Below, piece by piece: positions 1 to 64,000 of a stretch of 64,000 nucleotides of DNA. The position numbers and the translations under genes are program-made. The notes below the pieces were generated by a model that saw only the letters and a list, made by a program, of their open reading frames with translations, was not told where the DNA came from and ran no database searches. Each line of letters starts with the position of its first letter. Position 1 is the stretch's first letter. This DNA comes from Planctomycetota bacterium (GTDB lineage: Bacteria; Planctomycetota; UBA1135; GCA-002686595), in contig NYYZ01000044.1 in NCBI GenBank assembly GCA_002686945.1, positions 18,801 to 82,800 on the forward strand, read 5' to 3'.

Positions 1-1
1 C

Positions 2-595
2 CCCTGGGCTGCAGGGCGCACCTTTCTTTGGACCACCACGATCGGTCGCGCTTGGACTCCGTTGCCCCAGTTGGCCCCAGCAATGGTACCCCTGGTTGTG
101 GAATGGGTGCGGTATGCAGGACGACGGGACGCAACGGAACTCTCCGCATTACCAGGAGAATCGCCCGTCTTGAAAACCAAAGAGTTCCCGCGCCAGCCCA
201 TTCTCATGCGGCCCGATGGCACCACCCGCACCCTGGCAGGCGAACCCACTCCAACCCCGGCCGGACAATTCATCCTGCCACGACCCGCTGGCAACGACAC
301 CCAACGGGTGGGGCTCTACACAGTGAGGACGGCAGACAGTCCACCAATTCCCTTCGCTATCAGCGTTGACCCCGCTGAATCAGATCTTGTGCGACTCAGT
401 CCCCAACGGCTTGGAAGTCTGCACCCGAATCTAGTCATCGCGTCGCCCCGAAATGATTCCACCGACACGGGTACGACCGGCGAGGACAGGGAAGGTGAGC
501 TCTGGCGTCTGGTGGCATGGTTGTGCCTGCTGTTCCTGGTATGCGAGTCCCTTTGGGGAGCGCGCCTGGGTCGCCGCCGAGGAGGACGAGCATGA
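2..595 (+). CDS. 5'-truncated CDS: C-terminal part of a Bat-like envelope/membrane protein
   Basis: The frame is open from the window edge, with no stop between nt 2 and 62, and is the same frame as ORF 62..595. The C-terminus has a TM helix (ELWRLVAWLCLLFLVCESLW) followed by RLGRRRG. Its stop overlaps the next start (ATGA at 592-595). Confidence 0.6.
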   Translation, partial: PWAAGRTFLWTTTIGRAWTPLPQLAPAMVPLVVEWVRYAGRRDATELSALPGESPVLKTKEFPRQPILMRPDGTTRTLAGEPTPTPAGQFILPRPAGNDTQRVGLYTVRTADSPPIPFAISVDPAESDLVRLSPQRLGSLHPNLVIASPRNDSTDTGTTGEDREGELWRLVAWLCLLFLVCESLWGARLGRRRGGRA

Positions 596-2973
596 TCGCC
601 CTCATACCAGCGCCTCAAGGCGGCGAGTCCCTGGATACCAGTTGGCGCCTCTTGGAACTGCCAGCCGGCTGGGTTGTGGCTCTGATCATCCTGCCCATCT
701 CTCTGGGAATTGCGCTTGCCGCCTACCGCTCCGAACGTCTGGAGACAGGGATGCGTGCGCTCCTGGTGGGCCTGCGTTGGTTGGCTCTCCTGGGGCTCTT
801 GACAATCTTGGCGCGACCTGTGGAGGTTCGCTCCCAGGAGCGGGTTTCCCAAGCCGAAATCCTGATTCTGGCGGACGACTCCGCCAGCATGAGTCGCCGT
901 GACGCCTACTCGGGTGACGCCCAGGCCAGCGCGGCTTTGATAGATATCCTGGGGGCCGACCCAGGAGAATTCACGCGGGCGGAGATCACCGCCAGCCTTC
1001 TCCAGGGACAACTCACCGAACACCTTGAGCAACGGGGCTACGACACCCGTCTGATGCGCTTCGCCCAACGAGCCGAGCCCCTGGCGGACAGCACACACCT
1101 CACGGGCCGTGGTTCCGCGACCCACCTGGGGGACGCCGTGACCGCCGCACTGGCCCGGGCCCGGGGTCGGCATGTGACCGGCCTGATTGTGCTCAGCGAT
1201 GGACGCTCAAACGGCGGCCTGGCGACCCTCGACGCGGCTCAAGAAGCTCGACTGGCCGGCATTCCAGTCCACACCATCGTGATCGGAGACACACGCCCCG
1301 AGCGCAATCTGCTCCTGGAACTGGTGGAGGTACCGAGTTCGGTGCTGGAAGAGGACGAGATCGCCATCACAGTGCGCGTACGCGGTCGGGGCGTGATGGG
1401 AACCGAGTCGATCGAAGTAGTGCTCGAAGAAGTCAGCGCTTCGGGCACGGGACGCACCCTCGACCAAGCGCGCATTCAAGTCAACAGCGAGGGCCAGCGA
1501 GTCACCCTGATCGCAGAGGGTCAGCGCACGGGTTCGGGCAACAACGAACGACGCTTCCGCATCAGCGTCCCGCCCCTGGCCGAGGAGCGCATGGTGGACG
1601 ACAATCAGGTCAGCGCCACCGTGCGCATCAATCCAGAGCGCATCCGGGTGTTGTATGTGGATGGCTACCCGCGCTGGGAGTACCGCCAATTGAAAGACAT
1701 GCTCCTGCGTGCGGATGAGCGCATCGAGGCCCAGTTGTTCTTGCTCTCAGCCACGCCGGATTTCCCCCAGGAGGCGACGCGCGGCCTGGATCGCCTGACC
1801 CGGGTCCCCACCGAGCGTCAGGCCCTGCTCGATGCCTACGACGTGATCATCCTGGGAGACCTGAACCCCTGGGCGATTTCCAGCAACCCGGCCTTGGGCC
1901 AGGAATTCGTAGCCAGCCTGACCGACTTCGTGGAAGAAGGGGGAGGCCTGTGTGTGATCGCCGGTGAATACGACATGCCCAAGGCAGTAGCGGGCACGGA
2001 GTTCGCTCAACTGCTTCCCGTGGTGCTCGACCCCACTGGTTCCCTGGCTTTCGAAGTGGACGCCAGCGTGGAAAAGTGGCCGACCCTGGAGCAGCCCGCC
2101 AATCCTCACCAAATCGTGCGCCTGCATCAGGACCCACAAGTCAATCAGCAACTCTGGGAAGGACCCGATGGCCTGCGCGGATTCTATTGGCACTTCCCGG
2201 TGCGCGGCCCCAAGCCCGGAGCCCAGGTTCTCTTGCGACACCCCAGCGCCTCCCTTTCCGGCAGCGGTGAACGGGACCCCTTGCTGGTGGCGGGTTATCA
2301 CCCGGCGGGCCGCTCCCTCTTCTTGGGGCTGGATTCAACACACCGTTGGCAGTTCCGCTACGAACACCGCTACCACGAACGCTTTTGGCGCAATGTGATT
2401 CGCTGGTTGGCCATTGGCCGCCTGAAGGGTGGCGATCGACGTTTTCAATTGGACTCCTTGGAACCCGAATACGGTCTCGATGAACGCGTAACCCTTGAAG
2501 CGAGAATTCAGGATGAAGACTTCCGCCCACTGGAAGCAGAGAGCCAGGAGGTCCATTTGGAGGATCCCGATGGTCGCCGTAGCACGATTCTGCTCAAGGC
2601 TGATCCGACCCGACCAGGTGTCTTCCGCGCCAGCCAGGACGCGGGCCGCGCAGGCAACTGGCGCGCCTGGATCGAACAGCAAGGTAAACATCTCGCCAGC
2701 ACGCAATACGATGTGGTCCTTCCAAGCCGCGAGAACAGCGATCCCACCCCAGACGCTCCGAACATGCTGGCCCTGGCCCAGCGCACTGAAGGAGTGGCGG
2801 TCACCCCAGGAAACCTGAGCCCCCTGCTGGCCGCCCTGCCTGGTGGCCAGGAACGCCGGGAGCCAATCTCCAAGGAATTGAACGATGCCTGGGACCGCTG
2901 GAGCACCCTGCTGGGGGTCCTGGCCCTCTTGACCCTTGAGTGGATCCTGCGCAAGCGCCATGAGTTGATCTGA
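592..2973 (+). CDS. vWA-domain plus GATase1-like (DUF1355-type) membrane protein, BatA/BatB-like
   Basis: There is an N-terminal TM helix (WVVALIILPISLGIALAAY). vWA signatures are a MIDAS-type DxSxS in ILILADDSASMS, LIVLSDGRSNGG and IPVHTIVIGD. IRVLYVDGYPRWEYRQLKDML, YDVIILGDL and GGGLCVIAG match the putative-amidotransferase-like module. A C-terminal TM helix (LLGVLALLTLEWIL) is present. GGAGGA lies 5 nt upstream of ATG 592. Confidence 0.8.
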   Translation: MIALIPAPQGGESLDTSWRLLELPAGWVVALIILPISLGIALAAYRSERLETGMRALLVGLRWLALLGLLTILARPVEVRSQERVSQAEILILADDSASMSRRDAYSGDAQASAALIDILGADPGEFTRAEITASLLQGQLTEHLEQRGYDTRLMRFAQRAEPLADSTHLTGRGSATHLGDAVTAALARARGRHVTGLIVLSDGRSNGGLATLDAAQEARLAGIPVHTIVIGDTRPERNLLLELVEVPSSVLEEDEIAITVRVRGRGVMGTESIEVVLEEVSASGTGRTLDQARIQVNSEGQRVTLIAEGQRTGSGNNERRFRISVPPLAEERMVDDNQVSATVRINPERIRVLYVDGYPRWEYRQLKDMLLRADERIEAQLFLLSATPDFPQEATRGLDRLTRVPTERQALLDAYDVIILGDLNPWAISSNPALGQEFVASLTDFVEEGGGLCVIAGEYDMPKAVAGTEFAQLLPVVLDPTGSLAFEVDASVEKWPTLEQPANPHQIVRLHQDPQVNQQLWEGPDGLRGFYWHFPVRGPKPGAQVLLRHPSASLSGSGERDPLLVAGYHPAGRSLFLGLDSTHRWQFRYEHRYHERFWRNVIRWLAIGRLKGGDRRFQLDSLEPEYGLDERVTLEARIQDEDFRPLEAESQEVHLEDPDGRRSTILLKADPTRPGVFRASQDAGRAGNWRAWIEQQGKHLASTQYDVVLPSRENSDPTPDAPNMLALAQRTEGVAVTPGNLSPLLAALPGGQERREPISKELNDAWDRWSTLLGVLALLTLEWILRKRHELI

Positions 2974-3034
2974 AGCGACGCCCAACTGAACACAGGTGTC
3001 GCAACGCGGCTCCTGCCCAACAACACGAATAGCC

Positions 3035-6000
3035 ATGCTTCCACTTCAAAGCACCCGTCCCAGGTCACGCCTTGGGATCGCAGCCTTGCTGCTGTTGCTG
3101 CCCCCGGCCCTGACCCAGGGCTTGGGGGAGAAGGACATGGACCATGCGTATCACCTGTACGACACGCAGATGGCCAGGGCCCTGGCGGAAAAAGCGCAAG
3201 AGCACTTTGCCGCCGAACGCTACAGCGAAGGGCTGGCGGAAATGCAACGCCTGAGGGAGGAGCACCCCAAGGCGATTCTCAAATTCAAAGGGCCTCCCCC
3301 CAGCCGCACCAGCAAGCAGAACATAGAGAGCATGCTGCGCTACGTGGGAGTCGATCGCTGGGCCCTCCAGGTGCTGAGCACCGCACCTCCCGAAGCAGTG
3401 GACCTCTACCGTCAACGCCATCAGGCCGCGGCCCAGCGCGCCCTGGTACGCGCCCTGGAATTAGCGACCCGTGGAGACCACGAAGCTCTAGTGCACCTGG
3501 CCCGCCGTTGGCCCCTGACCCAGGCCGCCGCCCGGGCCTGGTTGGCAGTGGGCGATGTGGAGTACGAGGCCGGGCGCCCTGGACTTGCGCGCGCCGCCTG
3601 GAGCCGGACTGCGCGCTCCCTCGATCCCAATCAAACATCACCTGACCTGCCAACTGAGGCCAGGAAACGGACAGCGGAGGATCCCATCTGGGCGGCCCTC
3701 GACCGCCGACTGAGCCGCTGGAATCCCGACTCGACCGTACCGACCCAGCGCGGGCTCTCGGCCATAAACGGACAGCCCTTCGCGGGCCGCGCCTTTGGTA
3801 ATGAACCCGAAGGCTGGCCCAATCGACTGAGCTTGCCCCCCAATCCATTCCATACCAGCCGAGAAGGACGCCTGAGGTTCTTCCCCATACGCGTTGAAAA
3901 CCGTCTCCTGGTCAGCACCAGTCGCGACCTGTTCTGCCTGCATGCAGAGACCGGCGACCTCGAGTGGCGCAGCGGCCGCGACCCTCTGGTGGAACAATTG
4001 CCCGGATGGAATGAGATCGAATCGAGCAGCTACTCCAACCGGCGCTTCAGTGAGGCGGTGGACAACCGCGAACGCATCGTCTCCCCCGCCGCCAACCAGA
4101 CCACCGTGGTCAGTACCTTCCAGTTGCCCTTCGAAGTGGAACCGGAACATGACTACAACGACCTTGAGATCATCCAGGTGCTGCCCGAACGACGACTGGC
4201 AGCTTTTGATCTGGAAACCGGCGAGCGCATCTGGGATCACTTTCCCCACGGAAACTGGGATGGGGATTCTGGCAGCTATGCAGAACGCTTCACTATCGCC
4301 AGTCCGCCCCTGGTGGTGGGTTCCCATGTGATCGTGCAATGCGCCCGGACCCGTGGTCGTATTGAGCTGAATGTGGCCTGCTACGACCTTGAAGCTGGGC
4401 ATCTGGTCTGGAAAACGCCACTGATCACGGGGCAGCGTGAACTGAACATGTTCGGCCGCGCTCTCAAGGAATTCGTAGCACCACCGCTGGTGTACGAAGA
4501 TGGCCGCCTGTATGTGCAGACCCAGTTGGGAGTCCTCGCGGCCCTGGACCTCTTCAGCGGTACGCCCCTCTGGGTAACCTCCTATGACCAGGTGGAAATG
4601 ACCTCTGGCCGCTGGCAACAGGGAGGCCGCATGAGCACGGTCTGGCGCAATGTACCTCCTGTCCTGAGCGAGGGCCTGCTGCTTGCAACTCCCCTCGACA
4701 GTCCCGATCTGATCTGCCTGGACTTGAAGACAGGAGAGCCGAGATGGACGGTCTCGAATGCCATCCTGTGCCTGGGGGTCGACTCCCTCAGGGGCAAGGG
4801 TGTGCTCGATCATCTGGTGGGGGTCAGCAACCGGCGAGTGATCCTTGGGGGGCGTCGCGTGGCGGCCTTTGAGCCTCCCGCGGGAGGCTTGGGTATGCGC
4901 GCCCCTCGGCGGCTTGCCTGGGCGTTTCCTGCGGGAACCTCCCAGCCCCTGGGTGCGGTGGTTGCACAGCCCTTGATCACAGGCTCGACAATTCTGATTC
5001 CCGACACCCGGGAACTGGTGGAACTCGACGCTCGCACGGGCCGCCGCACGGGCATCTTGCAATGGCCGGACGATGGCAATCTGCTGGTAGAGGAAGGGGT
5101 CTTCTTCATCACCCACGCCCGAGGTGTACGCGGGTACTTTGAATGGAACGACCTTCTCAGCCGCGCACGCAAGGCGGTCAAGGATGACACCGAACGAGTT
5201 CTGCCGCGCATCCGCCTGGGTCAATTGCTGGTGGGCCGCGCGGAATCCATCATCACCGGTCGTCAGGACGCGCGGGACTTGATTGAAGCGGATCGCTGTC
5301 TGAGCGAAGCAGAAGAGAGCCTCAGCACCATCGAATTGACAGACACCCAGAACAAGGAGGTGCAGGAGGAGCTATTCAAGCTCTACCACACCCGCGCCCA
5401 TCTGGCCCGGGCAGCCATGGATATGAGCAGGGCGCAGCTGGCTTTACGCCAGGCCCTGGAGATTGCGCCAGACGCGGAACTCGCAGCCCGGACGCGAATG
5501 CACCTGCAGGAAATCCTGCGAGATCGCGACGAGGACCTGAGGGCAACGATCCTGACCGAGATGCTGGCCGCCAACCCGGAAGAACTAATGCTCTGCGCGG
5601 TGCTCAACGAACGACCCGCTGACCCCCTCTGGACCCAGCGCCTGCAGCCCCTGAAGACCATGCCCGCCGATCAGACCAGCAGTGAACGGGCCATGGTTTC
5701 AGTGGCCATGTTTGTGCACTCAGAGCGGGTGCGCGTACTGCTCAGCCAGGCCAACCCCAAGAACCAGAGCCGGGCCCAGGCGGAACTCTATGCCGTGCTC
5801 CAGGAGCGGGTCGATGAGCCTTTTTCCATAGGGCTTGAAGAACGCCCAGGGCCACGCATCACGCACGCCTGGCAGTGGGCCCGCACACTGCTGCAAGAGG
5901 GGTTGAAGCACCACAGTTGGATGTTGGACCCGGCAATTGAAGAGAAGGCCCAAGCCGAGTTGGCGACCGCACTACTCAACCCCGACTTCGACCAACTGGA

Positions 6001-7627
6001 CAGCATCCCCCAGCGCTGGCCCTACACACAAGCGGCCATCACCGCCCGTGACCTGCACTTTGAGTACGCAATCAACAACGGCAATCTGGCCATGGCAGCC
6101 AGCTTCTGCCTGACACCCCTGCCCGATGGCTGGCGCGTACCAGATCTCAGCGACGAGATGCTGTCCCAGATACTGCGCCTCAGCAAGCTGGTGGCAGAGC
6201 TTGGGAACACAGAGTTCCCGGCTGGACTCATGACTCGACTTGCCAAGGAAAGTCCACATCGTGAACTGCTCGACCTGGAGGGCCAGCCCAGCACGATCGA
6301 AAAAATCGCCAGGGCCTTAGCGTCAAAGCGCAAGCCCCGAGTCATCCCGTCCGCACCCCGACTGAATTCGTCCATGACCATGCGTACGATGACCCCGGAC
6401 AGCGCCGTCGAGATTGCCCGTGTGCAAGCCTCCAGCGAAACCAAGACCACACTGGTACTGGCCCGCTCAACTCAGGTCACTGGCTACCGAGACGGACCCA
6501 TTCCCCTTTGGACCCGGGAAATTCAGGGGCGCTCACGCATTTCCCGCGAACCAAAACGCAGCGTTGCAAACGGAGACTTGTTGCACCTGGCCCTGCCTCA
6601 GTGGATCGAGACCATAAACATACACACGGGTGAGGTCATCTGGACGACGCCGCCAAGCATGGACACCTACTCGTCGGTGCAGACGTCGAGCGGGCTGGTG
6701 ATCGCCAGCGCCGACAGGGGGTTCACCCAAAACGTCTTCGCTCTCGAAGCGCAAACCGGAGTAGAACTTTGGCGCTGGCGCAAACAGCGCATGTCCCGCA
6801 CCCCCCCCACCATCAGCGATGACCACGTGATCATCTGGCCCGAGGGCCGCGGTAGGGCGTTGGTCCTTGATCTCTTCAGCGGTCGTGAATGCGCTTCCTT
6901 CCTGGTGCCTCGCACGCACGCGGCCGAATTGGAGGCTGCCTTCATTCGAGATGGGATCCTGATCATGGTACCCCTCTCGCGCCTGGGCACCCCCCGAGAC
7001 AACCACCTCATGGCAATCGACTTGTCAAGCGGCGAGCAGATCTGGCAGATCAACCTTTCCACCCCGGAAAACGAATCCGAAGCGGTCAACGTACTGCACT
7101 CCAAGGGCCGCACCTGGTTGGTCCTGGTCCAGCGCAAGAACGGCAATAGCCAGAGCAGGATCTGTGAGCTCTTTTGGGACCGGGGCCTGCTCGACCGTAG
7201 CCCCGTAGCGCGCATCCCCGCCCGGGGAGAACTGGTGGGCATCCAACGCCAGGACACATTGCAACTTGAGCAACCCTTGGTACTGGTGGCCGACACCACC
7301 CTGCGCCGGATCATCGCCATCGACCTGGAAGTCGGTCGACGGTGGAGTTCCCAGCTCCCGAAAGAACTGCTGACGGTTCGAGGTACAAAGACCATGCCCC
7401 CAATCTGGGGCCAGAGCAGAGTGGCCTTGGTGCTGTCGCGCATGAGCCCAGATCCACGCAGTGGACCCCAGCCAGTGCTCGTGCAACTGGATCGCAGCAC
7501 AGGCCGTATGCTTGACCGTCAGGACATGGATCGGCAACCCCAGGGCTCCCAAGCCCGCGCTTCAGCATTACCCTTTGATGGTGGGCTGTGGTTTTGTCTG
7601 GACCAACGTTCGGAGTACTACCGATGA
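3035..7627 (+). CDS. Giant secreted PQQ-like (BamB-type) beta-propeller / TPR-like repeat protein (~1530 aa)
   Basis: A signal peptide is present (MLPLQSTRPRSRLGIAALLLLLPPALTQG). Repeated propeller strands pair with W-containing motifs (ETGDLEWRS, ETGERIWDH, EAGHLVWKTPL, KTGEPRWTV, HTGEVIWTT, SGEQIWQI). A central helical repeat region is present. The start at ATG 3035 was chosen over GTG 2996. Confidence 0.75.
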   Translation: MLPLQSTRPRSRLGIAALLLLLPPALTQGLGEKDMDHAYHLYDTQMARALAEKAQEHFAAERYSEGLAEMQRLREEHPKAILKFKGPPPSRTSKQNIESMLRYVGVDRWALQVLSTAPPEAVDLYRQRHQAAAQRALVRALELATRGDHEALVHLARRWPLTQAAARAWLAVGDVEYEAGRPGLARAAWSRTARSLDPNQTSPDLPTEARKRTAEDPIWAALDRRLSRWNPDSTVPTQRGLSAINGQPFAGRAFGNEPEGWPNRLSLPPNPFHTSREGRLRFFPIRVENRLLVSTSRDLFCLHAETGDLEWRSGRDPLVEQLPGWNEIESSSYSNRRFSEAVDNRERIVSPAANQTTVVSTFQLPFEVEPEHDYNDLEIIQVLPERRLAAFDLETGERIWDHFPHGNWDGDSGSYAERFTIASPPLVVGSHVIVQCARTRGRIELNVACYDLEAGHLVWKTPLITGQRELNMFGRALKEFVAPPLVYEDGRLYVQTQLGVLAALDLFSGTPLWVTSYDQVEMTSGRWQQGGRMSTVWRNVPPVLSEGLLLATPLDSPDLICLDLKTGEPRWTVSNAILCLGVDSLRGKGVLDHLVGVSNRRVILGGRRVAAFEPPAGGLGMRAPRRLAWAFPAGTSQPLGAVVAQPLITGSTILIPDTRELVELDARTGRRTGILQWPDDGNLLVEEGVFFITHARGVRGYFEWNDLLSRARKAVKDDTERVLPRIRLGQLLVGRAESIITGRQDARDLIEADRCLSEAEESLSTIELTDTQNKEVQEELFKLYHTRAHLARAAMDMSRAQLALRQALEIAPDAELAARTRMHLQEILRDRDEDLRATILTEMLAANPEELMLCAVLNERPADPLWTQRLQPLKTMPADQTSSERAMVSVAMFVHSERVRVLLSQANPKNQSRAQAELYAVLQERVDEPFSIGLEERPGPRITHAWQWARTLLQEGLKHHSWMLDPAIEEKAQAELATALLNPDFDQLDSIPQRWPYTQAAITARDLHFEYAINNGNLAMAASFCLTPLPDGWRVPDLSDEMLSQILRLSKLVAELGNTEFPAGLMTRLAKESPHRELLDLEGQPSTIEKIARALASKRKPRVIPSAPRLNSSMTMRTMTPDSAVEIARVQASSETKTTLVLARSTQVTGYRDGPIPLWTREIQGRSRISREPKRSVANGDLLHLALPQWIETINIHTGEVIWTTPPSMDTYSSVQTSSGLVIASADRGFTQNVFALEAQTGVELWRWRKQRMSRTPPTISDDHVIIWPEGRGRALVLDLFSGRECASFLVPRTHAAELEAAFIRDGILIMVPLSRLGTPRDNHLMAIDLSSGEQIWQINLSTPENESEAVNVLHSKGRTWLVLVQRKNGNSQSRICELFWDRGLLDRSPVARIPARGELVGIQRQDTLQLEQPLVLVADTTLRRIIAIDLEVGRRWSSQLPKELLTVRGTKTMPPIWGQSRVALVLSRMSPDPRSGPQPVLVQLDRSTGRMLDRQDMDRQPQGSQARASALPFDGGLWFCLDQRSEYYR

Positions 7628-8751
7628 AAGCAGCTCCTATTTACGGTCTGGCCCTTCTGATCAGCCTGACACTTGGAACGCTCTCCGTTGCAGCAGCCCA
7701 GGACCACCCCCTGAGGCCCGCACCCAAGCGGCCTCTGGTAGAGATCACTCCAGAGCAGGAAGCCGCCGTAGAACGTGGCCTCGCCTGGTTGGCCGCGCGC
7801 CAAGGCAGCGACGGGTCCTGGAGCGCCGAGGTAGGCTACAAACTCAACTCGGGATATCGCACCACGGCTGTGGGCCGCGGACACGTGGGAGTCACCTCCC
7901 TGGCGGGCATGGCCTTCCTGGCGGGGGGGCACATCCCCGGCCGAGGCGAACATGGTCAGGTGATCGAGCGCTGCCTGAACTTTGTGCTCACCTGTGTACA
8001 AGAGGACGGCTATGTGACACACGCGGGCACGCGTATGTACAGCCACGCCTTTGCTGCCTTGTTCCTGGCGGAAATCTACGGCATGACCCACCGCCAGGAC
8101 GTACGCGCCAAGCTACAGACGGCAGTGGACTTCATCGTGCGCAGTCAAAACGGCCAAGGAGGCTGGCGCTATGTCCCTCTGGCGAGAGAATCGGACATGT
8201 CCATCGTGGTCTGCCAGGTACTGGCCCTGCGCGCTGCTCGCAACATTGGAATCCGCGTTCCGCGTAACACAATCGACCGCGCTTTAGCCTATGTGGTGGA
8301 ATCAGCAGTCACGGACCAGCGCGGCAGTTCCCGCAACCGAGCTGACCTGGGCACCTTTCATTACCAGGTGGAAAGCCACAGCCGCTCAAGCTTTCCCCTC
8401 ACCGCCGCCGGAGTCACTGCCCTGCACGGCCTCGGAATCTACTCCGACGACCTGATTCTACGGGGCATCGAATTCCTGGAAGCGGAAGAGGACATGTTCA
8501 ACGCGCGCTATGGATCCCGCGGCCATTATTTCTATTGGTACGGTCACTACTACGGAGTGCAAGCCATGTACACCGTGGGCGGCGACCGCTGGCAACGCTA
8601 CTTCACCAAGCTAAGAGCACATCTGCTGCGCATGCAGACACCGGATGGGTCCTGGCCCAATGAAGTCGGCCCCGGCTCGGTTCTTGGAACCGCCATGGGT
8701 TGCCTGATCCTCGAAATCCCCTACTCCTTCTTGCCGATTTTCCAGCGCTGA
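7624..8751 (+). CDS. Secreted prenyltransferase/squalene-oxidase-repeat (alpha/alpha-toroid) protein, copy 1
   Basis: ATG 7624 overlaps the upstream stop (ATGA). A signal peptide is present (MKAAPIYGLALLISLTLGTLSVAAAQ). Repeats of the QxxDGSW/GGW type are seen (ARQGSDGSWS, SQNGQGGWRY, MQTPDGSWPN). The C-terminal end is PYSFLPIFQR. Confidence 0.75.
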   Translation: MKAAPIYGLALLISLTLGTLSVAAAQDHPLRPAPKRPLVEITPEQEAAVERGLAWLAARQGSDGSWSAEVGYKLNSGYRTTAVGRGHVGVTSLAGMAFLAGGHIPGRGEHGQVIERCLNFVLTCVQEDGYVTHAGTRMYSHAFAALFLAEIYGMTHRQDVRAKLQTAVDFIVRSQNGQGGWRYVPLARESDMSIVVCQVLALRAARNIGIRVPRNTIDRALAYVVESAVTDQRGSSRNRADLGTFHYQVESHSRSSFPLTAAGVTALHGLGIYSDDLILRGIEFLEAEEDMFNARYGSRGHYFYWYGHYYGVQAMYTVGGDRWQRYFTKLRAHLLRMQTPDGSWPNEVGPGSVLGTAMGCLILEIPYSFLPIFQR

Positions 8752-8755
8752 TCCA

Positions 8756-11071
8756 ATGCCTACGACCCAATCGGATTCAGGTCAGACCAAGGGCCAACTG
8801 GCCACGCCCAGGCTCGATCAGGCCCTGGATCGCCTGCGGATTGGCCTGCGTGGACTGCTCCTGCAGCATGGTCTGGGAACTGTATTGTTGGCCGCCGGGT
8901 CCTGGCTGGCATTCGCATACCTCGTCGACCGCAGCCTGCACCTGCCTGTGGCTCTACGTGTATTGGACGGAGTGCTGCTATTGGCACTGCCGCTCTTGGT
9001 CTTGCGCCGCGAAGTTCTCTTGCGCCTAAAGCAACTGCCCGATGGCGCCGGTCTGGCGGTGCTGCTGGAGCGAGATCTTGAAGGCTCCGAGGATCGCCTG
9101 GTGAGCGCACTCGGACTGCGCTCGATTCCCCCCAAGGACCCCGCTCGGCCCTTGGTGGAAGCTCTGGTGGTTGAAGCGGAAGAACTGGCCACGACCCTCG
9201 ACAGCAAGCATGTTCTTGATGCCAGCGGGCCGCGCAAACGGCTGGGCCTGGGCTTGCTCAGCGCGGCTCTGGCCAGTGCCTTGCTCCTGAGTGACCCCGC
9301 CCTGGGCGCGATCTTCGTACGTCGGGCCATGGGCCAGGACGTGGCCTGGCCCCGACAAACCAACCTCAGCGTACAGCTCTCTTTACCCTTGGGAGTCGAG
9401 GCCACGGAAACAGGTCCTGGCCATCTGCATGCACGCATCGCCCGTGGAAGTGATGTGACCTTGATGGTCAGCATCAAGGGTCAGATCCCCGACGAGATCG
9501 TGCTGCACTTTGGCGACGGCAGCCGCAGCGTAGTTCACACAGCCGGCGCCACCAGCGTACGCCCCAGCCTTCGCAATGTGCAGGCCTCTCAGGAGGTCTG
9601 GGTCATCGGTGGCGACGACGACCGGGGCCTGCCGCGCATCCAACTCGAAGTCCTGGAACCCCCTGACATCAGCGAGTTGGCCTTCATCGTGACGCCTCCG
9701 GGCTATACGGGCCTCCAGAAAACGGTGGTGCGTGGCACCGAGGTGCGCGCCCTGGTGGGCAGCCGTATCGATGTGTTGATTCGCCCTGACCCACCGGGGG
9801 CCACTGGCATCCTCAGGGTGCTGGGAGAGACTGGCACGATCGAGCTCGTACCGCGCCCGTGGAGCCTCCCCGGCGGCTCCCAAGAGGACACGGCCCTCGG
9901 TTGCAGCCTGGATGTGGATGTTGAGCGCTACTTCCAGGTGGAACTTGTAGACCAGCAGGGCTTGAGCAATCCCGACCCCGGGACCTATGCCCTGCAAGTG
10001 ATCGTTGACCGAGAGCCAGAGGTGATCCTGCTGGCCCCTGCGAGCAATGAGTGGTCCGTTGTAAAGGGCGGCGCAATCCCACTGCGTGTGCGCGCCGAGG
10101 ATGACTTTCGCATTGACCGCCTGAGTTTTGATGTGCGCGACTCCCAGGATCTGGAAACAGCTCTGCTCGAAGCAGAGCTGGCGTTTGAAGAAACCGCACT
10201 TCTGGATGGCGGTTTCATTGGCAACGGACATCTGGTTCTCGCGCACGAGTTGATTGAGCTCAATCAGATCGCCGGAGCTGACGTGGAACCCGGTTGGAAT
10301 GCGATCTTGCAAGTGGTCGCCCGGGACTCACACCCCTCCCCGGACCATCAGGCAATGAGTCCACCCGTACGCCTGCGCTGCGTCAGCGGCGATGAATTTC
10401 TGCGCAAGGTCAAGGATGGCCTCGCTCGGGCTGGAGAAGATGCCGGACGCCTGCTGCAGGAAACCCAGGACCTGCGCACGCGCGCATCCCAATTGAAGAG
10501 CGCCTTGGAAACCGGCGAGGTAGCCACGGATCGCGAACTGGGCAGCCTGCTGCACTCAACCCGTCGCCTGCAGGGAGACACCCGGAGCTTGGGGCGAGAT
10601 CTCTCGGGCCTGGCCGAGGGCCTGACCTACAACAGACTGGACGAGCGAGCAGGCCCTCTGCTGGACGCGCTGCACCGGGCCCTGGGAACCCAGGCAGCAC
10701 GCACCTTTGCCCCCGCTCCATGGCGCGAGGTGGCAGCCCAACTCAGCGCAGGTCGCCTGGGCACTCCGGAACTCGCGGGAGAGATGATCGCCCTGGTGGA
10801 CCTCGCCCTCTCGGTCAGCGAGGGCTCGGGCAAAGACGCATCCGAAGCACTGACGGGTGCCCGCACTGCCGACAGCGCGGCCAGCGCCGGCCCCCACCTG
10901 CTGAACGCCGTGGCTGCCCTGGACCTCTCCCTGGCAGCCCTCGATGCCCTGAGCACACGTTTGGGAGAATGGGACAACTTTCAGAGCGTGCTTACGTTGA
11001 CCAAAGATCTGCTCAACCGACAAAAGAACCTGACCGAGCGTACGAAGAACTTTGCCGAGGGAAACAAATGA
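8756..11071 (+). CDS. DUF4175-like membrane protein (N-terminal TM helices, beta-rich middle, C-terminal coiled coil)
   Basis: ATG 8756 lies 5 nt after the upstream stop. TM helices are present (LGTVLLAAGSWLAFAYLV, VLDGVLLLALPLLVL, LGLGLLSAALASALLL). Repeated Ig-like beta segments are followed by a helical tail. The family assignment is by architecture only. Confidence 0.55.
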   Translation: MPTTQSDSGQTKGQLATPRLDQALDRLRIGLRGLLLQHGLGTVLLAAGSWLAFAYLVDRSLHLPVALRVLDGVLLLALPLLVLRREVLLRLKQLPDGAGLAVLLERDLEGSEDRLVSALGLRSIPPKDPARPLVEALVVEAEELATTLDSKHVLDASGPRKRLGLGLLSAALASALLLSDPALGAIFVRRAMGQDVAWPRQTNLSVQLSLPLGVEATETGPGHLHARIARGSDVTLMVSIKGQIPDEIVLHFGDGSRSVVHTAGATSVRPSLRNVQASQEVWVIGGDDDRGLPRIQLEVLEPPDISELAFIVTPPGYTGLQKTVVRGTEVRALVGSRIDVLIRPDPPGATGILRVLGETGTIELVPRPWSLPGGSQEDTALGCSLDVDVERYFQVELVDQQGLSNPDPGTYALQVIVDREPEVILLAPASNEWSVVKGGAIPLRVRAEDDFRIDRLSFDVRDSQDLETALLEAELAFEETALLDGGFIGNGHLVLAHELIELNQIAGADVEPGWNAILQVVARDSHPSPDHQAMSPPVRLRCVSGDEFLRKVKDGLARAGEDAGRLLQETQDLRTRASQLKSALETGEVATDRELGSLLHSTRRLQGDTRSLGRDLSGLAEGLTYNRLDERAGPLLDALHRALGTQAARTFAPAPWREVAAQLSAGRLGTPELAGEMIALVDLALSVSEGSGKDASEALTGARTADSAASAGPHLLNAVAALDLSLAALDALSTRLGEWDNFQSVLTLTKDLLNRQKNLTERTKNFAEGNK

Positions 11072-13947
11072 GGAACCTGAGAATCCAGCTGCGGTCCATA
11101 CCACGCGCCCTGGCACAACTGACCCCGATTCTTGGTGCCCTCCTGCTGATCAGTCCAGGTCTTTCGAGATCGCTCCAAGAGGATACTCCCCAAGACGGTG
11201 GCATCTCCCGTGAGCAAGCGGCCCTGGCAGAAGAACAAGCTCTCATCCGCCGTCAACTGCGTCGCCTGCGGGAGACCATGAGCGCCCTGGCAGGTCGCTT
11301 GGAATCCGAAGGCCGGGTGCATGCGGCGGGCCTGCTGCGAGATGCCCTCGAAGATCTAGATCAACGATCCCAAGAAAGCAACGGACGCACCTTGGAGGAG
11401 TTGATCGATTCTTCTCGGGATGATCTCAGCGGTGGCCGCACCATGAGCGCCCTGGAACGGCAGCGTGCTGTAGAAGCGCGTTTGATGCGCCTGCTGGAAA
11501 TTCTGCTGGACCGACGCTCCCTCGATACTCTTGAAGAAGAACTGGCCCGCCTGAAGGAAATCAAGGAGGCTCTCCGGGAATTGAGTGGCCAGGAAGCAGG
11601 CCTGCAGGAAAAGACAGCAGCCCTGCGTCAGGCATCCAAGACCCGCGAACACCTGTCCTTGGAAGCAGCCCTTGAACGGATCAACCAGGAGCAGCGAGAT
11701 CTCTTGCATCGTTCGGAAGAACTTGCCCACTCATCGGGGACCTTTGACCTGGAGCAGCTACGCGCACGCCTGGCGGAGATGCTCGGCGATCAGGAACTGG
11801 CCGTGGGAGCACTGTCCACCTGGTCCCCCGCTGATGCCCAACGCCTGGAAGCCCTGCGCCCCGCTCTGGAAGCGGCCCGCTCCGCGGAAGAACAGGCCAT
11901 GAGCCTGCAGGAGAGCGCCGATTCATTGGCAGCCAGCGCCAAGGCCGATGATCTCGAAGCCAGCGCTGCTGCCTTGACAGAAGAATCCGCCCGCAAGGGA
12001 CGCCAGGCCCAAGCCTCCGGTGACGAGTTGTTGCAGGAGGCCGCCAAGGCCCTCGCGGAGACAGCTGAACAGATGCGCGCCGCCAACACCGAGGCGCAGA
12101 AGGCCGCTGCCAGGGCAGCAGCCCAGACCCAGGCACAACAGCTCGCCGGGGCCGCAACCGAAGCGCGCAACGCAGCCCGTAAGGCGCGCTCGGAATCTCT
12201 CCCCGCCGCAGAACAGATCGCTACCGAACAGACCACAACCGGAGCCGCCGCCAAGCGCATTGCTGAAGCCCTGCGCGAGGCGCAGAACTCCACCAGCCCC
12301 GAAACCAGCGCCGCGGAAACCGATCGCGCCGCTCGCGGAGTGGACGAAGGCCTGCATGCCCAATCGCGCATGGGCGATGCGATCAAGGCCAGCCAGGAAG
12401 AAGGCCAAGAACGCTCCGAGCGCCTAGCCAAGGACCTGGAACACACTGCCGCCAGCCCCACCCAACCTCAGATCAGCAGGGCCAGTGCCAGCCAAGCCGC
12501 CGAGGCCCTGCAACGCGGCGCGAAGGCGCAACAGCAGGCCGCCCAAGCTGCGGGCTCCCAGTCACAGGAGGCCGCCAAGCAAGCAGCCCAGCAGGCAGAA
12601 TCTGAACTGCGACAAGCCCTTGAGGCCCTCGATGAAGCCATAGCCCAGGCAGCAGAGAAAGACGGACGGCAGGACCAGCGCAAGGCACTCGCAGAAGAAC
12701 AGGCCTCACTGGAAGAGGACCTGGCCGAAGCAGCCAAGAACACGGACAGCGCAAGCCTAGGAAAGAGTGCACAAGAGGCAGTCCAAAGAGCAATCGAACA
12801 GGCCCGTAGCGCCATGAAGCAAGCAGCCAGCTCCCTGTCCAAACCTGGACAGGGCAAAGCGGCCGCGGAACAGCAACGCGAAGCCATAGATGCATTGAAC
12901 AAGGCCCAGAACAGCGCGGGAGAAGGCACCCAACCTTCAAGCCCGGAGGGCCAACAGACCGCCGCCGAGCTCGCGGCCGAACAGGAGCGACTGCGCCAGG
13001 AGATGCTCAACCTCGCCCGTCGCAACCAAGAGCGCAATGAAGCGGCCTCCAACGAAGCCCTCGACAGCGCCGCCGAGAACGCCCAGAAGGCAAGCCAATC
13101 CTTGAGTCAGGCGTCAGGTTCCCAGAGCCAGGGTTCCCCATCCGGAGGCCAGGAGGAACAGAACCAACCCGAAGAATCTGGTGGCCTGGAGCAGGCCGAA
13201 GAGCAAGAAGCGCGCACCCAGCAGGACCTGCAACAGGCCATGCGCGAACTTGAAGAGGAGGAGCAGCAGTACCAACGCCTGCGCCAGGAGGAGCTGCTCT
13301 TCCAGATCAAATCGGAAGTGGAAGCCATGCGGACCTCTCACTCAGAACAAATGAAGGCCACCCTCTCTGCGGACGAAGCCCGGGCCGGCTCACGCAATGT
13401 CTCCCGTCGCACGCGCATCACCCTGCGCTCGATTGCCCGAGAAGAAGACGCGGTGGGCGCACGAGCCAAGAAGGTAGCGGACGCCCTCGAAGAAGAAGGG
13501 GTACTGGTCTTCCACGAGATCATGCGAAACATCGAAAGCGATCTGACGCGCATCGTGCGAGACATGGGCGAGGGAGGCGGCTACCAATCGGGTGCTCCCT
13601 TACAGGCCTTGCAGAATGATGTGCTCCAATCTCTGGACTGGCTGGCAGGCGCCCTGAAAGACGAAATGGAGCGCCGCGAGCAGGAGCAGCAGGAGCAGGA
13701 ACAAAGCGAGGACGATCCTCCCCTGGTGCCAGATGCGGCCGAATTGCGTCTGCTGAAGAAGCTCGAGGAAGATGTTCTCGAGCGTCTCGCCCAGTTGCAG
13801 GTGTTGCACCCTGAGCTCGAAGACCCCGATGCGGAGCTCGATCCTCTGCTACTTGAAGAATTGACCCGCTTGGCCTACCAACACAGACGGGTTGGGGAAC
13901 TTTTTGAATACTTCAGGCGCCGTCTGGGAGTCCCGGACCCGGATTAG
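11068..13947 (+). CDS. Secreted giant coiled-coil, Ala/Gln/Glu-rich low-complexity protein (~960 aa)
   Basis: ATG 11068 overlaps the upstream stop (ATGA). A signal/anchor segment is present (LAQLTPILGALLLISPGLSRS). Heptad-like A/Q/E/R/L stretches run for hundreds of residues. The ORF-track start at 10720 lies inside the previous gene and was rejected. Confidence 0.7.
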   Translation: MRNLRIQLRSIPRALAQLTPILGALLLISPGLSRSLQEDTPQDGGISREQAALAEEQALIRRQLRRLRETMSALAGRLESEGRVHAAGLLRDALEDLDQRSQESNGRTLEELIDSSRDDLSGGRTMSALERQRAVEARLMRLLEILLDRRSLDTLEEELARLKEIKEALRELSGQEAGLQEKTAALRQASKTREHLSLEAALERINQEQRDLLHRSEELAHSSGTFDLEQLRARLAEMLGDQELAVGALSTWSPADAQRLEALRPALEAARSAEEQAMSLQESADSLAASAKADDLEASAAALTEESARKGRQAQASGDELLQEAAKALAETAEQMRAANTEAQKAAARAAAQTQAQQLAGAATEARNAARKARSESLPAAEQIATEQTTTGAAAKRIAEALREAQNSTSPETSAAETDRAARGVDEGLHAQSRMGDAIKASQEEGQERSERLAKDLEHTAASPTQPQISRASASQAAEALQRGAKAQQQAAQAAGSQSQEAAKQAAQQAESELRQALEALDEAIAQAAEKDGRQDQRKALAEEQASLEEDLAEAAKNTDSASLGKSAQEAVQRAIEQARSAMKQAASSLSKPGQGKAAAEQQREAIDALNKAQNSAGEGTQPSSPEGQQTAAELAAEQERLRQEMLNLARRNQERNEAASNEALDSAAENAQKASQSLSQASGSQSQGSPSGGQEEQNQPEESGGLEQAEEQEARTQQDLQQAMRELEEEEQQYQRLRQEELLFQIKSEVEAMRTSHSEQMKATLSADEARAGSRNVSRRTRITLRSIAREEDAVGARAKKVADALEEEGVLVFHEIMRNIESDLTRIVRDMGEGGGYQSGAPLQALQNDVLQSLDWLAGALKDEMERREQEQQEQEQSEDDPPLVPDAAELRLLKKLEEDVLERLAQLQVLHPELEDPDAELDPLLLEELTRLAYQHRRVGELFEYFRRRLGVPDPD

Positions 13948-14030
13948 GACACGAATAGCCGAGCGTGCTATGCTCAATATGCTTGGCCCGCCGATAAGAT
14001 GAGATAACAGACCAATTGGAGATCAAGACA

Positions 14031-14462
14031 ATGAAGCTCACTCAGTTACTCACGCACCGCACACTGCACTGCGTGATGGCCTGCATCGCAGTCAGCCTAC
14101 TGGTCCTCCCGGCCCAGGCCCAGGATGGCGATCAGGCTCCCAAAGTGGACGACAAGCCGGTGGTAATCAACCCCTTCGCCGAACAGTCAGAGTCCGATGC
14201 GGAGCGCATGATCCGCCTCTTCCAGGAGGTCGAGCAACGAATGAACCGCAGCACCCAGTTGCTCTTCGATGCCAGCAAGGGTGACGTGGGTGCGTTGGAT
14301 CAAGTCAAGGGTTCCAACCTGGAGGAACTTGGCCGAACTGCGAACGCCAACCCCCGCGCCGCTGTCTCAAGTCTGCTGACCGCCTCCCAAGAAGAAGGCG
14401 CCCAGATCATATCAGCCATCGATGAGATTCTGGAAATCGCCGCCAGAAACGGCGGCACATGA
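14031..14462 (+). CDS. Small secreted protein, last part of the envelope operon
   Basis: GGAG lies 9 nt upstream of ATG 14031. A signal peptide is present (MKLTQLLTHRTLHCVMACIAVSLLVLPAQAQ). I recognise no family. Confidence 0.6.
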   Translation: MKLTQLLTHRTLHCVMACIAVSLLVLPAQAQDGDQAPKVDDKPVVINPFAEQSESDAERMIRLFQEVEQRMNRSTQLLFDASKGDVGALDQVKGSNLEELGRTANANPRAAVSSLLTASQEEGAQIISAIDEILEIAARNGGT

Positions 14463-14471
14463 AGCGGTTCC

Positions 14472-14858
14472 ATGAGCGGTGAGGGCAGTTCGTCCTCCGA
14501 AACCCCCGGCAGCACCCAGGCCCAATCCCAAGAGGAAAGCGGCCAGAAGAAAGATGGTGCGGAAGAACCCCGGGAAGGTGAAGAACAGAGCAATCCTTCT
14601 GAACAACAGTCCGACCAGGGCCAGCCCAAGGGCAACCAGCCCGACCAACCCGGCGGCCGCAAGGATCGCGGCAAAGTTGCAGCAGAAGGCGAAAAAGAAG
14701 CAGCCCGCCGTCCTGGCAACGACGTGGAAATCTGGGGCAACTTGCCGATCCACCTGCGCGACATCTTCCGCGCCGAAGGACAGGGAGACATGCCCGCCCG
14801 TTACCGCGACTGGATCGATTCCTACTACCGCCGGCTGAACGAGCGCGGCGAGCACTAG
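14472..14858 (+). CDS. Small acidic/low-complexity protein with a conserved-looking C-terminal motif (WGNLPIHLRD...PARYRDWIDSYYRRL)
   Basis: ATG 14472 lies 9 nt after the previous stop. The N-terminal half is S/E/Q/G-rich and disordered. The C-terminal tail is Arg/Tyr-rich and ordered. Confidence 0.5.
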   Translation: MSGEGSSSSETPGSTQAQSQEESGQKKDGAEEPREGEEQSNPSEQQSDQGQPKGNQPDQPGGRKDRGKVAAEGEKEAARRPGNDVEIWGNLPIHLRDIFRAEGQGDMPARYRDWIDSYYRRLNERGEH

Positions 14859-14932
14859 GGCCTGGATTGGATGCCGGGCGACCTGAACGGCCCCAGCGGA
14901 CAATTACCCAAGCCTGCCACTTGGACCCTTTT

Positions 14933-15439
14933 GTGCAGATTCGCCTGGAGAAAGAACGGGACCAGCGCGCTGTGCATGCAGTCAACTCTTCGGCCTTTGA
15001 AACGCGAGCCGAAGCAGACCTGGTCGATGTCCTACGGGAGCAGGCTAGACCACACATCTCGCTCATTGCCGAGGACAAGGGAATTATCATTGGTCACATC
15101 ATGTTCTCGCCCGTTTCGCTCAGGGGCCATCCGAAGATCAGGGCCCTGGGCCTCGCCCCAATGGCGGTGACACCCAGGCGCCAACGCCAGGGAATCGGCA
15201 CAGCCCTCGTTCAGGCCGGTTTGGAACACTGTAAACGAGGGAATTTCGCGTTTGCAGTGGTCCTCGGCCACCCACGTTTCTATCCACGCTTTGGCTTCCG
15301 CCCAGCGCGTGAGCTTGGCATCGACAGCGAATACGACGTCCCTCCTGAGGTTTTCATGGCCCTTGAGTTGGAGCCGGGAGCCCTCGAGGAGAAATCTGGG
15401 AGAGTGCGCTACCATGCAGCCTTCAACAATCTGTCCTAG
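14933..15439 (+). CDS. GNAT family N-acetyltransferase (YhbS-like)
   Basis: IRLEKERDQRAVHAVNSSAF, a CoA-binding-type RRQRQGIGTALV motif, and VLGHPRFYPRFGFRPA are present. GTG 14933 was chosen because the upstream M of the ORF track adds a non-GNAT extension. The start is uncertain. Confidence 0.8.
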   Translation: MQIRLEKERDQRAVHAVNSSAFETRAEADLVDVLREQARPHISLIAEDKGIIIGHIMFSPVSLRGHPKIRALGLAPMAVTPRRQRQGIGTALVQAGLEHCKRGNFAFAVVLGHPRFYPRFGFRPARELGIDSEYDVPPEVFMALELEPGALEEKSGRVRYHAAFNNLS

Positions 15440-15443
15440 TCCC

Positions 15444-16682
15444 ATGTGCATCATGAACACAGCTAGTCCTGGTGAGTTCCTCGCCCGCTGCACGCGCGGC
15501 CTCGGATTACTGCTGCTGTTGCCCTGCCTGGGTTGGAGTCAGCCCATGGAGAAGACTCTGGAAGAGCGAGGTGTCCCCTCCCTCCCCCGGACTTGGGAAG
15601 TGAACCTCCTCGCGCACCACTCCCAAGACCCGCCAGCGAAAGGAGAACAAAAAGCTCTTTCTGAAATCCGCGCATCGATCACGCGGGGTCTGGACTTTCT
15701 TGCAGCGAGACAGGCTCTGGTGCGCGATGGCTCCCTGCCAGTACCCCACGGAGAACAAGAGTCCCCCATCGGAGTCACGGCCCTCGGCGCCCTGGCCTAC
15801 ATGGCTGGCGGATCGACACCCACAAGAGGTCCCCACTCAGCGGAGTTGGTGCGCGCTCTTGAGTACCTTCTGACCCACCAGGCTCCGATCACGGAAGCCA
15901 ATCCTGGCTGGATAAGCGCAGCCGAAGACCGTCAGTCAAGAGCCCATGGCCACGGACTGGCGACCCTGGCCCTTTCCCAGGCACACTCCCTGTCTCCGCG
16001 CAGTCCGCTTGGCAAGCGAATCGACCAAGCCCTCTCCGCAGCCGTGCGCCACATCGAGGTCATGCAGGGTCCGGACGGAGGCTGGTACTACGGTCCCGGC
16101 CGCACGGCAGAACAGGAGGGTTCGGTGACGGTGTGTCTGGTGCAGGCCCTGCGGGGAGCGCGCAATGCGGGACTGCGCATCAAACCCAAGGTGGTCGGCC
16201 ACGCGATCGAGTACGTCAAGAGTCTGCAGGATGAGACCGGCGGCTTTCGCTACTCCAAGACCCATCCACAAACCTCGGTGGCATTGACCGCTGCTTGCCT
16301 CGCAACCCTGCATGCCACAGGCGTTTATGAAGGGCAGGCCATCGACCGGGGCTACGATTCGATCTGGCGTGAACTGGAAGCGCGCAAACTGGTGGACCCC
16401 ACCCAAGCAACCCGCAAGAGCCCGGCCTTTCCCTATTATGAGAGGCTCTATCTGGCCCAAGCCCTTTGGCAGCACCCCGACCCAAAGCACTTCAGACGGT
16501 GGGCCAGGTCCGAGGTTCGCAAGGTCCTCGCTGACCAACGCTCGGACGGAGGATGGCAAGATGTACGCGAAGATGGGCGCGGAGAGACGGTCACTGGCCG
16601 TTATGGAATTACCTACGCCACCGCTGTGAACTGCCTTTTTCTGTCGGTGCCCGAAGGAATGCTGCCGATCTTTCGGCGTTGA
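15444..16682 (+). CDS. Secreted prenyltransferase/squalene-oxidase-repeat (alpha/alpha-toroid) protein, copy 2 (paralog of 7624-8751)
   Basis: This is the first ATG after the GNAT stop; ATG 15453 is equally possible. A signal peptide is present (...RGLGLLLLLPCLGWSQP). The protein is collinear with copy 1 (GLDFLAARQ vs GLAWLAARQ; MQGPDGGWYY vs SQNGQGGWRY; VQALRGARNAGLRI vs CQVLALRAARNIGIRV). The C-terminal end is PEGMLPIFRR. Confidence 0.75.
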   Translation: MCIMNTASPGEFLARCTRGLGLLLLLPCLGWSQPMEKTLEERGVPSLPRTWEVNLLAHHSQDPPAKGEQKALSEIRASITRGLDFLAARQALVRDGSLPVPHGEQESPIGVTALGALAYMAGGSTPTRGPHSAELVRALEYLLTHQAPITEANPGWISAAEDRQSRAHGHGLATLALSQAHSLSPRSPLGKRIDQALSAAVRHIEVMQGPDGGWYYGPGRTAEQEGSVTVCLVQALRGARNAGLRIKPKVVGHAIEYVKSLQDETGGFRYSKTHPQTSVALTAACLATLHATGVYEGQAIDRGYDSIWRELEARKLVDPTQATRKSPAFPYYERLYLAQALWQHPDPKHFRRWARSEVRKVLADQRSDGGWQDVREDGRGETVTGRYGITYATAVNCLFLSVPEGMLPIFRR

Positions 16683-16700
16683 ACCAGACCGATATTGGAC

Positions 16701-17522
16701 TCAAGCGTCGAGTGCCGCACGCAACTCCACGTTGGCTTCGAAAATCGCAGACAAGAGCGCTCGCTTGTTCTCATCGGGAGGCTCCGGAGTCGGCAGGACC
16801 TGCATCCCTCGCGGCAAGGTGGAAGGCTGCAATTCCGAAGAGGGTCTCTCCAGGGCCAGTTCCAGTTCCTCACGGGTCACTTCCAAGGTGCGCGAGAGCT
16901 TGCGCACCCGCTGCTCAAGTCGATCGACAATGCGTCGGTTCTCGTCCAGCAACGCCTGCTGACCCCGCCGGCGTTCCCGCTGCAGAGCCGCGACTCCCAC
17001 GCGGACGACTTCAGCCTCCAAAGGCGATAGCCTCTCCGGGTTACCGCCCCAGGCCTTGAAGAGACGGGTCAAGCGAATCTGCAAATCCTGGTCACCGGGG
17101 CCTTCCTGGCCCACTTCACTGGTCAGGCGCTCTTGTTCTTCCACCAGCACTCGGCGGCGCTGGCGTAGATCCTGCTTGAGCCGTTCGAGAGCGGGGCCCG
17201 CAGCATCATCCATGGACCCGCTTGTGAGCTTGCCGATGTCATCATCACCCTGTGCAACAGAACTGCCCACGCCTTGCTCCTGCACCAACTCCACAAAGGC
17301 ATTCCGTGCGGAACGGGAGAAAGCGTCCCCCAAATCAGAGGGATCCCCCAGGGTGCGTTCCAACAAGGCTCGGTTGACCGCCTTTTCAATCAGGCCGGCC
17401 ACGCGGCTCATGCTCACCGTGCGCAGATTCTCCACGCCGCGCTCCCTGAGTTCGTCAAGAGTCGTATTGCGCGACCAGCGGCGAACGACCTCAGTTACCT
17501 CATTGCTGGGGGAAAGCTCCAT
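16701..17522 (-). CDS. Hypothetical cytoplasmic coiled-coil protein
   Basis: This is a clean ATG-initiated ORF and the only minus-strand gene in a long plus-strand block. It has Arg/Glu/Leu-rich helical segments, no signal peptide, and no family I recognise. Confidence 0.5.
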   Translation of the reverse strand: MELSPSNEVTEVVRRWSRNTTLDELRERGVENLRTVSMSRVAGLIEKAVNRALLERTLGDPSDLGDAFSRSARNAFVELVQEQGVGSSVAQGDDDIGKLTSGSMDDAAGPALERLKQDLRQRRRVLVEEQERLTSEVGQEGPGDQDLQIRLTRLFKAWGGNPERLSPLEAEVVRVGVAALQRERRRGQQALLDENRRIVDRLEQRVRKLSRTLEVTREELELALERPSSELQPSTLPRGMQVLPTPEPPDENKRALLSAIFEANVELRAALDA

Positions 17523-17553
17523 CTACCCTCAACGCTAGAAAACCAAAGAGGTC

Positions 17554-17574
17554 GATTCACGCTTCTCGTGAATC
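17554..17574. promoter_or_regulatory. Perfect 8-bp inverted repeat (candidate operator) in a divergent promoter region
   Basis: GATTCACG-cttct-CGTGAATC lies between the ATG of the minus-strand coiled-coil gene (17522) and the start of the NHL gene (17634). Confidence 0.35.
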
Positions 17575-17633
17575 TTCTTGGTGGACGGCCCTGGACCCTT
17601 GTGGGGCCCCTCTCCAAAGGCACAATAGAATCC

Positions 17634-19517
17634 GTGATTCTGTCCCCCGTCTTGTTCAGCCGCGCCCGACCCTGGCTCCCCCCCCTGACCGGCGTCTTGT
17701 TGACCCTCCCGGTCCTGGCTCAAGCGGGAGAGGAGACCCATCTGGGTGCCTGGCTGCACACGATTTCCAATCTGGAAGGGCCGGTGGCCTTGGATTTCAC
17801 ACCCAGTGGTTCACTTTGGGTCGTGGAAGCCGACGGCGGTCGTCTCTCCCTCTTTTCGAGCAGCGGCACTCTCGGCACGCGACTGGAATCCAAGACCCCT
17901 TGGCTGGCTCCCATGGGGGTGGCTGCAGACACGCGCCTGTATGTCAGCGACCCGGCCCGGCGCCGAGTGATGGCGATCGGCGTGGATGCCTGGCGTGATG
18001 CGGATACGGTTTTGCAGGGGCCCGAGGGGTTCTGCCAGCCTGGCGCACTGGACGCGCGCGAAGGACGATTGGTGGTGACTGACCCGCTTGGCGGTCGCGT
18101 AATTCTCTTGCACGGCAGCAAGCGATTGGAGTTGGGCGCGGACCTCCTGAGCGAACCCACCGGGGCCTGCTTGGACGACGAGGGGGGAATCTGGATCAGC
18201 GATGCCGCCCGTGCCCGGGTAGAGCACTTTGATCCGGATGGCAACCATGCAGGAGGGTTTGGAGACTACGGCGCCTTTCGCGGTCTCCTGGCTGCGCCAT
18301 CGGGCATCGCCTGGTGGAACCACAGGATCTTTGTTGCCGACCGGGACAACCATCGCATCAGCGTGCACACCGAGGCGGGCGACCTGCTCTACACCGTAGG
18401 CATGCACGCGATCTGGCCTCGTGAGGGAGAAGGACTCTTGCACTACCCCAGCGCTCTGGCGGTCTCCCATGATGGCACGCGCATGGCAGTGGCAGAACCC
18501 TTGGATGGCCGGGTGCAGGTCTTCAGCCGCGCAATGGGTGCCGAGCCCACCATCGATCCCCTGCGCCGTACCACTCCCCAGGCCGCAGCCCACTACGGCC
18601 CTGCGATTCGCGCCGCTGGCAATTGGATGTTGCTTGTGGAACCAGAAACCCAATCCGTGTTGCTGCACGACAGGCGCCGGGAAGAAGCACCTATCGAGCT
18701 GACCAGCTTTGGTCGCCGAGGGCACGTTCTTGGACGTTGGGCTCACCCCTCTGGAATCTGGCTCGACATGGAAACACGAATGGCCTGGATCACGGACCCC
18801 AGTGCGGGGATCATGGATCAGGTTCTCCTACGCATCGACCCCAAGGCGCCCCTGAACCAGCACCTTGGAGCAGCCGCCTGGATTCGCCGCATGGATCTAA
18901 GGGCCTTGGATCGCGAATTAGGAGGCATCTCGGTCTTCCACGACCCGCGCCCAACGGCGATCTGTCGGCGAGAGGACAAGACCTATGTGATCGACGAAGC
19001 CAATCGCTGCGTACTTGTGATCGATCAGGCCGGAAACTGCATCAAGGTGCTGGGCGCAGGGGTGTTGCTGAGACCCATGGACCTGTGCTTTGACCCTGCG
19101 GGAACTCTCTGGATCAGCGATGCCTGGCAGGGCCGCATTGTGGGACTCGATCCGGTTAGTGGAAAGATTCGCGGCAATCGAGGGCTGGGCGCACTTCGCC
19201 GACCCGATGGCGTTTGCTCTGATGCCGAGGGACGCCTCTTTGTCAGCGACCGGGCAGCGAATCGGGTACTGCGTTTTGATTCCTACGGGACCCTGGACCT
19301 CTCCATCGGCACGGAGGGTCTTGGCCCTGAGGGGCTGCTGGGACCACGCGGGGTATCCATAGGCCAGAACGGCAACCTGACCGTGGTGGACCACAGCAAT
19401 CACCGTTGCATGGTGTTCACGCCGGACGGAGAATTCGTACGAGCCTATGGATCCAAGCTGCATGTGCGACCCGCCATGAAGCCTGAGATCTACGACGAAC
19501 AGGGGAAGAAACGATGA
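17634..19517 (+). CDS. Secreted NHL-repeat beta-propeller protein
   Basis: Repeated NHL-type blades are present (GVAADTRLYVSDPARRRVM, GIWISDAARARVEHFDPDG, RIFVADRDNHRISV, GTLWISDAWQGRIVGLD, RLFVSDRAANRVLRFD, GNLTVVDHSNHRCMVFTPDGEF). GTG 17634 gives a signal peptide (ILSPVLFSRARPWLPPLTGVLLTLPVLAQA). GTG 17601 and 17568 are alternative starts. Confidence 0.75.
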   Translation: MILSPVLFSRARPWLPPLTGVLLTLPVLAQAGEETHLGAWLHTISNLEGPVALDFTPSGSLWVVEADGGRLSLFSSSGTLGTRLESKTPWLAPMGVAADTRLYVSDPARRRVMAIGVDAWRDADTVLQGPEGFCQPGALDAREGRLVVTDPLGGRVILLHGSKRLELGADLLSEPTGACLDDEGGIWISDAARARVEHFDPDGNHAGGFGDYGAFRGLLAAPSGIAWWNHRIFVADRDNHRISVHTEAGDLLYTVGMHAIWPREGEGLLHYPSALAVSHDGTRMAVAEPLDGRVQVFSRAMGAEPTIDPLRRTTPQAAAHYGPAIRAAGNWMLLVEPETQSVLLHDRRREEAPIELTSFGRRGHVLGRWAHPSGIWLDMETRMAWITDPSAGIMDQVLLRIDPKAPLNQHLGAAAWIRRMDLRALDRELGGISVFHDPRPTAICRREDKTYVIDEANRCVLVIDQAGNCIKVLGAGVLLRPMDLCFDPAGTLWISDAWQGRIVGLDPVSGKIRGNRGLGALRRPDGVCSDAEGRLFVSDRAANRVLRFDSYGTLDLSIGTEGLGPEGLLGPRGVSIGQNGNLTVVDHSNHRCMVFTPDGEFVRAYGSKLHVRPAMKPEIYDEQGKKR

Positions 19518-19987
19518 GACACAGCACACGCATCTTGAGTGCATGCCTGGTGCTCAATTGCCTTTGGTTTGGGGCTTGCAACGACAAGCAACAGGACCCC
19601 CAGGAACAACACTCCGCCAGACAGACCCCTGCGGACGAGATCCAGGGCTCCCCCACTCTAAAGGCCGACGCCAACGCACAAGGATTCCAACTGGAACTGA
19701 TCACCAGCCCCCACCCGATCCCCCTCAACGAGGACTTCTCCCTACGATTCCGCCTGCTCGACGCAAGCGGCCAGCCCTTGGACGATTCCCTCGAACACAT
19801 CGCATTGGACGCGGACATGCCTGAACACGGTCACGGCATGAAGGTGGCCCCGGTGCTCAGTCAAGACGAGGGCTGGATCGAAGCCACGCCGCTATTGTTT
19901 CATATGCCAGGAATCTGGGAGATCTATGTGGACCACACCCAAGGCCATGTGACCGAGCGCGCGCAACTCTCTTTCAGGGTTTTCTAG
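19514..19987 (+). CDS. Small lipoprotein with a His/Met motif (YtkA/FixH-like beta-sandwich?)
   Basis: ATG overlaps the upstream stop (ATGA at 19514-19517). A lipobox-like LWFGAC is present. The motif is DADMPEHGHGMKV, and the rest looks beta-rich. The family assignment is tentative. Confidence 0.55.
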   Translation: MRHSTRILSACLVLNCLWFGACNDKQQDPQEQHSARQTPADEIQGSPTLKADANAQGFQLELITSPHPIPLNEDFSLRFRLLDASGQPLDDSLEHIALDADMPEHGHGMKVAPVLSQDEGWIEATPLLFHMPGIWEIYVDHTQGHVTERAQLSFRVF

Positions 19988-19992
19988 ATCCC

Positions 19993-21204
19993 ATGAGCGT
20001 CACTCTTCGTTGCTGGCTCTCCCTCGCCCTTGGATTGGGAATAGGATTCTCTTTGATATCCTGCGGGCCTGGCAATGAACCGAAGGAGGACCAAGCCTGG
20101 CCACTGGAACTGTTGCGCCGCCTTGGTCCGCTGCCCCCGCTTCCGCCCGACCCCACCAACCGGGTCGCGGATGATCCCGCCGCGGCCCACTACGGTCAGT
20201 GGCTGTTCTTCGACAAGCGCCTTTCGGGAGACGGCAAGATCTCCTGCTCCACCTGTCACGACCCAGACCACGGATTCTCGGACTCGCGCTCCATCGCCCT
20301 GGGCCGTGGCCTTGGAGAACGCCACGCACCTACGGTGATCGGAGCGGGCTACCAGCGCTGGCTTGGCTGGGGCGGGCGGGCAGACAGTCTCTGGATGCAG
20401 GCCCTGGGTCCCATGGAGAACGTTGTGGAGATGGCAGGAGACAGAGACGCCATCGCAGCCCTGGTCCGCCAGGACCCGGACCTCCGACGGGCTCACCAGG
20501 ATGCCTTCGGCGAACTGCCCGAAGATGTGGACGCGCTCTTCGTTCAGCTGGGCAAGGCCATCGCAGCCTACGAACGTCTGTTGATACGGAAAGGCTCGCC
20601 TTTCGACCGCTGGGTCCGCGCAACGCTCGATCTGCCCGAGGGCGACGCTGAGGCCATGAACGCTGAGCAGCTGCGCGGGCTACGCATCTTCCTGGGCCCC
20701 GGACGCTGCACCCTCTGCCACCTGGGTCCAACATTCAGCGATCTGGAATTCCACAACAACCAGTTGCCCGTTCACGCGGACGGACCCCGGGATGATCCAG
20801 GTCGCTACCGCGGCGCAGAGCTGGTGCAAGCGAGCCCCTTCAACGCAGCAGGTCCCCACAGCGATGCTCCCAATGGCGAAGCCGCCCAGCGGGTCCGCGC
20901 CCTGATACAGACCTCCGAATCCTATGGGGAGTTCCGCACCCCAACCCTGCGCAACCTCGCGCGCCGAGCTCCCTACGGGCACCAAGGCCAGTTTCCCGAC
21001 CTGTCAAGCGTTTTGAAGTTCTACAACACCCTCGAAGACCAGGATGTGCGCAGCCATCACCAGGAACAATTGCTGCGCCCCCTGCGTCTAGATCAGGCGT
21101 CCCTGGATGCCCTGGAAGTCTTCCTACTGGCCCTTGAGGGCGGCGATCTGCCTGAGGAGCTGACCCGGGCCCCCGCTGCACCGTTTCGAGATCAAGACCG
21201 CTGA
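19993..21204 (+). CDS. Di-heme cytochrome c peroxidase / MauG-family enzyme (lipoprotein)
   Basis: Two CxxCH motifs are present (CSTCHDPDHGFSD and CTLCHLGPTFSD). FRTPTLRN and PYGHQGQF are family signatures. A lipobox LISC lies in the signal peptide. Confidence 0.85.
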   Translation: MSVTLRCWLSLALGLGIGFSLISCGPGNEPKEDQAWPLELLRRLGPLPPLPPDPTNRVADDPAAAHYGQWLFFDKRLSGDGKISCSTCHDPDHGFSDSRSIALGRGLGERHAPTVIGAGYQRWLGWGGRADSLWMQALGPMENVVEMAGDRDAIAALVRQDPDLRRAHQDAFGELPEDVDALFVQLGKAIAAYERLLIRKGSPFDRWVRATLDLPEGDAEAMNAEQLRGLRIFLGPGRCTLCHLGPTFSDLEFHNNQLPVHADGPRDDPGRYRGAELVQASPFNAAGPHSDAPNGEAAQRVRALIQTSESYGEFRTPTLRNLARRAPYGHQGQFPDLSSVLKFYNTLEDQDVRSHHQEQLLRPLRLDQASLDALEVFLLALEGGDLPEELTRAPAAPFRDQDR

Positions 21205-21269
21205 GACTCCTGTAGGCCCTGCGACCTCAGGCGCCGTAACCAAAGGATGCTCCCCGGACACGATCTGGA

Positions 21270-21290
21270 CCCCTTGTATGCAGCAAGGGG
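21270..21290 (+). terminator. Possible stem-loop after the peroxidase gene
   Basis: CCCCTTG-tatgcag-CAAGGGG forms a perfect 7-bp stem with a 7-nt loop, 66 nt after the stop. There is no downstream U-tract. Confidence 0.2.
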
Positions 21291-21334
21291 GATAGACTTG
21301 ACTCTGACGATTCACCCAAGCCCTGCCCCTCACC

Positions 21335-23884
21335 ATGAAAAGCCTGCTCCTGACCTCTTGCGCCCTTCTGCTTTCCACCGGCGCGATTGCCCTGCACGAT
21401 GATGATCCCAAGATCCTGAGTCGCAAAGTCCCGGTGCGCGGTCCCATCTGGCGCAACAGCCCCAGCCTTGCCCCGAGTGGAGGCAACACGACTGCAAATA
21501 TGCCAGGCGCAGGCTTTGATTCCCAAGGGGTGACCTTGGAAGCCTGGTTCCCCCTGAACCAAATCGACAACGCAAACTCAGGTAACGACTGCTGGGGTTA
21601 CACCAGTCCCAGCGGACGCGAGTACGGAATCATGGGCACCTCCAGCGGCACCGCCTTTTTCGAGGTCACCAACCCCACCGCCACCCAACTGATCGACTGG
21701 ATCGACGGCAACGACAGTCTCTGGCGCGACATCAAGGTCTACGGCAACATGGCCTACTCGGTCACCGAGGGCGCCGGAGGCATCCAGGTGATCAGCATGG
21801 CGAACATCGACAACGGCACAGTCAGCCTTGTCAACACTATCGATGATGTCAGCACCGCCAACAGCCACAATGTGGCCATTGACGAGGTTTCGGGTTACCT
21901 CTACCGCTGCGGCGGCGGCAGCAATGGCCTGCGCATGTACAGCCTCGCCAACCCAAGCAACCCACAGTATGTTGGCAGTTGGAGTACGCGCTATGTGCAC
22001 GACGCCCAGATTGTGACCTACACCACAGGGCCCAATGCCGGACGCCAGATCGCCTATTGCTGCGCCGGCCTGAGTGGGGGCTCAGGAGACACGGGACTGA
22101 CCATCGTGGATGTGACCAACAAGTCCAACCCCATTGTCATCAGTCAGGTCTACTGGCCAAACAGCGCCTATAGCCACCAGGGCTGGCTGAGCGAGGACCG
22201 CCAGTTCTTCTACATGGGCGACGAACTCGATGAGAACGGCGTACTGCCCTCGACCATCTATGTGATCAATGTGGCCAATCCGGACAGTGCTTTCTATGTG
22301 ACCTCGTTCAACAACGGGAATCTGGCGATCACCCACAACTGCTACACGAAGGGTGGCCTGTTGTACGCAGCCAACTACACCAGTGGCATGCGCATTTTTG
22401 ACCTGAACCAAAGCGCCACCAACCCGCCGGAGATTGGTTACTTCGACACCTATCAAAGCGGCGATGGCACCTCTTTCAACGGTCTCTGGAGCCTCTTCCC
22501 CTATTTCGCCAGCGGCACGGTGATCGGCAGCGATCTGGAAGGAGGCTTCTTCGTCTGGGATGTGGGAGATCCGGATCTGGTCCTTGCCATCCCCGGCGGC
22601 GCGCCCGAGATATTGGCCCCATCTGGTGCCACCATCGATGTAGACATCACCGAGAATGTACTCGGTGCCTTGGATCCAACAAGCCCCAGGCTGTTCTTCG
22701 ACATGGGTACGGGCATGCAAAGCGTGCTTCTGCAGCCCGTGGGCGGCACGACCTGGCGCGGCGCCATGCCCACGGGCATCTGCGGTACAAGCGTGGACTG
22801 GTACTTTGCGGCGGACTCTACTTCTGGACAGACCTACACGACACCCAGCACGGCACCCACCACGGTCTACACCTCAGTCTTTGGATACGGCCAGAACCAG
22901 ATCGTCAACCTGGACATGGAAACCAATGCCGGCTGGGTTGGCGGTGTGGCCGGAGACACGGCCTCCACCGGCATCTGGGAGCGCGGCGACCCCAACGGGA
23001 CCGCCGCCCAACCGGAAGACGACCACAGCGAGCCCGGCGTAAGCTGCTGGTTCACGGGCCAAGCCAACCCCGGAAGCAGCGTCGGTAGCAACGATGTGGA
23101 TGGCGGCTTCACCACTCTGCGCTCATCGAACTTCAATGTCTCGAGTCTGAGCGATCCTGAGGTCTCTTTCTGGCTGTGGTACTCCAACAACGCTGGTGCC
23201 TCTCCTGGTGCGGACACTTTCCGGGTGGCCCTTTCCAACAACAACGGCAGCAGTTGGACTTTGGCCCTGACCGTGGGGCCCACGGGCGCTGGCACGTCCG
23301 GCGGCTGGGAGAAATACACCCTGCGTATGGGAGATCATGTGGCCATCACCAACAACCTCCGTGTGCAGTTCATTGCCGAAGACGCGGGCTCTGGCTCGAT
23401 TGTGGAAGCAGCCATTGACGACTTCACCGTGGGCGAATTGGACTGCACAGTACCGGGACTGGGAACCCACTACTGCACCCCGAATGTGTCGAACTCCACT
23501 GGTGGGCCAGCGATGATCAACGCCACGGGCAGCGATCTGGCTGCAGCCAACAACGTCACCCTGGCGGCGACCGACCTGCCCGCCAACCAGTTCGGCTACT
23601 TCCTCTGTAGCGCCACCCAGGGCCTGATCGTGGGCCCCGGCGGAGCCATGGGCAACCTCTGCCTGGGTGCCCCTATCGGACGCTTCAGCAACAATGTGCT
23701 CAACTCCGGCCCCTTCGGAGCCATCGATCTGACCATCAACCTGACCTCCCTGCCAGTGCCCCCGACCTTCAACCACGCGGTACAAGCAGGAGAAACCTGG
23801 AACTTCCAAGCCTGGTACCGCGATGTGGTGATCGGAGTGCCCACCTCCAACTTCACCGACGGGATTTCAATTCAGTTCCAGTAA
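21335..23884 (+). CDS. Secreted choice-of-anchor-B (LVIVD-type propeller) protein with MAM/choice-of-anchor-J-like domain and an unassigned C-terminal module
   Basis: A signal peptide is present. GNDCWGYTSPSGREYGIMGTSSGTAFFEVTNP, WRDIKVYGNMAYSVTE and HNVAIDE..GYLY are typical of choice-of-anchor-B/LVIVD propellers. The middle region (WFTGQAN...FRVALSNNNGSSW...IVEAAIDDFTV) is MAM-like. The last ~140 aa (CTPNVSNSTG...LCLG.PIGRF...TWNFQAWYRD) I cannot assign. Confidence 0.7.
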   Translation: MKSLLLTSCALLLSTGAIALHDDDPKILSRKVPVRGPIWRNSPSLAPSGGNTTANMPGAGFDSQGVTLEAWFPLNQIDNANSGNDCWGYTSPSGREYGIMGTSSGTAFFEVTNPTATQLIDWIDGNDSLWRDIKVYGNMAYSVTEGAGGIQVISMANIDNGTVSLVNTIDDVSTANSHNVAIDEVSGYLYRCGGGSNGLRMYSLANPSNPQYVGSWSTRYVHDAQIVTYTTGPNAGRQIAYCCAGLSGGSGDTGLTIVDVTNKSNPIVISQVYWPNSAYSHQGWLSEDRQFFYMGDELDENGVLPSTIYVINVANPDSAFYVTSFNNGNLAITHNCYTKGGLLYAANYTSGMRIFDLNQSATNPPEIGYFDTYQSGDGTSFNGLWSLFPYFASGTVIGSDLEGGFFVWDVGDPDLVLAIPGGAPEILAPSGATIDVDITENVLGALDPTSPRLFFDMGTGMQSVLLQPVGGTTWRGAMPTGICGTSVDWYFAADSTSGQTYTTPSTAPTTVYTSVFGYGQNQIVNLDMETNAGWVGGVAGDTASTGIWERGDPNGTAAQPEDDHSEPGVSCWFTGQANPGSSVGSNDVDGGFTTLRSSNFNVSSLSDPEVSFWLWYSNNAGASPGADTFRVALSNNNGSSWTLALTVGPTGAGTSGGWEKYTLRMGDHVAITNNLRVQFIAEDAGSGSIVEAAIDDFTVGELDCTVPGLGTHYCTPNVSNSTGGPAMINATGSDLAAANNVTLAATDLPANQFGYFLCSATQGLIVGPGGAMGNLCLGAPIGRFSNNVLNSGPFGAIDLTINLTSLPVPPTFNHAVQAGETWNFQAWYRDVVIGVPTSNFTDGISIQFQ

Positions 23885-23990
23885 CCTTCGAAGCTGATAA
23901 CCCGAAGCAACTCAAGCGAGCTCCACACGGTCGCGCTCCTTGAGAGTCTGAACGGGGACGCGAACTACCCGGTCCAAAACACCGGCGGCC

Positions 23991-26228
23991 CTAGAACGTC
24001 GCCACCACCACCGCTTCCACCGTATGCGGCACGAAGGGCGGAGTTTCCATCAGAAGATTCTGATCATAGGCCCAATCACGGTAAGGGGCCTTGTAGCGGT
24101 TGCCCCCGTAGGCCCAGGCTCCTGTGGCCAGGCGGTTCTCCCAGGCCTGGATGAAGGAGCCGTTGATGTAGCAGTGCACGCCGCTCCATTTTTCGTGGAA
24201 GCGGGGCAGGTTTTCGAAGCCACCATTGTAGGAAGATCCCACTGTGGGCAGATTCCCAGTGAAAAGGGAAACGTTATAGGTAGTTTCTGATGCATCTGGC
24301 AAACCGCCAGCCAGGGATTTGGATCCGTCCCAGTTGTTCGAGAGCAAGTTGACCGCGTCTGCAATCACCGCCGAGACGATCGGATCCGAACCGGCGCCGC
24401 CATTCAGGTTGTAGTCTCCATGAATATAGAGCGAACCCTCGGTGACAACGGAAAGATCATCAAGCAGAGTCTCTCCGTTGGTCAAGAGCACACCCTTGGC
24501 AGCGGACCCGGTGCCTATAGCCGCGTGCCCCACGTACAAGAGGCCGTTGGCAGGAAAGATTCCCAGGGTGGCACCTCCGTTGCTGGCCTGATAGGCGAGT
24601 TCCAGGGTGCGCAGTTGTTCCAAGTCCACCTCGACCACACCCACTTCAAAGCTGGTGGATTGACGCGTATCGGGGACCGTGCTCAAGGAAATCGCACCAG
24701 TCACCTCAGCAGTCACATCGCCCCAGCCCACCATCTCGAGGGGATTCATGGGATCAGGGGTCACCAGGGGGCTGTAAGCCCGCCAAGAGGTTCCGTCTTC
24801 GTCCACGATGATTTTCAGTCCCGCCTTGTTGTTGTAGTACCCAGGATCGAAGAATGGTCCAGTATCAGCTCCAGTCGCCGGGCGATAGGTTTCGGTTCCC
24901 GCATCAAGCACCCAGGCTCCGCTCTCGCCGGGCGCGGCCTCCACGAACGCCTGGATTGATTCGATGTCCGCGAGTTGTACTTGCCCCACCTGCTCGGGAT
25001 GGGCGGACCCTGTGCCAACCGTGTAGGGGAATTCTTCCTCGGATGGAATCGCGTAACCATCAGGAGCATCCCAGTACTCCAATGCTCCCGCATGAAATGG
25101 CAACCAATCGCCAATGTCCAAGAAATCCCCATCCCCATTGGAGTCATACCCCACGGTGAAAGCTGAGTCATACCCACTGATGTTGCTTGGGATCGAACCA
25201 AGTTGGGATCGGCTTTCCATACGAAAGTAATCCGCCGGTTCGGTCGGATCGAATGGGTTGGCAACCCACTTGCGCACCATGACCGTTCCGTTGGAAGAGG
25301 TGTCGTCCTTTCGGCGCCTGTACATGTTGCCCAACGCCCGGATGTGGTTGGTGTCCATGGTCAAGGTGTTGTTGCAGCCGAGATACAGATCCCCGTTGCT
25401 GTGCACACGCCCAGAAACCGTCATGCTCGGACCAGGATTGATTTCCAGATCGTCCTCGTAGAAGATCGTGTACTGAGTGGCGGGCGTGCGGGTCACTCGA
25501 AACAGGCGCGTGACCGTAGCCCGTTGACTGGCTCTGCGGGCGTCACCCGATCCGGCAAGCGTGTCCCCCCACAGATCTCGTCCGTCCACCTCAAATCCCT
25601 CAAACAGGGCGCGGGTCGCCACGCTCATTTGATCCAGACTGGCAGTCAACTCCACGTCCGCGGTGCTGGGATCATCGGTGCTGCCCACCAATTGCCAACT
25701 CTCCTGGCCAGAGACGACCACCCTGAGTTCAAACAAGCGGCTAGTGCGACGCAGAAACGCACCGCCCAAACTCGCCTGGGTATAGGGATCTCCGAGGCCT
25801 TGAATCTTCCAACCGATCTTGTGGTAGGACTTCCCAACCGCGCCTGAATACCCTGTAGGCACCATGGTCACACCCTTCATGAAAAAAGCCTCGTGTCCGC
25901 TTGGTACGTCCAAGGCCCAACGCTCCCGGGCGCTTTCCACCACCGTATCCGCGGATGGTGCGGCCTGCTGCCAGTCGTCCTCCCGATACCAGTTCGCCAG
26001 ACGCTCTTCCAGATGCACCGAAGCGGAGGCAAGCACCGCCTCGGCCAGGTACTGTTGATCGACCTCGGTCTCGCGCACGGACACGGACTGGGCGTCAAGA
26101 CTGGAGTTGGCCATCAGGAGAGCCAACATGGCCGCGGACACGGAAGCCCCAAAGAGGGCATAGACCATGGCGATGCCCCGTTGCTGGCGAAACCGGTCTT
26201 TGCGAGATGATTGATTGATAATTAGCAT
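23991..26228 (-). CDS. Giant pseudopilin-like / GspK-like protein lacking Glu+5 (745 aa)
   Basis: The N-terminus MLIINQSSRKDRFRQQRG|IAMVYALFGASVSAAMLALLMA resembles a prepilin leader plus hydrophobic helix but has Tyr at +5. AGGAAG lies upstream of ATG 26228. It is the third gene of a pseudopilin operon. Confidence 0.55.
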   Translation of the reverse strand: MLIINQSSRKDRFRQQRGIAMVYALFGASVSAAMLALLMANSSLDAQSVSVRETEVDQQYLAEAVLASASVHLEERLANWYREDDWQQAAPSADTVVESARERWALDVPSGHEAFFMKGVTMVPTGYSGAVGKSYHKIGWKIQGLGDPYTQASLGGAFLRRTSRLFELRVVVSGQESWQLVGSTDDPSTADVELTASLDQMSVATRALFEGFEVDGRDLWGDTLAGSGDARRASQRATVTRLFRVTRTPATQYTIFYEDDLEINPGPSMTVSGRVHSNGDLYLGCNNTLTMDTNHIRALGNMYRRRKDDTSSNGTVMVRKWVANPFDPTEPADYFRMESRSQLGSIPSNISGYDSAFTVGYDSNGDGDFLDIGDWLPFHAGALEYWDAPDGYAIPSEEEFPYTVGTGSAHPEQVGQVQLADIESIQAFVEAAPGESGAWVLDAGTETYRPATGADTGPFFDPGYYNNKAGLKIIVDEDGTSWRAYSPLVTPDPMNPLEMVGWGDVTAEVTGAISLSTVPDTRQSTSFEVGVVEVDLEQLRTLELAYQASNGGATLGIFPANGLLYVGHAAIGTGSAAKGVLLTNGETLLDDLSVVTEGSLYIHGDYNLNGGAGSDPIVSAVIADAVNLLSNNWDGSKSLAGGLPDASETTYNVSLFTGNLPTVGSSYNGGFENLPRFHEKWSGVHCYINGSFIQAWENRLATGAWAYGGNRYKAPYRDWAYDQNLLMETPPFVPHTVEAVVVATF

Positions 26229-26249
26229 GTTGATTCTTTCTTCCTGACC

Positions 26250-27254
26250 TCACTCTTCGGGAAAACGCGCATCCCCAAAAGGCAGGCGCAGAATGGACTC
26301 CGCGCGGTAGTGATGTGCACGACCCTGGCTGTCCACCCCTCGCATCCACATGGTGACCACCAGAGCGTTGGCGGCGACCACTACACCCAGGCCTCCGTCT
26401 GCGGGGTCAAAGTCCTCCTGGCGCTCCCAATACTGCAGGTCCTCCGCATACTTGATGTCAAGCCAATCGACTCCCTCAGCAATCACTTCCCGGCGGAAGG
26501 GATAGTTTGGATCCCCCACGGGCACACGTGGATCTCGAATGCGTCGGATCAGGTTGTTGCGGCCATTGAGGCCCGGCTCCACGATCCAGGCGATGTCGTT
26601 CAGGCTCCAGGCGATACGAGTTTCCTCGTCCACTTCCAGACGGGCACCATCGAGGCCCAGGTAGAGATCGGAGTGCACCAGATCAGAGATCTCCTGACTC
26701 AGGACCCCGTCTCCATTGCAGTCGAGTTCAGGGATTCCATCCCCAACCCACTCTCCGTAGGCACCACTGATCGAATAACCGAGCACATCGTGATCGGGCC
26801 GGCCATTGGCGTCCTGATCAGCGGGCAGGGCCAAGATCAGAGACGACTGGATCAGGGGATCGCTGCGGTCCAGACCCAGACGGTCCACATAGGCAATCAT
26901 GCCCTGGATCGGGGCCGGAACATGGCTGTGCCCGCGGCTGATGAATTCGGACGCATCCAGCGCCTGGCGAGAACCCGCCATGCGGGCCGTTCCTGGCACG
27001 CCGTTGTAGTACAGGTGCGGGTAGTGAAGCCCGTCCACAATGCGAATCCCGGTCATGCCCAGGTCCCCACGAATGCGCGCCATGGCCTTGCGCGCATCTC
27101 GAACCAACTGCACATCCAGCGCGTTGGCTTCGGTCATGTCGCTCATGTCCTGGGTCGCACCCACCACCCAAGTGGAAAGAGTACCCAGAATCCCGGCCAC
27201 GATCAGGATCTCCAGCAGGGAGGTGCCGCTTTCACGGTGAATAATCTTTCCCAT
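26250..27254 (-). CDS. Prepilin-type N-terminal cleavage/methylation-domain protein (pseudopilin, 334 aa)
   Basis: MGKIIHRESG|TSLLEILIVAGILGTLS shows Gly-1 and Glu+5 with a hydrophobic helix. ATG 27254 lies 4 nt after the upstream stop. Confidence 0.7.
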   Translation of the reverse strand: MGKIIHRESGTSLLEILIVAGILGTLSTWVVGATQDMSDMTEANALDVQLVRDARKAMARIRGDLGMTGIRIVDGLHYPHLYYNGVPGTARMAGSRQALDASEFISRGHSHVPAPIQGMIAYVDRLGLDRSDPLIQSSLILALPADQDANGRPDHDVLGYSISGAYGEWVGDGIPELDCNGDGVLSQEISDLVHSDLYLGLDGARLEVDEETRIAWSLNDIAWIVEPGLNGRNNLIRRIRDPRVPVGDPNYPFRREVIAEGVDWLDIKYAEDLQYWERQEDFDPADGGLGVVVAANALVVTMWMRGVDSQGRAHHYRAESILRLPFGDARFPEE

Positions 27255-27258
27255 CGTC

Positions 27259-27966
27259 TCAGTGCCCCATTTGGTAGGTAACGATCTGATGACTACGCAC
27301 ATCGCCGCCAGTCAGTTCGAAGGGATCCGAAGGCGTACCATCGGGGTGAAAGGCTACGGTTGGATAACCACTCTCGTCCCATTGACTTCCGATCCGGCTA
27401 CTACGAGCATCGACCCACTCAACCATCAGTATCAGGCTCAAGCCATCCGGGGCCTCGAAGTCCGGGTCCGGACCGGGAGTTACGGGGATGCTGGCCAGGT
27501 CCAGACCAGGGTAGGTGAAGAACAAGCGCTGCTCACGCAGCGCTGCCAGCCGGCTCTTGAAGATCTCTTGGCGGTCCTCGCCGGGCTCAGGTGGAGGCGG
27601 TTGCACCTGTCGAGCCCGCAAGCCCTCGGAGTATGCGGGCACCAACCAGCGCGGACCATACTCCGCAGCACCCGCCCAATCCGTGTCTGCAAGGGCCGAG
27701 TCAGGGTAGAAACGTGTGCTGGGATAACCCACCAGCTTGGACTCGATGTCCTGGGCCAGGATGTCTTCCATGGCAGAGGACAATTCAGAGAGGGCCAGGT
27801 TCTTTTCTGCGGAGCCCGTGCTCGATCGATTGATCACCATCTGACCACTGAAGTGCGCCCCGAGCGAAACCCCCAGAACACCAAGAGCCATGACGACCTC
27901 GACAATCGAAAGCCCCCTCTTGGCCCCTCGGCCTGTTCGTGAATTCCACCCCCTTACGATCATCAT
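27259..27966 (-). CDS. Prepilin-type N-terminal cleavage/methylation-domain protein (pseudopilin, 235 aa)
   Basis: ...RGAKRG|LSIVEVVMALGVLGVSLGA shows Gly-1 and Glu+5. The ATGATG start at 27966 is preceded by AAAGGGG. The ORF-track start at 28050 adds a non-pilin extension. Confidence 0.7.
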   Translation of the reverse strand: MMIVRGWNSRTGRGAKRGLSIVEVVMALGVLGVSLGAHFSGQMVINRSSTGSAEKNLALSELSSAMEDILAQDIESKLVGYPSTRFYPDSALADTDWAGAAEYGPRWLVPAYSEGLRARQVQPPPPEPGEDRQEIFKSRLAALREQRLFFTYPGLDLASIPVTPGPDPDFEAPDGLSLILMVEWVDARSSRIGSQWDESGYPTVAFHPDGTPSDPFELTGGDVRSHQIVTYQMGH

Positions 27967-28079
27967 GCCCCTTTCCTGATTTCTGAACGGACCACGCGTT
28001 TTCCCCGCGCTTCTCATCCATACCCTGTTTCGGCTCTCCCCATCCCCCACCCCAAACCTAACGGGGAGGGTCCTAGAAT

Positions 28080-28095
28080 GGCGCTTTGAGTGCCT
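28080..28095 (-). promoter_or_regulatory. Weak sigma-54 (-24/-12)-like element upstream of the pseudopilin operon
   Basis: The minus strand reads aGGCAC-tcaaa-gcGCc. GG and GC have correct spacing and the -24 half is good, but the -12 half is poor. It lies ~115 nt upstream of ATG 27966. Confidence 0.15.
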
Positions 28096-28934
28096 CAGTG
28101 TTGGTCAGGAGAACCAGCCTGAAGAGCAGTGTTGGCACTCAGACGCTCAAAGGGAGACAGATAGCGAGCGAGTTCATGGGTTTCGAAACCCGCTGAGGCC
28201 AAGGCCGGACCAAGGGCTCCTGGTTCTCGTTCCGCAAGAACCAGATCCTCGGCCCCAAGTTCCACCCGCGCATGAGACCCTTGGTGACGCACGCGCAGGA
28301 CGCTCAGGCCCAGATCCATGAGAGCGTTCTCTGCCGCTTCCACTTGGGCCAGGGCCTCGACAGAGACCACCGTACCCACCGGTATGCGCGATGCGAGACA
28401 CGCGCTGGCAGGCTTGTCCGCCACATTCAAGCCCGCTTCCGCCGCGTAACGTCGCACATCCTGTTTACTGAAGCCCGCCTGGGCCAGGGGTGCCTGCACC
28501 CCGTGTTCCTGGGCAGCGCGCTGACCCGGGCGATCATCAAACGCATCGTCTGCAATCTCTCCAAGAGCAACAAAGGGGATCGCGCGCTCTTGACGCCACT
28601 CGTCCAGGGCCCGAAAAAGGGCCGCCTTGCAGAAGTAGCAGCGATCACCCTGGTTGGATTGATAGGCCGGATCCAATTGTTCGTCTGTGCGAAGCTCCAC
28701 CAACTCGATGCCGATTTCAATAGCCGTTTCCCGCGCGGCAATGAGTTCCCGCCTTGGAAGGGACGCGGAATCAGCAATCACCGCGCAAGCCTTGTCCCCT
28801 AGCACGGCCACAGCTGCGTGACACAAGACGCTTGAATCCACACCCCCTGAGAAGGCGATGGCCAAGGGCGAGAGTTCCGACAGGCTCTTGAGCAGAGCAG
28901 CCTTGCGATCCAGATAGGGGTCGCAAACAGCCAT
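28095..28934 (-). CDS. larE: ATP-dependent sacrificial sulfur transferase LarE (PP-loop ATP pyrophosphatase)
   Basis: The PP-loop AFSGGVDSSVL, CYFCK, and the conserved PASACLASRIP Cys loop are present. ATG 28934 overlaps the upstream stop (ATGA). The longer 467-aa ORF extension was rejected. Confidence 0.8.
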   Translation of the reverse strand: MAVCDPYLDRKAALLKSLSELSPLAIAFSGGVDSSVLCHAAVAVLGDKACAVIADSASLPRRELIAARETAIEIGIELVELRTDEQLDPAYQSNQGDRCYFCKAALFRALDEWRQERAIPFVALGEIADDAFDDRPGQRAAQEHGVQAPLAQAGFSKQDVRRYAAEAGLNVADKPASACLASRIPVGTVVSVEALAQVEAAENALMDLGLSVLRVRHQGSHARVELGAEDLVLAEREPGALGPALASAGFETHELARYLSPFERLSANTALQAGSPDQH

Positions 28935-29458
28935 CAGCGAGCCGCCTCTCCTTTCCCCAGGTACAAACGAATGTTGTCCACATAACCCTGAGCAGAGCGC
29001 CTGAAACCCGCCACCTCCTCGTCGCTGATCTGGCGCACGATACGCCCAGGAACACCAGCCAGCAAAGATCGCGGAGGCACCTGCATGCCCTCCTTGACCA
29101 CCGTACCAGCGGCGATCAAGCACTCCTCTCCGATTGAGGACCCGGCCAGGAGAAGCGCGCCCATTCCGATCAAGGACCGGTCCCCTACGCGCACGCCGTG
29201 CAACACGCACCCATGCCCCACGGTGACCTCTTCCCCGATCACATTTGGCAGCCCCGGATCCGCATGAACCATGGTCAGATCCTGAATATTGGTGCGCGCG
29301 CCAATCACCAGGGGCGCATCGTCTCCACGCAGGACACATCCAAACCAAATCGAGGCATCTGCCCCCAAAGTGATGTCTCCAGTCAACACCGCGCCCTCCG
29401 CGGCAAAGGCACCCCCGGACAGGGGCTTCATCAAGTCGTTGCTGGGGTACAGGGTCAT
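28934..29458 (-). CDS. Gamma-class carbonic anhydrase family (hexapeptide-repeat, YrdA/PaaY-like) protein
   Basis: DASIWFGCVLRGD, IGARTNIQDLTMVH, TVGHGCVLHG, SLIGMGALLL and the C-terminal helix are typical of this left-handed beta-helix family. Confidence 0.85.
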   Translation of the reverse strand: MTLYPSNDLMKPLSGGAFAAEGAVLTGDITLGADASIWFGCVLRGDDAPLVIGARTNIQDLTMVHADPGLPNVIGEEVTVGHGCVLHGVRVGDRSLIGMGALLLAGSSIGEECLIAAGTVVKEGMQVPPRSLLAGVPGRIVRQISDEEVAGFRRSAQGYVDNIRLYLGKGEAAR

Positions 29459-30264
29459 AGCTCGCTGGCAAGGGACAGCAAAACCAACTGCACTCCATTA
29501 TTCATGGCGTGCAGGGCAAAAGGAACGAAGAGATTTCCACTCAGTACCATGGCAGCCCCCATGGCCAGAGCCAGGACAAAAATCGGTCCTGAGGCAGCCA
29601 TTCCGTGCAGCACGGCAAAAACCAGAGAACTCAAGCCGATTGCCCACGCTGCGCCCAGACGGGGACGCAGGCTGTTGAGCAGGATTCCACGAAAGACCAA
29701 TTCCTCCAGGAACGGTATCAAGAGCACCGCCAGCAGGAACACGAGGGCGGAGCCCTCCTGGCCGCCTGAAATCAGGTCCTTCACATCTTGCACGGGCAAC
29801 TCGCCAGTAAAGAACACCCAGACCTGAACCCAGAACAGGTTGAACCCGAAGAACAAGGGCATCAACAGGAACCAGGCCATGATTCCAGTGCGCAGGCCGC
29901 GTCCGGTTCCACGGCTGACCCAACCCAGGGCATCAAGGCGATTCGCAGCCAGACTGCTTCGAAGGGCTGGATAGCTGGCGAGAGCCATCAGGGCAGCAGA
30001 AAGAGCCAAGAGCCGCCCTGCATCGAGTTCCAGGTCCACGGCCACAATCAGTCCGCCAATGGCCAGATTGGCAATGGTGAACAGCAAGAGCCCCCCCACC
30101 AGTTCCCGACGACCCACCGCGGGCGGAATAGGAGGCCCTGAGCGAGGATGTCGGCCCTTGATCATCTGAACCGCAAGGACTCCCATTCCTGCCCCAAACA
30201 GCATCATGCCCAGGGACAAGAGCAGAAAGAGAGGGCTCTGGATTTCGCTTGGGTCCAGCGGCAT
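29455..30264 (-). CDS. CPBP family intramembrane glutamic endopeptidase (CAAX protease-like)
   Basis: The protein is multi-TM, with motif 1 EELVFRGILLN and the later motifs FAVLH and FALHAMNN. Starts and stops overlap on both sides. Confidence 0.8.
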   Translation of the reverse strand: MPLDPSEIQSPLFLLLSLGMMLFGAGMGVLAVQMIKGRHPRSGPPIPPAVGRRELVGGLLLFTIANLAIGGLIVAVDLELDAGRLLALSAALMALASYPALRSSLAANRLDALGWVSRGTGRGLRTGIMAWFLLMPLFFGFNLFWVQVWVFFTGELPVQDVKDLISGGQEGSALVFLLAVLLIPFLEELVFRGILLNSLRPRLGAAWAIGLSSLVFAVLHGMAASGPIFVLALAMGAAMVLSGNLFVPFALHAMNNGVQLVLLSLASEL

Positions 30265-31064
30265 CAGAGAGAAAGCGCCTCGCCCAGCAAGCCCGTTGCA
30301 GGGGAAGAGGCCTGGGCATGCAAACGAGAAGGTATGCGCCCGGCCAGATAAGCGTCCCTGCCCGCGCGACAGGCGGATTTCATGGCCCTTGCCATGAGCA
30401 CTGGCTCCTCGGCTCCAGCCACGGCAGAATTCAACAGCACCCCATCCGCCCCCAGTTCCATGGCCAAGGCAACATCGCTGGCGGTGCCCAGCCCCGCATC
30501 CACGATCAAGGGCAATTCAACGAGACTGCGTGCGATCTCTATGTTCCCCGGATTGGCCACGCCGCGACCAGAACCGATGGGCGACCCTGCCGGCATCACT
30601 GCCGCGGCCCCAGCCTGCTCCAAGGTCGCAACCAGACGAGGGTCGTCCGAACAATAGGCCATGACAACAAAACCCTCGTCTACAAGAATGCGGGTAGCCT
30701 CAACAGTGCCAATAGGATCCGGCAAGAGAGTGTGCGGATCACCGATGACCTCCAACTTGACCAGAGGCGTGTCAAGCAACTCGCGGGCCAGGCGCGCGGT
30801 TCGCAAGGCATCGCTCACCTCATAGCAGCCGGCAGTATTTGGCAGAATCTGAAAACGCTCGCGGTCGATGTGATCAAGCAAGCTCGTCCCTGCACGCTGA
30901 TCCAAATTGACCCGCCGCACGGCCACGGTGATCAATTCAGCGCCCGATGCTTCTAGGCAAGCAACCATCTCCTCGTGCGACGCATAACGCCCAGAGCCCA
31001 TCAAGAGGCGCGAGGTCAACTGCAGGGGGCCGATCTCAAGTGGCTTGTCCAGACGCACACCCAT
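30264..31064 (-). CDS. thiG: Thiazole synthase ThiG
   Basis: LEIGPLQLTSRLLMGSGRY, ILPNTAGC, VMPAGSPIGSG and GADGVLLNSAVA are present, with full-length collinearity to ThiG. Confidence 0.9.
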   Translation of the reverse strand: MGVRLDKPLEIGPLQLTSRLLMGSGRYASHEEMVACLEASGAELITVAVRRVNLDQRAGTSLLDHIDRERFQILPNTAGCYEVSDALRTARLARELLDTPLVKLEVIGDPHTLLPDPIGTVEATRILVDEGFVVMAYCSDDPRLVATLEQAGAAAVMPAGSPIGSGRGVANPGNIEIARSLVELPLIVDAGLGTASDVALAMELGADGVLLNSAVAGAEEPVLMARAMKSACRAGRDAYLAGRIPSRLHAQASSPATGLLGEALSL

Positions 31065-31067
31065 GGC

Positions 31068-31286
31068 TCAGCCTCCCCCCACCAAAGTCACCACTTCGAT
31101 GCGGTCACCAGCGCTCAGCTCACGCACGGGCCACTTCCTTTTGGGAACCAGTTCGCCGTTGATTTCCAGAGCCACCTGTGCATCCGCGAGCCCCAGGGTC
31201 TTGAGCAAATCCGGCAGCAGGCTGCCAGTGGGCACCTCCTGGGGCTTGCCATTCACCGCAAGGGTCAGACTCATGCGCTGCATCAT
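31068..31286 (-). CDS. thiS: Sulfur-carrier protein ThiS
   Basis: This ~70-aa protein has a ubiquitin-like fold signature, INGELVPKRKW, and a C-terminal VGGG. It lies directly upstream of thiG. The start is ambiguous (TTG 31292, ATG 31286/31283/31274). Confidence 0.8.
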   Translation of the reverse strand: MMQRMSLTLAVNGKPQEVPTGSLLPDLLKTLGLADAQVALEINGELVPKRKWPVRELSAGDRIEVVTLVGGG

Positions 31287-31296
31287 AGCCAAGACC

Positions 31297-32487
31297 TCAG
31301 GTCACACGCAGGAAGGCGCACTTGAGGTAGTCGCTCTCGGGCAAACCGAGACGCACCGGATGGTCCGGGGAGGCCCCTGTAAGAGCCTCCAGCATGGTGT
31401 CTCGACCGCTGACTCTGGCTGCAGAAGCCAGATGCCCCAAGAATTCCGAGGCATAGATCGCATGAGAACAGGAAGCACTGACCAGATGCCCACCGCTGGC
31501 GGCCAAGAGCATGGCCCGCCGGTTGAGTTCCACATAGCCGCGCTCGGCTCCGCGCTTCTCGCGCTTGTTGCGGGCGAAAGCCGGGGGATCGACGATGATC
31601 GTATCCCAGATTTCCTTGGCCTCGGCCCGGGAGCGCAGGTCCTTCATGCAATCCACTCGCTCAACCTTGACGCGCTCGGCCACACCAGAGAGTTCCGAGT
31701 TGACCCGAATCCGCTCACAGGCGGCGGCGTTTTGTTCCAGACAAAGGACCTCTTCCGCTCCGGCCAGAGCCGCGCGAATTCCAAACAACCCGTCATAGGC
31801 AAAAGTATCCAGCACCCGGCCTCCTGGGCGCAGTGCGGCAGCCCGCATCCGATTCTCACTCATGTCCAGATAGGCGCCGGTCTTGTGTCCCTCGCGCACA
31901 TCCACCTGATAGATCAGGCCACCGCTCTCCTGTACTTGAATCGGTCCATCTATGGCGCCACTCAAGAGTTCCACTCGGGGCTCGAGTCCCTCCAAACGAC
32001 GCACCGAAAGGTCCGAGCGCTCCAGCACGGCGGCGGCTTCAAAGGGCAGTACTTCAAGCAGCACCTCCACAAAGAAGTCACGCATGCGCTCCGCCGCCTG
32101 GGTGCCTATCTGCAACACCAGCGTTGCGCCGTAGCGGTCAACGATCAATCCCGGAACCCCCTCCGCGTCCCCACTGATCAAGCGGCAAGCGCCCTCGGGC
32201 TCCAGCATTCCCAGGTTGATTCGCGCTTGAATTGCCCGCTGCATGCGACCAAGCCAGAATTCCCGATTTGGCTGCTGCTCCTCCCGGGTAACCATGCGCA
32301 GGGCAATCTTTGATTCCGCGCTGAAGAGCGCCCAGCCCAGGAGTTCCCCCTGGGGAGCGTGCACCGGCACCAATTCCCCAGGAGTGCCCTCGCCGTCGGC
32401 CACATCATCGGCGTATATCCAAGGATGGCCGTTCAGCAGCCACCGACGGCCCTTGCCGCTCAAAATCATCTTACCCATGGAGTTCAA
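31297..32487 (-). CDS. rlmI: Class I SAM-dependent 23S rRNA (cytosine-C5) methyltransferase, RlmI-like (PUA + MTase)
   Basis: The N-terminus has GHPWIYADDV (PUA-type). The MTase core has VLDTFAYDGLFGIRAA and IVDPPAF. Confidence 0.7.
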   Translation of the reverse strand: MNSMGKMILSGKGRRWLLNGHPWIYADDVADGEGTPGELVPVHAPQGELLGWALFSAESKIALRMVTREEQQPNREFWLGRMQRAIQARINLGMLEPEGACRLISGDAEGVPGLIVDRYGATLVLQIGTQAAERMRDFFVEVLLEVLPFEAAAVLERSDLSVRRLEGLEPRVELLSGAIDGPIQVQESGGLIYQVDVREGHKTGAYLDMSENRMRAAALRPGGRVLDTFAYDGLFGIRAALAGAEEVLCLEQNAAACERIRVNSELSGVAERVKVERVDCMKDLRSRAEAKEIWDTIIVDPPAFARNKREKRGAERGYVELNRRAMLLAASGGHLVSASCSHAIYASEFLGHLASAARVSGRDTMLEALTGASPDHPVRLGLPESDYLKCAFLRVT

Positions 32488-32552
32488 TCCTCTTTGTCGA
32501 GCCGCGTAGCTTACCCGACAGCGGACTGGGTTGGGGAATGAACCTGGGCCAG

Positions 32553-34850
32553 CTACTGAACCAGGGCCACGAAGCGCGGATCGTCTCGCAGACTGGCCAG
32601 ATCCGGATCACGTGCTGCCCAATCCTTCTCCCGGCGCAGTTCTCCTGGACTGGTTCCCGCCTGATCCAAGGACCGTCTCAACCAATCCAAGGCCGCCTCA
32701 CGATTCCCCAAGAGGGCGTGGGTGCAAGCCAGGTTGTACTCCATTCCGGGTTCAGGGCTGGCCCGGCGCAGTAGGTCCCGGGCCTCGTCCAGGCGACCCG
32801 CCCGCGCACGATAGCAGGCCAGGAGCACCGTTGAGGCCGCGTTGGTGCTCAGCTCATGTGCCCGCTCCACCCAGACCACCGCCCGTTCCGGCTGACCGAG
32901 TTTGACGTTGGCATTCACAGCCAAGGAAGACAGGAGCCTCGCCAGTTGCTCCTCTGCCTGGGACACGGACCTCGTCGCCATTCCGCGGGTCTTGAGAGTC
33001 GCGATCAGGCTCTCAATACGTTCGACGCCACGCAAGAGGGACTCTTCTGCTCGCAGGGGTTCATCCAAGTCGGTGTAAGCGCTGCCTTCCTGCATCTCTG
33101 CTTTGGCCTGTTGGATCTGGGACAAGAGAAACCAACTTGATGTGTCGCTGGCCCGGGCCATGTCACGGCCATAGCGTGCAGCCAGGGCGAGAGCCTCCTG
33201 GGGCCTTCCCTCCCGGCGCAGGTCCCCCGCCAGCACCAGGGCCAAGTCGCTGGGCCAGCGCAAGTTGCTGTACGCGTCCCAATCCAATCGGGCCCGCACC
33301 AGATTCTGTGCGAATCGTACCTGAGCCGCCTTCTCCTGTTCCGCACGAAACGACTCCACATCGATCAGAAAGGGCACACGCAAGGCTTCAACTTCCTCGC
33401 GCCGTGCCTGGGCCAATTGCTCACTGGCGTACAACATCCTGCGGCGCGTGACATCAATCCAATAGACACGCTCGGGATCCTTGAGCGGATTGGTGACGAC
33501 CTCATCATCCCAGGCAAAAGGCTCGAATCCGGGCATTTCACGCCCGGAAACCGTGGCCAGAATGCGCCCCATGGTCAGACGGGCAGCCAGGACTTCATTT
33601 GGGGAGAGACCCGGCAAGTGACGCTGATCGATGAGCAGAAGCGCCATCGACAGGTCTGCCCGCAGGACCGCATCCCAAGTGTTGGAGCTGCGGATGCCAT
33701 GCCGGGCCTCGGCCGCATCGAGCTCAAGACACGCCTTGTGCAGTTCTCGGGCGGCGGACAGAGAGTCCCCAAGCGCCTGATCCCCTTGCAGGCCAGGATC
33801 CTGGAGCAGCGCCCCGTAGAGGTCTGCCAAGAACAGCAGCACACGCACCTGCATGGCACGCACATGGAACGCCTGTCTGATGCGCACGCTTGAACGGTCG
33901 CCTCGGGCGGAAATGATCGGAGCCAGGTAGGTGTGAGCGCGAGCCAGGTATTTTTCACTGGCCACCGAATCCCCGCCCCCCATGGCCACTATGGCTGCCA
34001 AGAGGTGAATCCGACTGGCGGTCAGCTGCGCGTCAAACGAACCCCGCTGATCCAGCAGGATTCCTGGCACCTGTCGCAGAAGCGCCTCGGACCAGCGCCG
34101 CGCCAGATCCCAATCCCCGCCACCCATCAAGGTCGCCCGCACCAGATCCATCAGCAGTCCTGGCTTGTGAGGATCCACGCGCAGGATCGCTTCGCCCCTC
34201 AGGGCCATCAGCTCGGAATCTCCAAGGAAAGCCAGTCGGGCCACCAGGGTCTGCAGCCCCAGCGTCCCGGCCGCGCGCAACCTGGGATCCACTCCCCGGG
34301 ACAGGAAGACTAATTCCCCTGGGCTCTCAAGGGGGGCGGAAGGGTCAACCAGCAGTGGCGCCAGCTTGGCTATGGCGGCAACGGTCAGGGTTGGGTCCAG
34401 CCCGAGGCCCTCTCCCCCTGGGCCCAGAAGGGCCAGCAGAGGCCCCAGGCTACGAGAACTGTCAGGAAGAAAACCCAATGCCAGGGCTCCCTGGGCAGGC
34501 TCAAGGCCCTTGGCCACATCAACCAGGACCTGGCACCCTGCCCGTGCATCGAAGGCACCAAGGATCTCCATAGCCAGCAGGCCCAGCTCTGATTCAGTGC
34601 CCTGTCCGGCGATATTGGCCAGAATCTCCAAGAGGGCCGGGGAGCCCCTTCCGGGATCCACGCGCAATGCAAGCAGAGCTTCACGGCGTTGCTCGAAAGT
34701 CAATTCAGGAGCCAGGCGGCTCACCCAAACCCCAGCCTGCTGGTCTGGGTTCTTCTGCTCCAACAAGACCTCCCCCTGACGGGCCAGGACTGGACTGCCA
34801 GCGACCGCCAGTGCCAGCACCAGCGCGTGGCAGCAGATCCCGCTCCTCAT
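32553..34850 (-). CDS. Secreted TPR/helical-repeat protein (765 aa)
   Basis: A signal peptide is present ([25 protein letters not shown]). The body is long and all-helical, with TPR-like units at the C-terminus ([25 protein letters not shown]). ATG overlaps the stop of the activator gene (ATGA at 34847-34850). Confidence 0.6.
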
Positions 34851-36028
34851 GCCTGCGGATCCTCCTCCTCTTCCGCTTCCTGTCCCGCCTGGCGCTGTTC
34901 CCCACGGCGCAGACGATAACCGAAAGTTCGCCGGGAGAGGCCCAGCCGACGGGCAGCAGCAGAGGCATTGCCGCGAGTCGCTCGCATGGCCGCGAGCAGG
35001 AGAGCATCGGTCAATTCCTCCAGCGAAACGCCTGCTGCCAGCACCGACTCCGCGATTTGATCCGCCGCACCATGGACCTCTTCAAGTAGATACTCGAGCG
35101 CCTCCCGCTGAACTTCAGAATCACTCCCAGCTAGTGCCAGGGCCCTTTCCAGGGCATTTTCCAATTCCGCCAGGTTCCCGGGCCAGGAGTGTCTTGCAAG
35201 GAGGTCGAAGGCTTCCTCACTCACCGGTCGCGGCTTGAGTCCAGCTCTGGCGGCCGCATCTTTGATCAGAGCTGGCACCAGCTCTCGCAAGTCCTCGATG
35301 CGATCCCTCAGGGGCGGCACCACCAACTCCACCACCGCCAGACGATAAAACAGATCCTCCCGAAAACGCCCGGCCTCAACCTCCTCCTGCAAAGGCCGCC
35401 GACTGGTGGCAACAATTCGCACATCAATCGGCAGCGGTGTATCAGTGCCCAGGGGTTCGACCACCTTCTCTTGCAGCACGCGTAGCAACTTGGTCTGCAA
35501 TGGAGCTGGCAGGTCCTCCACCCCATCGAGCACCAGGGTGCCTCCTTGAGCGAGGCGGAATCGCCCAAGGCGCGCTTCGCCCGCGCCGGTGAAAGCCCCC
35601 GCCTCATGCCCGAACAACTCTGCCTCCAACAGGCCCGGCGACAGAGCTGCTGGCTGCACCACCACGAGCGGTCCCCCGGCGCACTGACTTGCGAGGTGCA
35701 GGGCCCTCGCGGCCCTTGATTTGCCGCTGCCCGGCTCACCTACGATCAGCACCGTTGTGCGGGTCTTGGCCAGCTTCTCCAATCGCTCCCTGAAGGCCTT
35801 GATAACTGCCGACTGGCCGTCGAGGGAGCAGGAATCCGCCAGGGCCTGGGAGGTCGACTGGGAATTCCCCCCAGAAGAGCCCGCATCAGGGCCTCCATTG
35901 GTTGACGCAGCCCCCTGGGGTACTTCAAACTGATCTGTCACAGTTCCTTTGGTCTTGGTCTGGTGAACACCTCCGGGTGCGCGCCAGAGCGCCTGCCGGA
36001 AGTGGGGGCTTACCCCGCTTCCTTGCAT
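34847..36028 (-). CDS. Sigma-54-dependent transcriptional activator (bEBP) lacking an N-terminal sensor/receiver domain
   Basis: Walker A (VGEPGSGKS), the GAFTGA loop ([11 protein letters not shown]), and a C-terminal Fis-type HTH ([23 protein letters not shown]) are present. Only ~70 low-complexity residues precede the AAA+ core. Confidence 0.85.
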
Positions 36029-36093
36029 ATTAGGCTAGGAACCCCTGCCGACGCCACAGAACCCTTTTACCAAGCCCTCAAGGGCAACAGACC

Positions 36094-37212
36094 ATGAACC
36101 CCGAAGAGCTCCTGCGCCTGATCGACGTCCTTCAAATCCAGAAGGATGTCTCCAAGGAAGCGATCTTCCTGGCCCTTGAGGACGCCCTGGCCCAGGGGGT
36201 TCGCAAGCGCCTTGGCATGGGTGAAGATCTGACGGTGCAGCTGGACCGCAAAACCGCCGAGATCACGGTCGAAGACGAGGAGGGCGAGTATGAAATCGAG
36301 TTGACCGAACTCGGGCGCATTGCGGCTCAAGCGGTCAAGCAAGGCTTCTTCCAACGGCTGCGCGAGGCCGAGCGTGATGTGCTCTATGAGGAATACGAGA
36401 ACCGCGTGGGCACGCTGGTCAACGGCCAGGTGCAGCGCTACGAAGGTCAGGATCTGGTAGTCAACCTGGGGCGGGCTGAAGCCTACCTTGCCCGCGAAGA
36501 CCGAGTGCGAGGCGAAACTTTCGCCCCTGGCGACCGCATCCGCGGCATCGTGGTCGAGGTGCGCAAGGATGGCAGCCGCGTCCGCATCCAACTCTCCCGT
36601 ACTCACCCTGACCTTGTGCGTCGACTCTTCGAGTTGGAAGTACCTGAAGTCGCTGACGAGATCATTCAGATTAAGCGGGTTGTACGCGAGCCCGGCTACC
36701 GCACCAAGATGGCCGTGATCTCCAGCGACCCGAAGATCGACAGCATTGGCGCCTGCGTGGGAGTGCGGGGTTCGCGCATCAAAGCGGTGATCGATGAATT
36801 GCGCGGTGAACGCATCGACATCATTCGTTGGAGCGACTCCCTCGAAACCCTGATCATGAACGGCCTCAAGCCCGCCTCGATCCACTTGGACAACATCTAC
36901 CCGGACGAAGACCGACATGCGGCAATCGTGCTAGTAGAAGAAGACCAGCAGTCTTTGGCTATCGGCAAGCGCGGCCAGAATGTGCGCCTGGCGAGCAAAC
37001 TCTGTGGTTGGGAAATCGACATCAAGACACGCGAGCAGTATTTTGCCACCGAGGACGGCTTGGACCCCAACGCTGAGACACCCGCAGAACTGGGAGAGTC
37101 AACACCCGAATCAGATGACGCCCCAGAGCAAGAAGCATCTGCCGTGGAGGCCCCCGCTGACACCGCAGCAACCACGGAAGTAGCCACCCCTCCTGGTGAA
37201 GACCAAGCCTGA
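36094..37212 (+). CDS. nusA: Transcription termination/antitermination factor NusA
   Basis: The N-terminus (EELLRLIDVLQIQKDVSKEAIFLALEDAL), an S1 domain and two KH domains (GACVGVRGSRIKAVIDELRGERIDII; AIGKRGQNVRLASKLCGWEIDI) are present, followed by an acidic tail. Confidence 0.92.
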   Translation: MNPEELLRLIDVLQIQKDVSKEAIFLALEDALAQGVRKRLGMGEDLTVQLDRKTAEITVEDEEGEYEIELTELGRIAAQAVKQGFFQRLREAERDVLYEEYENRVGTLVNGQVQRYEGQDLVVNLGRAEAYLAREDRVRGETFAPGDRIRGIVVEVRKDGSRVRIQLSRTHPDLVRRLFELEVPEVADEIIQIKRVVREPGYRTKMAVISSDPKIDSIGACVGVRGSRIKAVIDELRGERIDIIRWSDSLETLIMNGLKPASIHLDNIYPDEDRHAAIVLVEEDQQSLAIGKRGQNVRLASKLCGWEIDIKTREQYFATEDGLDPNAETPAELGESTPESDDAPEQEASAVEAPADTAATTEVATPPGEDQA

Positions 37213-37257
37213 ATCCTGCTCACCTTGTGCAGAAGCAAAACCCAGCCCCCACTCCAG

Positions 37258-39921
37258 TTGAGCGACAAGACACGCATTCACGAACTCGCAAAGTCCTACG
37301 GCATGCCCGGAAAGGACTTGGCAAGCAAACTGCGCGAGAATGGCTTCGTCCAAGCCAGGTCGCACATGTCTGCCCTCGACTCGATCGAGCTGCTACAAGC
37401 CAAGGGCCTGCTGGCCGCCATAGGCATCACTGAGGTCCGGACGGACACGGCGCCGGTCAAGGCAAAGGTCACGGAAAACGCCACGCCCCTGCTCAGACGC
37501 AAGAAAAAGAAGGCCAGCACCAATGCCCCCGCGGACGAAGCCCCCAATGCGCCCTCGGCTGGACCAGAAGTGCAGACTGCCCCCGAGCCAGCTCAAGCAG
37601 AGGTAACCAGCAGCCCAGCCCCGGAATCCGAGGCGGAGGTCAGCACTCCCCCTGAGCCCGAAGCAAGACCTGAGGAGCCAGCTTCTGAGCAGGAACCGGC
37701 CCCCACGCCCGTTCCTGCGGCAGAGGAACCCACGACTGACCCCGCCGACGCTGGATCAGGCGATGATTCTCCACAAACAGCTCCACCTGTTGAGGCCCCG
37801 ACTGCCAAGAGTGCAGAGCCGCAACCCCGAGGCAAGATTGTCGGTCGCATCGACCCAGCCACCCTGGCGGCCCAAGCAGAGCCCCAGCGCAAGCGCGAGG
37901 GCCGCCGTCTGCTCAACCAGGACGATGCCACCCCTGACGTTCACCCTACCTTTGGACGCGGCAAGGGAACCCCAGGCCAAACCACCGGTCCCCGAGGGGG
38001 CATGACCGCCACCCAGTTGCGCGAGCGCGAACAGGGCCGCTTCCTGCGTCGCAACCGCCAATCCGGTGTCCAGGGCCAACGCCGCACAGGAGGCCGTGGG
38101 CGCCCGGCTTTGGTGACCGAGTCCCCCTTGACGGGCGAGACGGTTTCGATCGAGATGCCGATCACCATGAGCAAGCTGGCAGAGACCCTTAAGCTCAAGG
38201 CTGCGGTGGTTCAGAAGATGGCCATGCAGAAACAGTACGGCATGTTCACTTTGAACTCTGCCATCGACGAGGACACGGCGGTGCTGTTGGCCACAGAATA
38301 CGAGGTGGAACTCCGCGTACAGCACGAAGTCTCAGCGGAACAGACGCACCTGGAAGACATCAAGGCCAAGCGTTCGGGACTTGAAGGAGACGACCTGGTG
38401 AACCGCCCTCCCACCCTGGCCTTCCTAGGTCATGTGGACCACGGCAAGACCACCCTGGTGGACAAGATCCGCGCAACCAAGGTGGCAGACGGGGAAGCCG
38501 GCGGCATAACCCAGCATATCGGCGCATACCAGGTCACAACCTCCAACAAGAATTCGGTGACCATCGTCGACACCCCCGGACACCAGGCCTTCAGCTCCAT
38601 GCGCGCCCGCGGGGCTCAGGCTGTAGACGTGGTGGTGCTGGTGGTCGCCGGCGATGATGGAGTCAAACCCAGCACCGAAGAAGCCGTGGCCCACGCACGG
38701 GCAGCCGAAACGCCGATCATTGTTGCGGTCAACAAGCTGGACAAGCCCGAGTACGACTTCAACCGCACCGTGCAGCAGTTGATGAAATTCGATCTGACCC
38801 CGGAAGACTACGGCGGACAGACTGCATACTTCCAAACCAGCGGCATAACCGGTGAGGGCATCGAGGAGATGCTCGACCACGCATTCCTGATGGCAGAGGC
38901 CGAACTGGGGCTCAAGGCACACCAGAGCGGGCCCGCCAGTGGAGTGGTGCTGGAAGCCGAAGTCCAGCAGGGCCGAGGCATCGTAGCTCACCTCTTGGTT
39001 CAGGACGGAACCCTGAATCAGGGCGACGTGATCCTGGCAGGCGAAGGCTACGGCAAGGTCAAGTCCATCTCGAGCGACCTAAACAAGCAGGTCAAGTCCG
39101 CCGGACCGAGTACTCCGGTAGCGGTCATGGGTCTTGATGCCCTGCCTGGAGTTGGCGACAAGTTCCACGTGATCGAAGCCCTTTCCAAAGCCAAGGAAAT
39201 CGCGCAAGAGCGCGAGCGCCGCAACCGCGCCTCTTTCCTGGCAGCCAGCACGGGCCCCAATCCAGAACTGGAGGCGATCCTGGGCAAGGAGCCCCTGCTT
39301 GAAAAGACCAACATCAACCTGATCGTACGCGCCGATGTGCAAGGATCAGTGGAAGTCATTCGCCATGAGGTAGCGAAACTCGACCACGAAGAGGTTGCGG
39401 TCAAACTGGTCCATGCGGGCGTGGGCCAGATCACCGAAAGCGATGTGGAACTGGCGGAAGCCTCCGGCGCCACCTTGGTGGCCTTCCACACAGGCATCCC
39501 GGGCACTATCCGCAAGGAAGCAGAACGCCGCAAGATCATAGTTCGCCGTTACGACGTGATCTATGAGTTGCTCGACCAACTGCGCGACCTGATGGAAGGC
39601 ACTCTCTCGCCGGAGATGCAAGAGGAAATCATCGCACATGCGGAGGTCAAGGCCTTGTTCAAGTCCTCCAAAATCGGCGTCATCGCCGGATGCGGCATTA
39701 CCGACGGAACCCTCAAGCGCAACCACAAAATACGCGTCCTGCGCGACGGAACTGTGGTGCACACTGGCAGCATCGAATCTCTTCGTCGCGAGAAAGACGA
39801 CGCCCGAGAAGTCCGCGAAGGATTTGAGTGCGGCATCGTACTCGCGAATTTCCGCGATCTACGCGAAGGCGATGTGATCGAAGCGTTCGTCATCAACGAG
39901 ATCAAGCGTACCCTCGCTTGA
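37258..39921 (+). CDS. infB: Translation initiation factor IF-2
   Basis: The G domain ([24 protein letters not shown]) and the IF2 C-terminal domains are present. TTG 37258 gives the canonical N-terminus (M)[18 protein letters not shown] 37225 is the alternative. No ATG is available. Confidence 0.9.
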
Positions 39922-39944
39922 TTCCAACAGCGGCCCAGCAACCC

Positions 39945-40451
39945 ATGGCCAACCAGAGGACCATTGCGCGAATCGAGGGCGCCATCAAGAGGCGTGTGGC
40001 CCACTGCCTGCAATTTGAGGTGGCGGACCCGCGGGCGGGCTTTGTGACCATCATCGCTGCGGAACTGACCCCGGACCTTGCCAAGGTCACCGTACGCTGG
40101 AGCGTGCTCGATCCCGAGGAAGAGCGGGTGCGCGTAGAGAAAATGCTTGAGCACGCGCGCGGCTTCGTACAACGCAAGATGGGTCGCGTGCTCTCCCTCA
40201 GGCGCATGCCACGCCTGGAGTGGAAATACGATGACACCGGCATCGAAGCTGCACGCATGGATCTGCTGATCAGGGATGCCTTGACGAAGGACGCAAACGT
40301 GCGCGGCGACACGCCAGAGACGGTCACAGATAATGAGCATTCACACAACCACACGCCGACATTGGACGTCCCAAGCGGTAGGCCCGACGAGGCCCCCACG
40401 CCTATCGACGACACAACCGGCTCCCCTCCCCCGGGGACCCAGCAGGACTAG
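39945..40451 (+). CDS. rbfA: Ribosome-binding factor A with an acidic/Pro-rich C-terminal extension
   Basis: RIEGAIKRRVAHCLQFEVADPR..VTIIAAELTPDLAKVTVRWSVL is present, in canonical position after infB. ATG 39945 was chosen. Confidence 0.88.
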   Translation: MANQRTIARIEGAIKRRVAHCLQFEVADPRAGFVTIIAAELTPDLAKVTVRWSVLDPEEERVRVEKMLEHARGFVQRKMGRVLSLRRMPRLEWKYDDTGIEAARMDLLIRDALTKDANVRGDTPETVTDNEHSHNHTPTLDVPSGRPDEAPTPIDDTTGSPPPGTQQD

Positions 40452-40454
40452 ACC

Positions 40455-43400
40455 ATGCAAGAGCCGGCTTTGATCCAGATCGGCTCCCTTGGAAAAGGCA
40501 CCAGCGGCCAGGTCTTGCACGCCAAACTGCTCGCGCCCCTGGGAGACTACGAAGCGGGAACAGAGGTGGCTCAGAAGAGGCCGCTCACCGCCGCAGGCGC
40601 ACGGAGTATCCAACGGGAGCAACTAGTCCTGGCTGGAGTCCAAGCCCCCAACTTGCAAGTCAGCCTGGGTCTGTTCGAAGACCAGGAAGGTCCCTTCCTG
40701 TTGACCCGCTTCATCGAGGGTCCAACCATCGCAGACCTGATTGCACAAGGGCCAATGGAGGACGAGCCCCTTCGGCGGGTGGGAAGAGACCTGGCCCAAG
40801 CTCTTGCCGCGCTGCACACTGCCGGCTGGCTGCATGGAGATCTGGCCCCCGCCAACGGACGCCAAGATCCAGAAGCCCGCACGATTTTGCTGGACCTGGG
40901 CTTCGCCGAGCGCACGGATGCCAAAGCCTCCTCCCGCGGGACCCCCGCCTACCTTTCGCCGGAGGAAGCCCGTGCTGCTCCCAAGACCTGCGCCTCGGAA
41001 ATCTACTCCCTGGGTTTGATCCTCTGGGAACTCGCCACTTCCAGTCATCCCCTCTCCCCGGACGGCCGTGCCTCAAATGTACAAGAGGAGGCTCTGACCG
41101 ACGCGGTTCATCTGCTGCCCAGCGCCCGCAATCCGCGCCTGGCCCCGGACCTGGATGAGTTGCTCGGACTGATGCTCGACGAGGAACCGAGCGCTCGCCC
41201 CACCGCGCAGGAGGTTGCCCGTTGGCTCGACAACCCTCCCCCCCCGCACGCCTGGGGTGAAGATCCCTGGGCCGCCCGGGACTGTCTGCCATTTGTTGGG
41301 CATAGGGAGGAAATGGCGCAGTTGCATCAGGCCTGGGAGTCCGCCAGCGCGGGCCAAGGAGCACTGGTCTGGCTCGAAGCCGACCGGGGCCTGGGAAAAA
41401 CACGCCTGATGGAAGAGTTCGTGCGGTCCCTGCGACGCGGTCCAAGTCCCGCAACCTACCTCGCGGTGCGCTGCGCAGCGGCACTCGAAGGCCGACCCAC
41501 ACACCCGATCCGAACCCTGCTGCGACGCTGGCTGGCCCTGGGACGCCACACTCCTGCCAGTCCGCGGGAGAGCAGACTGCTCGCATCCAGGACGACGTCC
41601 CATGTGGCAGCTGCCCTGGCCCAGACCCTCGATCCCGGGGCCGCCGCTCTGCCCCAGATGGAAATCACCCTGCTGTCTCATTGGCTCATCCGCACCGCAG
41701 GCAGCAGCCCCATGGTCATCCTGGTGGACGAACTACAACATGCTGGAGAGGCAACCCTGGCAGTGCTCTCGCGCCTGATCGATGTCCTGCCAGGACTGCC
41801 CCTCTTACTGGTCCTGGGGACACGCGCTCCAGAAAGCTCCCCAAACAAGGCCATAGCAGCCCTGGCGGCACGTGCAAGAGAAGCGCTCCCCCATATTCGA
41901 ATGCGCCTGTCGCCCCTGGACATAAAGAGCATCAAGGAACTGATTGATCTTACATTCGCGGGCAGCGTCCCAGCCGAGCGTCTCGCGCAGGCGCTGCAGA
42001 AACGAACCGAGGGACGACCCACTCGCATCGACGCCCTGATCAAGCAAGCCCTTCTCACCGGACTGATGCGTGTTCATGCGGGAGGTGGTTTGGAACTGGT
42101 GGGGGACATCGAAGACCTGCCCCACATGCAGGGGCGCATTCCCGACCTGCAAGCCCGCTTGACCAGCATGGACCCCGAGGCTCGCAACTGGATAGAACGC
42201 ATCGCAGTGGATGGCTCCGTCGCCCGGACCGAGCGGCTTGCCCAGGGTGCAACCCGCGATGAAGTGCGCGCTGCCATCGCCCTGTTGTTGCGTGAAAACT
42301 GGCTGGAGCAAGGACCTGAGGGCCCGGCCTTCGCGAGCAGCACGATTCGTGACGGAGTGCTGACTGCCATTCCCCATGCCAGGCGCAGGGAGCTTCACAG
42401 TCAGGCGGCAGATGCTCTGGCAAATGAGTCCGGATCTGGCCGTGCCTTCGAACGAGCCTTCCACCTCAAAGCCGCAGACCGGAAAGAAGATTTGCTGCAA
42501 CTCGTCTTGGAGTTGCTGCCCAAGGCTCAGGCCCTTGGTCATCCAGCACGGGTGCTTGTGCTGGTGGAGTGGGCTCTTGAAGGCAGCGCCCCTCCCCACC
42601 AGGAAGGGCAGCAAATTTCAGCCCATCAGGCCCTGGAACTGCACGCCGCCGCTGCAGAAGCAGCTGGGGGCCTGGGCCGCAGGCAACAGGAGAGCCAACA
42701 CCTGGATGCTCTGGTGGAACTTCCCTTAGACAGCAAACGAAATCCCACCGAAGTGGCCCGGGTCTACCTGCTGCACGGACACGCAGCGGCAGACACGGGG
42801 CGCGCAGGCCTTGCCCGCGGCTATCTGCGTAACGCAGCGCGCCTTGGACTGCCTGGCAAGCAAGCGGATCTGACTGCTGAAGCCCTCAGGCGCCTGGCAG
42901 AGATCGAGTTGGCCACGGGGAATCAAGAAAAGGCCCTGAAGCTGGCGCGCCGAGCCCGCTCCCGAGCCCACTCCCCCCTGGTGGGCTTGAAAGCCCTGCT
43001 GATCAAAGGTCTGATTGCTCTGCTGCAAGATCGGCCAACGCGTGCGCGAGCCCACGCCCGGGCGATTCTCAAACGCTGCGACAAAACCCCGGACACCCCC
43101 GCTCGAGCCGAAGTCGAAGCCCGTGCTTTGATTCTCAAGGCTCGCTGTCATTCCGCCATGGGAGATCCGGAAACGGCCTTGCCCCTCCTGCAGTCCGCCC
43201 TGCAAGCCGCAGAACAAGCGGGTCAACGGGCCCTGGAGGCCGAAGCCCACGCGCGTCTGGGTCGCGTGCTGATCGACCTGGACCAAGATCAAGCTGCAGA
43301 ACAATCACTGCGCGAGGGCCAGCTGATCGCCCAGGAGATTCGCATGGGCCAGGGCGAAGTTCTTGCGCGCCTTTTTCTTGGGACCCTTTTGATGGAGCAA

Positions 43401-43826
43401 GACCGAGGCCTCGGTGCGCGCCTGGTGAAGCAAGCTCTTGAGCGCGCCTGTGCCCTGGGATTGGTACGCGCCGAGTCCCTGGCCCAAGCAATCTGGGCCC
43501 GGGTACTCCGTACAGGAGACCACCCCAAGGAAGCCGCCGAAGCCGCGCGAGCAGCGCTGAATTCCCTCCAGCGGGTTGGCGCTGAACTCTGCGACCGCAT
43601 TGTGATCGTGGGCACCCACCAATTGATCATCGATCCCGAAGGAAGCGGAGACGAGTCCAGGAAGAGGTCGAGGGACTTGGAGCAGCGTATCGCCAGGGTC
43701 AGCCGAGCCGCCAGTCGTGGAGCGAACCGCGCGCGTATGAAAGCCAGCCTCGAATCCCTGAAGCGAGCGGTGGAGAACCCAGAAGGCCCCCTCTACCCCC
43801 GACGCGGGAGACAGACCGAGGACTAG
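40455..43826 (+). CDS. Ser/Thr protein-kinase-like domain + AAA (P-loop) ATPase + TPR-like repeats (STAND-type regulator, 1123 aa)
   Basis: Kinase subdomains have variant motifs (HGDLAPAN, DLGFA, GTPAYLSPEE). The P-loop is EADRGLGKTRLMEEF. A long helical/TPR C-terminal half follows. Confidence 0.75.
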   Translation: MQEPALIQIGSLGKGTSGQVLHAKLLAPLGDYEAGTEVAQKRPLTAAGARSIQREQLVLAGVQAPNLQVSLGLFEDQEGPFLLTRFIEGPTIADLIAQGPMEDEPLRRVGRDLAQALAALHTAGWLHGDLAPANGRQDPEARTILLDLGFAERTDAKASSRGTPAYLSPEEARAAPKTCASEIYSLGLILWELATSSHPLSPDGRASNVQEEALTDAVHLLPSARNPRLAPDLDELLGLMLDEEPSARPTAQEVARWLDNPPPPHAWGEDPWAARDCLPFVGHREEMAQLHQAWESASAGQGALVWLEADRGLGKTRLMEEFVRSLRRGPSPATYLAVRCAAALEGRPTHPIRTLLRRWLALGRHTPASPRESRLLASRTTSHVAAALAQTLDPGAAALPQMEITLLSHWLIRTAGSSPMVILVDELQHAGEATLAVLSRLIDVLPGLPLLLVLGTRAPESSPNKAIAALAARAREALPHIRMRLSPLDIKSIKELIDLTFAGSVPAERLAQALQKRTEGRPTRIDALIKQALLTGLMRVHAGGGLELVGDIEDLPHMQGRIPDLQARLTSMDPEARNWIERIAVDGSVARTERLAQGATRDEVRAAIALLLRENWLEQGPEGPAFASSTIRDGVLTAIPHARRRELHSQAADALANESGSGRAFERAFHLKAADRKEDLLQLVLELLPKAQALGHPARVLVLVEWALEGSAPPHQEGQQISAHQALELHAAAAEAAGGLGRRQQESQHLDALVELPLDSKRNPTEVARVYLLHGHAAADTGRAGLARGYLRNAARLGLPGKQADLTAEALRRLAEIELATGNQEKALKLARRARSRAHSPLVGLKALLIKGLIALLQDRPTRARAHARAILKRCDKTPDTPARAEVEARALILKARCHSAMGDPETALPLLQSALQAAEQAGQRALEAEAHARLGRVLIDLDQDQAAEQSLREGQLIAQEIRMGQGEVLARLFLGTLLMEQDRGLGARLVKQALERACALGLVRAESLAQAIWARVLRTGDHPKEAAEAARAALNSLQRVGAELCDRIVIVGTHQLIIDPEGSGDESRKRSRDLEQRIARVSRAASRGANRARMKASLESLKRAVENPEGPLYPRRGRQTED

Positions 43827-43975
43827 GGCCAGGCCGGCCCCTCCTTAGACCCTACGAGGGCCAGGGAAGGGCTATTTCGACACCCAACGGGGCCAGTACG
43901 CGCAGACGCGAGGCCCAGGGGTGGGAAAATCCAAGGTCTGACTCAGCGAGAACCTGCTCCTTTTGCGAATTCCGT

Positions 43976-44000
43976 ATTGATAATGAGACGCAGTCGCAAT
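43976..44000 (+). promoter_or_regulatory. AT-rich imperfect inverted repeat / weak Fur-box-like element upstream of apbE
   Basis: ATTGATAATGAGACGCAGTCGCAAT has ATTGnnA ... TnnCAAT arms. Its core GATAATGAGACGCAGTCGC matches 13 of 19 positions of GATAATGATAATCATTATC by hand count. It is an AT-rich island in GC-rich DNA, ending 14 nt before ATG 44015. Confidence 0.2.
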
Positions 44001-44014
44001 AAACTCCTGCACCC

Positions 44015-45202
44015 ATGGACCGCAAGACCCCCAAACCTGCAAACCTCAGAACCGCCAGGGCCCGGTCAGCCCTGGCCAGAGCGGCGTTTGCACTGACGGC
44101 TCATCCACCCCTGGAAGTCAATCGAAGCGTGTCTTTGGCAACCCGTTCGTTCGTAGCTGGCTGGGTTCTAGCTGGCCTTGCTTCGGGAAGTATCCCAGCC
44201 CGCACAAACCTCACAACCCAAGGACAAACCGCCTCCCGTTCCTCCGGTGCCTGCGTAGAACGCCAATTGGGCGTAATGGGAACCGGCCTGGAAATCGTGG
44301 TCTGGGCCCCGCAACGCAGCACCGGTTTGACCGCGAGCGAAGCGGGGGTGCGGGCGTTGGAAGAAACCGAAAAGCGGCTCTCCACCTGGCAAAAGGGAAG
44401 CGAGTTCTCCTCACTCAACCGCGCCACACTGGGCAGTTGGCAAGACCTCTCCCCTACCACCGCCGAGGACCTCAAGCGTGCCCTTGACCTTGCGCGCGCC
44501 ACCAACGGGTTGTTTGACCCAACCCTTGGACACCTTGTCCAGGCCTGGGACCTGCGTGGTGAGGGACGCCTGCCTTCGGCAGTGGAACTCGAAACGGCCC
44601 GATCAAAGTGCGGCTACCAAGGCATCGAATTCGATGGCACCAGGTTCCGGCGCACCCAAGATGTGCTCCTCGAAGAAGGAGCCTTCGGCAAGGGAGCGGG
44701 TCTCGATCGAGCGGCTAGCGCCCTCATGGCAGCCGGAGCACAGGCAGCCAGTTTCAATCTAGGGGGCCAGTGGCTCTTCGTCGGCCCCGGAGACTGGTCC
44801 GTGCAACTTGCCCACCCCGCCCATCGCACAGAAGCGGTGCTCGGCCTGCGCCTGCCCCCGGGATCAATGGCCACCTCCGCCAACTCCGAGCGCATGCTCA
44901 AGCTCCGCGATGGTGAAGTGGGCCATCTGCTCGACCCGCGCACAGGCATTCCAAGCGGCAAGACCCATTCGGTCAGCGTTTGGGCCAAGAGCGCCCTGGT
45001 GGCGGACGCCCTCTCCACAGCCATCTTCATCGACCCCTCAAGAGCTGCGGAATTCGCACAGCGGTTTGATGCGGAGGTCATTCTGCTCAGGACCACTGGG
45101 ACAGGTCTCACAGCAAGCATCACGCCGGGTCTGGTCAAGGTCTCTGATCCTCTGACCCCAAACCTGCAAATCATTCCTCTCGTTTATCAACAAAGTCACT
45201 AA
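44015..45202 (+). CDS. apbE: FAD:protein FMN transferase (ApbE family flavinyl transferase)
   Basis: MGTGLEIVVWA, FDPTLGHLVQAWD, GAFGKGAGLDRA, ATSANSER, HLLDPRTGIP and ADALSTAIFI are collinear with ApbE. An N-terminal hydrophobic anchor is present. The true start may be downstream of 44015. Confidence 0.85.
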   Translation: MDRKTPKPANLRTARARSALARAAFALTAHPPLEVNRSVSLATRSFVAGWVLAGLASGSIPARTNLTTQGQTASRSSGACVERQLGVMGTGLEIVVWAPQRSTGLTASEAGVRALEETEKRLSTWQKGSEFSSLNRATLGSWQDLSPTTAEDLKRALDLARATNGLFDPTLGHLVQAWDLRGEGRLPSAVELETARSKCGYQGIEFDGTRFRRTQDVLLEEGAFGKGAGLDRAASALMAAGAQAASFNLGGQWLFVGPGDWSVQLAHPAHRTEAVLGLRLPPGSMATSANSERMLKLRDGEVGHLLDPRTGIPSGKTHSVSVWAKSALVADALSTAIFIDPSRAAEFAQRFDAEVILLRTTGTGLTASITPGLVKVSDPLTPNLQIIPLVYQQSH

Positions 45203-45220
45203 GTAACCACCCAAGAACGA

Positions 45221-46453
45221 ATGTCTCTGCTCCTACTCTCTCTTGTTCTTCCGCTGCCCCAGGATCAGGTCAGCGATCGTCTCGATGCCCTGGCCCGAGA
45301 AAACCAAGTCCTCAACGCCAAGATCGAAGCCCTGGCCGACGAGCTTGAGCGGCGAGACCTGGGCGAGCTGGCCCCCTCCGAACTGACCCGTGTGGCAGGC
45401 ATGGGGCACTCCGCGTCCCGGGTTTACTCCAATGACCATGGCACCAGCGTAGGAGGCTATGGAGAGTTCCTCTACAACCTGCCCGCTGGCGCGGGCAACA
45501 CCTTTGACGCCTTGCGCGGAGTGCTCTATGTGGGCCACCGCTTCACTGAAAACTGGTTGGTCAACACCGAAATCGAATTCGAGCACGGCAGCACCTCCAA
45601 GTCTGGCAGTGCTTCATTGGAATTCGGCTACTTGGAGTATCTTGCGAGCGAATCCTTCGCCCTGCGCGCGGGTCTGCTGCTGGTGCCCATGGGTCTGGTC
45701 AACGAAAACCACGAACCCACCGCCTACCTGCCAGTCAGTCGCCCCAAGGTCGAGCAGCGGCTCATGCCGTCCACCTGGCGCGAGATGGGCCTGGGTGCCT
45801 GGGGTCGCAAGGACAACCTTGAGTGGCGCACCTATGTGGTCAACGGCCTGAGCGGAGCAAACTTCGACGACTCGGGTCTACGCGGCGGTCGCCAGAAAGG
45901 CAGCAAGGCGGACGCAGAGGATCTGGCTTTTGTGGAGCGAGTGGACTGGCACGCTTTCCCCGGCCTGACCGTTGGAGGGTCGTTCTATTTGGGAAACTCT
46001 GCGGGCAACAACGAGAACCTGGGAGGCTCCCTGGGAACGCAAATCATCGAATTGCACGCCACCTGGCAGGAGGGACCATGGCGCCTTCAGGCCCTGGCTG
46101 CCCAGGCGGAAATAGATGGGGCCCAGGCCTTCAACCAGAGCTTCATCGACGATCCCGAACTGGACAACCCGAACCTGGCCAATACCCTGCGTGGCGCCTA
46201 CCTGCAATTGGGATACAACATCTTGGCCAGCAGCGAGAGTTCCATGGCTCTCTCCCCTTATGTCCGCTTCGAGACCCTGGACACCCAGGCGGATCTGCCC
46301 TCGAACGCGGTGGCTGATCCCCGTTTCGATGAGGACATCGTGACCGTCGGTCTCGCCCTTGAGCCCACAGACGGGGTGATCATCAAGCTGGACTATGCCC
46401 GCAGCGACGAGAACTCTGACCGCACGGCCCTGTTGATCGGATACTCCTTCTGA
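45221..46453 (+). CDS. Outer-membrane beta-barrel (porin-like) protein with an N-terminal coiled-coil segment
   Basis: The N-terminus is hydrophobic. A coiled coil follows (RLDALARENQVLNAKIEALADELERRDL). Alternating amphipathic beta strands with aromatic girdle residues come next. The terminal residues are LLIGYSF, with the aromatic C-terminus typical of OMPs. Confidence 0.6.
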   Translation: MSLLLLSLVLPLPQDQVSDRLDALARENQVLNAKIEALADELERRDLGELAPSELTRVAGMGHSASRVYSNDHGTSVGGYGEFLYNLPAGAGNTFDALRGVLYVGHRFTENWLVNTEIEFEHGSTSKSGSASLEFGYLEYLASESFALRAGLLLVPMGLVNENHEPTAYLPVSRPKVEQRLMPSTWREMGLGAWGRKDNLEWRTYVVNGLSGANFDDSGLRGGRQKGSKADAEDLAFVERVDWHAFPGLTVGGSFYLGNSAGNNENLGGSLGTQIIELHATWQEGPWRLQALAAQAEIDGAQAFNQSFIDDPELDNPNLANTLRGAYLQLGYNILASSESSMALSPYVRFETLDTQADLPSNAVADPRFDEDIVTVGLALEPTDGVIIKLDYARSDENSDRTALLIGYSF

Positions 46454-47100
46454 TGGGAAACATGTCTGTGATCATCTGCCTGTTGCTCAGCTTCAGCGGC
46501 AGCGGCGGAACACCTTCCATGGGTCATCCAGATCCAGCACGCGTACAGCAGCCTGGGCCAAGCGCGCCGTTGACCTCCCATGAGAAGCGCCAGCCAACCA
46601 AACTGCTCACCGTGGACGAAGCCTTGGCTCTTTGCTTCCCCAAGTGCAAGACCACCCGTGGTACCAAGTTCCTTTCCCCAACAGAGGTCAAGCAGATCGC
46701 AAGGCTCTCAGGATCAAAGGACATCTCACGCATCGCCCATCCCTATCAAGCCCATGACTCACAAGGTGCCCTGGTCGGCACCGCCTGGTTTGACACGCAC
46801 CGGGTGCGCAGCAAGCGCGAGACCCTGATGATTGCCATCGATCCTCAGGGCAAGATCCTGCGCATTGAGGTGCTGGCCTTCGCGGAACCGCGTCAATACC
46901 GGCCCCCCGCCAAGTGGTACGGCCAGTTCAAGGGAGAACGCCTCTCCCCCAAACTCACCCCCAAGGGCAACATCAAGACAATGGCCGGGGCGACCCTGAC
47001 CACGCGCGCAACGGTTCAGTCCGCCCGCCGGGCCCTGGCCCTGCAGCAGGTCCTGGACGCTCGCAACCCCAAGCCCAGCCCAGTTGGGGCCACAAAGTGA
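46453..47100 (+). CDS. Periplasmic FMN-binding-domain protein (NqrC/RnfG/NosR-type, ApbE substrate candidate)
   Basis: The start overlaps the upstream stop (TGATG). A signal peptide is present. The flavinylation-type motif is IKTMAGATLTTRAT, compared with the [S/T]GA[T/S] consensus. Confidence 0.7.
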   Translation: MGNMSVIICLLLSFSGSGGTPSMGHPDPARVQQPGPSAPLTSHEKRQPTKLLTVDEALALCFPKCKTTRGTKFLSPTEVKQIARLSGSKDISRIAHPYQAHDSQGALVGTAWFDTHRVRSKRETLMIAIDPQGKILRIEVLAFAEPRQYRPPAKWYGQFKGERLSPKLTPKGNIKTMAGATLTTRATVQSARRALALQQVLDARNPKPSPVGATK

Positions 47101-47525
47101 GCCGCACGACCGCCTGGTTGATCCACCTCTCCGCCCTGGGGCTGGGAGCCACGGGGATGGTTTATGGCTGGTTGCGCTACTTCACCGATCCCGTGGATGA
47201 GTTTGCGCTCTACAACCACCCCTCGGAACCGGGCCTGCGGGATGTGCATCTGTTGCTGGCGCCCTTATGTCTGTTCCTCTGGGGAGTGATCTGGCGCAGT
47301 CATGTGTGGGCACGATTTCGCGCGGGCATGCAGAAACGCCGACGCACGGGCATAGCCTTGATGGCCTTGGTGCTACCTATGGTGCTATCCGGCTACATGT
47401 TGCAAGTAGCAGTAGATGAGTCCCTGCGCCAGCTTTGGATCTGGACCCACGGGATCACTGGAAGCGGCTGGATCCTGCTTTACGCGCTGCACCAACTTGG
47501 GCCTCGCAGTCAGGAAGCAAGCTAA
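47097..47525 (+). CDS. Small 4-TM His-rich membrane protein (DUF4405/cytochrome-b-like candidate)
   Basis: GTG 47097 overlaps the upstream stop (GTGA). Four hydrophobic helices are present. His residues lie near both membrane faces (LIHLSA; VHLLL...WRSHVW; WTHGITGSGWILLYALHQL, which is H-x13-H). Confidence 0.55.
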   Translation: MSRTTAWLIHLSALGLGATGMVYGWLRYFTDPVDEFALYNHPSEPGLRDVHLLLAPLCLFLWGVIWRSHVWARFRAGMQKRRRTGIALMALVLPMVLSGYMLQVAVDESLRQLWIWTHGITGSGWILLYALHQLGPRSQEAS

Positions 47526-48427
47526 CCCTCGCGGGTCAGGCCCAGGAAACGCTCGATCGCCCGGCCGGTACGATGCCAGGGACCTTCCCGCTCAAGGATC
47601 TGGACTACCGCGCGCATCAACATCTTACGTCGTTGCGAATCTGACTCATAAGCAACCATGAAGCGCGCAAGATCCGAGGCAGATAGGAGGCTGCCTGCGG
47701 GGTAACGACCAAGAATCCAGCGCATCAAGCGGGCCAGATTCTTCTTCGCCACCTGATCCATGCCCCTGTCAAGCAAACGGCAACGATCAAGATCGATGAT
47801 CCAAATCTTTGTGGGTTCTGGGCCCTTGAGATCTAGCGGCTCAACCAAGAGATTCGCGGGCTGCAGATCCACATGGTCAAGTCCCAAACGATGGGCTTCC
47901 CCCAAGGCCTGACCTGTGCTGGTCAACAATTTACGCCAGGCGCTCCTCTCCAGTTCACCCCGCAAGCGCTCTGCCAGCATTGCGCGCAGGTCGCGTGTAC
48001 CCTTCACGAGACGCATGCCCACCTCCAATTGCCAGGACCTGGGTCCTTGATGGAGGGCGCGCAGGGAAACCAACTCGGGCACCGCGACCCCACGCCGGGC
48101 GAGTTCCAAAGTCAGCCCGACCTCATCCAGTAAGCGACCTGGATCTTTGAATCGCTCACCAGTGATCGCGCGCAGGAGACCCCCGTGCACATAGCGGCGA
48201 ACGAGCACCAGCCCACACTCATGATCCAAGGTCGCCGGGGGCCGACGACCAGGGCTGTCGTATTGGCCCCGGGGGCCGTCGCCTTCAAGGCCGTAGCCCA
48301 AGTCCGAGAAGCCAGCGGCCCAATCCGGAGCGCAGCCAAAGAAACTCTCCCCTCGACGGACCAAAGTCCAGTCAGGGGGCGAGTTGATCTCGCGGCCGTT
48401 GGAGGTTGCTCCGTGGATCACGGGCAA
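47522..48427 (-). CDS. Lipopolysaccharide kinase (Kdo/WaaP/InaA) family protein, KdkA-like
   Basis: VLVRRYVHGGLL, a catalytic-loop-like GLDHVDLQPANLLV, and IWIIDLDRCR are present. The start is non-ATG (TTG 48427 or GTG 48421). Its stop overlaps the convergent gene's stop. Confidence 0.65.
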   Translation of the reverse strand: MPVIHGATSNGREINSPPDWTLVRRGESFFGCAPDWAAGFSDLGYGLEGDGPRGQYDSPGRRPPATLDHECGLVLVRRYVHGGLLRAITGERFKDPGRLLDEVGLTLELARRGVAVPELVSLRALHQGPRSWQLEVGMRLVKGTRDLRAMLAERLRGELERSAWRKLLTSTGQALGEAHRLGLDHVDLQPANLLVEPLDLKGPEPTKIWIIDLDRCRLLDRGMDQVAKKNLARLMRWILGRYPAGSLLSASDLARFMVAYESDSQRRKMLMRAVVQILEREGPWHRTGRAIERFLGLTREG

Positions 48428-48462
48428 AGAAAGGGCTTGGGTTGCAGAGACCCGAGCAGAAA

Positions 48463-49467
48463 CTACTCGAGGCCAGCTCCAAAGCTGGCCGGAGGTGAAG
48501 CGGACGCTTCTGTTTCCTGTTCGGGGGCAGGCTCGGGGGCGGACTGTGCTTTCGGCGCGCGCTCTCTTGCGGGTGCCTCGGCTGAATCGTTGTGGGAATC
48601 ATCTTGGGATTCCAAAGTCGGTTCCGTAGAGACTTCGTCAGGAGAATCTCCGGAGGGATCATCCACGCCCCGACCAAAACCACCGGCAGGCTCGCGCTTG
48701 GCGGCAGGCTTGCGGTCCTTGGGCGCAGGACGCTTCTCGTCGCGATCACTGCCACGATCATTGTCGCGATCATTGTCACGGTCTCTCGCACGGTCCTCTC
48801 GGTTCCGACCTCGACCTCGGTCATCATTTCGATCTCGGCCGCGACCACGGCCACGGCCTTGACCCCTGCGCCCACGCCCACGCCCGCCGAAACCTTCCCG
48901 CTCGACCCCATCGTCGTACTCATCAATATCGTCGATGAACTCAGTAGGGATCTCCTCGGAAAGAAAAATCGCGCCACGGTCATAGAAATCGATACCGTCT
49001 TCCCAGGCGTCGCCCGCCAAGACACAGATCACCGCATAGCGCCGATCCAGGCGACGGCCAACCTCCCGGGCCTCCTCCTCGGTGAGGGACAGGTGAATGT
49101 GCGAACGACGCACACTTTTGAGGCCGTCACGCTCAACGTTGGGCACATCCCGGCCACGCACAGTGGCAAACAACTCGTCCGGCGGTTCGTCCGGTTCCCC
49201 GGGATCCACCTCGATCGAGTGGCCATAAAGGGCGCGAATGCGACCATCCTTGATCTCGTATCGTGCACGGTCGGCCCCAGCCAGGGCCTCGTTCACGTCT
49301 TCCTCTTCAACCGACTCGCCGAGCCGCTCATTGAGGGCCCGAACAACATCGTCCAGGTTACCCCAGCCGAACTTGTCGAGTTCCAGATCGAATTCTTCCG
49401 GCTGGTGCCGGAGCATGTATGCCAGCGAACGGGTCAGACGCTCGTGGAGAGAAAATTCAGTTTCCAT
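48463..49467 (-). CDS. kptA: RNA 2'-phosphotransferase Tpt1/KptA fused to a ~150-aa RG/RD-rich disordered tail
   Basis: LTRSLAYMLRHQPEEFDLELDKFGW, DGRIRALYGHS and RRSHIHLS preserve the R-H...R...R catalytic tetrad. After ~185 aa comes GGRGRGRRGQGRGRGRGRDRNDDRGRGRNREDRARDRDNDRDNDRGSDRDEKR..., then an acidic/Pro-rich end. Confidence 0.8.
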   Translation of the reverse strand: METEFSLHERLTRSLAYMLRHQPEEFDLELDKFGWGNLDDVVRALNERLGESVEEEDVNEALAGADRARYEIKDGRIRALYGHSIEVDPGEPDEPPDELFATVRGRDVPNVERDGLKSVRRSHIHLSLTEEEAREVGRRLDRRYAVICVLAGDAWEDGIDFYDRGAIFLSEEIPTEFIDDIDEYDDGVEREGFGGRGRGRRGQGRGRGRGRDRNDDRGRGRNREDRARDRDNDRDNDRGSDRDEKRPAPKDRKPAAKREPAGGFGRGVDDPSGDSPDEVSTEPTLESQDDSHNDSAEAPARERAPKAQSAPEPAPEQETEASASPPASFGAGLE

Positions 49468-49521
49468 CACGGGGGATTGTATCCAACTGACCGCCCGTCC
49501 GCACGGATCCAGGCGCTCCCA

Positions 49522-51135
49522 TCAGGCACCCACGACGGGCTCAAGGGGCCCCTCCTCGCCCTCGCTACGGGAAACAACAGCCGCCGCACAGGTGTCTGAC
49601 CATACATTGACCACCGTGCGAAGCATGTCCAACGGCCGATCCACCGCCAGCAGCAGGGCCGCGCCCTCAACCGGCAGGCGCAGGGCAGCCAGGATGGTCA
49701 GCATCATCACCAGCCCAGCAGAGGGGATGCCCGCCGCCCCCACGCTGGCCAGGAGGGCCAGAATCACCACAAAGGCCTGCTGTCCAATGCCCAGGGGATT
49801 ACCCCCCACCGAGGCGTAGTACTGCGCCAGGAAGATCACCCCAATGCACTCATACAGGGCGGTGCCATCCATGTTGACCGTGGCGCCCAGGGGCAGGGTG
49901 AATGAGGTCACCTTGTTGCTGACCCGCCCCCGGTGCTCAACGGTTTCCATGGTGACCGGCAGGGTCATGCTGGACGAACTGGTGGAGAAGGCGGTGAAGA
50001 GAGCCGGTGCCATGGCCTTGGCCCACTTGATGGGAGATACCTTCGCCAAGAAGCTCAATAGGAGGGGCAAGGTCACAAGGGCGTGCACCAGAAGCGCCAG
50101 GGTCACCACAAACATATACAGCAGCAGCGCCTTGAAAGGCGCCAGGCCAGTCGTCGCGACCACCTTGACCATCAGCGCAAAGACGCCATAGGGCAGCAGA
50201 GCCAGGACGCCCTTGGCCATGCTCATCATGACCTCCAGAAACGATGCAAAGACCTCGCGGATACGTTTGCCGTGAGGATCAGGAGTGCGGGTAATCGAAT
50301 ACCCAAGGACCAGAGCGAAGAAGATGATCGATAGCATGGCCCCGTTGTCCTGCAAGGAGCTGAAGATGTTTGGAGGCACCATGCGCTTGACCACTTCGAT
50401 GAACTCTCGCAGGCCGCCGCCCTCGGGTACTACATCGGGCATCACCAATCCCAGGCGAGCTCCCTCACCAGGTACAAAGACATTGACGAGGATCTGACCC
50501 ACCATGATCGCAAGCAGGCTCGTCAGCATGTAGTAGAAGAAGGTCTTCTTGCCCAAGCGGCGCAGATCTTTCATGCCCCCCACTCCGGCCACACCGGAGA
50601 CGATAGAGGCCAACACCAAGGGCACGATCAGCATCTTCAAGAGAGCAATGAACACATCCGCCACCAGAGCAAAAGGGTAGATCCAGTTGTCCCGGGGAGA
50701 ATCCGGTTCAATGGCTACGGCTATGGGACGGGCCCCTGCCTCCTCCTTTGACCAGGTCCCCTCCTGATCCTGCCCCTCGCGAGATGGGAAGAACCAGATC
50801 ACCTCCCCATTTGAAGTCCTCTCCAAAGCCTGCTGCACATGCATGGGAGTCGCAAGCGCAACATCATCATCTGGACCGCGCTCTTTCGCACCCCGATTCA
50901 AGACGGCCAGCCGCCAGGTGCTGCCTACTGTAAGTCCCGCCTTGGCAGCGGGACTGCCGGCCCTGATGGAGACCGCACGCACGCCGCCATCGGGGACGCT
51001 CTCGAAACTCGCTCCGATCCAAGCGGGGGCGGCCAAGGTGGCCTGCATCACGAGGCCCACGGCAGCTCCAAGAGCCATGCCGATCAGGACCTTCCAGTGG
51101 AGGGCGGACTTTTTGGGACTGGAATCGGGGTTCAT
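49522..51135 (-). CDS. Dicarboxylate/amino acid:cation symporter (DAACS) with a PDZ-like insertion after TM1
   Basis: The DAACS motifs STSSSSMTLPVTME, NMDGTALYE and AAGIPSAG are present. Between TM1 and TM2 lie ~150 aa containing VSIRAGSPAAKAGLTVGSTWRLAVLN (PDZ carboxylate-loop-like). ATG 51135 was chosen over the upstream ORF-track start. Confidence 0.8.
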   Translation of the reverse strand: MNPDSSPKKSALHWKVLIGMALGAAVGLVMQATLAAPAWIGASFESVPDGGVRAVSIRAGSPAAKAGLTVGSTWRLAVLNRGAKERGPDDDVALATPMHVQQALERTSNGEVIWFFPSREGQDQEGTWSKEEAGARPIAVAIEPDSPRDNWIYPFALVADVFIALLKMLIVPLVLASIVSGVAGVGGMKDLRRLGKKTFFYYMLTSLLAIMVGQILVNVFVPGEGARLGLVMPDVVPEGGGLREFIEVVKRMVPPNIFSSLQDNGAMLSIIFFALVLGYSITRTPDPHGKRIREVFASFLEVMMSMAKGVLALLPYGVFALMVKVVATTGLAPFKALLLYMFVVTLALLVHALVTLPLLLSFLAKVSPIKWAKAMAPALFTAFSTSSSSMTLPVTMETVEHRGRVSNKVTSFTLPLGATVNMDGTALYECIGVIFLAQYYASVGGNPLGIGQQAFVVILALLASVGAAGIPSAGLVMMLTILAALRLPVEGAALLLAVDRPLDMLRTVVNVWSDTCAAAVVSRSEGEEGPLEPVVGA

Positions 51136-51521
51136 ACGCCAAGGGTACAGGCCCTCTTGGTGGCATACACCGTTGAGCTGGGCCAACTTGCCCCCGAGGG
51201 GTCGGCCGGTCAGCTGTACCGATCGTATTTGGAGGCGCGAAGGCCCTTGAGAGTGAATTTCGAATTCTTGCATCCCCCCACAGATTCGGGCGCGGATGCC
51301 AAGGAAATACGGCAGAACGCCGCCTGGGCTCTGGAGCCCCACCCCTCAGGCCGACCGAGCCTCCAGGGGACAAGAGTGCGCGGCCAGAAGCCTCCCCGCA
51401 AGTCGCATCAACCCCTGGGAATCTGACGTTCGATGCGCCAGAAACCCCAGCCCCAACACCACGAACAGGAACAAGCAGAGCGCTTCAGGCCCTACGATCC
51501 TCCCACACTCGAGCATGATGA

Positions 51522-53987
51522 TTACCGCCTCAGCGGATCCAAATCAAACTCAGCAGGCACGGGAACCCCAAGAACATCCAACACCGTTGGTGCTATGTGC
51601 AAGACACTGACACCGTCTTCGGGCACGCTGACCTTCTGATTGCAGAAGAAAATCCCAGTCACCAAGTTCGGAGAGTTGCCAGCGTGATCCCCAGACCAGG
51701 GGTTGGTGTTGTCCCGGTAGATCGGACCAGGACCGATCTCACCATCACGCTCCATCAGCCGCACGCCGCCGGTAACGGTGTTCCAGCCGGCGCGGTAGAA
51801 CTCGTCAAAACCCAGCATGAGGTCTGAACAGGGATAGTCTCTGCTCTGCCATTCACCCGGGTACTTGTCCCAGACGATTTCCGCGTCGCGCACCACGCTG
51901 TTGCCTCCATCAGTGGCGACCACGGCCCGGGCCGCGATATCCTCCAGTACTGCACGGGCATCCCCGAGTGACACAATACCCAGGGGCTCGCGCCCCTCCA
52001 GATTCAGATAGATCATGCCAAGACCCAGGGAGTAGGCCTTGGTGCGAGTCCAATCCACATAGCCGAAACCACCGGACCCATCACGTGTACTGACGCCGTC
52101 CTTGAGGGTCAAAAACCCTTCCTGGATCAACCAGCCGTTGACGTCCATTTGACGGCGGAAGGAGGTGAAACCGTGATCTGCGCACAGAATCAAGGTGTCA
52201 TCGGGCTCGAGGCGTTGCATGACTTCGCCCACCCGGGCGTCCATCTGTCGATAGACCTCTTCAATACACTCAGAGAGGGGCATGTCTTGGCCAAAAAATC
52301 GCACGATGCGCTGGGCCTCTTGTGGATCGTGCATAGGGTGCTCGGGATCCGCATGCGCATAGAGAATGTGCTGCACCCGATCGGTGATGCTGAAGACACT
52401 GAAGAGCAGGCGCCAATCATCCTGATCTATGGCACGCTTGAGCAACCTGCGTCGCCACTCCATCGTGAATTCGATGTCCTCCAGAAAAGTCTGCACATCG
52501 ATGCGCTCGTCCTTCATCTGATTGGTCATGCAAGCCCAGCCGAGGGTCTCAAAGGGATTGCCGAGCCAGCCCTCGAGTTCCCGGGAGAAAACTCTTGGCT
52601 GACTGATCGGCTGCCAAAAGGGAGGCTCACTGGGGTCGATGGCCAATGAGTCCACATAGAGCGTCAAGGGATCTTCAGCCTGTTCTAGCTTGACCCGGGT
52701 GAGGGCATTGACCGTGAGCAGTGGTCCCATTTCGAAAGTCAGGCGATACCAATCAGACCAGCTACCCTGCTGCACGTCCTGCGCCTGACTACCAATAGTG
52801 ATACGTGCGCCACCCTCCAGGGGCTCAACAATCAAGGGCAAGCGAGTGCGGCTGTCCCATGGTTTCTTTGCCATGTTGTCCAACAGGTCGCTGGCGGCCC
52901 GTTTCTCATCCTGGAGTTTCTGGCTGTCCTTCCAGGAGAGCCCCTTCTCCATCAGGCCTTCTTCAGCAGCCTGCAGGGAGCGCATGGCGAGGGAACGCCT
53001 GTGCAGATCCGTGGGTCCCCAGACAAAGGACTTGTAAACACCATCCCCATCAGCCGCAAGTTGGAAGATCGTACCTGAGCCCGTTGAGCCGGCGCGTTCG
53101 CCCTTGGGCCCCGGGTCGAACCAAATGTCATCGCTGGAATAGATGAACCACTCTCCACTGATGCCACCACGCACATCCGGCAAACCCAGACCACCAAGCA
53201 CTCGAGTGTTTTTTGCGTGGGGCCGATCGAAGGCCAGAGCCGCGTCCAAGACCAAAGCAGGCGCGCCCGCCTCGCCCGCGTAATCCCAAAATCCGGGCAC
53301 GCGCACGTTGTTTCGGTAGATCAGAGGCACGTCAAGGGGAACATTGTCCTTGGCGGACATGGCCGCATAGCCTCCGAAGAGACCGATTACCAGAGCCAGA
53401 ACCGCGCTCAGCCCACGACCGACCCGCAGTACCAATCCCAACAGGACAAAAACCACCAGGACCACAGAAAGGCCAGCTAAGAGGGCCAGCTCCGTTGCCG
53501 ACTTGCCGAGCACGAAGCCGAGCACGCCGCCAATTTTGTCGCCGCGCTCCTCAAGCCGCTTCATCAACTCTTCCACCGGAACGTCTCGTTCCTGAGTGAT
53601 GTGCGCCACTCCAGGAATCGGGGAATTGCCTCTGATCTTGCGATTGATGAAACTAGCAACGCCGTTCTTGGTCGGGTTCTGACCCGTGTTGATCGCAGCC
53701 CAGCCCGCGGCGGACTCTGCAGGGTTGGTGGAGTGCAGGGGCGCAAACGTCCCGTCGGTGCTCAGAGCCTTGAGATTCGGCAGCTGACCGTCGTCAATCA
53801 AACGCCGGGTGGTTCGGTAGTCCGCGCCATCGAAGCCCAGCACGAGGACGCGACCCTCCTGAGCCCTGGCCGACTCGCTCACACGGGGAGCCATCGAATC
53901 CAGCCCAACCGGAGTGAAGTCCGAAGGTTCAGAAGTAAGCTCCGTGGGCGGGAGCAGCGCAAGAATGAGAAGAAGTGGCTGGATCAT
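51522..53987 (-). CDS. Alkaline-phosphatase-superfamily (type I phosphodiesterase/nucleotide pyrophosphatase-like) protein with an internal TM hairpin (821 aa)
   Basis: VLVLGFDGADY, LILCADHGF and WSGDH are metal-site-type motifs. A signal peptide is present. An internal hydrophobic pair is seen (LALLAGLSVVLVVFVLLGLVL and LSAVLALVIGLFGGYAAM). Confidence 0.65.
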   Translation of the reverse strand: MIQPLLLILALLPPTELTSEPSDFTPVGLDSMAPRVSESARAQEGRVLVLGFDGADYRTTRRLIDDGQLPNLKALSTDGTFAPLHSTNPAESAAGWAAINTGQNPTKNGVASFINRKIRGNSPIPGVAHITQERDVPVEELMKRLEERGDKIGGVLGFVLGKSATELALLAGLSVVLVVFVLLGLVLRVGRGLSAVLALVIGLFGGYAAMSAKDNVPLDVPLIYRNNVRVPGFWDYAGEAGAPALVLDAALAFDRPHAKNTRVLGGLGLPDVRGGISGEWFIYSSDDIWFDPGPKGERAGSTGSGTIFQLAADGDGVYKSFVWGPTDLHRRSLAMRSLQAAEEGLMEKGLSWKDSQKLQDEKRAASDLLDNMAKKPWDSRTRLPLIVEPLEGGARITIGSQAQDVQQGSWSDWYRLTFEMGPLLTVNALTRVKLEQAEDPLTLYVDSLAIDPSEPPFWQPISQPRVFSRELEGWLGNPFETLGWACMTNQMKDERIDVQTFLEDIEFTMEWRRRLLKRAIDQDDWRLLFSVFSITDRVQHILYAHADPEHPMHDPQEAQRIVRFFGQDMPLSECIEEVYRQMDARVGEVMQRLEPDDTLILCADHGFTSFRRQMDVNGWLIQEGFLTLKDGVSTRDGSGGFGYVDWTRTKAYSLGLGMIYLNLEGREPLGIVSLGDARAVLEDIAARAVVATDGGNSVVRDAEIVWDKYPGEWQSRDYPCSDLMLGFDEFYRAGWNTVTGGVRLMERDGEIGPGPIYRDNTNPWSGDHAGNSPNLVTGIFFCNQKVSVPEDGVSVLHIAPTVLDVLGVPVPAEFDLDPLRR

Positions 53988-54025
53988 GAAGTCTAGGGGC
54001 TCGCCGTCCCCCGCTACCGCTAGGA

Positions 54026-54041
54026 TGCAAGCAGCGGGCCT
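54026..54041 (-). promoter_or_regulatory. Candidate sigma-54 promoter upstream of the AP-superfamily gene
   Basis: The minus strand reads aGGCCCG-ctgc-TTGCA, compared with TGGCACG-N4-TTGCW, with correct GG/GC spacing. The -12 GC lies ~40 nt upstream of ATG 53987. Confidence 0.3.
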
Positions 54042-54113
54042 GGCCCGGGTGTCTCTCCCTACTGAGGGGAAGCGGGCCCTGATTGAGCCGACGAGAGTAG
54101 GACCAATACAAGC

Positions 54114-55241
54114 GTGAAGTCAATCCAGAGACAATCCAATACGGGCCGCAGCCACATCCGTGGCAGAGACGGCATAGGCAATGCTGGAGCAATCACTGCT
54201 CTGGGGGCAGTTCTGGTGCTGATCCTACTAGGGTGGAATACCTGGTCCGAATTGCGCGGAGCCCAGCCCCTTGATCCCCTGGAGGGGCCGGCTGAAGACA
54301 CCTCCCCCGGCGACCCACAAATCGGGAGCCCGGACCCCAACGCCCTTCGCATTCAGGGGGGACTCCAGTCCGGGATCGAGTTGCCCTTCAAACGCATGGA
54401 AAAAAGTTTCGCCGGCAGCGGAACTCTGACCGGCGCGGTCTCCTTTGCCCCAGGAATGGCCGTGCCCACAGAATGGACGCTGAGCATCCGGCCCTCGCTC
54501 TTCGCCCTGGGCCGTGACTCGGCCCAAGAACGCACACGGACTCTACCGGGGAACATCACCACCTTCGAGGAGTTTGACCTGCCCATGGGCGGCTATAGGA
54601 TCCAGGCCCTCGCGCAAGGGATGTCCTCCACGGCCCAGGAAGTGATGCTCTATAAGCTCGCCGAGCGCGAAGATCTGCCCGGTGTGAACCGGGTGCACAT
54701 GACGCTGCAGATGGTGCCCAAGGCGAACGTGGAAGGCGTGGTCTATGGCCACACAGGCCAAGGAGCCGGGGACCTCAAGATCACTCTGCAAATGCACGGT
54801 CGCCCAACTCGGCAAACCGTTCGCACGAACTACGCTGGCCTCTGGAATCTGGAAGGCATCGATGAGGGCACCTATGTGTTGCGCCTGGGTCCCTACGAGC
54901 GTCCGTTGATTCCCGAGCGGGAGATTCAGGTGCGACGGCCTATCACGCGCACCGAAGACATCACCCTTCCGCCGCTTTGCACCGTCCGACTACGTGCTGT
55001 AGATGAAACCGATCGACCCATTGAAGGAGCCAGCGTGCGCGGCATGGGGCCCACGCCCATCGATTGTGTGACGGGCTTTGATGGACAAGTCAAAATTCAG
55101 CACCTTGCCCCTGGCGTCTATCAAGTGCGCCTCGATCATCAAGCCAGCGGGCGCAAGGGGCGCGGGGAATTCACGCTCAAGGCCCAACCTGAAGAGCAGG
55201 CTCCCGAGTTGATTTTGGTCCGCTGCCTGAAGGGGAAATAG
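54114..55241 (+). CDS. Membrane-anchored protein with carboxypeptidase-regulatory-like (Ig-like beta-sandwich) domains
   Basis: The start is GTG. An N-terminal TM helix is present (AITALGAVLVLILLGW). Repeated CarboxypepD_reg-like segments are seen (VEGVVYGHTGQGAGDLKITL; VRLRAVDETDRPIEGASVRG). Confidence 0.55.
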   Translation: MKSIQRQSNTGRSHIRGRDGIGNAGAITALGAVLVLILLGWNTWSELRGAQPLDPLEGPAEDTSPGDPQIGSPDPNALRIQGGLQSGIELPFKRMEKSFAGSGTLTGAVSFAPGMAVPTEWTLSIRPSLFALGRDSAQERTRTLPGNITTFEEFDLPMGGYRIQALAQGMSSTAQEVMLYKLAEREDLPGVNRVHMTLQMVPKANVEGVVYGHTGQGAGDLKITLQMHGRPTRQTVRTNYAGLWNLEGIDEGTYVLRLGPYERPLIPEREIQVRRPITRTEDITLPPLCTVRLRAVDETDRPIEGASVRGMGPTPIDCVTGFDGQVKIQHLAPGVYQVRLDHQASGRKGRGEFTLKAQPEEQAPELILVRCLKGK

Positions 55242-55247
55242 GCTCGC

Positions 55248-56630
55248 ATGGCCAGCCAGAAAAGCCCAAGGGGGATCAACCCCAGGCCCACTGCTGGAGA
55301 TGTGCCTAACCTGCTGCGCTTTGCCTGGCCTTCAGTACTCTCTTTTGTGGCGGGCAGTCTCTTCCGGGTCAACGACCAATTCTGGATCCAGCACCTTGGG
55401 CACTCCGCTCAGGAAGCCCTGGGAGCAGTCACTTTCCTGCTGATCTTCGACTTCGCGGCCTATTTCGTTGCCATCGCCGGTTCCATGTCCCTGATCGCCC
55501 GGGCCAGCGGCGCAGGAAAGGAGGGCGCTCGGGATTCCGCCATTCGCCAAGCCCTATTCACCAGTGCCATGATCGGCGCGGTGATTGGTGTCTTGGGCTA
55601 TAGCCTGGCAGTACCTCTGGCAGACCTGCTCAATCTGGCAGAAGCTCAACGTGCGCCCTTCATCGACTATGTGCGCACAATTCACCTCTGGTCGGGAGCC
55701 CTTAGTCTGGCGCCTCTGGTGAGCAACATATTCATCAGCATGGGCGACTCCTCAACGCCGTTCAAGCTGCAGATTGGTTCGGTCGTGGCGAACTTTGTGC
55801 TCAACCCCCTGCTTATCTACGAGTTGGATTGGGGTGCGGAGAACATGATCGCTGGACCGGGAATGGGCATGGCCGGCGCGGCTCACGCCTCGGGCATTTC
55901 ACGGGCCCTGAGCATGAGCGTGGGCCTGATGATCCTGATCTTTCGCGAACGCATCCAGCTGTGGAATCCCAAGGACTTCATGCTGAAACGTGTGATGCCG
56001 ATTCTACGCATCGGCTTTCCATCTGCGGCTTCAATCGGTATCTACTCAGTGGTCTACGCAGCCATCGTGAAACTCGTCATGTCACGGCTTCCGGAAGCCT
56101 CTTTGGGTGGGCTTTCGATTGGCTTCAATGCCTTTGAAGGTGTGGCGTTCCCCTTCTACCTGGGCATCAGTGTGGCGGGCGCTTCCCTTGTCGGACGCAA
56201 CCTGGGCGCCGGTAACCGACTGGAGGCACGACGCACGATTCGAAGCATGCGGCTGATCAACCTTGGTCTTGGACTCTTCTTTACGGCGGTGTTCTTCTTC
56301 GGGGGCCCCGTTCTTGTGCCACTCTTCACGAACGATCCAGATGTGCTGGTCGAGGCAGGTTTGTATGTGACTATCCTGGCGGCCAGTCAGATCTTTGTCG
56401 CCCTCGAAGCAGCCGAAGAGAAGGTTCTATTGGGCATGGGGCACACCCGGCCAATTTTTGCGATTAGCGTACCGGGTAATTTGATCCGCCTGCCCCTTGC
56501 CTGGTTCCTGGCAATCTACCTGGACTGGGGAGCTACTGGAGTCTGGTGGACAATCAACATCTCGACCGCGCTCAAGGCCTTGGCTTTCCACCTGGCCGTA
56601 CGACAACTGGACGAACTCAAGACCGACTAG
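55248..56630 (+). CDS. MATE family efflux transporter
   Basis: There are ~12 TM helices with an internal two-fold repeat. The N-terminus has typical MATE features (PSVLSFVAGSLFRVNDQFWIQHLG). Confidence 0.8.
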   Translation: MASQKSPRGINPRPTAGDVPNLLRFAWPSVLSFVAGSLFRVNDQFWIQHLGHSAQEALGAVTFLLIFDFAAYFVAIAGSMSLIARASGAGKEGARDSAIRQALFTSAMIGAVIGVLGYSLAVPLADLLNLAEAQRAPFIDYVRTIHLWSGALSLAPLVSNIFISMGDSSTPFKLQIGSVVANFVLNPLLIYELDWGAENMIAGPGMGMAGAAHASGISRALSMSVGLMILIFRERIQLWNPKDFMLKRVMPILRIGFPSAASIGIYSVVYAAIVKLVMSRLPEASLGGLSIGFNAFEGVAFPFYLGISVAGASLVGRNLGAGNRLEARRTIRSMRLINLGLGLFFTAVFFFGGPVLVPLFTNDPDVLVEAGLYVTILAASQIFVALEAAEEKVLLGMGHTRPIFAISVPGNLIRLPLAWFLAIYLDWGATGVWWTINISTALKALAFHLAVRQLDELKTD

Positions 56631-56643
56631 CCTGGAATACCCT

Positions 56644-56693
56644 ATTCACCGAACCAGATGAGGGCCTGATTCACCGAACCAGATGAGGGCCTG
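56644..56693. repeat. Perfect 25-bp tandem duplication (2 copies) in the intergenic region upstream of the FabZ-like gene
   Basis: ATTCACCGAACCAGATGAGGGCCTG occurs at 56644-56668 and again, identically, at 56669-56693. The repeat ends 23 nt before ATG 56717. Confidence 0.95.
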
Positions 56694-56716
56694 CGACCGT
56701 ACACTCCCGCCTTGCC

Positions 56717-57205
56717 ATGAATGCCCCCCTGCTTGAAGACCCTCTATCGCTGACCCATGCGGAGCCACTGGCCAGTGGCTCTGATCTCGATAGGATCCTG
56801 CCCCAGGTCAATCGCTTTCGCATGGCCGAGGGCATCTTGCTATCGGACCCGAAGAAGGGGGTCACAGTAGGCTACCGGGACATCCGCGCGGATGACTGGT
56901 GGGCAGACGACCATGTCCCCGGACGGCCCCTCTTCCCGGGAGTGCTGCAATGCGAGCTGGCAGCCCAGATCGCGTCCTATGACATGTTGAGCAATCGCTT
57001 CGACGCGCAGACTGACAGCAACCTCTTCGTGGGGTTGGGCGGACTTGAGGCCGTGCGCTTCCGAGCCCCAGTGGTGCCTGGATGCCGGCTCGTGATGGCG
57101 GTCTTTCTCAAACGCGCCAGGCACAATCTATGCCGCTACGTCTGCCAAGGATATGTGGGTGAAGAAATGGTCTTCGAGGGCCTGATCCTCGGCGTCCGTT
57201 TCTAG
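56717..57205 (+). CDS. Hotdog-fold dehydratase, FabA/FabZ-like
   Basis: DDHVPGRPLFPGVLQCELAAQIASY matches the catalytic-His FabZ-type motif (HFPxxPxxPGVL). The size is ~160 aa. Confidence 0.7.
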   Translation: MNAPLLEDPLSLTHAEPLASGSDLDRILPQVNRFRMAEGILLSDPKKGVTVGYRDIRADDWWADDHVPGRPLFPGVLQCELAAQIASYDMLSNRFDAQTDSNLFVGLGGLEAVRFRAPVVPGCRLVMAVFLKRARHNLCRYVCQGYVGEEMVFEGLILGVRF

Positions 57206-57220
57206 GCCCAGCAGCCGCGC

Positions 57221-58069
57221 TCAAGAGGAAGCCTGATCCAGGCCTGTACCGAATGCGGCGGGTGCCTCCCAGCCAGGATCCGCCGCCATCTCGCCTCCCT
57301 CTGCTTCGAGAATATCGAGTACATCAAGCTCGACGCAGCCACAAGTAACGCCTTTCAGCAGGCCACCCAGGCAAGGATCCGTGCGCCCGTCTTCGCCACT
57401 GATGAATTCCTTGACATAGGTGCCATGTTCGGTCAGGAGCTGCACGCGCAGGGCCGAATCACCCAGCATCTCGATGGACTCCAATTCGATCCAACGCTCC
57501 CGAATCTTGTCCGCCCGTCGATGGGCCACCCTGCTGGGAGTGCGCTGGGCCAGAACAATTCGCTGACCCACAAGAGCGTCCTTCGCCTGGGCGTCAATCT
57601 CTCCCTCGATAGACACATGCACCCCATACCGTTTGGCGTGCTTGCCCTCTTTGATCAACCGCCCCCTCGCCTTCTCGGTCCAATGCAAGCCACTGATTTC
57701 CAGGCGACCCTCGTTGCGGCTATTGACCAATGCCTCGAGCTCAGCTAGATCCGCGTCCGGGTTCGAAGGGTTGATCAGTTCCAAGATGAACGGTCGACCG
57801 CGCCCGAGCATGCGCACGTCCACATCCTCCCGTCCTGCCCCATGGAACTTGTGCTTACGGGTGCCGAATCCCTTGCCCAATACCCACCCCACCAACTCCT
57901 GGACCGAGTCCCGAGTGAGCTTGCCGAAACCTTCGCATTTCTCACAGTTGCGCCGCCGCCGTGGATGGCCCTTGCACTCAGGACAAAAGAACACCGTCTG
58001 GGGAAGATCGCGAGTGAGCTTGCGATAACGCCCCTCGACAAAGATCTTGACTTGGGGCTGATTGGGCAT
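57221..58069 (-). CDS. pus10: Pus10-family tRNA pseudouridine synthase, catalytic domain only (no THUMP N-domain)
   Basis: GRYRKLTRDLPQT, the catalytic GREDVDVRMLGRGRPF, QRTPSRVAHRR, and EHGTYVKEFISGEDGRTDPCLGGLL are collinear with Pus10. CPECKG-x8-CEKCEG is a zinc-ribbon-like insert. ATG 58069 was chosen. Confidence 0.75.
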   Translation of the reverse strand: MPNQPQVKIFVEGRYRKLTRDLPQTVFFCPECKGHPRRRRNCEKCEGFGKLTRDSVQELVGWVLGKGFGTRKHKFHGAGREDVDVRMLGRGRPFILELINPSNPDADLAELEALVNSRNEGRLEISGLHWTEKARGRLIKEGKHAKRYGVHVSIEGEIDAQAKDALVGQRIVLAQRTPSRVAHRRADKIRERWIELESIEMLGDSALRVQLLTEHGTYVKEFISGEDGRTDPCLGGLLKGVTCGCVELDVLDILEAEGGEMAADPGWEAPAAFGTGLDQASS

Positions 58070-58192
58070 GGTGAGTTTCCTGGAGATCCAATGGGGAAGA
58101 CCCGGGAGGATAGCCGCCGGTCCCCCCACCAGTCACCCGAGAACAGATTCCCGGGCAATACTTCCCCTGCAGACTGCTAGGATCCCCGGGGC

Positions 58193-59086
58193 ATGCATCC
58201 GATTCTCCTCGAAATCCCTGGACTGGGCCTGCCCATTCGCTCCTTCGGGGTGATGGTGGTACTGGGCTTTCTGCTGGCCTCCCACCTGTTCACGCGCTGG
58301 TACTTCCAGCGAGCCACGAATGGCGATGAGGACGCCCAGGGCATCGGCGCCCTGCCCCTATGGGTCATGGTCGGCGTAGTTGGCGGCGCACGCGCGGCCT
58401 ATGTGCTGGTGGAATCCCTGCAAGGGACTGAAACCGGTCAGCGCTACCTCAGCGATCCACTCTCGATGCTGTACGTCTGGGAGGGAGGACTGGTGATGTA
58501 CGGGGGCTGCTTCGGAGCGATCTTTGGGGGCTGGTTGTGCGTCAGAAAATATGCCCTGCCTTTCACCCAGATCCTTGACCTGACTTTTATAGGCGCCTTC
58601 TTCGGTCTCAGCATCGGACGCATCGGCTGCCTCCTGGTGGGCGACGACCACGGCAGCATCGTGCCGGACAAATGGAGTCACCTGCCGTTTCCGATCACCG
58701 TGGATGTGCCCAGCCTTGAGTGGCTGAACGCAAACCCGGACAGCCTGTTCCCCCGTGAGCTAGCGGGCCAGACCATCTGGGCCACGCAGCCCTGGATGAC
58801 CATGAACGCTCTTGCCTTGGGAGTCATAGGCCTTTGGTTCCTGCGCCACCGGGCGTACCGGGGACAGGTAGTGCTCCGTCTGCTGGCGCTCTACTCCGTC
58901 GGCCGTTATTGCATCGAGATATTCCGCGGGGACTCGATCCGTGGACTCTGGTTCAAAGACACGATCTCAACCTCCCAACTGGTCTCGATCCTGCTTTTCA
59001 CCTTTTGCGTGAGCATGCTGTTCAAGAACCGCCATCGTCAAGAACCGGAGGGCCTGCCCCAAACTGACCCGGTCGCCAACGACTAG
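58193..59086 (+). CDS. lgt: Prolipoprotein diacylglyceryl transferase
   Basis: IRSFGVMVVLGFL, WEGGLVMYGG, GRIGCLLVGDDHG and YSVGRYCIEIFRGD are present. Confidence 0.9.
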   Translation: MHPILLEIPGLGLPIRSFGVMVVLGFLLASHLFTRWYFQRATNGDEDAQGIGALPLWVMVGVVGGARAAYVLVESLQGTETGQRYLSDPLSMLYVWEGGLVMYGGCFGAIFGGWLCVRKYALPFTQILDLTFIGAFFGLSIGRIGCLLVGDDHGSIVPDKWSHLPFPITVDVPSLEWLNANPDSLFPRELAGQTIWATQPWMTMNALALGVIGLWFLRHRAYRGQVVLRLLALYSVGRYCIEIFRGDSIRGLWFKDTISTSQLVSILLFTFCVSMLFKNRHRQEPEGLPQTDPVAND

Positions 59087-59092
59087 ATCCCC

Positions 59093-60082
59093 ATGCGCCC
59101 GACCCCAGATGGCCCCCGGATTCATGCTGGCATAGATGAAGCTGGCCTGGGCCCCTTGCTCGGCCCCCTTTGCATCGGCTGGTGCGTGACCAGTTCGCCC
59201 TCACAGGCGAAGCACCTCAACCACTGGGATCTCTGGCGCAGTGCGGTTAGTCAGAAGCACCCCCGCAAGCGCGACCTGCTGTACGTGGCGGACTCCAAGC
59301 GCGTGTTTGATGGCAGCTCCAGTAGCCGAGCGAGGCTGGCAGCCACAGCCCTCAGCTTTCTGCGCGCGGCTGGCAACCCGGCAGTCAGCGGCAGGGACCT
59401 CTTGCATAGCCCAGTTCCCCCACTGCGCCCCCGGGAGGAGGGTCCTGCCCCCTGGTTCGGCTCCTGGTTGCTGACTCTGCCCAACGAGGTTCCAGAACAG
59501 CAGCTCAAGCTGCATGCCGCGTCCTTGGAAGCGGCGATGAAATCCTCCGCCTGCCGCGTGCTTGAGGCGGCAGTGCGCATTGCCCCAGCGGGAGAACTCA
59601 ACGCATCTTTCGAGCGCACGCAGAACAAGGCGGTATCCACCTGGGCGCTGGTGGCGCCAATTTTGACCCACCTGTGGCAGATCTATGGGCAGCAACAGGT
59701 GGCCGTCGTGCTAGATCGCCAAGGGGGGCGACGGCACTACGGTGGCCTGCTGGCCCAAGAATTCCCCTTCTGTGAAATACAAACCCTGATCGAATCCAGG
59801 GACATCGCAGAGTACCGAATCTGCGGGGAAAACCGCCGCATGCTGCTCACGGTGCGAACCAAAGCAGAGGATTCAAGCCTGCCCGTGGCGGTGGGCTCCT
59901 GCCTTGCCAAGTACGCTCGAGAGAGCGTCATGGATGCCTTCAACCGCTGGTTCGCTGACCTTCAAGAAGAACTCAAGCCAACCGCCGGCTATGTGACCGA
60001 TGCGCGTCGTTGGCTGCTGGATGCCAGGCCCGCCCTGGCCAAGGCCAAGGTACCCGCTGAGTTACTGATTCGAACCCGCTAG
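59093..60082 (+). CDS. Divergent, elongated RNase HII-family (RNase H2 fold) protein (329 aa)
   Basis: GIDEAGLGPLLGPL (the DEAG motif), VADSKRV (the DSK motif), and KAEDSSLPVAVGSCLAKYARE (the AD...VAAASI.AK.R motif) are present. Extra sequence of >100 aa separates the motifs. Confidence 0.55.
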   Translation: MRPTPDGPRIHAGIDEAGLGPLLGPLCIGWCVTSSPSQAKHLNHWDLWRSAVSQKHPRKRDLLYVADSKRVFDGSSSSRARLAATALSFLRAAGNPAVSGRDLLHSPVPPLRPREEGPAPWFGSWLLTLPNEVPEQQLKLHAASLEAAMKSSACRVLEAAVRIAPAGELNASFERTQNKAVSTWALVAPILTHLWQIYGQQQVAVVLDRQGGRRHYGGLLAQEFPFCEIQTLIESRDIAEYRICGENRRMLLTVRTKAEDSSLPVAVGSCLAKYARESVMDAFNRWFADLQEELKPTAGYVTDARRWLLDARPALAKAKVPAELLIRTR

Positions 60083-60122
60083 CCCTGGAGTGTCTTGGAC
60101 CCCGGCGCCCCTGGACCGTAGG

Positions 60123-61514
60123 ATGCCTACGGCTCCTGCCACTCCCCGAAAGACCACCCAGAAGACTGCAACAAGAGATCACACCGTGAAGACCGCCATC
60201 CTAGGAGCCGGAGTCTCCGGTCTTTCCCTCGCGCGGGCGCTGGTGGAAGGCGGGCTCGATGCGGCGGACATCACGCTCTTCGAGGCCGCGCCGGTCGCTG
60301 GCGGCCTCTGCCGCTCGAAGGTCATCGATGGATTCACTTATGATCTGGCCGGAGGTCATATCCTGTTCTCGAAGCAGCAGGAAATCCTGGATTGGATGCT
60401 GACCGCGGGAGGTGGGCCAGAGGCTTTTGAAAAACGCCAACGCAACACAGCAATTCGATTCGAGGATCGCTGGGTACGCTACCCCTTCGAGAATGGCATC
60501 GGGGATCTGCCGGACCAGGCAAACTATGAGTGTCTTGTGGGCTATGTACACGCCTGGCACCAACGCAAATTGACAGGCTCCGAAGCCCCGGCGGATTTCG
60601 CAGCCTGGATCAGGTGGCGCTTTGGCGAAGGCATCGCCAGGCATTTCATGGATCCCTACAACGAAAAGATCTGGAAGCGCCCCCTGGAACAGATCACCAG
60701 CGAATGGGTCGCCGGTCGGGTGCCCGACGCCCCCATCGAAGATGTGCTGCGGGCAGCCGTGGGCATTCGCACGGAGGGCTATGTGCACCAGTCGGTGTTC
60801 CGGTACCCCAAACAAGGCGGTTTTCAGGCGATCACGGATGGCATGGCAGCGGACTTGAAAGAGCGCATCCGCCTCTCTACTCCCGTGGACAGAGTTACGC
60901 GCAAAGGCGAAGGCTGGTCGGTACACGGGGAAGAATACGACCAGGTAGTGCTGACGACTCCCCTGGATCTCGCAGCCGAGTTGGTTGAAGGAGTGCCCCC
61001 CGATGTGAGAGCCGCCATGGAAGGCTTGGAGTACAACGGACTAGTTAGTTTCCTGGTGGCCTTGGACACCCCGGAACAACCAGACCTCTCTTGGTGCTAC
61101 CTGCCGCACCCCAACCAAGGACCCGCCAACCGAGTTACTTGGATGTCAAACTACTCCCAAAATGGCGCTCCCGAAGGTAGGAGTTCGCTATTGGTGGAAA
61201 TCACCTGTTCAGGTCGAGAGGGCCAGCCGGAGCAGAAATTGGAAGAAACAACGCTCCTCGGCTTGGAAAATGCAGGCCTTCTAACGCGCGGTCAAGTGCT
61301 TTTCACGGACCGCAGCGATGTGAAGAGAGCCTATGTGGTCTATGTCCACGGCCACGAAACCCGTCGTAGGAAGGCCCTGGAGTGGCTTGAGGGCCAGGGC
61401 TTGGTCCCCCTGGGGCGTTTCGGACGATTCGAGTACGACAACTCGGACCAATGTGTAGAGAAAGCCCAATGTCTTGCGAAGAGACTGCTTAGGGCCGACA
61501 ATCTCCCTGCGTGA
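60123..61514 (+). CDS. FAD/NAD(P)-binding oxidoreductase (amine-oxidase / protoporphyrinogen-oxidase-like fold)
   Basis: A Rossmann dinucleotide motif (KTAILGAGVSGLSLAR) is present, with a C-terminal LGRFGRFEYDNSDQ. The start is ATG 60123 (GTG 60090 is the alternative). Confidence 0.7.
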   Translation: MPTAPATPRKTTQKTATRDHTVKTAILGAGVSGLSLARALVEGGLDAADITLFEAAPVAGGLCRSKVIDGFTYDLAGGHILFSKQQEILDWMLTAGGGPEAFEKRQRNTAIRFEDRWVRYPFENGIGDLPDQANYECLVGYVHAWHQRKLTGSEAPADFAAWIRWRFGEGIARHFMDPYNEKIWKRPLEQITSEWVAGRVPDAPIEDVLRAAVGIRTEGYVHQSVFRYPKQGGFQAITDGMAADLKERIRLSTPVDRVTRKGEGWSVHGEEYDQVVLTTPLDLAAELVEGVPPDVRAAMEGLEYNGLVSFLVALDTPEQPDLSWCYLPHPNQGPANRVTWMSNYSQNGAPEGRSSLLVEITCSGREGQPEQKLEETTLLGLENAGLLTRGQVLFTDRSDVKRAYVVYVHGHETRRRKALEWLEGQGLVPLGRFGRFEYDNSDQCVEKAQCLAKRLLRADNLPA

Positions 61515-61582
61515 CACGCCCTGCGTCAGTTTGAGACCGAAGTGCATCACTGCGGGTTTCTGATTCGCATTGTGCATCAGCT

Positions 61583-61598
61583 TGGAGCAATTCTTGCG
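61583..61598 (+). promoter_or_regulatory. Candidate sigma-54 promoter upstream of the lactonase-like lipoprotein gene
   Basis: TGGAGCA-attc-TTGCG, compared with TGGCACG-N4-TTGCW, has correct spacing. It lies 160-210 nt upstream of the candidate starts at 61761 and 61809, inside a ~250-nt intergenic region. Confidence 0.25.
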
Positions 61599-61808
61599 TC
61601 TCGGAGCGGAGCAGGGCCGTTTCACTTTGGTCCGTTCTTATTATCGATCCCGGTTGGAAGATGCTCCGCGGCCTCATCCAGCCCCAATCCACACTCCCTT
61701 TTTTTCACCGCGGGTCGGGTTCAGCGAACCCAACCTCACCAGACGCCTCTGAGGTGTTCCGTGTCGTATCCAATCACTATCGCCGCCACTCCCAATTTTC
61801 CGCGAACA

Positions 61809-64000
61809 ATGCTCCTGGCGTCTGCAGGCTTGTTCTTGCTCGCTGCGTGTGGTGGGAGCAGCGGCCCCAATTCCGGATCCGGGGGCGGCGGCCCGGGAGG
61901 GGGCTCCGGTGACGACCCCAACGCGCCCCACTCCCTAGTGTTTGAAAGGCCGATTGCAGCTTACATCGCCCAAGTTGCCGGGCAGGACAACACGCCGACC
62001 TGGGCCGGAATCATCGACAACTTCACTGTCCTGCCCGAATTACCAGCAGGTCTCGAGATCGATCCTCTGACAGGGGTGATCAGCGGCACTCCACTGATCC
62101 AGACCGAGGTCTCCCTCTACACCGTTACCGGTGTAAGCGAACATGGTTCCACAAGTGTGGCCTTGGAGATCCGTGTAACCGACACTCCGGTTCTTGCCCT
62201 CGGCAGCCATGGGGACGGCACCCTCATGATTCACCGCATCGACCCCTTCAGCGGCGCGCTCAGCCCCCTGGGTCTGGAGTACGCCCCCAATGCAGCGGGT
62301 GCGCTTGGCGATGTGGTCGTACACCCCGATGGACATCTGGCCTGGACCGCGAACAATAGTGAATTGGGTAGCGCCGAAGATGTCTCGGTTTTCAAGATCG
62401 ATCCCAACACGGGCCTGCCTCGCTATTCATCCTCACGCTCGTTCCTTGAGGGTGCTCACACCATGGGCCTGAACAGCGATGGCACCCTGGCCTTCATTGC
62501 CTCAAAAGCCAACCACCGCATCCAATCACACTCGGTGGATCAGATCAGCGGAGAATTGACCCCCATCGGCATCGCAGCGATAACCGGGACCAGCCCTGAC
62601 CGCATCATTGTCGATCCTCTTGGTCGCTTCGTTTTCTGCCAGAACTACCATTCGCGCAACCTCAACCTGTTCCTGATCGACCCCACGACAGGCGAGCTCA
62701 TCTTCAACGGAGACCTGTCCTTCTTCACTCGACGCCCGACGGATATGGTGCTGGATGACACGGGTGAGCATCTTTATGTGAGCTTCGAAGAAACCTCGGA
62801 GATCCAGCTCTTCCACATCGGCTGGGACGAGACCCTTGGACCCGAGGTGACATGGGGCACACGCACCGCCACAGGCGGGGTGCCAACATCCCTGGCAATT
62901 GGACCAGCAGGCACATTCCTTGCGACGACCTGTGCTGGAAGCAACGAGTTGCGTGTCTACGAGGTAAGCCGGGAGACTGGTGAGTTGGGCTTGGCCACAA
63001 TCCAAGACATGTCCTTCGAGCCCCGGAATGTGACCATGGACCGCTCTGGGACCTACGTCTATGTCTCGTACTCTGGCGAGCATGAGATCAGCAGCCTGCA
63101 AATCGATCCCGACAACGGAGCCGTCACCAGAATCAGCGAAATCAGAACCCGTCCTGGCCTTTTCCGCCTGACCATTCTGAACGCAACAGAGCCCCTGGCG
63201 GCAGTTGCACTCAACCTCTACTCGATCAACGAGCAATCGGAAGACCTCTCGGCCTTCGAAGTAGACCCCGCCTCCGGCGCACTCACCAGCAGCGGCCCGG
63301 ACCAAGACCTGGGTATCCGCCCTGATCACCTGGCACTCGACCCGCGTGGCGCAGCTGCATGGATAGCAAACGAAGCAAGCCAGAACCTGACCGTGGTGCT
63401 ACTCGACGACGACGGCATGGTATCGAACATGCCCGGAACGCCGACTGCTCTTCCAGGGACGCCCAAGGGCATCGCAGTAGATCCTTCTGGACGCTACCTC
63501 TTCGTCACGTTGGAAGTGCCTGGCCGGGTACTGATGTTCACAATCGGGGAAAACCCCGATGATCTTGCCCTCAGCCAGACTATCGCATTATCGAACGACC
63601 CTGAAGAAATCTCCTGCGACCGAACCGGACGGTTCGTGCATGTGAGCGGCTCGGCAAGTATCGCAAGCTTCCTCTTCGAACATGGCGAATTGGCCCATGA
63701 GGCGGCATTCGCCGTAGCCACGGGCAACCCAGGGCACCTGCGCTTTGCCCCCTCGGGACGCCACGCCTATGCCTGCCTGGCCACAACCCATCTGGTGATG
63801 CCCTATTCGGTGCATCAGACGAGTGGCCAGCTCTCGCCTTTGGTGGGAGCAGCCTTGGAAGTACCCGGTGCCCCAGTCGCCTTCGAGCATGGCATTCCGC
63901 TGGACCCGAACATGGTCCCCGATACGGGCACGGCGGTTGGTACCGACCCAGGCCTGCCAGCGGGCTATGTGATCCTGAGCCAAGACGGTGGCAACCTTCC
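61809..64000 (+). CDS. 3'-truncated lipoprotein: cadherin-like Ig domain + tandem 7-bladed lactonase-type beta-propellers
   Basis: This frame is open to the window end and is absent from the ORF track because it has no stop. The lipobox is LFLLAAC, followed by a Gly/Ser linker. LPAGLEIDPLTGVISGTP is a putative Ig domain. Repeated lactonase-propeller blades are present (VVHPDGHLAWTAN, IIVDPLGRFVFCQN, MVLDDTGEHLYVS, VTMDRSGTYVYVS, IAVDPSGRYLFVT, ISCDRTGRFVHVS). GTG 61761 is an alternative start. Confidence 0.7.
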   Translation, partial: MLLASAGLFLLAACGGSSGPNSGSGGGGPGGGSGDDPNAPHSLVFERPIAAYIAQVAGQDNTPTWAGIIDNFTVLPELPAGLEIDPLTGVISGTPLIQTEVSLYTVTGVSEHGSTSVALEIRVTDTPVLALGSHGDGTLMIHRIDPFSGALSPLGLEYAPNAAGALGDVVVHPDGHLAWTANNSELGSAEDVSVFKIDPNTGLPRYSSSRSFLEGAHTMGLNSDGTLAFIASKANHRIQSHSVDQISGELTPIGIAAITGTSPDRIIVDPLGRFVFCQNYHSRNLNLFLIDPTTGELIFNGDLSFFTRRPTDMVLDDTGEHLYVSFEETSEIQLFHIGWDETLGPEVTWGTRTATGGVPTSLAIGPAGTFLATTCAGSNELRVYEVSRETGELGLATIQDMSFEPRNVTMDRSGTYVYVSYSGEHEISSLQIDPDNGAVTRISEIRTRPGLFRLTILNATEPLAAVALNLYSINEQSEDLSAFEVDPASGALTSSGPDQDLGIRPDHLALDPRGAAAWIANEASQNLTVVLLDDDGMVSNMPGTPTALPGTPKGIAVDPSGRYLFVTLEVPGRVLMFTIGENPDDLALSQTIALSNDPEEISCDRTGRFVHVSGSASIASFLFEHGELAHEAAFAVATGNPGHLRFAPSGRHAYACLATTHLVMPYSVHQTSGQLSPLVGAALEVPGAPVAFEHGIPLDPNMVPDTGTAVGTDPGLPAGYVILSQDGGNL

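Follow-up and report, generated by a model that had tools for sequence, protein, structure and literature searches.

Described MoxR systems and their relation to the locus

Operons of the Bat or MoxR 'MRP' type (moxR-DUF58-batA-batB-batC-batD-batE) are described from Bacteroidota, Spirochaetes and Francisella. A second relevant system is RL3499-RL3502 of Rhizobium leguminosarum (Alphaproteobacteria), a four-gene operon of the composition MoxR-DUF58-(BatA_N/DUF4159)-DUF4175. Among Bat-like modules, only Mxa has a client and a task that are known: MxaR (MoxR), MxaS (DUF58) and MxaA, C, K and L together insert Ca2+ into a periplasmic PQQ beta-propeller methanol dehydrogenase (PMC12276312).

The stretch of DNA analyzed here (64 kb, termed the window) starts at position 9410 of its source contig (L001) and covers the last two-thirds of a single operon-like cluster, approximately 11-12 genes long, that is conserved in a lineage of Planctomycetota to which Engelhardtia mirabilis belongs. 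The first half of the cluster reads TPR/propeller protein (666 aa), MoxR AAA+, DUF58, BatA-type vWA membrane protein, G2 and G3, and the second half continues from G3 with toroid 1 (G4), G5, G6, a small exported protein with a proposed Sec or Cys residue (G7-G8) and toroid 2. In this cluster a widespread and unexplained MoxR/Bat-type envelope system is extended by giant propeller, toroid and coiled-coil proteins. Features within the window were as follows.

1-595, + strand: gene 1, last 197 codons (3' end) of the gene for a 745-aa BatA-type membrane protein
592-2973, + strand: G2, 793-aa membrane protein; its start overlaps the upstream stop (ATGA)
3035-7627, + strand: G3, 1530-aa exported protein (length from the gene caller)
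7624-8751, + strand: G4 (toroid 1), 375-aa secreted alpha/alpha-toroid; ATGA overlap with G3
8756-11071, + strand: G5, 771-aa DUF4175-type membrane protein
11068-13947, + strand: G6, 959-aa coiled coil, N-terminally anchored or exported; ATGA overlap with G5
14031-14858, + strand: G7-G8, proposed single exported protein of 275 aa in which codon 144 is selenocysteine
14867-15439, + strand: GNAT acetyltransferase (Pfam GNAT matches), between G8 and toroid 2
15444-16682, + strand: toroid 2, secreted 412-aa protein paralogous to G4; conserved last gene of the cluster

Common to the cluster and the Bat operons are a MoxR AAA_3 ATPase, DUF58, the BatA N-terminal double-TM domain, membrane vWA proteins with intact MIDAS, and tight packing on one strand. 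Unlike the Bat operons, the cluster has no BatD (oxygen-tolerance) or BatC/BatE-type proteins, its vWA proteins are approximately 750-800 aa long, contain beta-sandwich and GATase1-like modules and end in a C-terminal TM, and it carries as extras the 1530-aa double propeller, two toroids, the DUF4175-type protein, the 959-aa coiled coil and the Sec/Cys protein. All four component types of RL3499-RL3502 are present in the same order, with a GATase1-like fold on BatA-type/vWA proteins in both systems and N-terminal TMs and long helical regions in both DUF4175-type proteins. The DUF4175-type gene of the cluster is, however, very divergent and followed by a separate coiled-coil gene, and five to six extra conserved genes are interleaved. 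Mxa and the cluster each place a MoxR, DUF58 and membrane/periplasmic vWA module beside a gene for a periplasmic PQQ-type beta-propeller, and by this analogy G3 may be a client of the MoxR/DUF58 module of the cluster. In contrast to Mxa, G3 is no recognizable quinoprotein dehydrogenase, and MxaJ, MxaI and cytochrome cL are absent from the cluster.

Gene content, junctions and conservation

The original prediction was of an eight-gene, translationally coupled envelope operon ending at 14858, read as an expanded Bat-type machine; this was confirmed in part, with the 3' boundary in error and the gene number (G7/G8, see below) probably so. All listed ORFs were verified in the sequence to lie on the + strand at their coordinates, as predicted. 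The start/stop ATGA overlaps at 592-595, 7624-7627 and 11068-11071 are real (3 of 3). Gaps of 5 to 83 nt had been given for the remaining junctions, and measured 61 nt for G2-G3 (2973 to ATG 3035), 83 nt for G6-G7 (13947 to ATG 14031), 9 nt for G7-G8 (14462 to 14472) and, for the smallest, 4 nt for G4-G5 (8751 to 8756). Terminator and promoter signals on the + strand were none above chance. In agreement with the prediction of a signal peptide or TM helices in all products but the last, a hydrophobicity scan gave an N-terminal signal or TM segment for each of G2-G7 and a TM at the C-terminus of the gene-1 fragment, and no such segment for G8.

Extension of the contig upstream recovered the predicted MoxR and DUF58 genes, which together with that for the 745-aa BatA-type protein immediately precede G2 with overlapping or near-abutting junctions; the conserved TPR/propeller gene lies upstream of MoxR. 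MoxR matched AAA_3 at 204 bits and also passed the Pfam bpMoxR model (50.6 bits), with the Walker A motif GVPGLAKT, and the DUF58 protein scored 156 bits; export signals were absent from both. The full BatA-type gene (L001:7767-10004; PF07584 BatA, 65 bits; TIGR02226, 72 bits) encodes an N-terminal double-TM domain, a vWA domain with a DGSAS MIDAS, a large periplasm-facing region, a C-terminal TM and an Arg-rich tail. DxSxS is intact in all three vWA-type proteins, and signal or TM segments are present in every product after DUF58.

G2 begins with two TMs at the N-terminus, followed by a vWA domain, a beta region and a GATase1-like (DUF1355) module, and closes with a C-terminal TM. Its predicted fusion of a DDSAS MIDAS vWA to a DUF1355-like module was borne out by the motif and the VWA score (24.1 bits; cut-off 23.8), with GATase1_like at 24.5 bits falling below its cut-off of 27; many of its homologues (n = 689) carry precomputed PF00092/PF07090 matches. 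G3 was confirmed as a 1530-aa PQQ propeller protein, with an N-terminal helical/TPR-like region and, after it, two beta-propellers of the PQQ/BamB type on either side of a long helical segment (PQQ_2, 107 bits in two stretches; BamB-type PQQ_2 was the best-fitting model). It scored far under the cut-offs of PQQ-enzyme models (TIGR03075, PQQ alcohol dehydrogenases; 48 versus 480 bits) and matched no PDB sequence, and the analogy to Mxa is therefore architectural only.

G4, predicted to be an alpha-toroid, matched SQHop_cyclase_C/N and Prenyltrans, with 7xqz as nearest PDB entry (E 9e-7), and is very strongly conserved with invariant residues. Toroid 2 aligned with G4 over the full length (30% identity, E 3e-38) and shares a C-terminal LPIF(Q/R)R; both toroids are single-domain and secreted, with no conserved DxDD and no shared Cys/His/Asp Zn site. 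A second toroid was found downstream of G8 in 57 of 79 loci, including every locus extending that far, and in L088 it overlaps the G7-G8 stop; the cluster thus runs past 14858. The intervening GNAT gene, which only L003 and L004, the nearest two loci, share, is a recent lineage-specific insertion outside the conserved cluster.

The label 'DUF4175-like' for G5 was upheld at the family level. The window's own G5 matched no Pfam model, 7 of 54 relatives matched PF13779 (best E 2e-11), and G5 aligned with a 1268-aa protein of Gemmatirosa (E 1.6e-34) within a superfamily of 13,636 representatives; by these alignments G5 is a divergent member of the DUF4175 superfamily. In an AF2 model (pLDDT 92.3) a TM hairpin is followed by a small helical domain and a third TM, and then by approximately four beta-sandwich domains and a C-terminal helical bundle; for this model Foldseek returned generic Ig/MG arrays only. 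G6 has conserved ends and an Ala/Gln/Glu-rich center and weakly matched positions 658-743 of the DUF4175 profile, a region also matched by 15 of 40 orthologues (best E 2e-8); at the profile level it resembles a different part of the DUF4175 model than G5 does.

The order of seven genes was scored in 80 related loci, from Planctomycetota MAGs and from Engelhardtia mirabilis, without a single violation; all seven genes were present in order in 42 of the 80. The MoxR-DUF58-BatA arrangement recurs in L083 (53% G2 identity), gene order is also kept in the more distant L086 and L088, and tight junctions recur in all three. The cluster is conserved in more than 100 Planctomycetota genomes, the component set, propeller and toroid genes among them, recurs in a different arrangement on a plasmid of Planctomyces sp. 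SH-PL62, and the MoxR-DUF58-BatA-DUF4175-type core is present in Gemmatirosa. The genomic neighborhood is of housekeeping type (IF-2, enolase).

A candidate selenoprotein at G7-G8

G7 and G8, originally counted as two genes, share one frame and are split only by the TGA at 14460-14462 plus 9 nt. Because of this shared frame, and because orthologues are single proteins of 250-300 aa, the stretch to 14858 probably contains seven genes. The combined product runs from a signal peptide and a helical N-domain through a GGT-U-SG motif and an acidic disordered linker to a conserved C-terminal motif (WGxLPxHxRDxFRxxGxxDMPxxYRDWIDSYYRRLN); no Pfam or NCBIfam model covers the family. Two further features are proposed.

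14460-14462, + strand: in-frame UGA, proposed to encode Sec; kept at this motif in 21 loci
14481-14497, + strand: proposed SECIS hairpin, GAGGGC-AGUUC-GUCCUC, its stem starting 18 nt after the UGA

We consider G7-G8 to be probably one previously unrecognized selenoprotein with a SECIS element, a reading based on comparative sequence evidence. Alternatively, the UGA could be an ordinary stop followed by termination-reinitiation at ATG 14472, with the hairpin a by-product of Gly/Ser-rich coding. In the window, as in most close relatives, an ATG does lie 9 nt past the UGA, and public gene calls include a 152-aa G7-only product (P0283); six loci (L017, L028, L031, L036, L048 and L057), however, have no start codon after the UGA, all 21 loci that keep the UGA preserve the frame with the codon always TGA, and the codons between UGA and ATG vary synonymously (GGT/GGC/GGA, TCC/TCA). 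G8 alone would lack an export signal, yet fused homologues export the same domain, and the UGA column is Cys in approximately 20 of 38 database homologues (GG-x-C-S, sometimes CxxC). The window's own hairpin is thermodynamically unremarkable (z-score only -0.36) and had no Rfam match, and neither sel genes nor tRNA-Sec were found in the 64-kb window, all of which would suit two genes. Against this, the hairpin covaries (92.9% of cells paired versus 31-51% in slid controls; 4 of 7 pairs compensatory) and was found in 90% of the orthologues with the UGA, compared with 8% of those without it. Two separate genes are accordingly judged unlikely.

Like bacterial selenoproteins with a SECIS (FdhF; CxxU/UxxC/UxxS redox proteins), the candidate combines an in-frame UGA, Cys homologues, some with CxxC, and a hairpin with an apical loop that begins 18-24 nt past the UGA and in most cases contains GU. 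It differs in having no thioredoxin-like or other known redox fold, in the position of Sec at the end of a helical domain and before a long acidic disordered linker, and in belonging to an unannotated family. In many orthologues the site holds neither Cys nor Sec, and a redox residue there is thus no universal requirement. The original prediction had missed the in-frame UGA with its candidate selenoprotein, toroid 2 on the far side of 14858 and, upstream of MoxR, the conserved propeller gene.

Proposed working and alternative readings

By analogy with the systems above, we favor, with some reservation, an elaborated MoxR/DUF58/BatA/DUF4175-class envelope system in which a motor would drive periplasmic assembly via membrane vWA proteins. 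The upstream MoxR, DUF58 and BatA genes, the conserved order and the DUF4175 family link support the expanded Bat-type reading that had been predicted; that the assembly spans the envelope is an inference. MoxR and DUF58 would act as cytoplasmic motor and MIDAS adaptor. Topology was read from the positive-inside rule and from a single in-vitro study, on a distant BatA-like homologue with its vWA on the periplasmic side (PMC5700661): the BatA-type protein, G2 and G5 would expose no more to the cytoplasm than short Arg-rich loops or tails or a small helical domain, placing their vWA, GATase-like and beta-sandwich domains in the periplasm. ATP-driven remodeling may then be relayed through these three proteins to exported partners, which would be assembled or loaded (by metal ion or conformational change). 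The propeller protein would be the likeliest client or scaffold, with the two toroids and the coiled coil as further partners and the Sec/CxxC protein as a putative redox-active or cross-linking element. The phenotype of bat mutants is partially rescued by reducing agents, as summarized in PMC3557215 from Tang et al. 1999; Leptospira Bat mutants had no detectable phenotype, which counts against the proposed working (PMC3557215).

A tentative second reading, in our estimate a minority one, is a structural envelope element: a tether or scaffold that spans the periplasm, is built from the coiled coil (approximately 960 aa), the DUF4175-type protein and the propeller, and maintains envelope integrity or cell shape, with MoxR/DUF58 serving assembly only, without cofactor-loading or redox chemistry. 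The long coiled coil of G6 and the beta-sandwich stalk and helical bundle of G5 would suit such a role, 'shapeshifting' Engelhardtia falls within the carrier lineage (bioRxiv 10.1101/817700), and RL3499-RL3502 is needed for membrane integrity and cell morphology, according to the work as cited in PMC3893208. The very strong conservation of the toroids and the Sec/CxxC residue would be left unexplained, however, and these genes are unmentioned in the Saltatorellota preprint; this reading also overlaps the elaborated MoxR system favored above rather than excluding it.

A metabolic operon, with G3 as PQQ-dependent dehydrogenase, the toroids as terpenoid cyclases or prenyltransferases and MoxR as maturation factor, is very improbable. 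Its best-match Pfam names (PQQ, SQHop_cyclase, Prenyltrans) and the maturation of PQQ methanol dehydrogenase by MoxR in methylotrophs (PMC12276312) are offset by the low dehydrogenase score and BamB-type fit of G3, its lack of a PDB sequence match, single-domain secreted toroids with neither a conserved DxDD nor a shared Cys/His/Asp Zn site, and a neighborhood free of PQQ-biosynthesis and isoprenoid genes. Least credible is a MoxR-vWA-beta-propeller 'ternary' biological-conflict (anti-phage) system, since the bpMoxR match and the combination of MoxR, vWA and propeller proteins in the cluster stand against a far higher AAA_3 score, no PADLOC model match for any of 10 proteins, no effector domains found, products that are exported or membrane-bound, and a housekeeping context syntenic in 80 loci, where defence islands are variable.

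Extent and layout of the cluster

Sequence upstream of the window was obtained by an exact-protein look-up of G2 (vWA/GATase1-like protein), which led to a 100-kb ENA contig (L001) on which the window begins at position 9410. The MoxR and DUF58 genes that the original prediction had expected directly upstream were found there, contiguous with G2, together with a 745-aa BatA-type protein (BatA745) whose C-terminus is gene 1 of the window; MoxR and DUF58 are 9 nt apart, DUF58 overlaps BatA745 by GTGA, and BatA745 overlaps G2 by ATGA.

Genes of the cluster, with window-relative coordinates unless marked L001 (the source contig); window rows were taken from ORF listing and junction analysis
L001:5821-6846, MoxR, AAA_3 204 bits and AAA_lid_2, Walker A GVPGLAKT
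L001:6856-7770, DUF58 protein adjoining MoxR, PF01882 156 bits, MIDAS DASES
L001, 5' of G2, BatA745, BatA PF07584 65 bits and TIGR02226 72 bits (double-TM domain)
..-595, + strand, gene 1 ORF, C-terminus of BatA745
592-2973, + strand, G2 ORF, vWA/GATase1-like protein
3035(2996)-7627, + strand, G3 ORF, 1530-aa double propeller
7624-8751, + strand, G4 ORF, toroid 1
8756-11071, + strand, G5 ORF, putative DUF4175-type protein
11068-13947, + strand, G6 ORF, 959-aa coiled coil
14031(14016)-14462, + strand, G7 ORF, first part of the small exported protein
14472-14858, + strand, G8 ORF, second part of the small exported protein

Within the window (G+C ~62%), all eight + strand ORFs originally described were confirmed, except that the last two, G7 and G8, share a frame and are read here as one gene. 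Junction analysis likewise bore out the ATGA stop/start overlaps at 592-595, 7624-7627 and 11068-11071, the other inter-ORF gaps being 61, 4, 83 and 9 nt. Export or TM signals had been ascribed to every product but G8, and a hydrophobicity scan agreed, placing a signal/TM segment at the N-terminus of G2-G7 and, for the gene-1 fragment, a TM at the C-terminus; G8 alone showed no signal or TM segment. No consensus promoter or convincing + strand terminator was found interrupting the cluster, a scan that is weak evidence in this phylum.

The cluster had been ended at 14858, which proved too early. An ORF at 15444-16682 with a signal peptide (toroid 2) encodes a protein paralogous to G4 over its full length (30% identity, E 3e-38), and the C-terminal LPIF(Q/R)R is common to both. 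A second toroid lies 3' of G8 in 57 of 79 loci, these being all the loci that reach far enough, and in L088 its start overlaps the small-protein stop by 4 nt. Because this toroid is conserved 3' of G8, the cluster extends to 16682. Between the small protein and toroid 2, with spacers of 8 nt and 4 nt, lies a GNAT acetyltransferase gene (14867-15439), seen outside the window only in the two closest loci (L003 and L004), which seems to have been inserted recently where the gene order is otherwise fixed.

Just 3' of the cluster, 17274-19517 encodes an NHL/SGL beta-propeller protein and 19993-21204 a di-haem cytochrome c peroxidase (CCP_MauG); both recur downstream in only 11-12 related loci, which may reflect a loose peroxide-stress association or simply local synteny. 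The remaining window holds housekeeping genes. A sigma-54 activator (34847-36028, - strand) and a 1123-aa Ser/Thr kinase-AAA_16-TPR protein (40455-43826) have no evident tie to the cluster.

At the other end, a 666-aa TPR/propeller protein, weakly collinear with the N-terminal half of G3, is encoded 5' of MoxR across a gap of 183 nt and occupies the same place in L083 (35% identity), a related locus in which MoxR is present too and the upstream part of the cluster is conserved as well. A 130-aa ORF with one TM segment (L001:3248-3640) overlaps the start of the 666-aa propeller gene; it probably lies outside the system, because it is missing from L083.

Conservation and membrane components

A G5 profile gave 115 matches in a one-genome-per-species collection, from which 80 loci were kept, all from Planctomycetota MAGs plus the cultured Engelhardtia mirabilis Pla133 (L056). 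When every cluster protein was searched against these loci by tblastn, the order BatA-G2-G3-G4-G5-G6-(G7)-G8 was found on a single strand and was violated in none of the 80 loci; the full set of seven tested genes was present in 42, the remainder being cut by contig or flank ends. The order is kept even in the distant L086 (G5 ~21% identical) and in L088. With this conservation across related genomes and with MoxR, DUF58 and BatA upstream, the proposal of an elaborated Bat-type machine is supported. No description of the expanded cluster or of the small protein was found in the searchable literature, and the supported reading is that the cluster is a new and enlarged form of a system already known, though opaque in its mechanism. 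A variant cluster in one JGI metagenome contig (L087:491-6006) encodes two further proteins between the toroid and G5-type genes, one an ECF sigma factor of 185 aa and the other 419 aa long, which hints that the system has its own regulation in some lineages.

In Planctomyces sp. SH-PL62, plasmid pPL62-3 carries, in order, a PQQ propeller, SIMPL, a toroid, MoxR (63% identical), DUF58, BatA, VWA, a G5-like protein (744 aa), a coiled coil (542 aa) and a small protein containing ECQGC and ...YRTVLERYYRRL. From this gene content, the propeller, toroid and Cys protein therefore accompany a MoxR/DUF58/BatA/VWA/DUF4175-type core elsewhere in the phylum, arranged differently. The plasmid copy (L090:3672-5116 and L089:1-1386) has apparent frameshifts in the toroid, MoxR and DUF58 genes, which may be decay or assembly errors; its MoxR, which runs across the record origin, has no entry in the gene table, and its DUF58 is annotated as two CDS. 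In the Gemmatimonadota form of the system, on plasmid 1 of Gemmatirosa kalamazoonensis (L091:5076-8576), a 1166-aa TPR protein with a weak Peptidase_MA_2 match lies between the VWA gene and MoxR, approximately the position of the Planctomycetota propeller proteins.

Among the membrane proteins, BatA745 has the MIDAS DGSAS, with VWA_2 reaching only 21 bits (below the cut-off of 27). For G2, described earlier as a vWA domain fused to a DUF1355-like module, the vWA half holds (MIDAS DDSAS; VWA 24.1 bits, cut-off 23.8), whereas GATase1_like (PF07090) stays at 24.5 bits, below its cut-off of 27, with precomputed PF07090 matches on many orthologues. BLASTP detected no paralogy between BatA745 and G2 beyond a weak collinear stretch, and DUF4159 itself was not matched. 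Of the further classical Bat components, BatD (oxygen tolerance) and the TPR(-SH3) proteins BatC/BatE, none was recovered: no BatD, SH3 or stand-alone TPR protein appeared in the Pfam matches of any cluster product; TPR-like helices were seen only inside G3 orthologues.

G5, G7 and G8 of the window match no family in Pfam or NCBIfam. The G5 superfamily comprises 13,636 representatives at E <= 1e-3 (exhaustive profile search), and the predicted DUF4175-like character of G5 was recovered through its relatives: 7 of 54 diverse family members match DUF4175 (PF13779; best E 2e-11), one of them aligning residues 287-443 with profile positions 179-328. In a Gemmatirosa protein of 1268 aa that adjoins MoxR-DUF58-BatA, residues 17-584 align with the G5 family (hhalign 99.9%, E 1.6e-34) and residues 507-671 with DUF4175 positions 621-766 (26 bits). 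The family matches and this alignment point to G5 as a divergent DUF4175-type protein. An AF2 model of G5 (pLDDT 92.3) has a TM hairpin, a small helical domain (residues 97-153) which the positive-inside rule would place in the cytoplasm, a third TM, about four beta-sandwich domains and a 225-residue helical bundle; a Foldseek search with it returned only generic tandem Ig/MG-domain arrays (TM-scores <=0.17). DUF4175 is also matched by 15 of 40 G6 orthologues (best E 2e-8) and weakly by G6 of the window (17.9 bits, cut-off 27.3; profile positions 658-743). Because positions 621-766 in the Gemmatirosa protein fall where the G5-type helical region begins, G6 may be an added or duplicated coil and not a split-off half of DUF4175. 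AT skew at 12001-14000 is 0.40, against a typical 0.0-0.2; this stretch is the Ala/Gln/Glu-rich centre of G6, whose coding strand is rich in GCA/CAG/GAA.

The small-protein gene and its in-frame UGA

The G7 and G8 ORFs lie in one frame, with a TGA (14460-14462) and three codons between them. An in-frame TGA within ...ILEIAxxNGGT*SG... was found in 21 loci, always as TGA and with the frame preserved, across G5 proteins down to ~36% identical to that of the window. Assemblies with the UGA form include DUBE01, JABABA01, JAPKBR01, PBIX01 and DUDB01, whereas E. mirabilis (NZ_CP036287) belongs to those that have Cys or neither residue. Non-UGA orthologues and 37 of 38 database homologues are single proteins of 223-327 aa with one signal peptide. 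The TGA column is Cys in ~20 of the 38 homologues (GG-[SQTE]-C-S), often the sole Cys of the protein, and this Cys stands within CxxC in database homologues P0285 and P0315, in L025 and in the SH-PL62 protein (CSSC; ECQGC in Planctomyces sp. SH-PL62). About half of orthologues have neither Cys nor Sec at the site, which suggests that the residue is adaptive rather than indispensable.

A hairpin follows the TGA in every UGA locus, with 5-9 bp, a stem starting 9-18 nt after the codon, and an apical loop starting 18-24 nt after it and mostly containing GU (AGUUC, GGUCA). A MAFFT-aligned RNAalifold run on sequence after the TGA gave no structure because of gaps inside the stem, and was replaced by a gapless loop-anchored alignment of 12 distinct sequences. 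In this alignment, whose register was picked by the hairpin search and so carries some ascertainment bias, 92.9% of cells are paired versus 31-51% with partners slid, compensatory changes occur in 4 of 7 pairs, and the covariation score is 0.58 versus 0.18 in shuffles (reached by 0 of 500). Among UGA orthologues, 90% attained the hairpin score, compared with 8% of non-UGA orthologues, scored at the corresponding site, and 3.8% of control positions (Mann-Whitney p = 2e-8, uncorrected for phylogeny). Single-sequence stability is modest (z -0.36 for the window; range -0.4 to -4.1), and an Rfam scan of 14380-14600 gave no meaningful match.

These features make it likely that 14031-14858 is one gene encoding a 275-aa selenoprotein (U144) with a SECIS at ~14481-14497. 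That G7 and G8 are two genes is unlikely: the start codon after the TGA is missing in six of the 21 UGA loci, and the domain homologous to G8 is exported in fused orthologues, G8 alone having no export signal. The selenoprotein family is probably unannotated and new, with its own SECIS, and currently stands as two hypothetical genes; current annotations would thus split the small-protein gene in two, and an unannotated family would join the bacterial selenoproteome. Within the 64-kb window, none of selA, selB, selD or selC (tRNA-Sec) was found, and ARAGORN reported no tRNA or tRNA-Sec; other Planctomycetes are reported to have Sec machinery (PMC4807772). When the window was scanned for further UGA-plus-hairpin read-through candidates, only out-of-frame artefacts came up.

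An AF2 model of a Cys homologue, of low confidence (pLDDT 59) and left out of the fold search, has an N-domain of helices that stops at the Cys; a long, acidic and disordered linker then leads to two helices at the C-terminus. Comparison of the G7-8 family with the G5 C-terminal helices by hhalign found no relation.

Topology and proposed working

No export signal is present in MoxR or DUF58. In BatA745, TM1 and TM2 are joined by an Arg-rich loop of 30 residues, and the C-tail is Arg-rich too; in G2 the loop is short and basic and the tail reads RKRHELI. The positive-inside rule would place the large vWA, beta and GATase-like parts of both proteins in the periplasm. The products encoded after BatA745 and G2 are all exported or anchored. 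In-vitro topology mapping of Borrelia BB0173 agrees with a periplasmic vWA orientation (PMC5700661). In the Mxa system, the sole Bat-like module with a known task, MxaR/MxaS/MxaA,C,K,L supply methanol dehydrogenase, at its periplasmic PQQ propeller, with Ca2+ (PMC12276312). In an analogous way, a MoxR/DUF58 motor, acting via the membrane vWA proteins and G5, could assemble or load a periplasmic complex, of which G3 would be a client or scaffold and the Sec/CxxC protein a redox or cross-linking element. A purely structural tether or scaffold is also plausible and overlaps this model.

A metabolic operon is unlikely on the evidence from the propeller and the toroids. G3 matches PQQ_2 (BamB-type, its best model) with 107 bits in two stretches, as its designation as a PQQ-type propeller implied, but PQQ-enzyme models score far below their cut-offs (TIGR03075 48 bits, cut-off 480; TIGR03074 30, cut-off 833), so that G3 was rejected as a PQQ-dependent dehydrogenase, and no sequence homologue of G3 was found in the PDB. 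G4 is the prenyltransferase-like alpha/alpha-toroid foreseen from sequence, with QW-type repeats (SQHop_cyclase_C/N PF13243 and PF13249, Prenyltrans PF00432; PDB 7xqz, E 9e-7). Both toroids are extremely conserved, and full-length cyclase models score far below cut-offs on them; they were not called cyclases or prenyltransferases because they have no conserved DxDD and no shared zinc site, no Cys being common to both families among columns >=93% invariant. A MoxR-vWA-beta-propeller conflict or defence system was rejected: the bpMoxR model does reach 50.6 bits on MoxR, but AAA_3 reaches 204 there, PADLOC matches none, and the cluster lies in a syntenic setting among housekeeping genes.

Clusters of the MoxR/DUF58/Bat type are found in many bacterial phyla and influence stress tolerance, envelope integrity and virulence; we know of no client or chemistry for them outside methanol dehydrogenase maturation. 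The present variant is informative in that candidate clients or partners (double propeller, two toroids, coiled coil) stand in strict synteny with the motor, and in that the conserved Cys of the small protein has probably become selenocysteine in many lineages, an upgrade that is normally a sign of a redox-active residue. The model of a motor-assembled periplasmic complex is genetically testable in Engelhardtia mirabilis, which is cultured and has the whole cluster, located in strain Pla133 at about 4.355-4.378 Mb.

An extension of this model, speculative and rather improbable, would make the small Sec/CxxC protein the chemically active heart of MoxR/DUF58/BatA/DUF4175 systems, its residue performing or receiving a thiol/selenol reaction in the AAA+-assembled periplasmic complex. 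That reaction could serve redox maintenance or the handling of metals, or it could be a covalent stapling or modification. The toroids might carry it out; their fold relatives, to our knowledge, all act on Cys thiols. If true, this would amount to a new selenoprotein family, with a SECIS variant that is also new, and would give the first mechanistic tie to the 25-year-old rescue of bat mutants by reducing agents. The redox residue is attractive only as a lead in this respect, because reducing agents partly rescue B. fragilis bat mutants, as far as summarised in PMC3557215.

Follow-up and report, generated by a model that had tools for sequence, protein, structure and literature searches.

Four tightly packed genes in the 64,000-nucleotide stretch of Planctomycetota DNA analysed here (the window) raise the question of what an ApbE protein, a porin, a secreted FMN-binding protein and a small His-bearing membrane protein would do together. 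The first-pass annotation had read them as an extracytoplasmic electron-transfer cassette with its own outer-membrane barrel, perhaps linked to iron, on four plus-strand genes joined by an 18-nt gap, a TGATG overlap and a GTGA overlap. The ORF coordinates bear out this layout, and the features considered below are as follows.

43977..44005, + strand: sigma-70-like promoter (–35 TTGATA, 17-nt spacer, –10 TAAACT), by consensus match only
43982..44000, no strand assigned: Fur-box-type 19-bp 9-1-9 palindrome, AATGAGACGCAGTCGCAAT, filling the –35/–10 spacer
44015-45202, + strand: ApbE gene, 395 aa, first of the four packed genes
45221-46453, + strand: porin gene, 410 aa, second of the four
46453-47100, + strand: FMN_bind protein gene, 215 aa, third of the four
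47097-47525, + strand: gene of a protein with four transmembrane helices (4-TM protein), 142 aa, GTG start, fourth of the four

Gene order, predicted operator and iron neighbourhood

The ApbE and porin genes are separated by 18 nt, the porin stop codon TGA (46451-53) has one base in common with the ATG of the FMN_bind gene (46453), and the FMN_bind stop codon TGA (47098-47100) is overlapped by the GTG of the 4-TM gene (47097-99). Use of this GTG as the start is supported because M-S-R opens the protein at that position in nine of nine close homologues. Co-occurrence of the four genes in other genomes had been suggested as a check, and the order ApbE-porin-FMN_bind-4TM was found to be kept in 61 of the 68 species-representative loci with room on both sides. 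The carriers belong to Planctomycetota, Acidobacteriota, Eisenbacteria, Myxococcales and Elusimicrobia, and also to Verrucomicrobia and Bacteriovoracaceae; when a search was seeded with the 4-TM protein, Bacteriovoracaceae and one further lineage again yielded this cassette. The carriers include one planctomycete in culture, Rohdeia mirabilis Pla163.

The promoter-like site is the only one within 43700-47800, and the ApbE ATG follows it at a distance of about 10 nt. The palindrome in its spacer matches ATTGAGA-N5-TCTCAAT at 12 of 14 positions, and is the sole site in the window to match at 11 or more. Across 1.29 Mb of related loci, 66 sites match at 12 or more positions, against about 4 expected under uniform composition, and 59 of these lie at a 5' end, either that of the cassette or that of a neighbouring fur or FTR1 gene. 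The palindrome, whose family consensus is ATTGAGACTGAGTCTCAAT, persists as a footprint where orthologous upstream regions have otherwise diverged, and it does so across phyla. Gel-shift-verified Fur sites of Caulobacter, e.g., ATTGCGACGCACTCGCAAT, have the same 9-1-9 motif (PMC2724300). The inverted repeat that had been credited with weak Fur-box similarity is thus a real palindrome, and its match score, its cross-phylum conservation and its likeness to validated sites suggest that it is a Caulobacter-type Fur box, the predicted operator of the cassette.

The neighbourhood of the orthologous loci points in the same direction. Of 82 loci, 27 have iron genes beside the cassette or in its operon, the neighbours being Fur-family regulators (26), FTR1/FtrD (18), TonB-dependent receptors (9) and FeoB (6). 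The cassette shares an operon with fur, feoB or FTR1/FtrD in Acidobacteriota. Operon forms found include palindrome-fur-feoB-cassette and palindrome-fur-FTR1-FtsX-cassette. The verrucomicrobial trio has FeoAB and a DtxR-type repressor on its flanks, and a distant relative of the 4-TM protein has a cupredoxin, FTR1 and HemP as neighbours. The iron link that had been proposed is supported both by these genes and by the operator. No iron genes were found flanking the cassette in the Planctomycetota loci, where it adjoins genes for IF2, RbfA, a Ser/Thr kinase and a Kdo kinase, so in this phylum it is the operator by itself that ties the cassette to iron.

The four proteins

The ApbE gene product matches the Pfam ApbE domain at 4.4e-56 over residues 88-355 in a domain search, scores 1.8e-18 against the NCBIfam ApbE model, which is under that model's cut-off, and carries a hydrophobic segment near its N-terminus (residues ~45-62). 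The product of 46453-47100 reaches 28.4 bits against Pfam FMN_bind, for which the gathering score is 22, and has weak RnfG matches; the N-terminus is hydrophobic in every orthologue, from which secretion is predicted. Its MAGATLT sequence, which had been called a flavinylation-type motif, is present at residues 177-183, and among 82 orthologues the core G-A-[T/S]-L-[T/S] is nearly invariant (G in 82, A in 79 and T/S in 82). The first position of the motif is Ala in the window (AGAT) and T or S in 61 of the 82. The ApbE motif is described as [S/T]GA[S/T] (PMC8238504), and the motif of the window protein fits it. Judged from sequence, T181 is the predicted flavinylated residue, and the protein is predicted to be the substrate of the neighbouring ApbE. 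This pairing, proposed in the first-pass annotation, is supported not only by the motif, but also by the presence of an adjoining ApbE gene in ~90% of orthologous loci and by several independent fusion proteins that join the 4-TM protein to ApbE in the architecture 4TM-TM5-ApbE.

The AF2 model of the 4-TM protein (pLDDT 94.2) consists of four helices, as had been expected, and the expected H-x13-H is formed by H118 and H132. The protein has His at positions 10, 41, 51, 69, 118 and 132. Among 87 diverse members of the family, G20, H51, P56, H69, H118 and H132 are invariant, so that exactly four His are, two on TM2 and two on TM4 (helices 44-75 and 108-134 in the model), with one pair near each membrane face; His41-Pro42, in a periplasmic loop, is almost invariant and H10 is not conserved. 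The canonical spacing of transmembrane His is x13-14, and the TM2 pair (H51/H69, x17) departs from it. H51/H118, towards the periplasm, and H69/H132, towards the cytoplasm, are the candidate heme-ligand pairs, and we predict that the protein is an inner-membrane di-heme b-type electron conduit.

The family, which an exhaustive search resolved into 835 clusters at 50% identity, has no Pfam model, and the window protein is under threshold for every cytochrome family. Against Ni_hydr_CYTB it scored E = 0.0036 (17.5 bits, gathering 30.1), DUF4405 was absent among the Pfam matches listed for it, and it was not over threshold for any membrane class described in flavinylation systems (NapH-like, MsrQ-like, PepSY-like, DsbD, NQR/RNF-like, DUF4405). 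Sub-threshold matches recur among the 87 members, to Ni_hydr_CYTB in 24 and to DUF4405 in 17, with a best E of 1.4e-05. The best Foldseek match was the HyaC cytochrome b 6g94_B (query-normalised TM 0.58, probability 0.91, E = 0.6), none reached E = 0.001, and a PDB sequence search found nothing. The suggestion of a cytochrome-b-like protein is thus favoured by the four invariant His on TM2 and TM4 and by this weak, repeated affinity for two families.

The porin model (AF2, pLDDT 87.9) has an N-terminal helix at residues 15-50, a predicted periplasmic coiled coil, followed by 16 β-strands that end in a C-terminal Phe (...GYSF), and a loop at 155-186 folded inwards like L3. Foldseek searches with the model returned OmpT, OmpF, OmpC, OmpK36 and OmpM1 at about E = 1e-12, with target-normalised TM scores of 0.64-0.70. 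The invariant residues include N115, E117, E119, E121, H122, N161, H164, E165, R174 and E178, and the charged ones are shared between a single strand and the L3-like loop. There are more than 1472 homologues, a few of which give faint matches to curated porin families; for the window porin, the Pfam search gave only sub-threshold OMP_b-brl and Porin_O_P (PF07396, 13.2 bits, cut-off 20.9). Of the family assignments anticipated in the first-pass annotation, therefore, ApbE and FMN_bind were recovered over threshold, and the porin and cytochrome-b families stayed under it. Nevertheless, the model suggests a 16-strand diffusion-porin fold with an L3-type loop and a C-terminal aromatic residue. This fold, the charged strand and the position of the gene, between the ApbE and FMN-binding genes in the great majority of complete loci, all support the dedicated outer-membrane barrel that had been proposed.

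Proposed mechanism and competing explanations

We read the region as a single Fur-repressed operon for the periplasmic redox module of iron acquisition, with ferric reduction for uptake, and put the probability of this reading at roughly 0.6. Under iron limitation, Fur would come off the 19-bp operator between –35 and –10, which would allow transcription of the four genes. ApbE, anchored outside the cytoplasm, would attach FMN covalently to Thr181 of the secreted FMN-binding protein. The 4-TM protein, with two bis-His b hemes (H51/H118 and H69/H132), would take electrons from a pool in the membrane or the cytoplasm and pass them through the inner membrane to the flavoprotein. The 16-strand porin would let iron species into the periplasm, most likely inorganic or weakly chelated Fe(III), which the flavoprotein would reduce to Fe(II) for import via FeoB- or FTR1-type permeases, whose genes share the operon in Acidobacteriota and, in the planctomycete of the window, presumably lie elsewhere in the genome. 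Gene content and order, the invariance of motif and His, the predicted folds, the conservation of the operator and the nearby iron genes come from the comparisons above; the covalent flavin and the heme, the source of the electrons (quinol in the first-pass annotation), the way they flow and what the porin admits are what we infer. A more far-reaching version, possible but tentative, is that the cassette is a self-contained, siderophore- and TonB-independent front end for reductive iron uptake, widely distributed among Planctomycetota, Acidobacteriota and neighbouring groups of sea and soil, in which an iron-selective porin with a constriction lined by invariant Glu and His would serve a flavinylated periplasmic ferric reductase, and a minimal ~140-aa 4-TM di-heme b family would supply the electrons.

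FTR1/FtrD systems are usually modelled as Fe(II) oxidisers, and therefore electron flow through the cassette could run in the opposite direction. The flavoprotein and the 4-TM cytochrome would then be a sink for periplasmic Fe(II) oxidation that feeds an FTR1-type Fe(III) permease, as proposed for FtrB/FtrD in FtrABCD, or would keep iron redox-cycling. FTR1 fused to an FtrD-like domain is indeed the commonest transporter neighbour (the 18 loci above), and FTR1 stands with a cupredoxin beside the distant 4-TM relative. We nevertheless consider reversed flow unlikely, given that the cassette is equally found directly behind feoB in one operon and adjoins feoAB in Verrucomicrobia, and FeoB, an Fe(II) importer, needs reduced iron; most loci, the window included, have no FTR1 nearby, and published associations of flavinylation with iron are read as reductive.

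The assignment of the 4-TM protein as a cytochrome is what a quite improbable alternative calls into question: the protein might be an Fe(II) or metal permease completing a porin-reductase-permease path, a membrane anchor or an FAD-supplying ApbE helper, the flavoprotein receiving its electrons from a component encoded elsewhere. The failure to reach any cytochrome family threshold or a significant structural match would suit this, as would the almost invariant His41-Pro42 in the periplasmic loop and the lack of an own inner-membrane iron transporter at most loci, and the recurrent fusion to ApbE would also suit a helper. Yet four invariant His, two per helix with a pair near each face, are the hallmark of bis-His di-heme b proteins and parallel MsrQ, PepSY and DUF4405; the sub-threshold matches concentrate on two cytochrome-b families, and loci without this protein have another small His-bearing 4-TM protein instead. 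It is very improbable, in our judgement, that the cassette serves a non-iron periplasmic redox task, such as oxidative-stress repair, Mn handling or dissimilatory extracellular electron transfer, under a Fur-family regulator of PerR or Mur type and with the porin as a general pore. Flavinylated systems do have many functions, and the cassette-adjacent Fur paralogues score close to PerR models (slightly higher against Fur models, both under cut-offs). However, the operator resembles validated Fur sites rather than boxes of PerR or Zur, the genes in the same operon encode FeoB, FTR1/FtrD, TonB-dependent receptors and HemP, no conserved MsrP, reductase or multiheme partner was found beside the cassette, and the 16-strand porin is, from its fold, probably too narrow for a protein electron conduit.

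If the operon is a Fur-repressed module for ferric reduction, as we favour, it bears on a link between flavinylation-based periplasmic electron transfer and iron assimilation that has so far been drawn by gene neighbourhood only, to which the cassette adds a clear predicted Fur operator kept across phyla. The unmodelled ~140-aa family, with its four invariant His and ~835 clusters, would bring the classes of electron conduit to six or seven. The porin, being a fixed member of the cluster, suggests a defined small substrate and TonB-free entry. The hosts are abundant, poorly studied marine and soil lineages, and the module in such lineages, together with the cultured Rohdeia mirabilis Pla163, therefore offers a testable candidate for a siderophore-free iron route.

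Comparison with known systems

Among membrane cytochromes, the closest likeness to the 4-TM protein is to cytochrome b561/Ni_hydr_CYTB (HyaC, FdnI; PF01292), also a four-helix transmembrane bundle with four His. In the FdnI family TM1 and TM2 have one each and TM4 has two, whereas the 4-TM protein has two on TM2 and two on TM4, and the hydrogenase or formate dehydrogenase partner is missing with the cassette. In cyanobacterial reductive iron uptake, Fe(III) passes through a porin, is reduced at the plasma membrane and is imported by FeoB. The cassette proposal follows the same logic of TonB-independent porin entry, periplasmic reduction and Fe(II) import, but its reductase would be a dedicated flavinylated protein with a small cytochrome, encoded beside their own porin.

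The operator is comparable to the Fur-alpha box of Caulobacter crescentus, a 19-bp 9-1-9 element, ATTG(A/C)GA-N5-TC(T/G)CAAT, that lies over iron-uptake promoters (da Silva Neto et al., 2009; PMC2724300). That box is alpha-proteobacterial, whereas the cassette palindromes occur in Planctomycetota, Acidobacteriota and Eisenbacteria and are known from their sequence.

The nearest relatives of the cassette as a whole are the ApbE-dependent extracytosolic clusters with PepSY-like, MsrQ-like or DUF4405 membrane cytochromes (Meheust et al., 2021, PMC8238504; mSystems 2024, PMC11334425); these papers tie flavinylation clusters to iron reduction for assimilation and describe DUF4405 as a heme-b cytochrome. 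Both have ApbE, a secreted FMN_bind substrate with an [S/T]GA[S/T]-type motif and a small His-bearing membrane protein, and both have genomic ties to iron transporters and Fur regulation. They differ in the membrane component, which in the window (142 aa, 4 TM, His on TM2/TM4) falls into no described class at Pfam thresholds, and in the transporter partner, which is VIT1 there and FeoB or FTR1 with this cassette. They differ also in the 16-strand porin, which is integral to and conserved in the cassette type of the window; the word porin does not occur in PMC8238504 or PMC11334425. On our best reading, the cassette is thus a variant of known flavinylation-based extracytosolic electron transfer, new in its porin and in its membrane component.

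Gene layout and conservation of the cassette

The four + strand genes described in the first-pass annotation, together with their 18-nt gap and their TGATG and GTGA junctions, were recovered by an ORF check. With the genes that bracket them, they are arranged in the window as follows:

40455-43826, + strand, gene for a 1123-aa Ser/Thr kinase-AAA-TPR protein, ending 188 nt upstream of the cassette
44015-45202, + strand, ApbE gene (ORF; Pfam ApbE, 4.4e-56)
45221-46453, + strand, porin-like gene (ORF; 18-nt gap after ApbE)
46453-47100, + strand, FMN-binding gene (ORF; Pfam FMN_bind, 28.4 bits, cut-off 22)
47097-47525, + strand, gene for the 142-aa four-helix membrane protein, here the 4-TM protein (ORF; GTG start at 47097)
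47522-48427, - strand, Kdo/WaaP-like kinase gene, convergent, closing the unit at 47522

The porin TGA and the ATG of the FMN-binding gene have one base in common (TGATG), and the TGA of the FMN-binding gene overlaps the GTG at 47097 (GTGA). A longer 4-TM ORF is possible from 46914; the start at 47097 was preferred because all close homologues begin there with M-S-R. When the four proteins were checked against family HMMs, ApbE and FMN_bind stood above threshold, whereas the porin-like and 4-TM proteins gave only sub-threshold Pfam matches; an NCBIfam scan returned no match for either of these two. Beyond the Kdo/WaaP-like gene, a 335-aa ORF (48463-49470, - strand) ends, at its C-terminus, in a long tail of low complexity rich in Arg, Gly and Asp (GRGRGRRGQGRGRGRGRDRNDDRGRGRNRED...), and its counterpart in related loci, where neighbour genes were scanned, matches the Tpt1/KptA RNA 2'-phosphotransferase family. 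Elsewhere in the window, an Ala/Glu/Gln-rich 1075-aa protein resembling a long coiled coil (10720-13947, + strand) is the source of the peak in AT skew (0.396) that the composition profile shows at 12001-14000.

To follow the cassette across genomes, an alignment of the FMN-binding protein was scanned against one genome per GTDB species, which yielded 80 loci (loci are cited below by L numbers), and gene presence was scored with local HMMs built for all four proteins. Judged by record title, the loci come from Planctomycetota, Acidobacteriota (Thermoanaerobaculia, Holophagales), Eisenbacteria, Myxococcales and Elusimicrobia, and the one cultured strain in the scan is Rohdeia mirabilis Pla163. 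The expectation that the four genes co-occur was borne out: ApbE, porin, FMN_bind and 4-TM genes stood together in 61 of the 68 loci having room on both sides, in an essentially constant order, with the porin preceding ApbE in one Myxococcales locus (L055). Among incomplete loci, ApbE was absent nearby in three, the porin was undetected in one, and the 4-TM protein was absent in three (five when truncated contigs are counted). A search anchored on the 4-TM protein found the cassette again in two lineages, one of them represented by a Bacteriovoracaceae MAG. Close relatives among Planctomycetota MAGs share these four genes and the genes that flank them, and the bracketing by kinase-AAA-TPR and Kdo/WaaP genes is synteny confined to the Planctomycetota lineage. 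The flanks otherwise show little conservation, no neighbour family being shared by more than 15 of 81 loci, so that the cassette behaves as a module complete in itself.

In four of the five loci without the 4-TM gene, a different four-helix protein of 168-175 aa, with the signature EV(S/T)HAHL...LLLTHL and no Pfam match, occupies the same position. It follows the FMN-binding gene in Eisenbacteria, Elusimicrobia and one Acidobacteriota locus, and seems to have taken over as membrane partner by non-orthologous replacement. Its gene was located in three loci:

L085:6192-6896, replacement four-helix protein gene
L086:2718-3224, replacement four-helix protein gene
L091:5718-6245, replacement four-helix protein gene

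In L090 the equivalent gene is absent from the + strand listing, and the position is spanned only by an antisense ORF (L090:10294-11049). The ApbE and porin HMMs matched within a single ORF in five loci, i.e., L008:8001-9905 (P0041, 634 aa), L045:1343-4189, L071:3137-5452, L085:3338-5812 and L090:7596-9929; these are either real fusions or merged reading frames. Many Acidobacteriota loci also carry a second, divergent ApbE gene, convergent and directly after the 4-TM gene:

Second ApbE genes, all on the - strand
L027:3424-4374
L033:10875-11840
L035:1402-2427
L038:8442-9407
L039:10884-11849
L046:6432-7406
L078:10875-11897
L080:10918-11940

A conserved palindrome and its iron-related neighbourhood

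The inverted repeat upstream is the most informative feature of the cassette. Orthologous upstream regions are unalignable except for a common block immediately 5' of the ApbE start. An inverted-repeat search upstream in the window (seed 6) found none, and the palindrome, imperfect in the window, is apparent only through orthologous loci. Across the family the consensus, ATTGAGACTGAGTCTCAAT, forms a perfect 9-1-9 palindrome. At 43982-44000 the window carries the version AATGAGACGCAGTCGCAAT, the sole such site in the 64 kb. This site occupies the spacer of TTGATA-17-TAAACT, the one sigma-70-like promoter match in 43700-47800; it agrees with the E. coli Fur consensus at 13 of 19 positions, a score that is uninformative alone. 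A search of the loci (1.29 Mb) for ATTGAGA-N5-TCTCAAT gave 66 sites matching at least 12 of the 14 positions, 18 of them perfect, against about 4 expected at uniform composition and fewer in DNA of >60% G+C. The AT-rich repeat with weak Fur-box similarity reported in the first-pass annotation is a conserved 9-1-9 site. Thirty-seven of the sites head the cassette at its 5' end, and there are 14 before an adjacent fur and 8 before FTR1; of the remaining 7, five fall within about 100 nt of the merged ApbE-porin ORF starts in L071, L085 and L090, where the start estimate is off.

Across 82 loci, local HMMs detected Fur-family genes (26 loci), FTR1/FtrD (18), TonB-dependent receptors (9) and FeoB (6). 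At least one of these was present in 27 of the 82, all Acidobacteriota or Verrucomicrobia. Three same-strand arrangements recur: palindrome-fur-feoB-cassette, with the palindrome directly against the fur ATG in L062; palindrome-fur-FTR1/FtrD-FtsX-(ABC)-cassette; and FTR1 divergent from fur-palindrome-cassette. We read these orders as operons. The Fur paralogues adjacent to the cassette matched Fur models best, with PerR models close and both below cut-off. A Verrucomicrobia trio (43-44% identical) is placed between feoAB and a DtxR-type repressor, and a distant 4-TM relative (29% identity) lies in a variant cluster, L093:3366-7408, in the order cupredoxin, FTR1, HemP, DUF6662, a 139-aa ORF, ApbE and the 4-TM gene, where the gene fragmentation probably comes from assembly frameshifts.

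Properties of the encoded proteins

The flavinylation-type motif MAGATLT was found at residues 177-183 of the FMN-binding protein, and its core is kept across 82 orthologues. In the orthologue motif, [T/A/S]-G-A-[T/S]-L-[T/S], G is present in 82/82, A in 79/82, and T or S at the predicted modified position in 82/82. This agrees with the ApbE target motif [S/T]GA[S/T] (PMC8238504), the window protein departing from it at the less critical first residue, which is Ala. The N-terminus is hydrophobic in all orthologues, ApbE has a hydrophobic N-terminal segment ahead of its domain, and NCBIfam gives the FMN-binding protein weak RnfG similarity.

The proposed outer-membrane barrel with an N-terminal helix was upheld by an AF2 model (pLDDT 87.9) that places 16 strands after a helix spanning 15-50, with a long loop (155-186) in the L3 position. 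Foldseek matched this model to OmpT, OmpF, OmpC, OmpK36 and OmpM1 at about E = 1e-12. The protein ends in ...GYSF, and its family has >1472 homologues. An invariant ladder on strand 3 (N115, E117, E119, E121, H122) and an invariant cluster in the L3-like loop (N161, H164, E165, R174, E178) argue for a defined substrate, not a general pore. The porin was also considered as a DUF3570-like flavinylation substrate and rejected: the Pfam scan gave no DUF3570 match, the sole SGA-like string, SGAN, is without Thr/Ser at the modified position and is not kept in the family consensus, and there is no conserved flavinylation motif.

The 4-TM protein, with His at 10, 41, 51, 69, 118 and 132, belongs to no curated family. 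A word-based search with 9 relatives had suggested a tiny family; this was overturned by an exhaustive profile search, which gave 835 clusters (50% identity) at E <=1e-3 and 449 at <=1e-10, with no listed relative named in its source as anything but "hypothetical protein". In an 87-member alignment (30-78% identity to the query) the sole invariant residues are G20, H51, P56, H69, H118 and H132, with H41-P42 in the first periplasmic loop nearly invariant. The AF2 model, a confident one (pLDDT 94.2), has four helices, 3-29, 44-75, 82-104 and 108-134, in line with the four helices noted originally. Applied to the sequence, the positive-inside rule would put the N-terminus and loop 70-84 (RFRAGMQKRRRTG) in the cytoplasm, so that H51/H118 would lie near the periplasmic face and H69/H132 near the cytoplasmic face; this predicted placement is the classic layout for two bis-His b hemes. 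Foldseek gave no match at E <=0.001, the PDB sequence search was empty, and the top TM-score was to HyaC, the E. coli hydrogenase-1 cytochrome b (query-normalised TM 0.58, below significance). Sub-threshold Pfam matches among the 87 members cluster on Ni_hydr_CYTB (24) and DUF4405 (17); heme b binding by DUF4405, and its association with apbE, were demonstrated recently (PMC11334425). We conclude that the 4-TM protein, which no family model covers, is either remotely related or analogous to the di-heme b cytochromes. In six relatives from the profile search (P0141, P0165, P0170, P0211, P0261, P0277), which come from separate 50%-identity clusters, the 4-TM domain continues in-frame into a fifth hydrophobic helix and then a complete ApbE domain, and these fusions link the family functionally to flavinylation. 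Two candidate FMN_bind-4TM fusions (P0177, P0242) were set aside, as they resemble frameshifted gene calls and have lost the flavinylation motif.

Proposed function and relation to known systems

On the best-supported reading, the cassette would be repressed by Fur and would serve reductive iron assimilation. The porin would let Fe(III) in, the periplasmic protein, flavinylated by ApbE, would reduce it with electrons delivered across the inner membrane by the 4-TM di-heme protein, and Fe(II) would be imported via FeoB- or FTR1-type permeases. The analysis establishes gene content and order, the invariance of motif and His, the predicted folds, the operator and the neighbourhood; we infer that FMN is bound covalently, that heme is present, that quinol or a cytoplasmic reductase is the donor, what the porin admits and which way the electrons run. 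Three rival explanations are less likely. Electrons may run in reverse through the same components and serve FTR1. The 4-TM protein may instead be a permease or an ApbE helper; the ApbE fusions would also fit a helper, while the invariant His pairs speak against this reading. The cassette may also have a redox role other than iron, under Fur-family control.

Reductive iron assimilation, as the preferred reading, builds on an established concept, the pairing of ApbE with an FMN_bind partner and a small cytochrome in the membrane, often iron-linked (PMC8238504, PMC11334425). Our literature search found no paper describing the four-gene cassette; the cassette itself, its integral porin, the 4-TM family and the cross-phylum Fur-box footprint are not described in those two papers or in the others found. 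For the operator there is a direct counterpart: in Caulobacter crescentus the experimentally verified Fur box is a 19-bp 9-1-9 site, e.g. ATTGAGAACCATTCTCAAA, and one such box, ATTGCGACGCACTCGCAAT, precedes a TonB-dependent receptor gene (PMC2724300). The cassette palindrome is the same 19-bp 9-1-9 motif.

What the first reader, a model, noticed from the sequence alone, without database searches (positions are those of the whole stretch)
57221..58069. Bacterial Pus10-type pseudouridine synthase (catalytic domain only) in a genome segment whose rbfA operon lacks truB
Seen in sequence: the 282-aa product carries the Pus10 signature blocks GRYRKLTRDLPQT, GREDVDVRMLGRGRPF (catalytic Asp) and EHGTYVKEFISGEDGRTDP. 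It also has a CPEC...CEKC zinc-ribbon-like insert and has no THUMP-containing N-terminal domain.

Established knowledge: Pus10 makes tRNA pseudouridine 54/55 in Archaea and is also present in many eukaryotes. It is generally described as absent from Bacteria, which use TruB for pseudouridine 55.

Inference: this may be a lateral acquisition or an ancient bacterial Pus10 lineage, possibly substituting for TruB.
Basis: partly seen in the sequence, partly recalled or inferred. Interest (0 to 1): 0.6.

Follow-up and report, generated by a model that had tools for sequence, protein, structure and literature searches.

The report
THUMP-less Pus10 replaces TruB in Planctomycetota
This planctomycete bacterium, like its whole class, has no gene for TruB (the usual bacterial enzyme that makes tRNA pseudouridine-55) and instead has a conserved, stripped-down copy of Pus10, an enzyme that reviews still say bacteria lack.

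Summary
Window 57221-58069 (minus strand) encodes a 282-aa protein that is only the catalytic domain of Pus10 (Pfam PF21238, 199.6 bits). The AlphaFold model (pLDDT 93) matches human PUS10 with TM 0.77. All catalytic-core residues are conserved, and dN/dS is about 0.04.

The genome is a Planctomycetota MAG in the class that holds Saltatorellus ferox. In that class Pus10_C was found in 200 of 201 genomes. TruB was not found in this genome, in 19 of 19 high-quality relatives, or in five closed or near-closed genomes including S. ferox Poly30. Across 301 genomes of the phylum, 47 of the 48 with Pus10 lack TruB.

- The CPEC...CEKC "insert" is the ancestral archaeal forefinger zinc knuckle. Here it carries a clade-specific 5-residue basic insertion (HPRRR; 121 of 121 sequences).
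- Loss of THUMP is specific to this class. Other planctomycete classes carry a THUMP-bearing Pus10 of apparently separate archaeal origin (AU p = 0.024).

The nearest relatives of the window clade are DPANN archaeal Pus10s.

I think the protein most likely makes tRNA pseudouridine-55 in place of TruB (about 0.7). Activity at position 54 is open. No biochemistry exists.

The scan reported this family before on at least five other genomes. NCBI and JGI already name these proteins Pus10.

The parts
57221..58069 (-). CDS of the 282-aa Pus10 protein that consists of the catalytic domain only (stop codon 57221-57223)
   Evidence: ORF list and translation. Pfam and NCBIfam matches. dN/dS 0.034-0.040 against close orthologues.
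57311..58042 (-). Pus10_C catalytic domain, residues 10-253
   Evidence: PF21238 profile positions 1-231 of 232. AlphaFold2 pLDDT 93.4. Foldseek match to 2v9k with TMq 0.77 and rmsd 2.5.
58019..58033 (-). Motif GRYRK (residues 13-17); Y15 and K17 are invariant
57935..57985 (-). Forefinger zinc knuckle CPEC-x9-CEKC (C29, C32, C42, C45)
   Evidence: The four Cys are invariant across Planctomycetota, DPANN and Methanococcales sequences. The same element occurs in archaeal Pus10. By spacing to the catalytic Asp it corresponds to the ffl1/ffl2 region of MjPus10 (the mapping is my inference).
57953..57967 (-). Clade-specific basic insertion HPRRR in the knuckle linker
   Evidence: The linker is 9 residues, KGHPRRR[RK]x, in 121 of 121 planctomycete-type sequences. 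It is 4 residues in 108 of 113 DPANN/archaeal sequences.
57818..57835 (-). Catalytic motif GREDVD. Catalytic Asp D82 is at 57824-57826; R80 and D84 correspond to MjPus10 R273 and D277.
   Evidence: Alignment to human PUS10. Invariant columns. MjPus10 residue roles from PMC3753934.
57500..57547 (-). Thumb loop QRTPSRVAHRRADKIR (residues 175-190) with the His-Arg hook
   Evidence: Q175, T177, P178, R180, V181, R184, R185 and R190 are invariant. Role of the thumb loop from PMC3753934.
57224..57304 (-). Variable C-terminal tail of lower model confidence (residues 256-282)
   Evidence: pLDDT 58-78. Tail length is 14-65 residues among homologues.
58070..58192 (.). Divergent intergenic region between pus10 and lgt
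   Evidence: ORF map. No consensus sigma-70 promoter was found.
58193..59086 (+). lgt, the conserved divergent neighbour (context only)
   Evidence: PF01790. Adjacent in 73 of 80 related loci.
36094..40451 (+). nusA-infB-rbfA operon without truB (context)
   Evidence: Pfam assignments. RBFA match.
40455..43826 (+). Ser/Thr-kinase/AAA/TPR gene at the position after rbfA where truB sits in E. coli

Best explanation
The gene encodes an active, stand-alone pseudouridine synthase that is the catalytic domain of archaeal-type Pus10. I think it most likely converts U55 of the tRNA T-loop to pseudouridine and so does the job of TruB, which this bacterial class lacks.

It would bind the T-arm directly, as TruB does. 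The contacts would be the thumb loop and a zinc-knuckle forefinger whose tip carries an extra run of arginines. It has no THUMP domain to dock on the acceptor end.

The lineage was probably acquired from an archaeon related to DPANN groups, then lost the THUMP module, and has since been inherited vertically as a core gene.

**Shown here:** family membership, fold, conserved residues, purifying selection, phyletic pattern, absence of truB.

**Inferred:** the substrate (tRNA U55), the docking role of the arginine insertion, and the direction of transfer.
For: **Family and fold.** Pus10_C scores 199.6 bits and TIGR01213 scores 251.6 bits. The best structural match is human PUS10, TMq 0.77; TruA reaches 0.52 and TruB no more than 0.40.

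**Active-site residues.** These are invariant: R80, D82, Y148, R184/R185, K220, L248 and the four Cys. They correspond to residues needed for MjPus10 activity.

**Selection and synteny.** dN/dS is 0.034-0.040 at dS 0.24-0.39. Synteny with lgt holds in 73 of 80 loci.

**Phyletic pattern.**
- Pus10_C is in 200 of 201 genomes of the class.
- TruB_N is in 0 of 19 high-quality relatives.
- TruB_N is absent from closed or near-closed genomes G406 (S. ferox Poly30), G369, G403, G434 and G157.
- No truB remnant was found in this genome.
- Across the phylum sample, 47 of 48 Pus10-positive genomes lack TruB_N.

**Substrate present.** All 32 canonical tRNAs recovered carry U54-U55-C56-R57-A58.

**THUMP is not strictly needed.** MjPus10 modifies a T-arm micro-helix (PMC9957541).

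**Position 55 rather than 54.** Sister families f9 and f7 have both Pus10 and TrmFO, so there the orthologue is presumably needed only for position 55.

**No THUMP in trans.** No separately encoded THUMP module was found.
Against: - There is no biochemical or transcript evidence.
- About 94 of 301 near-complete planctomycete genomes have neither TruB nor Pus10. TruB can therefore be lost without a Pus10, and co-absence is not proof of substitution.
- Related genomes are not independent samples, so the mutual exclusion may rest on few evolutionary events.
- The THUMP domain is reported to contribute to tRNA binding in archaeal Pus10 (Kamalampeta et al. 2013; cited from my own knowledge, listed as a reference). 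Its loss could mean a changed substrate.
- This genome is only 78.6% complete.
Confidence: 0.7

Rival explanations
1. The enzyme is dual-specific, like M. jannaschii Pus10. It would make both Psi54 and Psi55, giving this bacterium an archaeal-type T-loop.
For: - The forefinger segments ffl1 and ffl2, which MjPus10 needs for Psi54, are retained in full; the loop is 5 residues longer.
- R80, Y148, L248 and the His-Arg thumb hook are all present.
- No TrmFO and no TrmA were found in this genome or in its family (0 of 15). The only m5U methyltransferase is an RlmD equivalog.
Against: - The N-terminal cysteines reported as important for MjPus10 Psi54 activity are absent.
- TrmY, the Psi54 methylase, is absent.
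- Sister families f9 and f7 have TrmFO together with the same Pus10.
- TrmA and TrmFO are missing from most Planctomycetota whatever their TruB or Pus10 status, so their absence is not specific.
Confidence: 0.2
2. The enzyme no longer acts on the tRNA T-loop. Having lost the THUMP domain, it modifies another RNA (rRNA, tmRNA or mRNA), and the loss of TruB is uncompensated, as in the planctomycetes that have neither enzyme.
For: - About 94 of 301 genomes of the phylum have neither TruB nor Pus10.
- The THUMP-containing accessory domain is predicted from the human PUS10 structure to dock the acceptor/CCA end, and it is missing here.
- The clade has a long stem branch (0.37-0.40) and its own insertion.
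Against: - Residues lining the active site and the thumb loop are invariant with archaeal tRNA enzymes.
- The near-perfect mutual exclusion with TruB is hard to explain if the functions do not overlap.
- Pus10 works on a bare T-arm.
Confidence: 0.12
3. The gene is an ancient bacterial Pus10 lineage inherited vertically from before the split of Bacteria and Archaea, not a lateral acquisition.
For: - The clade is monophyletic with a long stem.
- It is a core gene with conserved synteny.
- The tree is unrooted, so a root on the bacterial stem cannot be excluded formally.
Against: - Pus10_C was not found in any of 10 bacterial control genomes.
- It is in only 48 of 301 genomes of its own phylum.
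- The window clade groups with DPANN sequences inside archaeal diversity at 100/96, while the Pus10s of other planctomycete classes group elsewhere.
- A single planctomycete clade is disfavoured (AU p = 0.024).
Confidence: 0.08
4. The protein is a catalytically dead RNA-binding remnant or a decaying gene.
For: Human nuclear PUS10 has non-catalytic roles.
Against: - The catalytic Asp and the whole core are invariant.
- dN/dS is about 0.04.
- No stops occur in any of 80 loci.
- Length is uniform across 121 homologues.
Confidence: 0.02

Closest known systems
Archaeal Pus10 (tRNA pseudouridine 54/55 synthase; TIGR01213, COG1258; M. jannaschii and P. furiosus enzymes)
   Same: - The catalytic domain matches over its full length.
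- The GREDxD motif, Tyr, Val/Ile-Lys and Leu core residues are present.
- It has a thumb loop with the His-Arg hook.
- The CxxC...CxxC forefinger knuckle has the same spacing (37 residues) from its last Cys to the catalytic Asp.
   Different: - It has no N-terminal zinc ribbon and no THUMP domain.
- The knuckle linker is 9 residues with HPRRR instead of 4 residues.
- The host is a bacterium.
- Activity is untested.
DPANN archaeal Pus10 (Micrarchaeota, Diapherotrites; about 340 aa)
   Same: - These are the nearest relatives by score (44-46% identity) and in the tree (100/96).
- They are already reduced: they lack the N-terminal zinc-ribbon module.
   Different: - They keep the THUMP module (PF22023).
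- They have the 4-residue knuckle linker.
THUMP-bearing Pus10 of other Planctomycetota classes (for example the genomes behind L107-L124)
   Same: - They occur in the same phylum.
- Their genomes also lack TruB, except G285.
- They have a Pus10_C catalytic domain.
   Different: - They keep an N-terminal module of about 85-110 aa that is homologous to the DPANN THUMP region (hhalign 98.2%, E 4.6e-14).
- Their knuckle linkers differ, or the Cys are lost.
- They fall on the other side of a 99/96 branch.
Human PUS10 (PDB 2v9k)
   Same: The catalytic fold matches: TMq 0.77, rmsd 2.5 A, 30% identity.
   Different: - Human PUS10 has a large N-terminal accessory domain.
- It lacks the 16-residue zinc-knuckle segment.
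Bacterial TruB (tRNA pseudouridine-55 synthase)
   Same: - The proposed function and substrate are the same.
- Both are single-domain enzymes able to act on the T-arm.
- The two are mutually exclusive in genomes.
   Different: - It belongs to a different pseudouridine synthase family. The only Pfam hit for this protein at E <= 1 was Pus10_C; structural TMq is no more than 0.40.
- TruB has a PUA domain and no forefinger loop.

Membership tests
Pus10 catalytic-domain family (Pfam PF21238) | Profile match above the curated cut-off over the whole domain | tested here: met
   199.6 bits against a cut-off of 27; profile positions 1-231 of 232
Pus10 catalytic-domain family (Pfam PF21238) | Catalytic Asp in G-R-E-D-x-D, with Arg at -2 and Asp at +2 | tested here: met
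   GREDVD at residues 79-84. R80, E81 and D82 are invariant; D84 is nearly invariant. Feature defined in PMC3753934.
Pus10 catalytic-domain family (Pfam PF21238) | Core Tyr, hydrophobic-Lys pair and Leu (MjPus10 Y339, I412-K413, L440) | tested here: met
   Y148, K220 and L248 are invariant. The correspondence is by offset from the catalytic Asp, which is my inference.
Pus10 catalytic-domain family (Pfam PF21238) | Three-dimensional fold of a solved Pus10 catalytic domain | tested here: met
   Model pLDDT 93.4. 2v9k: E 3.4e-23, TMq 0.77; the next family, TruA, reaches 0.52.
Pus10 catalytic-domain family (Pfam PF21238) | Thumb loop and forefinger loop flanking the active site | tested here: met
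   The thumb loop QRTPSRVAHRR is conserved, and the forefinger knuckle has four invariant Cys.
Canonical full-length Pus10 (NCBIfam TIGR01213 equivalog; 'the THUMP-related pseudouridine synthase') | N-terminal accessory domain with a THUMP module (plus a zinc ribbon in most Archaea) | tested here: not met
   Only profile positions 160-401 of 402 match. There is no PF22023 or PF02926 hit. Only about 9 residues precede the catalytic domain. No THUMP module is encoded elsewhere.
Canonical full-length Pus10 (NCBIfam TIGR01213 equivalog; 'the THUMP-related pseudouridine synthase') | tRNA Psi55 (and Psi54) synthase activity | not testable with these tools
   Needs pseudouridine mapping or an enzyme assay.
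TruB family (PF01509, TIGR00431) | Profile match to the TruB catalytic domain | tested here: not met
   The only Pfam hit for this protein at E <= 1 was Pus10_C. Fold TMq to TruB structures is 0.28-0.40.

The most novel reading that the evidence does not exclude
Planctomycetota took up archaeal Pus10 at least twice, and each time the lineage is found without TruB. The Saltatorellus-class lineage came from a DPANN-like donor and lost the THUMP domain completely. It evolved an arginine-tipped zinc-knuckle forefinger that takes over tRNA docking. The enzyme makes both Psi54 and Psi55, so these bacteria have an archaeal-type T-loop.
Probability: 0.15. Interest if true: 0.8.

Novelty: new variant of a known kind. 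Interest (0 to 1): 0.62.

Why it matters
TruB is one of the most widely conserved bacterial genes. Reviews from 2021 and 2023 state that Pus10 occurs only in Archaea and some eukaryotes. Here a whole bacterial class, which includes a cultured and fully sequenced strain (Saltatorellus ferox Poly30), has a Pus10 and no TruB.

This is a natural case of non-orthologous replacement of a core tRNA-modification enzyme across domains of life.

The clade has also discarded the THUMP domain that characterises Pus10. It is therefore a natural experiment on what that domain contributes to tRNA recognition and to the choice between positions 54 and 55.

THUMP-bearing and THUMP-less forms coexist within one phylum, alongside genomes with TruB, with both enzymes, or with neither. 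That gives a comparative system for asking whether Psi55 is dispensable.

The claim is directly testable in laboratory strains.

Tried and rejected
**Tools and look-ups that gave nothing**
- Fitzek et al. 2018 on Pus10 evolution is not held in the library.
- Literature searches for bacterial or planctomycete Pus10 found nothing relevant.
- The listing of cluster members gave almost no taxon labels. Labels came instead from a second homology search.
- The promoter and terminator scan gave no usable signal.
- A look-up of P0156 in the scan's notes found nothing.

**Readings considered and rejected**
- *The zinc element is a new insert.* Archaeal Pus10s have it too.
- *The gene call is truncated or the gene is a pseudogene.* The 120 listed homologues are 272-332 aa long with the same start, and dN/dS is about 0.04.
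- *The contig is archaeal contamination.* It carries nusA-infB-rbfA and lgt, synteny holds in 73 of 80 loci, and the gene is in closed bacterial chromosomes.
- *A hidden or decayed truB exists.* The best tblastn E-value was 0.75.
- *PF01509 misses a divergent TruB.* TIGR00431 also found none in five genomes that lack both enzymes.
- *THUMP is supplied in trans.* None was found.
- *Absence of TrmA and TrmFO points to Psi54.* This is weakened because both are rare across the whole phylum.

Full report
**1. Observation**

The window carries an open frame at 57221-58069 on the minus strand, 282 aa from an ATG.
- An upstream in-frame GTG at 58129 is possible. The ATG fits the family better: 121 homologues have a median of 12 residues before the GRYxK motif, as here, and an AGGA lies 9-12 nt upstream.
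- Pfam gives one family, Pus10_C (PF21238): 199.6 bits, residues 10-253, profile positions 1-231 of 232.
- NCBIfam TIGR01213 (Pus10, archaeal equivalog) scores 251.6 bits, above its cut-off of 200. Only profile positions 160-401 of 402 are matched, so the protein is the C-terminal catalytic half alone.
- By sequence the only solved relative is human PUS10 (2v9k, E 1.2e-30, chain residues 289-519).
- An AlphaFold2 model built on a 54-sequence alignment has mean pLDDT 93.4 and pTM 0.87. Its best structural match is 2v9k (E 3.4e-23, TMq 0.77, rmsd 2.5 A). TruA reaches TMq 0.52 and TruB 0.28-0.40.

**2. Host and context**

Related loci come from Planctomycetota MAGs and from the complete genome of Saltatorellus ferox Poly30.
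- The window lies on contig 44 of a 2.82-Mb MAG that is 78.6% complete.
- The rbfA operon is nusA (36094-37212), infB (37225-39921) and rbfA (39828-40451). It is followed directly by a Ser/Thr-kinase/AAA/TPR gene and then ApbE, not truB.
- The pus10 gene is monocistronic. It is convergent with a FabA-like gene and divergent from lgt.
- This arrangement is old. Within 4 kb of the gene, lgt is found in 73 of 80 related loci, an RNase-HII-like gene in 70, an amine-oxidase-like gene in 59 and the FabA-like gene in 58. This holds down to about 60% Pus10 identity.

**3. The gene is functional**

- Against two close orthologues dN/dS is 0.034 and 0.040, at dS 0.24 and 0.39.
- No locus has an internal stop.
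- A wide search found 3726 homologues at E <= 1e-5. The 120 listed are 272-332 aa long and carry PF21238 only.
- In an alignment spanning Planctomycetota, DPANN archaea and Methanococcales, the following are invariant: Y15, K17, Q24, T25, C29, C32, C42, C45, R80, E81, D82, Y148, Q175, T177, P178, R180, V181, R184, R185, K220 and L248.
- By offset from the catalytic Asp these correspond to MjPus10 R273, D275, Y339, the thumb-loop His-Arg hook, K413 and L440. Mutagenesis showed the roles of those residues in Psi54 and Psi55 formation (PMC3753934). The correspondence is my inference from spacing.

**4. The zinc element**

It is an insertion relative to human PUS10, which has a 16-residue gap there. 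Archaeal-type homologues have the same CxxC...CxxC knuckle directly after the PQT motif.
- The paper on MjPus10 places its forefinger segments at Cys227-Arg231 and Cys238-Val249.
- The distance from the last Cys to the catalytic Asp is 37 residues in both proteins. The element is therefore the ancestral forefinger loop.
- What is specific to this clade is the linker. It has nine residues, KGHPRRR[RK]x, in 121 of 121 planctomycete-type sequences. It has four residues, [KR]G[KR]G, in 108 of 113 DPANN/archaeal sequences.
- I infer that this arginine run adds RNA contacts that offset the loss of THUMP. This is not tested.

**5. TruB and the phyletic pattern**

- TruB_N (PF01509) was not found in this genome. 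The same search found it in all 14 control genomes.
- tblastn with two planctomycete TruB-like proteins gave nothing better than E 0.75.
- Among 41 genomes of the order, Pus10_C was found in 40 and TruB_N in 2. Among the 19 high-quality genomes, Pus10_C was in all 19 and TruB_N in none.
- In a class-level sample Pus10_C was found in 200 of 201 genomes.
- By its coordinates, G406 in that sample is S. ferox Poly30.
- Five closed or near-closed genomes of the class, G406 among them, have no TruB_N match. The best score was 15 bits.
- Across 301 genomes of the phylum, nearly all at least 90% complete, 48 have Pus10_C and 160 have TruB_N. Only G285 has both.
- About 94 have neither. Five of these were checked with the full-length TruB model and again gave nothing.
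- So the two enzymes are close to mutually exclusive, which points to overlapping function. TruB can also be lost without Pus10. Related genomes are not independent, so I attach no p-value to the pattern.

**6. Origin**

An exhaustive HMMER search of 1.84 billion representatives found 2346 relatives.
- After a few short planctomycete clusters, the next best hits are proteins of 320-450 aa with N-terminal extensions.
- The closest of them are Pus10s of DPANN archaea (Micrarchaeota, Diapherotrites). These carry the THUMP module (PF22023) and the catalytic domain but no N-terminal zinc ribbon.
- In maximum-likelihood trees of the catalytic domain the short clade is monophyletic (100/98-99) with a stem of 0.37-0.40. 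It groups with the DPANN sequences at 89/94 in one sampling and 100/96 in another.

I then fetched the Pus10 genes of planctomycete families outside the window's class.
- They are different. They have 85-110 residues before the catalytic domain.
- Eight of ten give sub-threshold but nearly full-length matches to PF22023, and one more matches the generic THUMP model (PF02926).
- A profile of their N-terminal regions matches the DPANN THUMP region with 98.2% probability and E 4.6e-14 over 84 columns.
- Their knuckle linkers are of the archaeal four-residue type, or long and Arg/Gly-rich, or the cysteines are partly lost.
- In the joint tree they fall on the other side of a 99/96 branch, among other archaeal sequences.
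- Forcing all planctomycete sequences into one clade costs 36.7 log-likelihood units (AU p = 0.024). I named that group after seeing the tree, so I treat this as suggestive evidence for two acquisitions, not proof.
- The trees are unrooted, so the direction of transfer rests on distribution: Pus10_C was found in none of the 10 bacterial control genomes and in 48 of 301 genomes of this phylum.

**7. Position 54 or 55**

The 32 canonical tRNAs recovered from this genome all carry U54-U55-C56-R57-A58.

*For Psi54 activity:*
- The forefinger is intact, and R80, Y148, L248 and the thumb hook are present.
- No TrmFO was found. The best score was 58.8 bits against a cut-off of 428.
- No TrmA was found. 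The one m5U methyltransferase is an RlmD equivalog: 281 bits on the RlmD model, and 60 bits against a cut-off of 335 on the TrmA model.

*Against Psi54 activity:*
- The N-terminal cysteines reported as important for MjPus10 Psi54 activity are absent.
- TrmY is absent.
- Sister families f9 and f7 have true TrmFO together with the same Pus10.
- TrmA (0 of 301) and TrmFO (13 of 301) are rare throughout the phylum, so their absence is not informative.

MjPus10 acts on a T-arm micro-helix, so a THUMP-less enzyme acting on the T-arm is plausible. No separately encoded Pus10-type THUMP module exists in this genome or in closed relatives. I conclude that Psi55 synthesis is the conserved role (about 0.7) and that Psi54 is open (about 0.2).

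**8. What is known**

- Reviews from 2021 and 2023 state that Pus10 is not found in Bacteria. A 2017 paper says the same.
- I found no paper on a bacterial Pus10.
- NCBI and JGI pipelines already name these proteins Pus10.
- This scan had already reported the THUMP-less planctomycete form on at least five other genomes, and a Pus10 that replaces TruB in Bipolaricaulota. I did not test the Bipolaricaulota claim.

- the gene's core-gene status in the class;
- absence of truB in closed genomes, including a cultured strain;
- the finding that loss of THUMP is specific to this class, while other classes keep a THUMP-bearing and apparently separately acquired Pus10;
- the clade-specific arginine insertion;
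- the DPANN affinity;
- the large set of planctomycete genomes with neither enzyme.

**9. Verdict**

This is a real, conserved and probably active Pus10 catalytic domain that most likely replaces TruB. It is a new variant of a known enzyme family. It is surprising to specialists and directly testable, but it rests on genomic inference only.

Noticed in passing
Phylum sample (for example G045, G046, G050, G052, G063; family f35 0 of 23 for both): About 94 of 301 near-complete Planctomycetota genomes have neither TruB nor Pus10. Five were re-checked with TIGR00431 and again gave nothing. Either Psi55 is missing there or an unknown enzyme makes it.
   Followed up: partly
G285:C1:7363470-7364189 and G285:C1:8436291-8436716 (L115): One closed 9.2-Mb planctomycete genome (family f77) carries both a THUMP-bearing Pus10 and a TruB. 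It is the only co-occurrence among 301 genomes.
   Followed up: no
L108, L111, L114, L115, L116, L120, L124: The THUMP-bearing Pus10s of families f26, f67 and f77 did not match the CxxC...CxxC knuckle pattern; in the sequences inspected (f26, f67, f77) the first Cys pair is degraded (for example RWIHHACNGHGCPTC). Families f52 and f37 have long Arg/Gly-rich knuckle linkers.
   Followed up: partly
window 59093-60082 (+): A 329-aa protein has only a weak, partial RNase HII match (37.5 bits, profile positions 125-176). It follows lgt in 70 of 80 related loci. It is a conserved gene of unclear function.
   Followed up: no
whole genome G000: All 33 tRNA genes found encode the 3' CCA. A tRNA-Sec gene is present on contig 48.
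   Followed up: no
L013 (G010:C9:191398-191841) and L012 (G008:C261): Two genomes of the window's own family give TruB_N matches. One is a divergent TruB-like ORF (104 bits) on a large contig. The other is on a 1.4-kb contig of a 610-contig MAG and may be contamination.
   Followed up: no
L029 and L093: Records titled Glaciecola sp. and Paracoccaceae bacterium carry the planctomycete-type pus10. L029 also has the planctomycete lgt/RNase-HII-like synteny. These MAGs are probably mis-binned or mislabelled.
   Followed up: partly
Phylum sample: Recognised tRNA U54 methyltransferases are rare in Planctomycetota: TrmFO in 13 of 301 genomes and TrmA in 0 of 301. The state of U54 in most of the phylum is unknown.
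   Followed up: partly
window 40455-43826 (+): A 1123-aa Ser/Thr-kinase/AAA/TPR gene starts 3 nt after the rbfA stop, where truB sits in E. coli.
   Followed up: no
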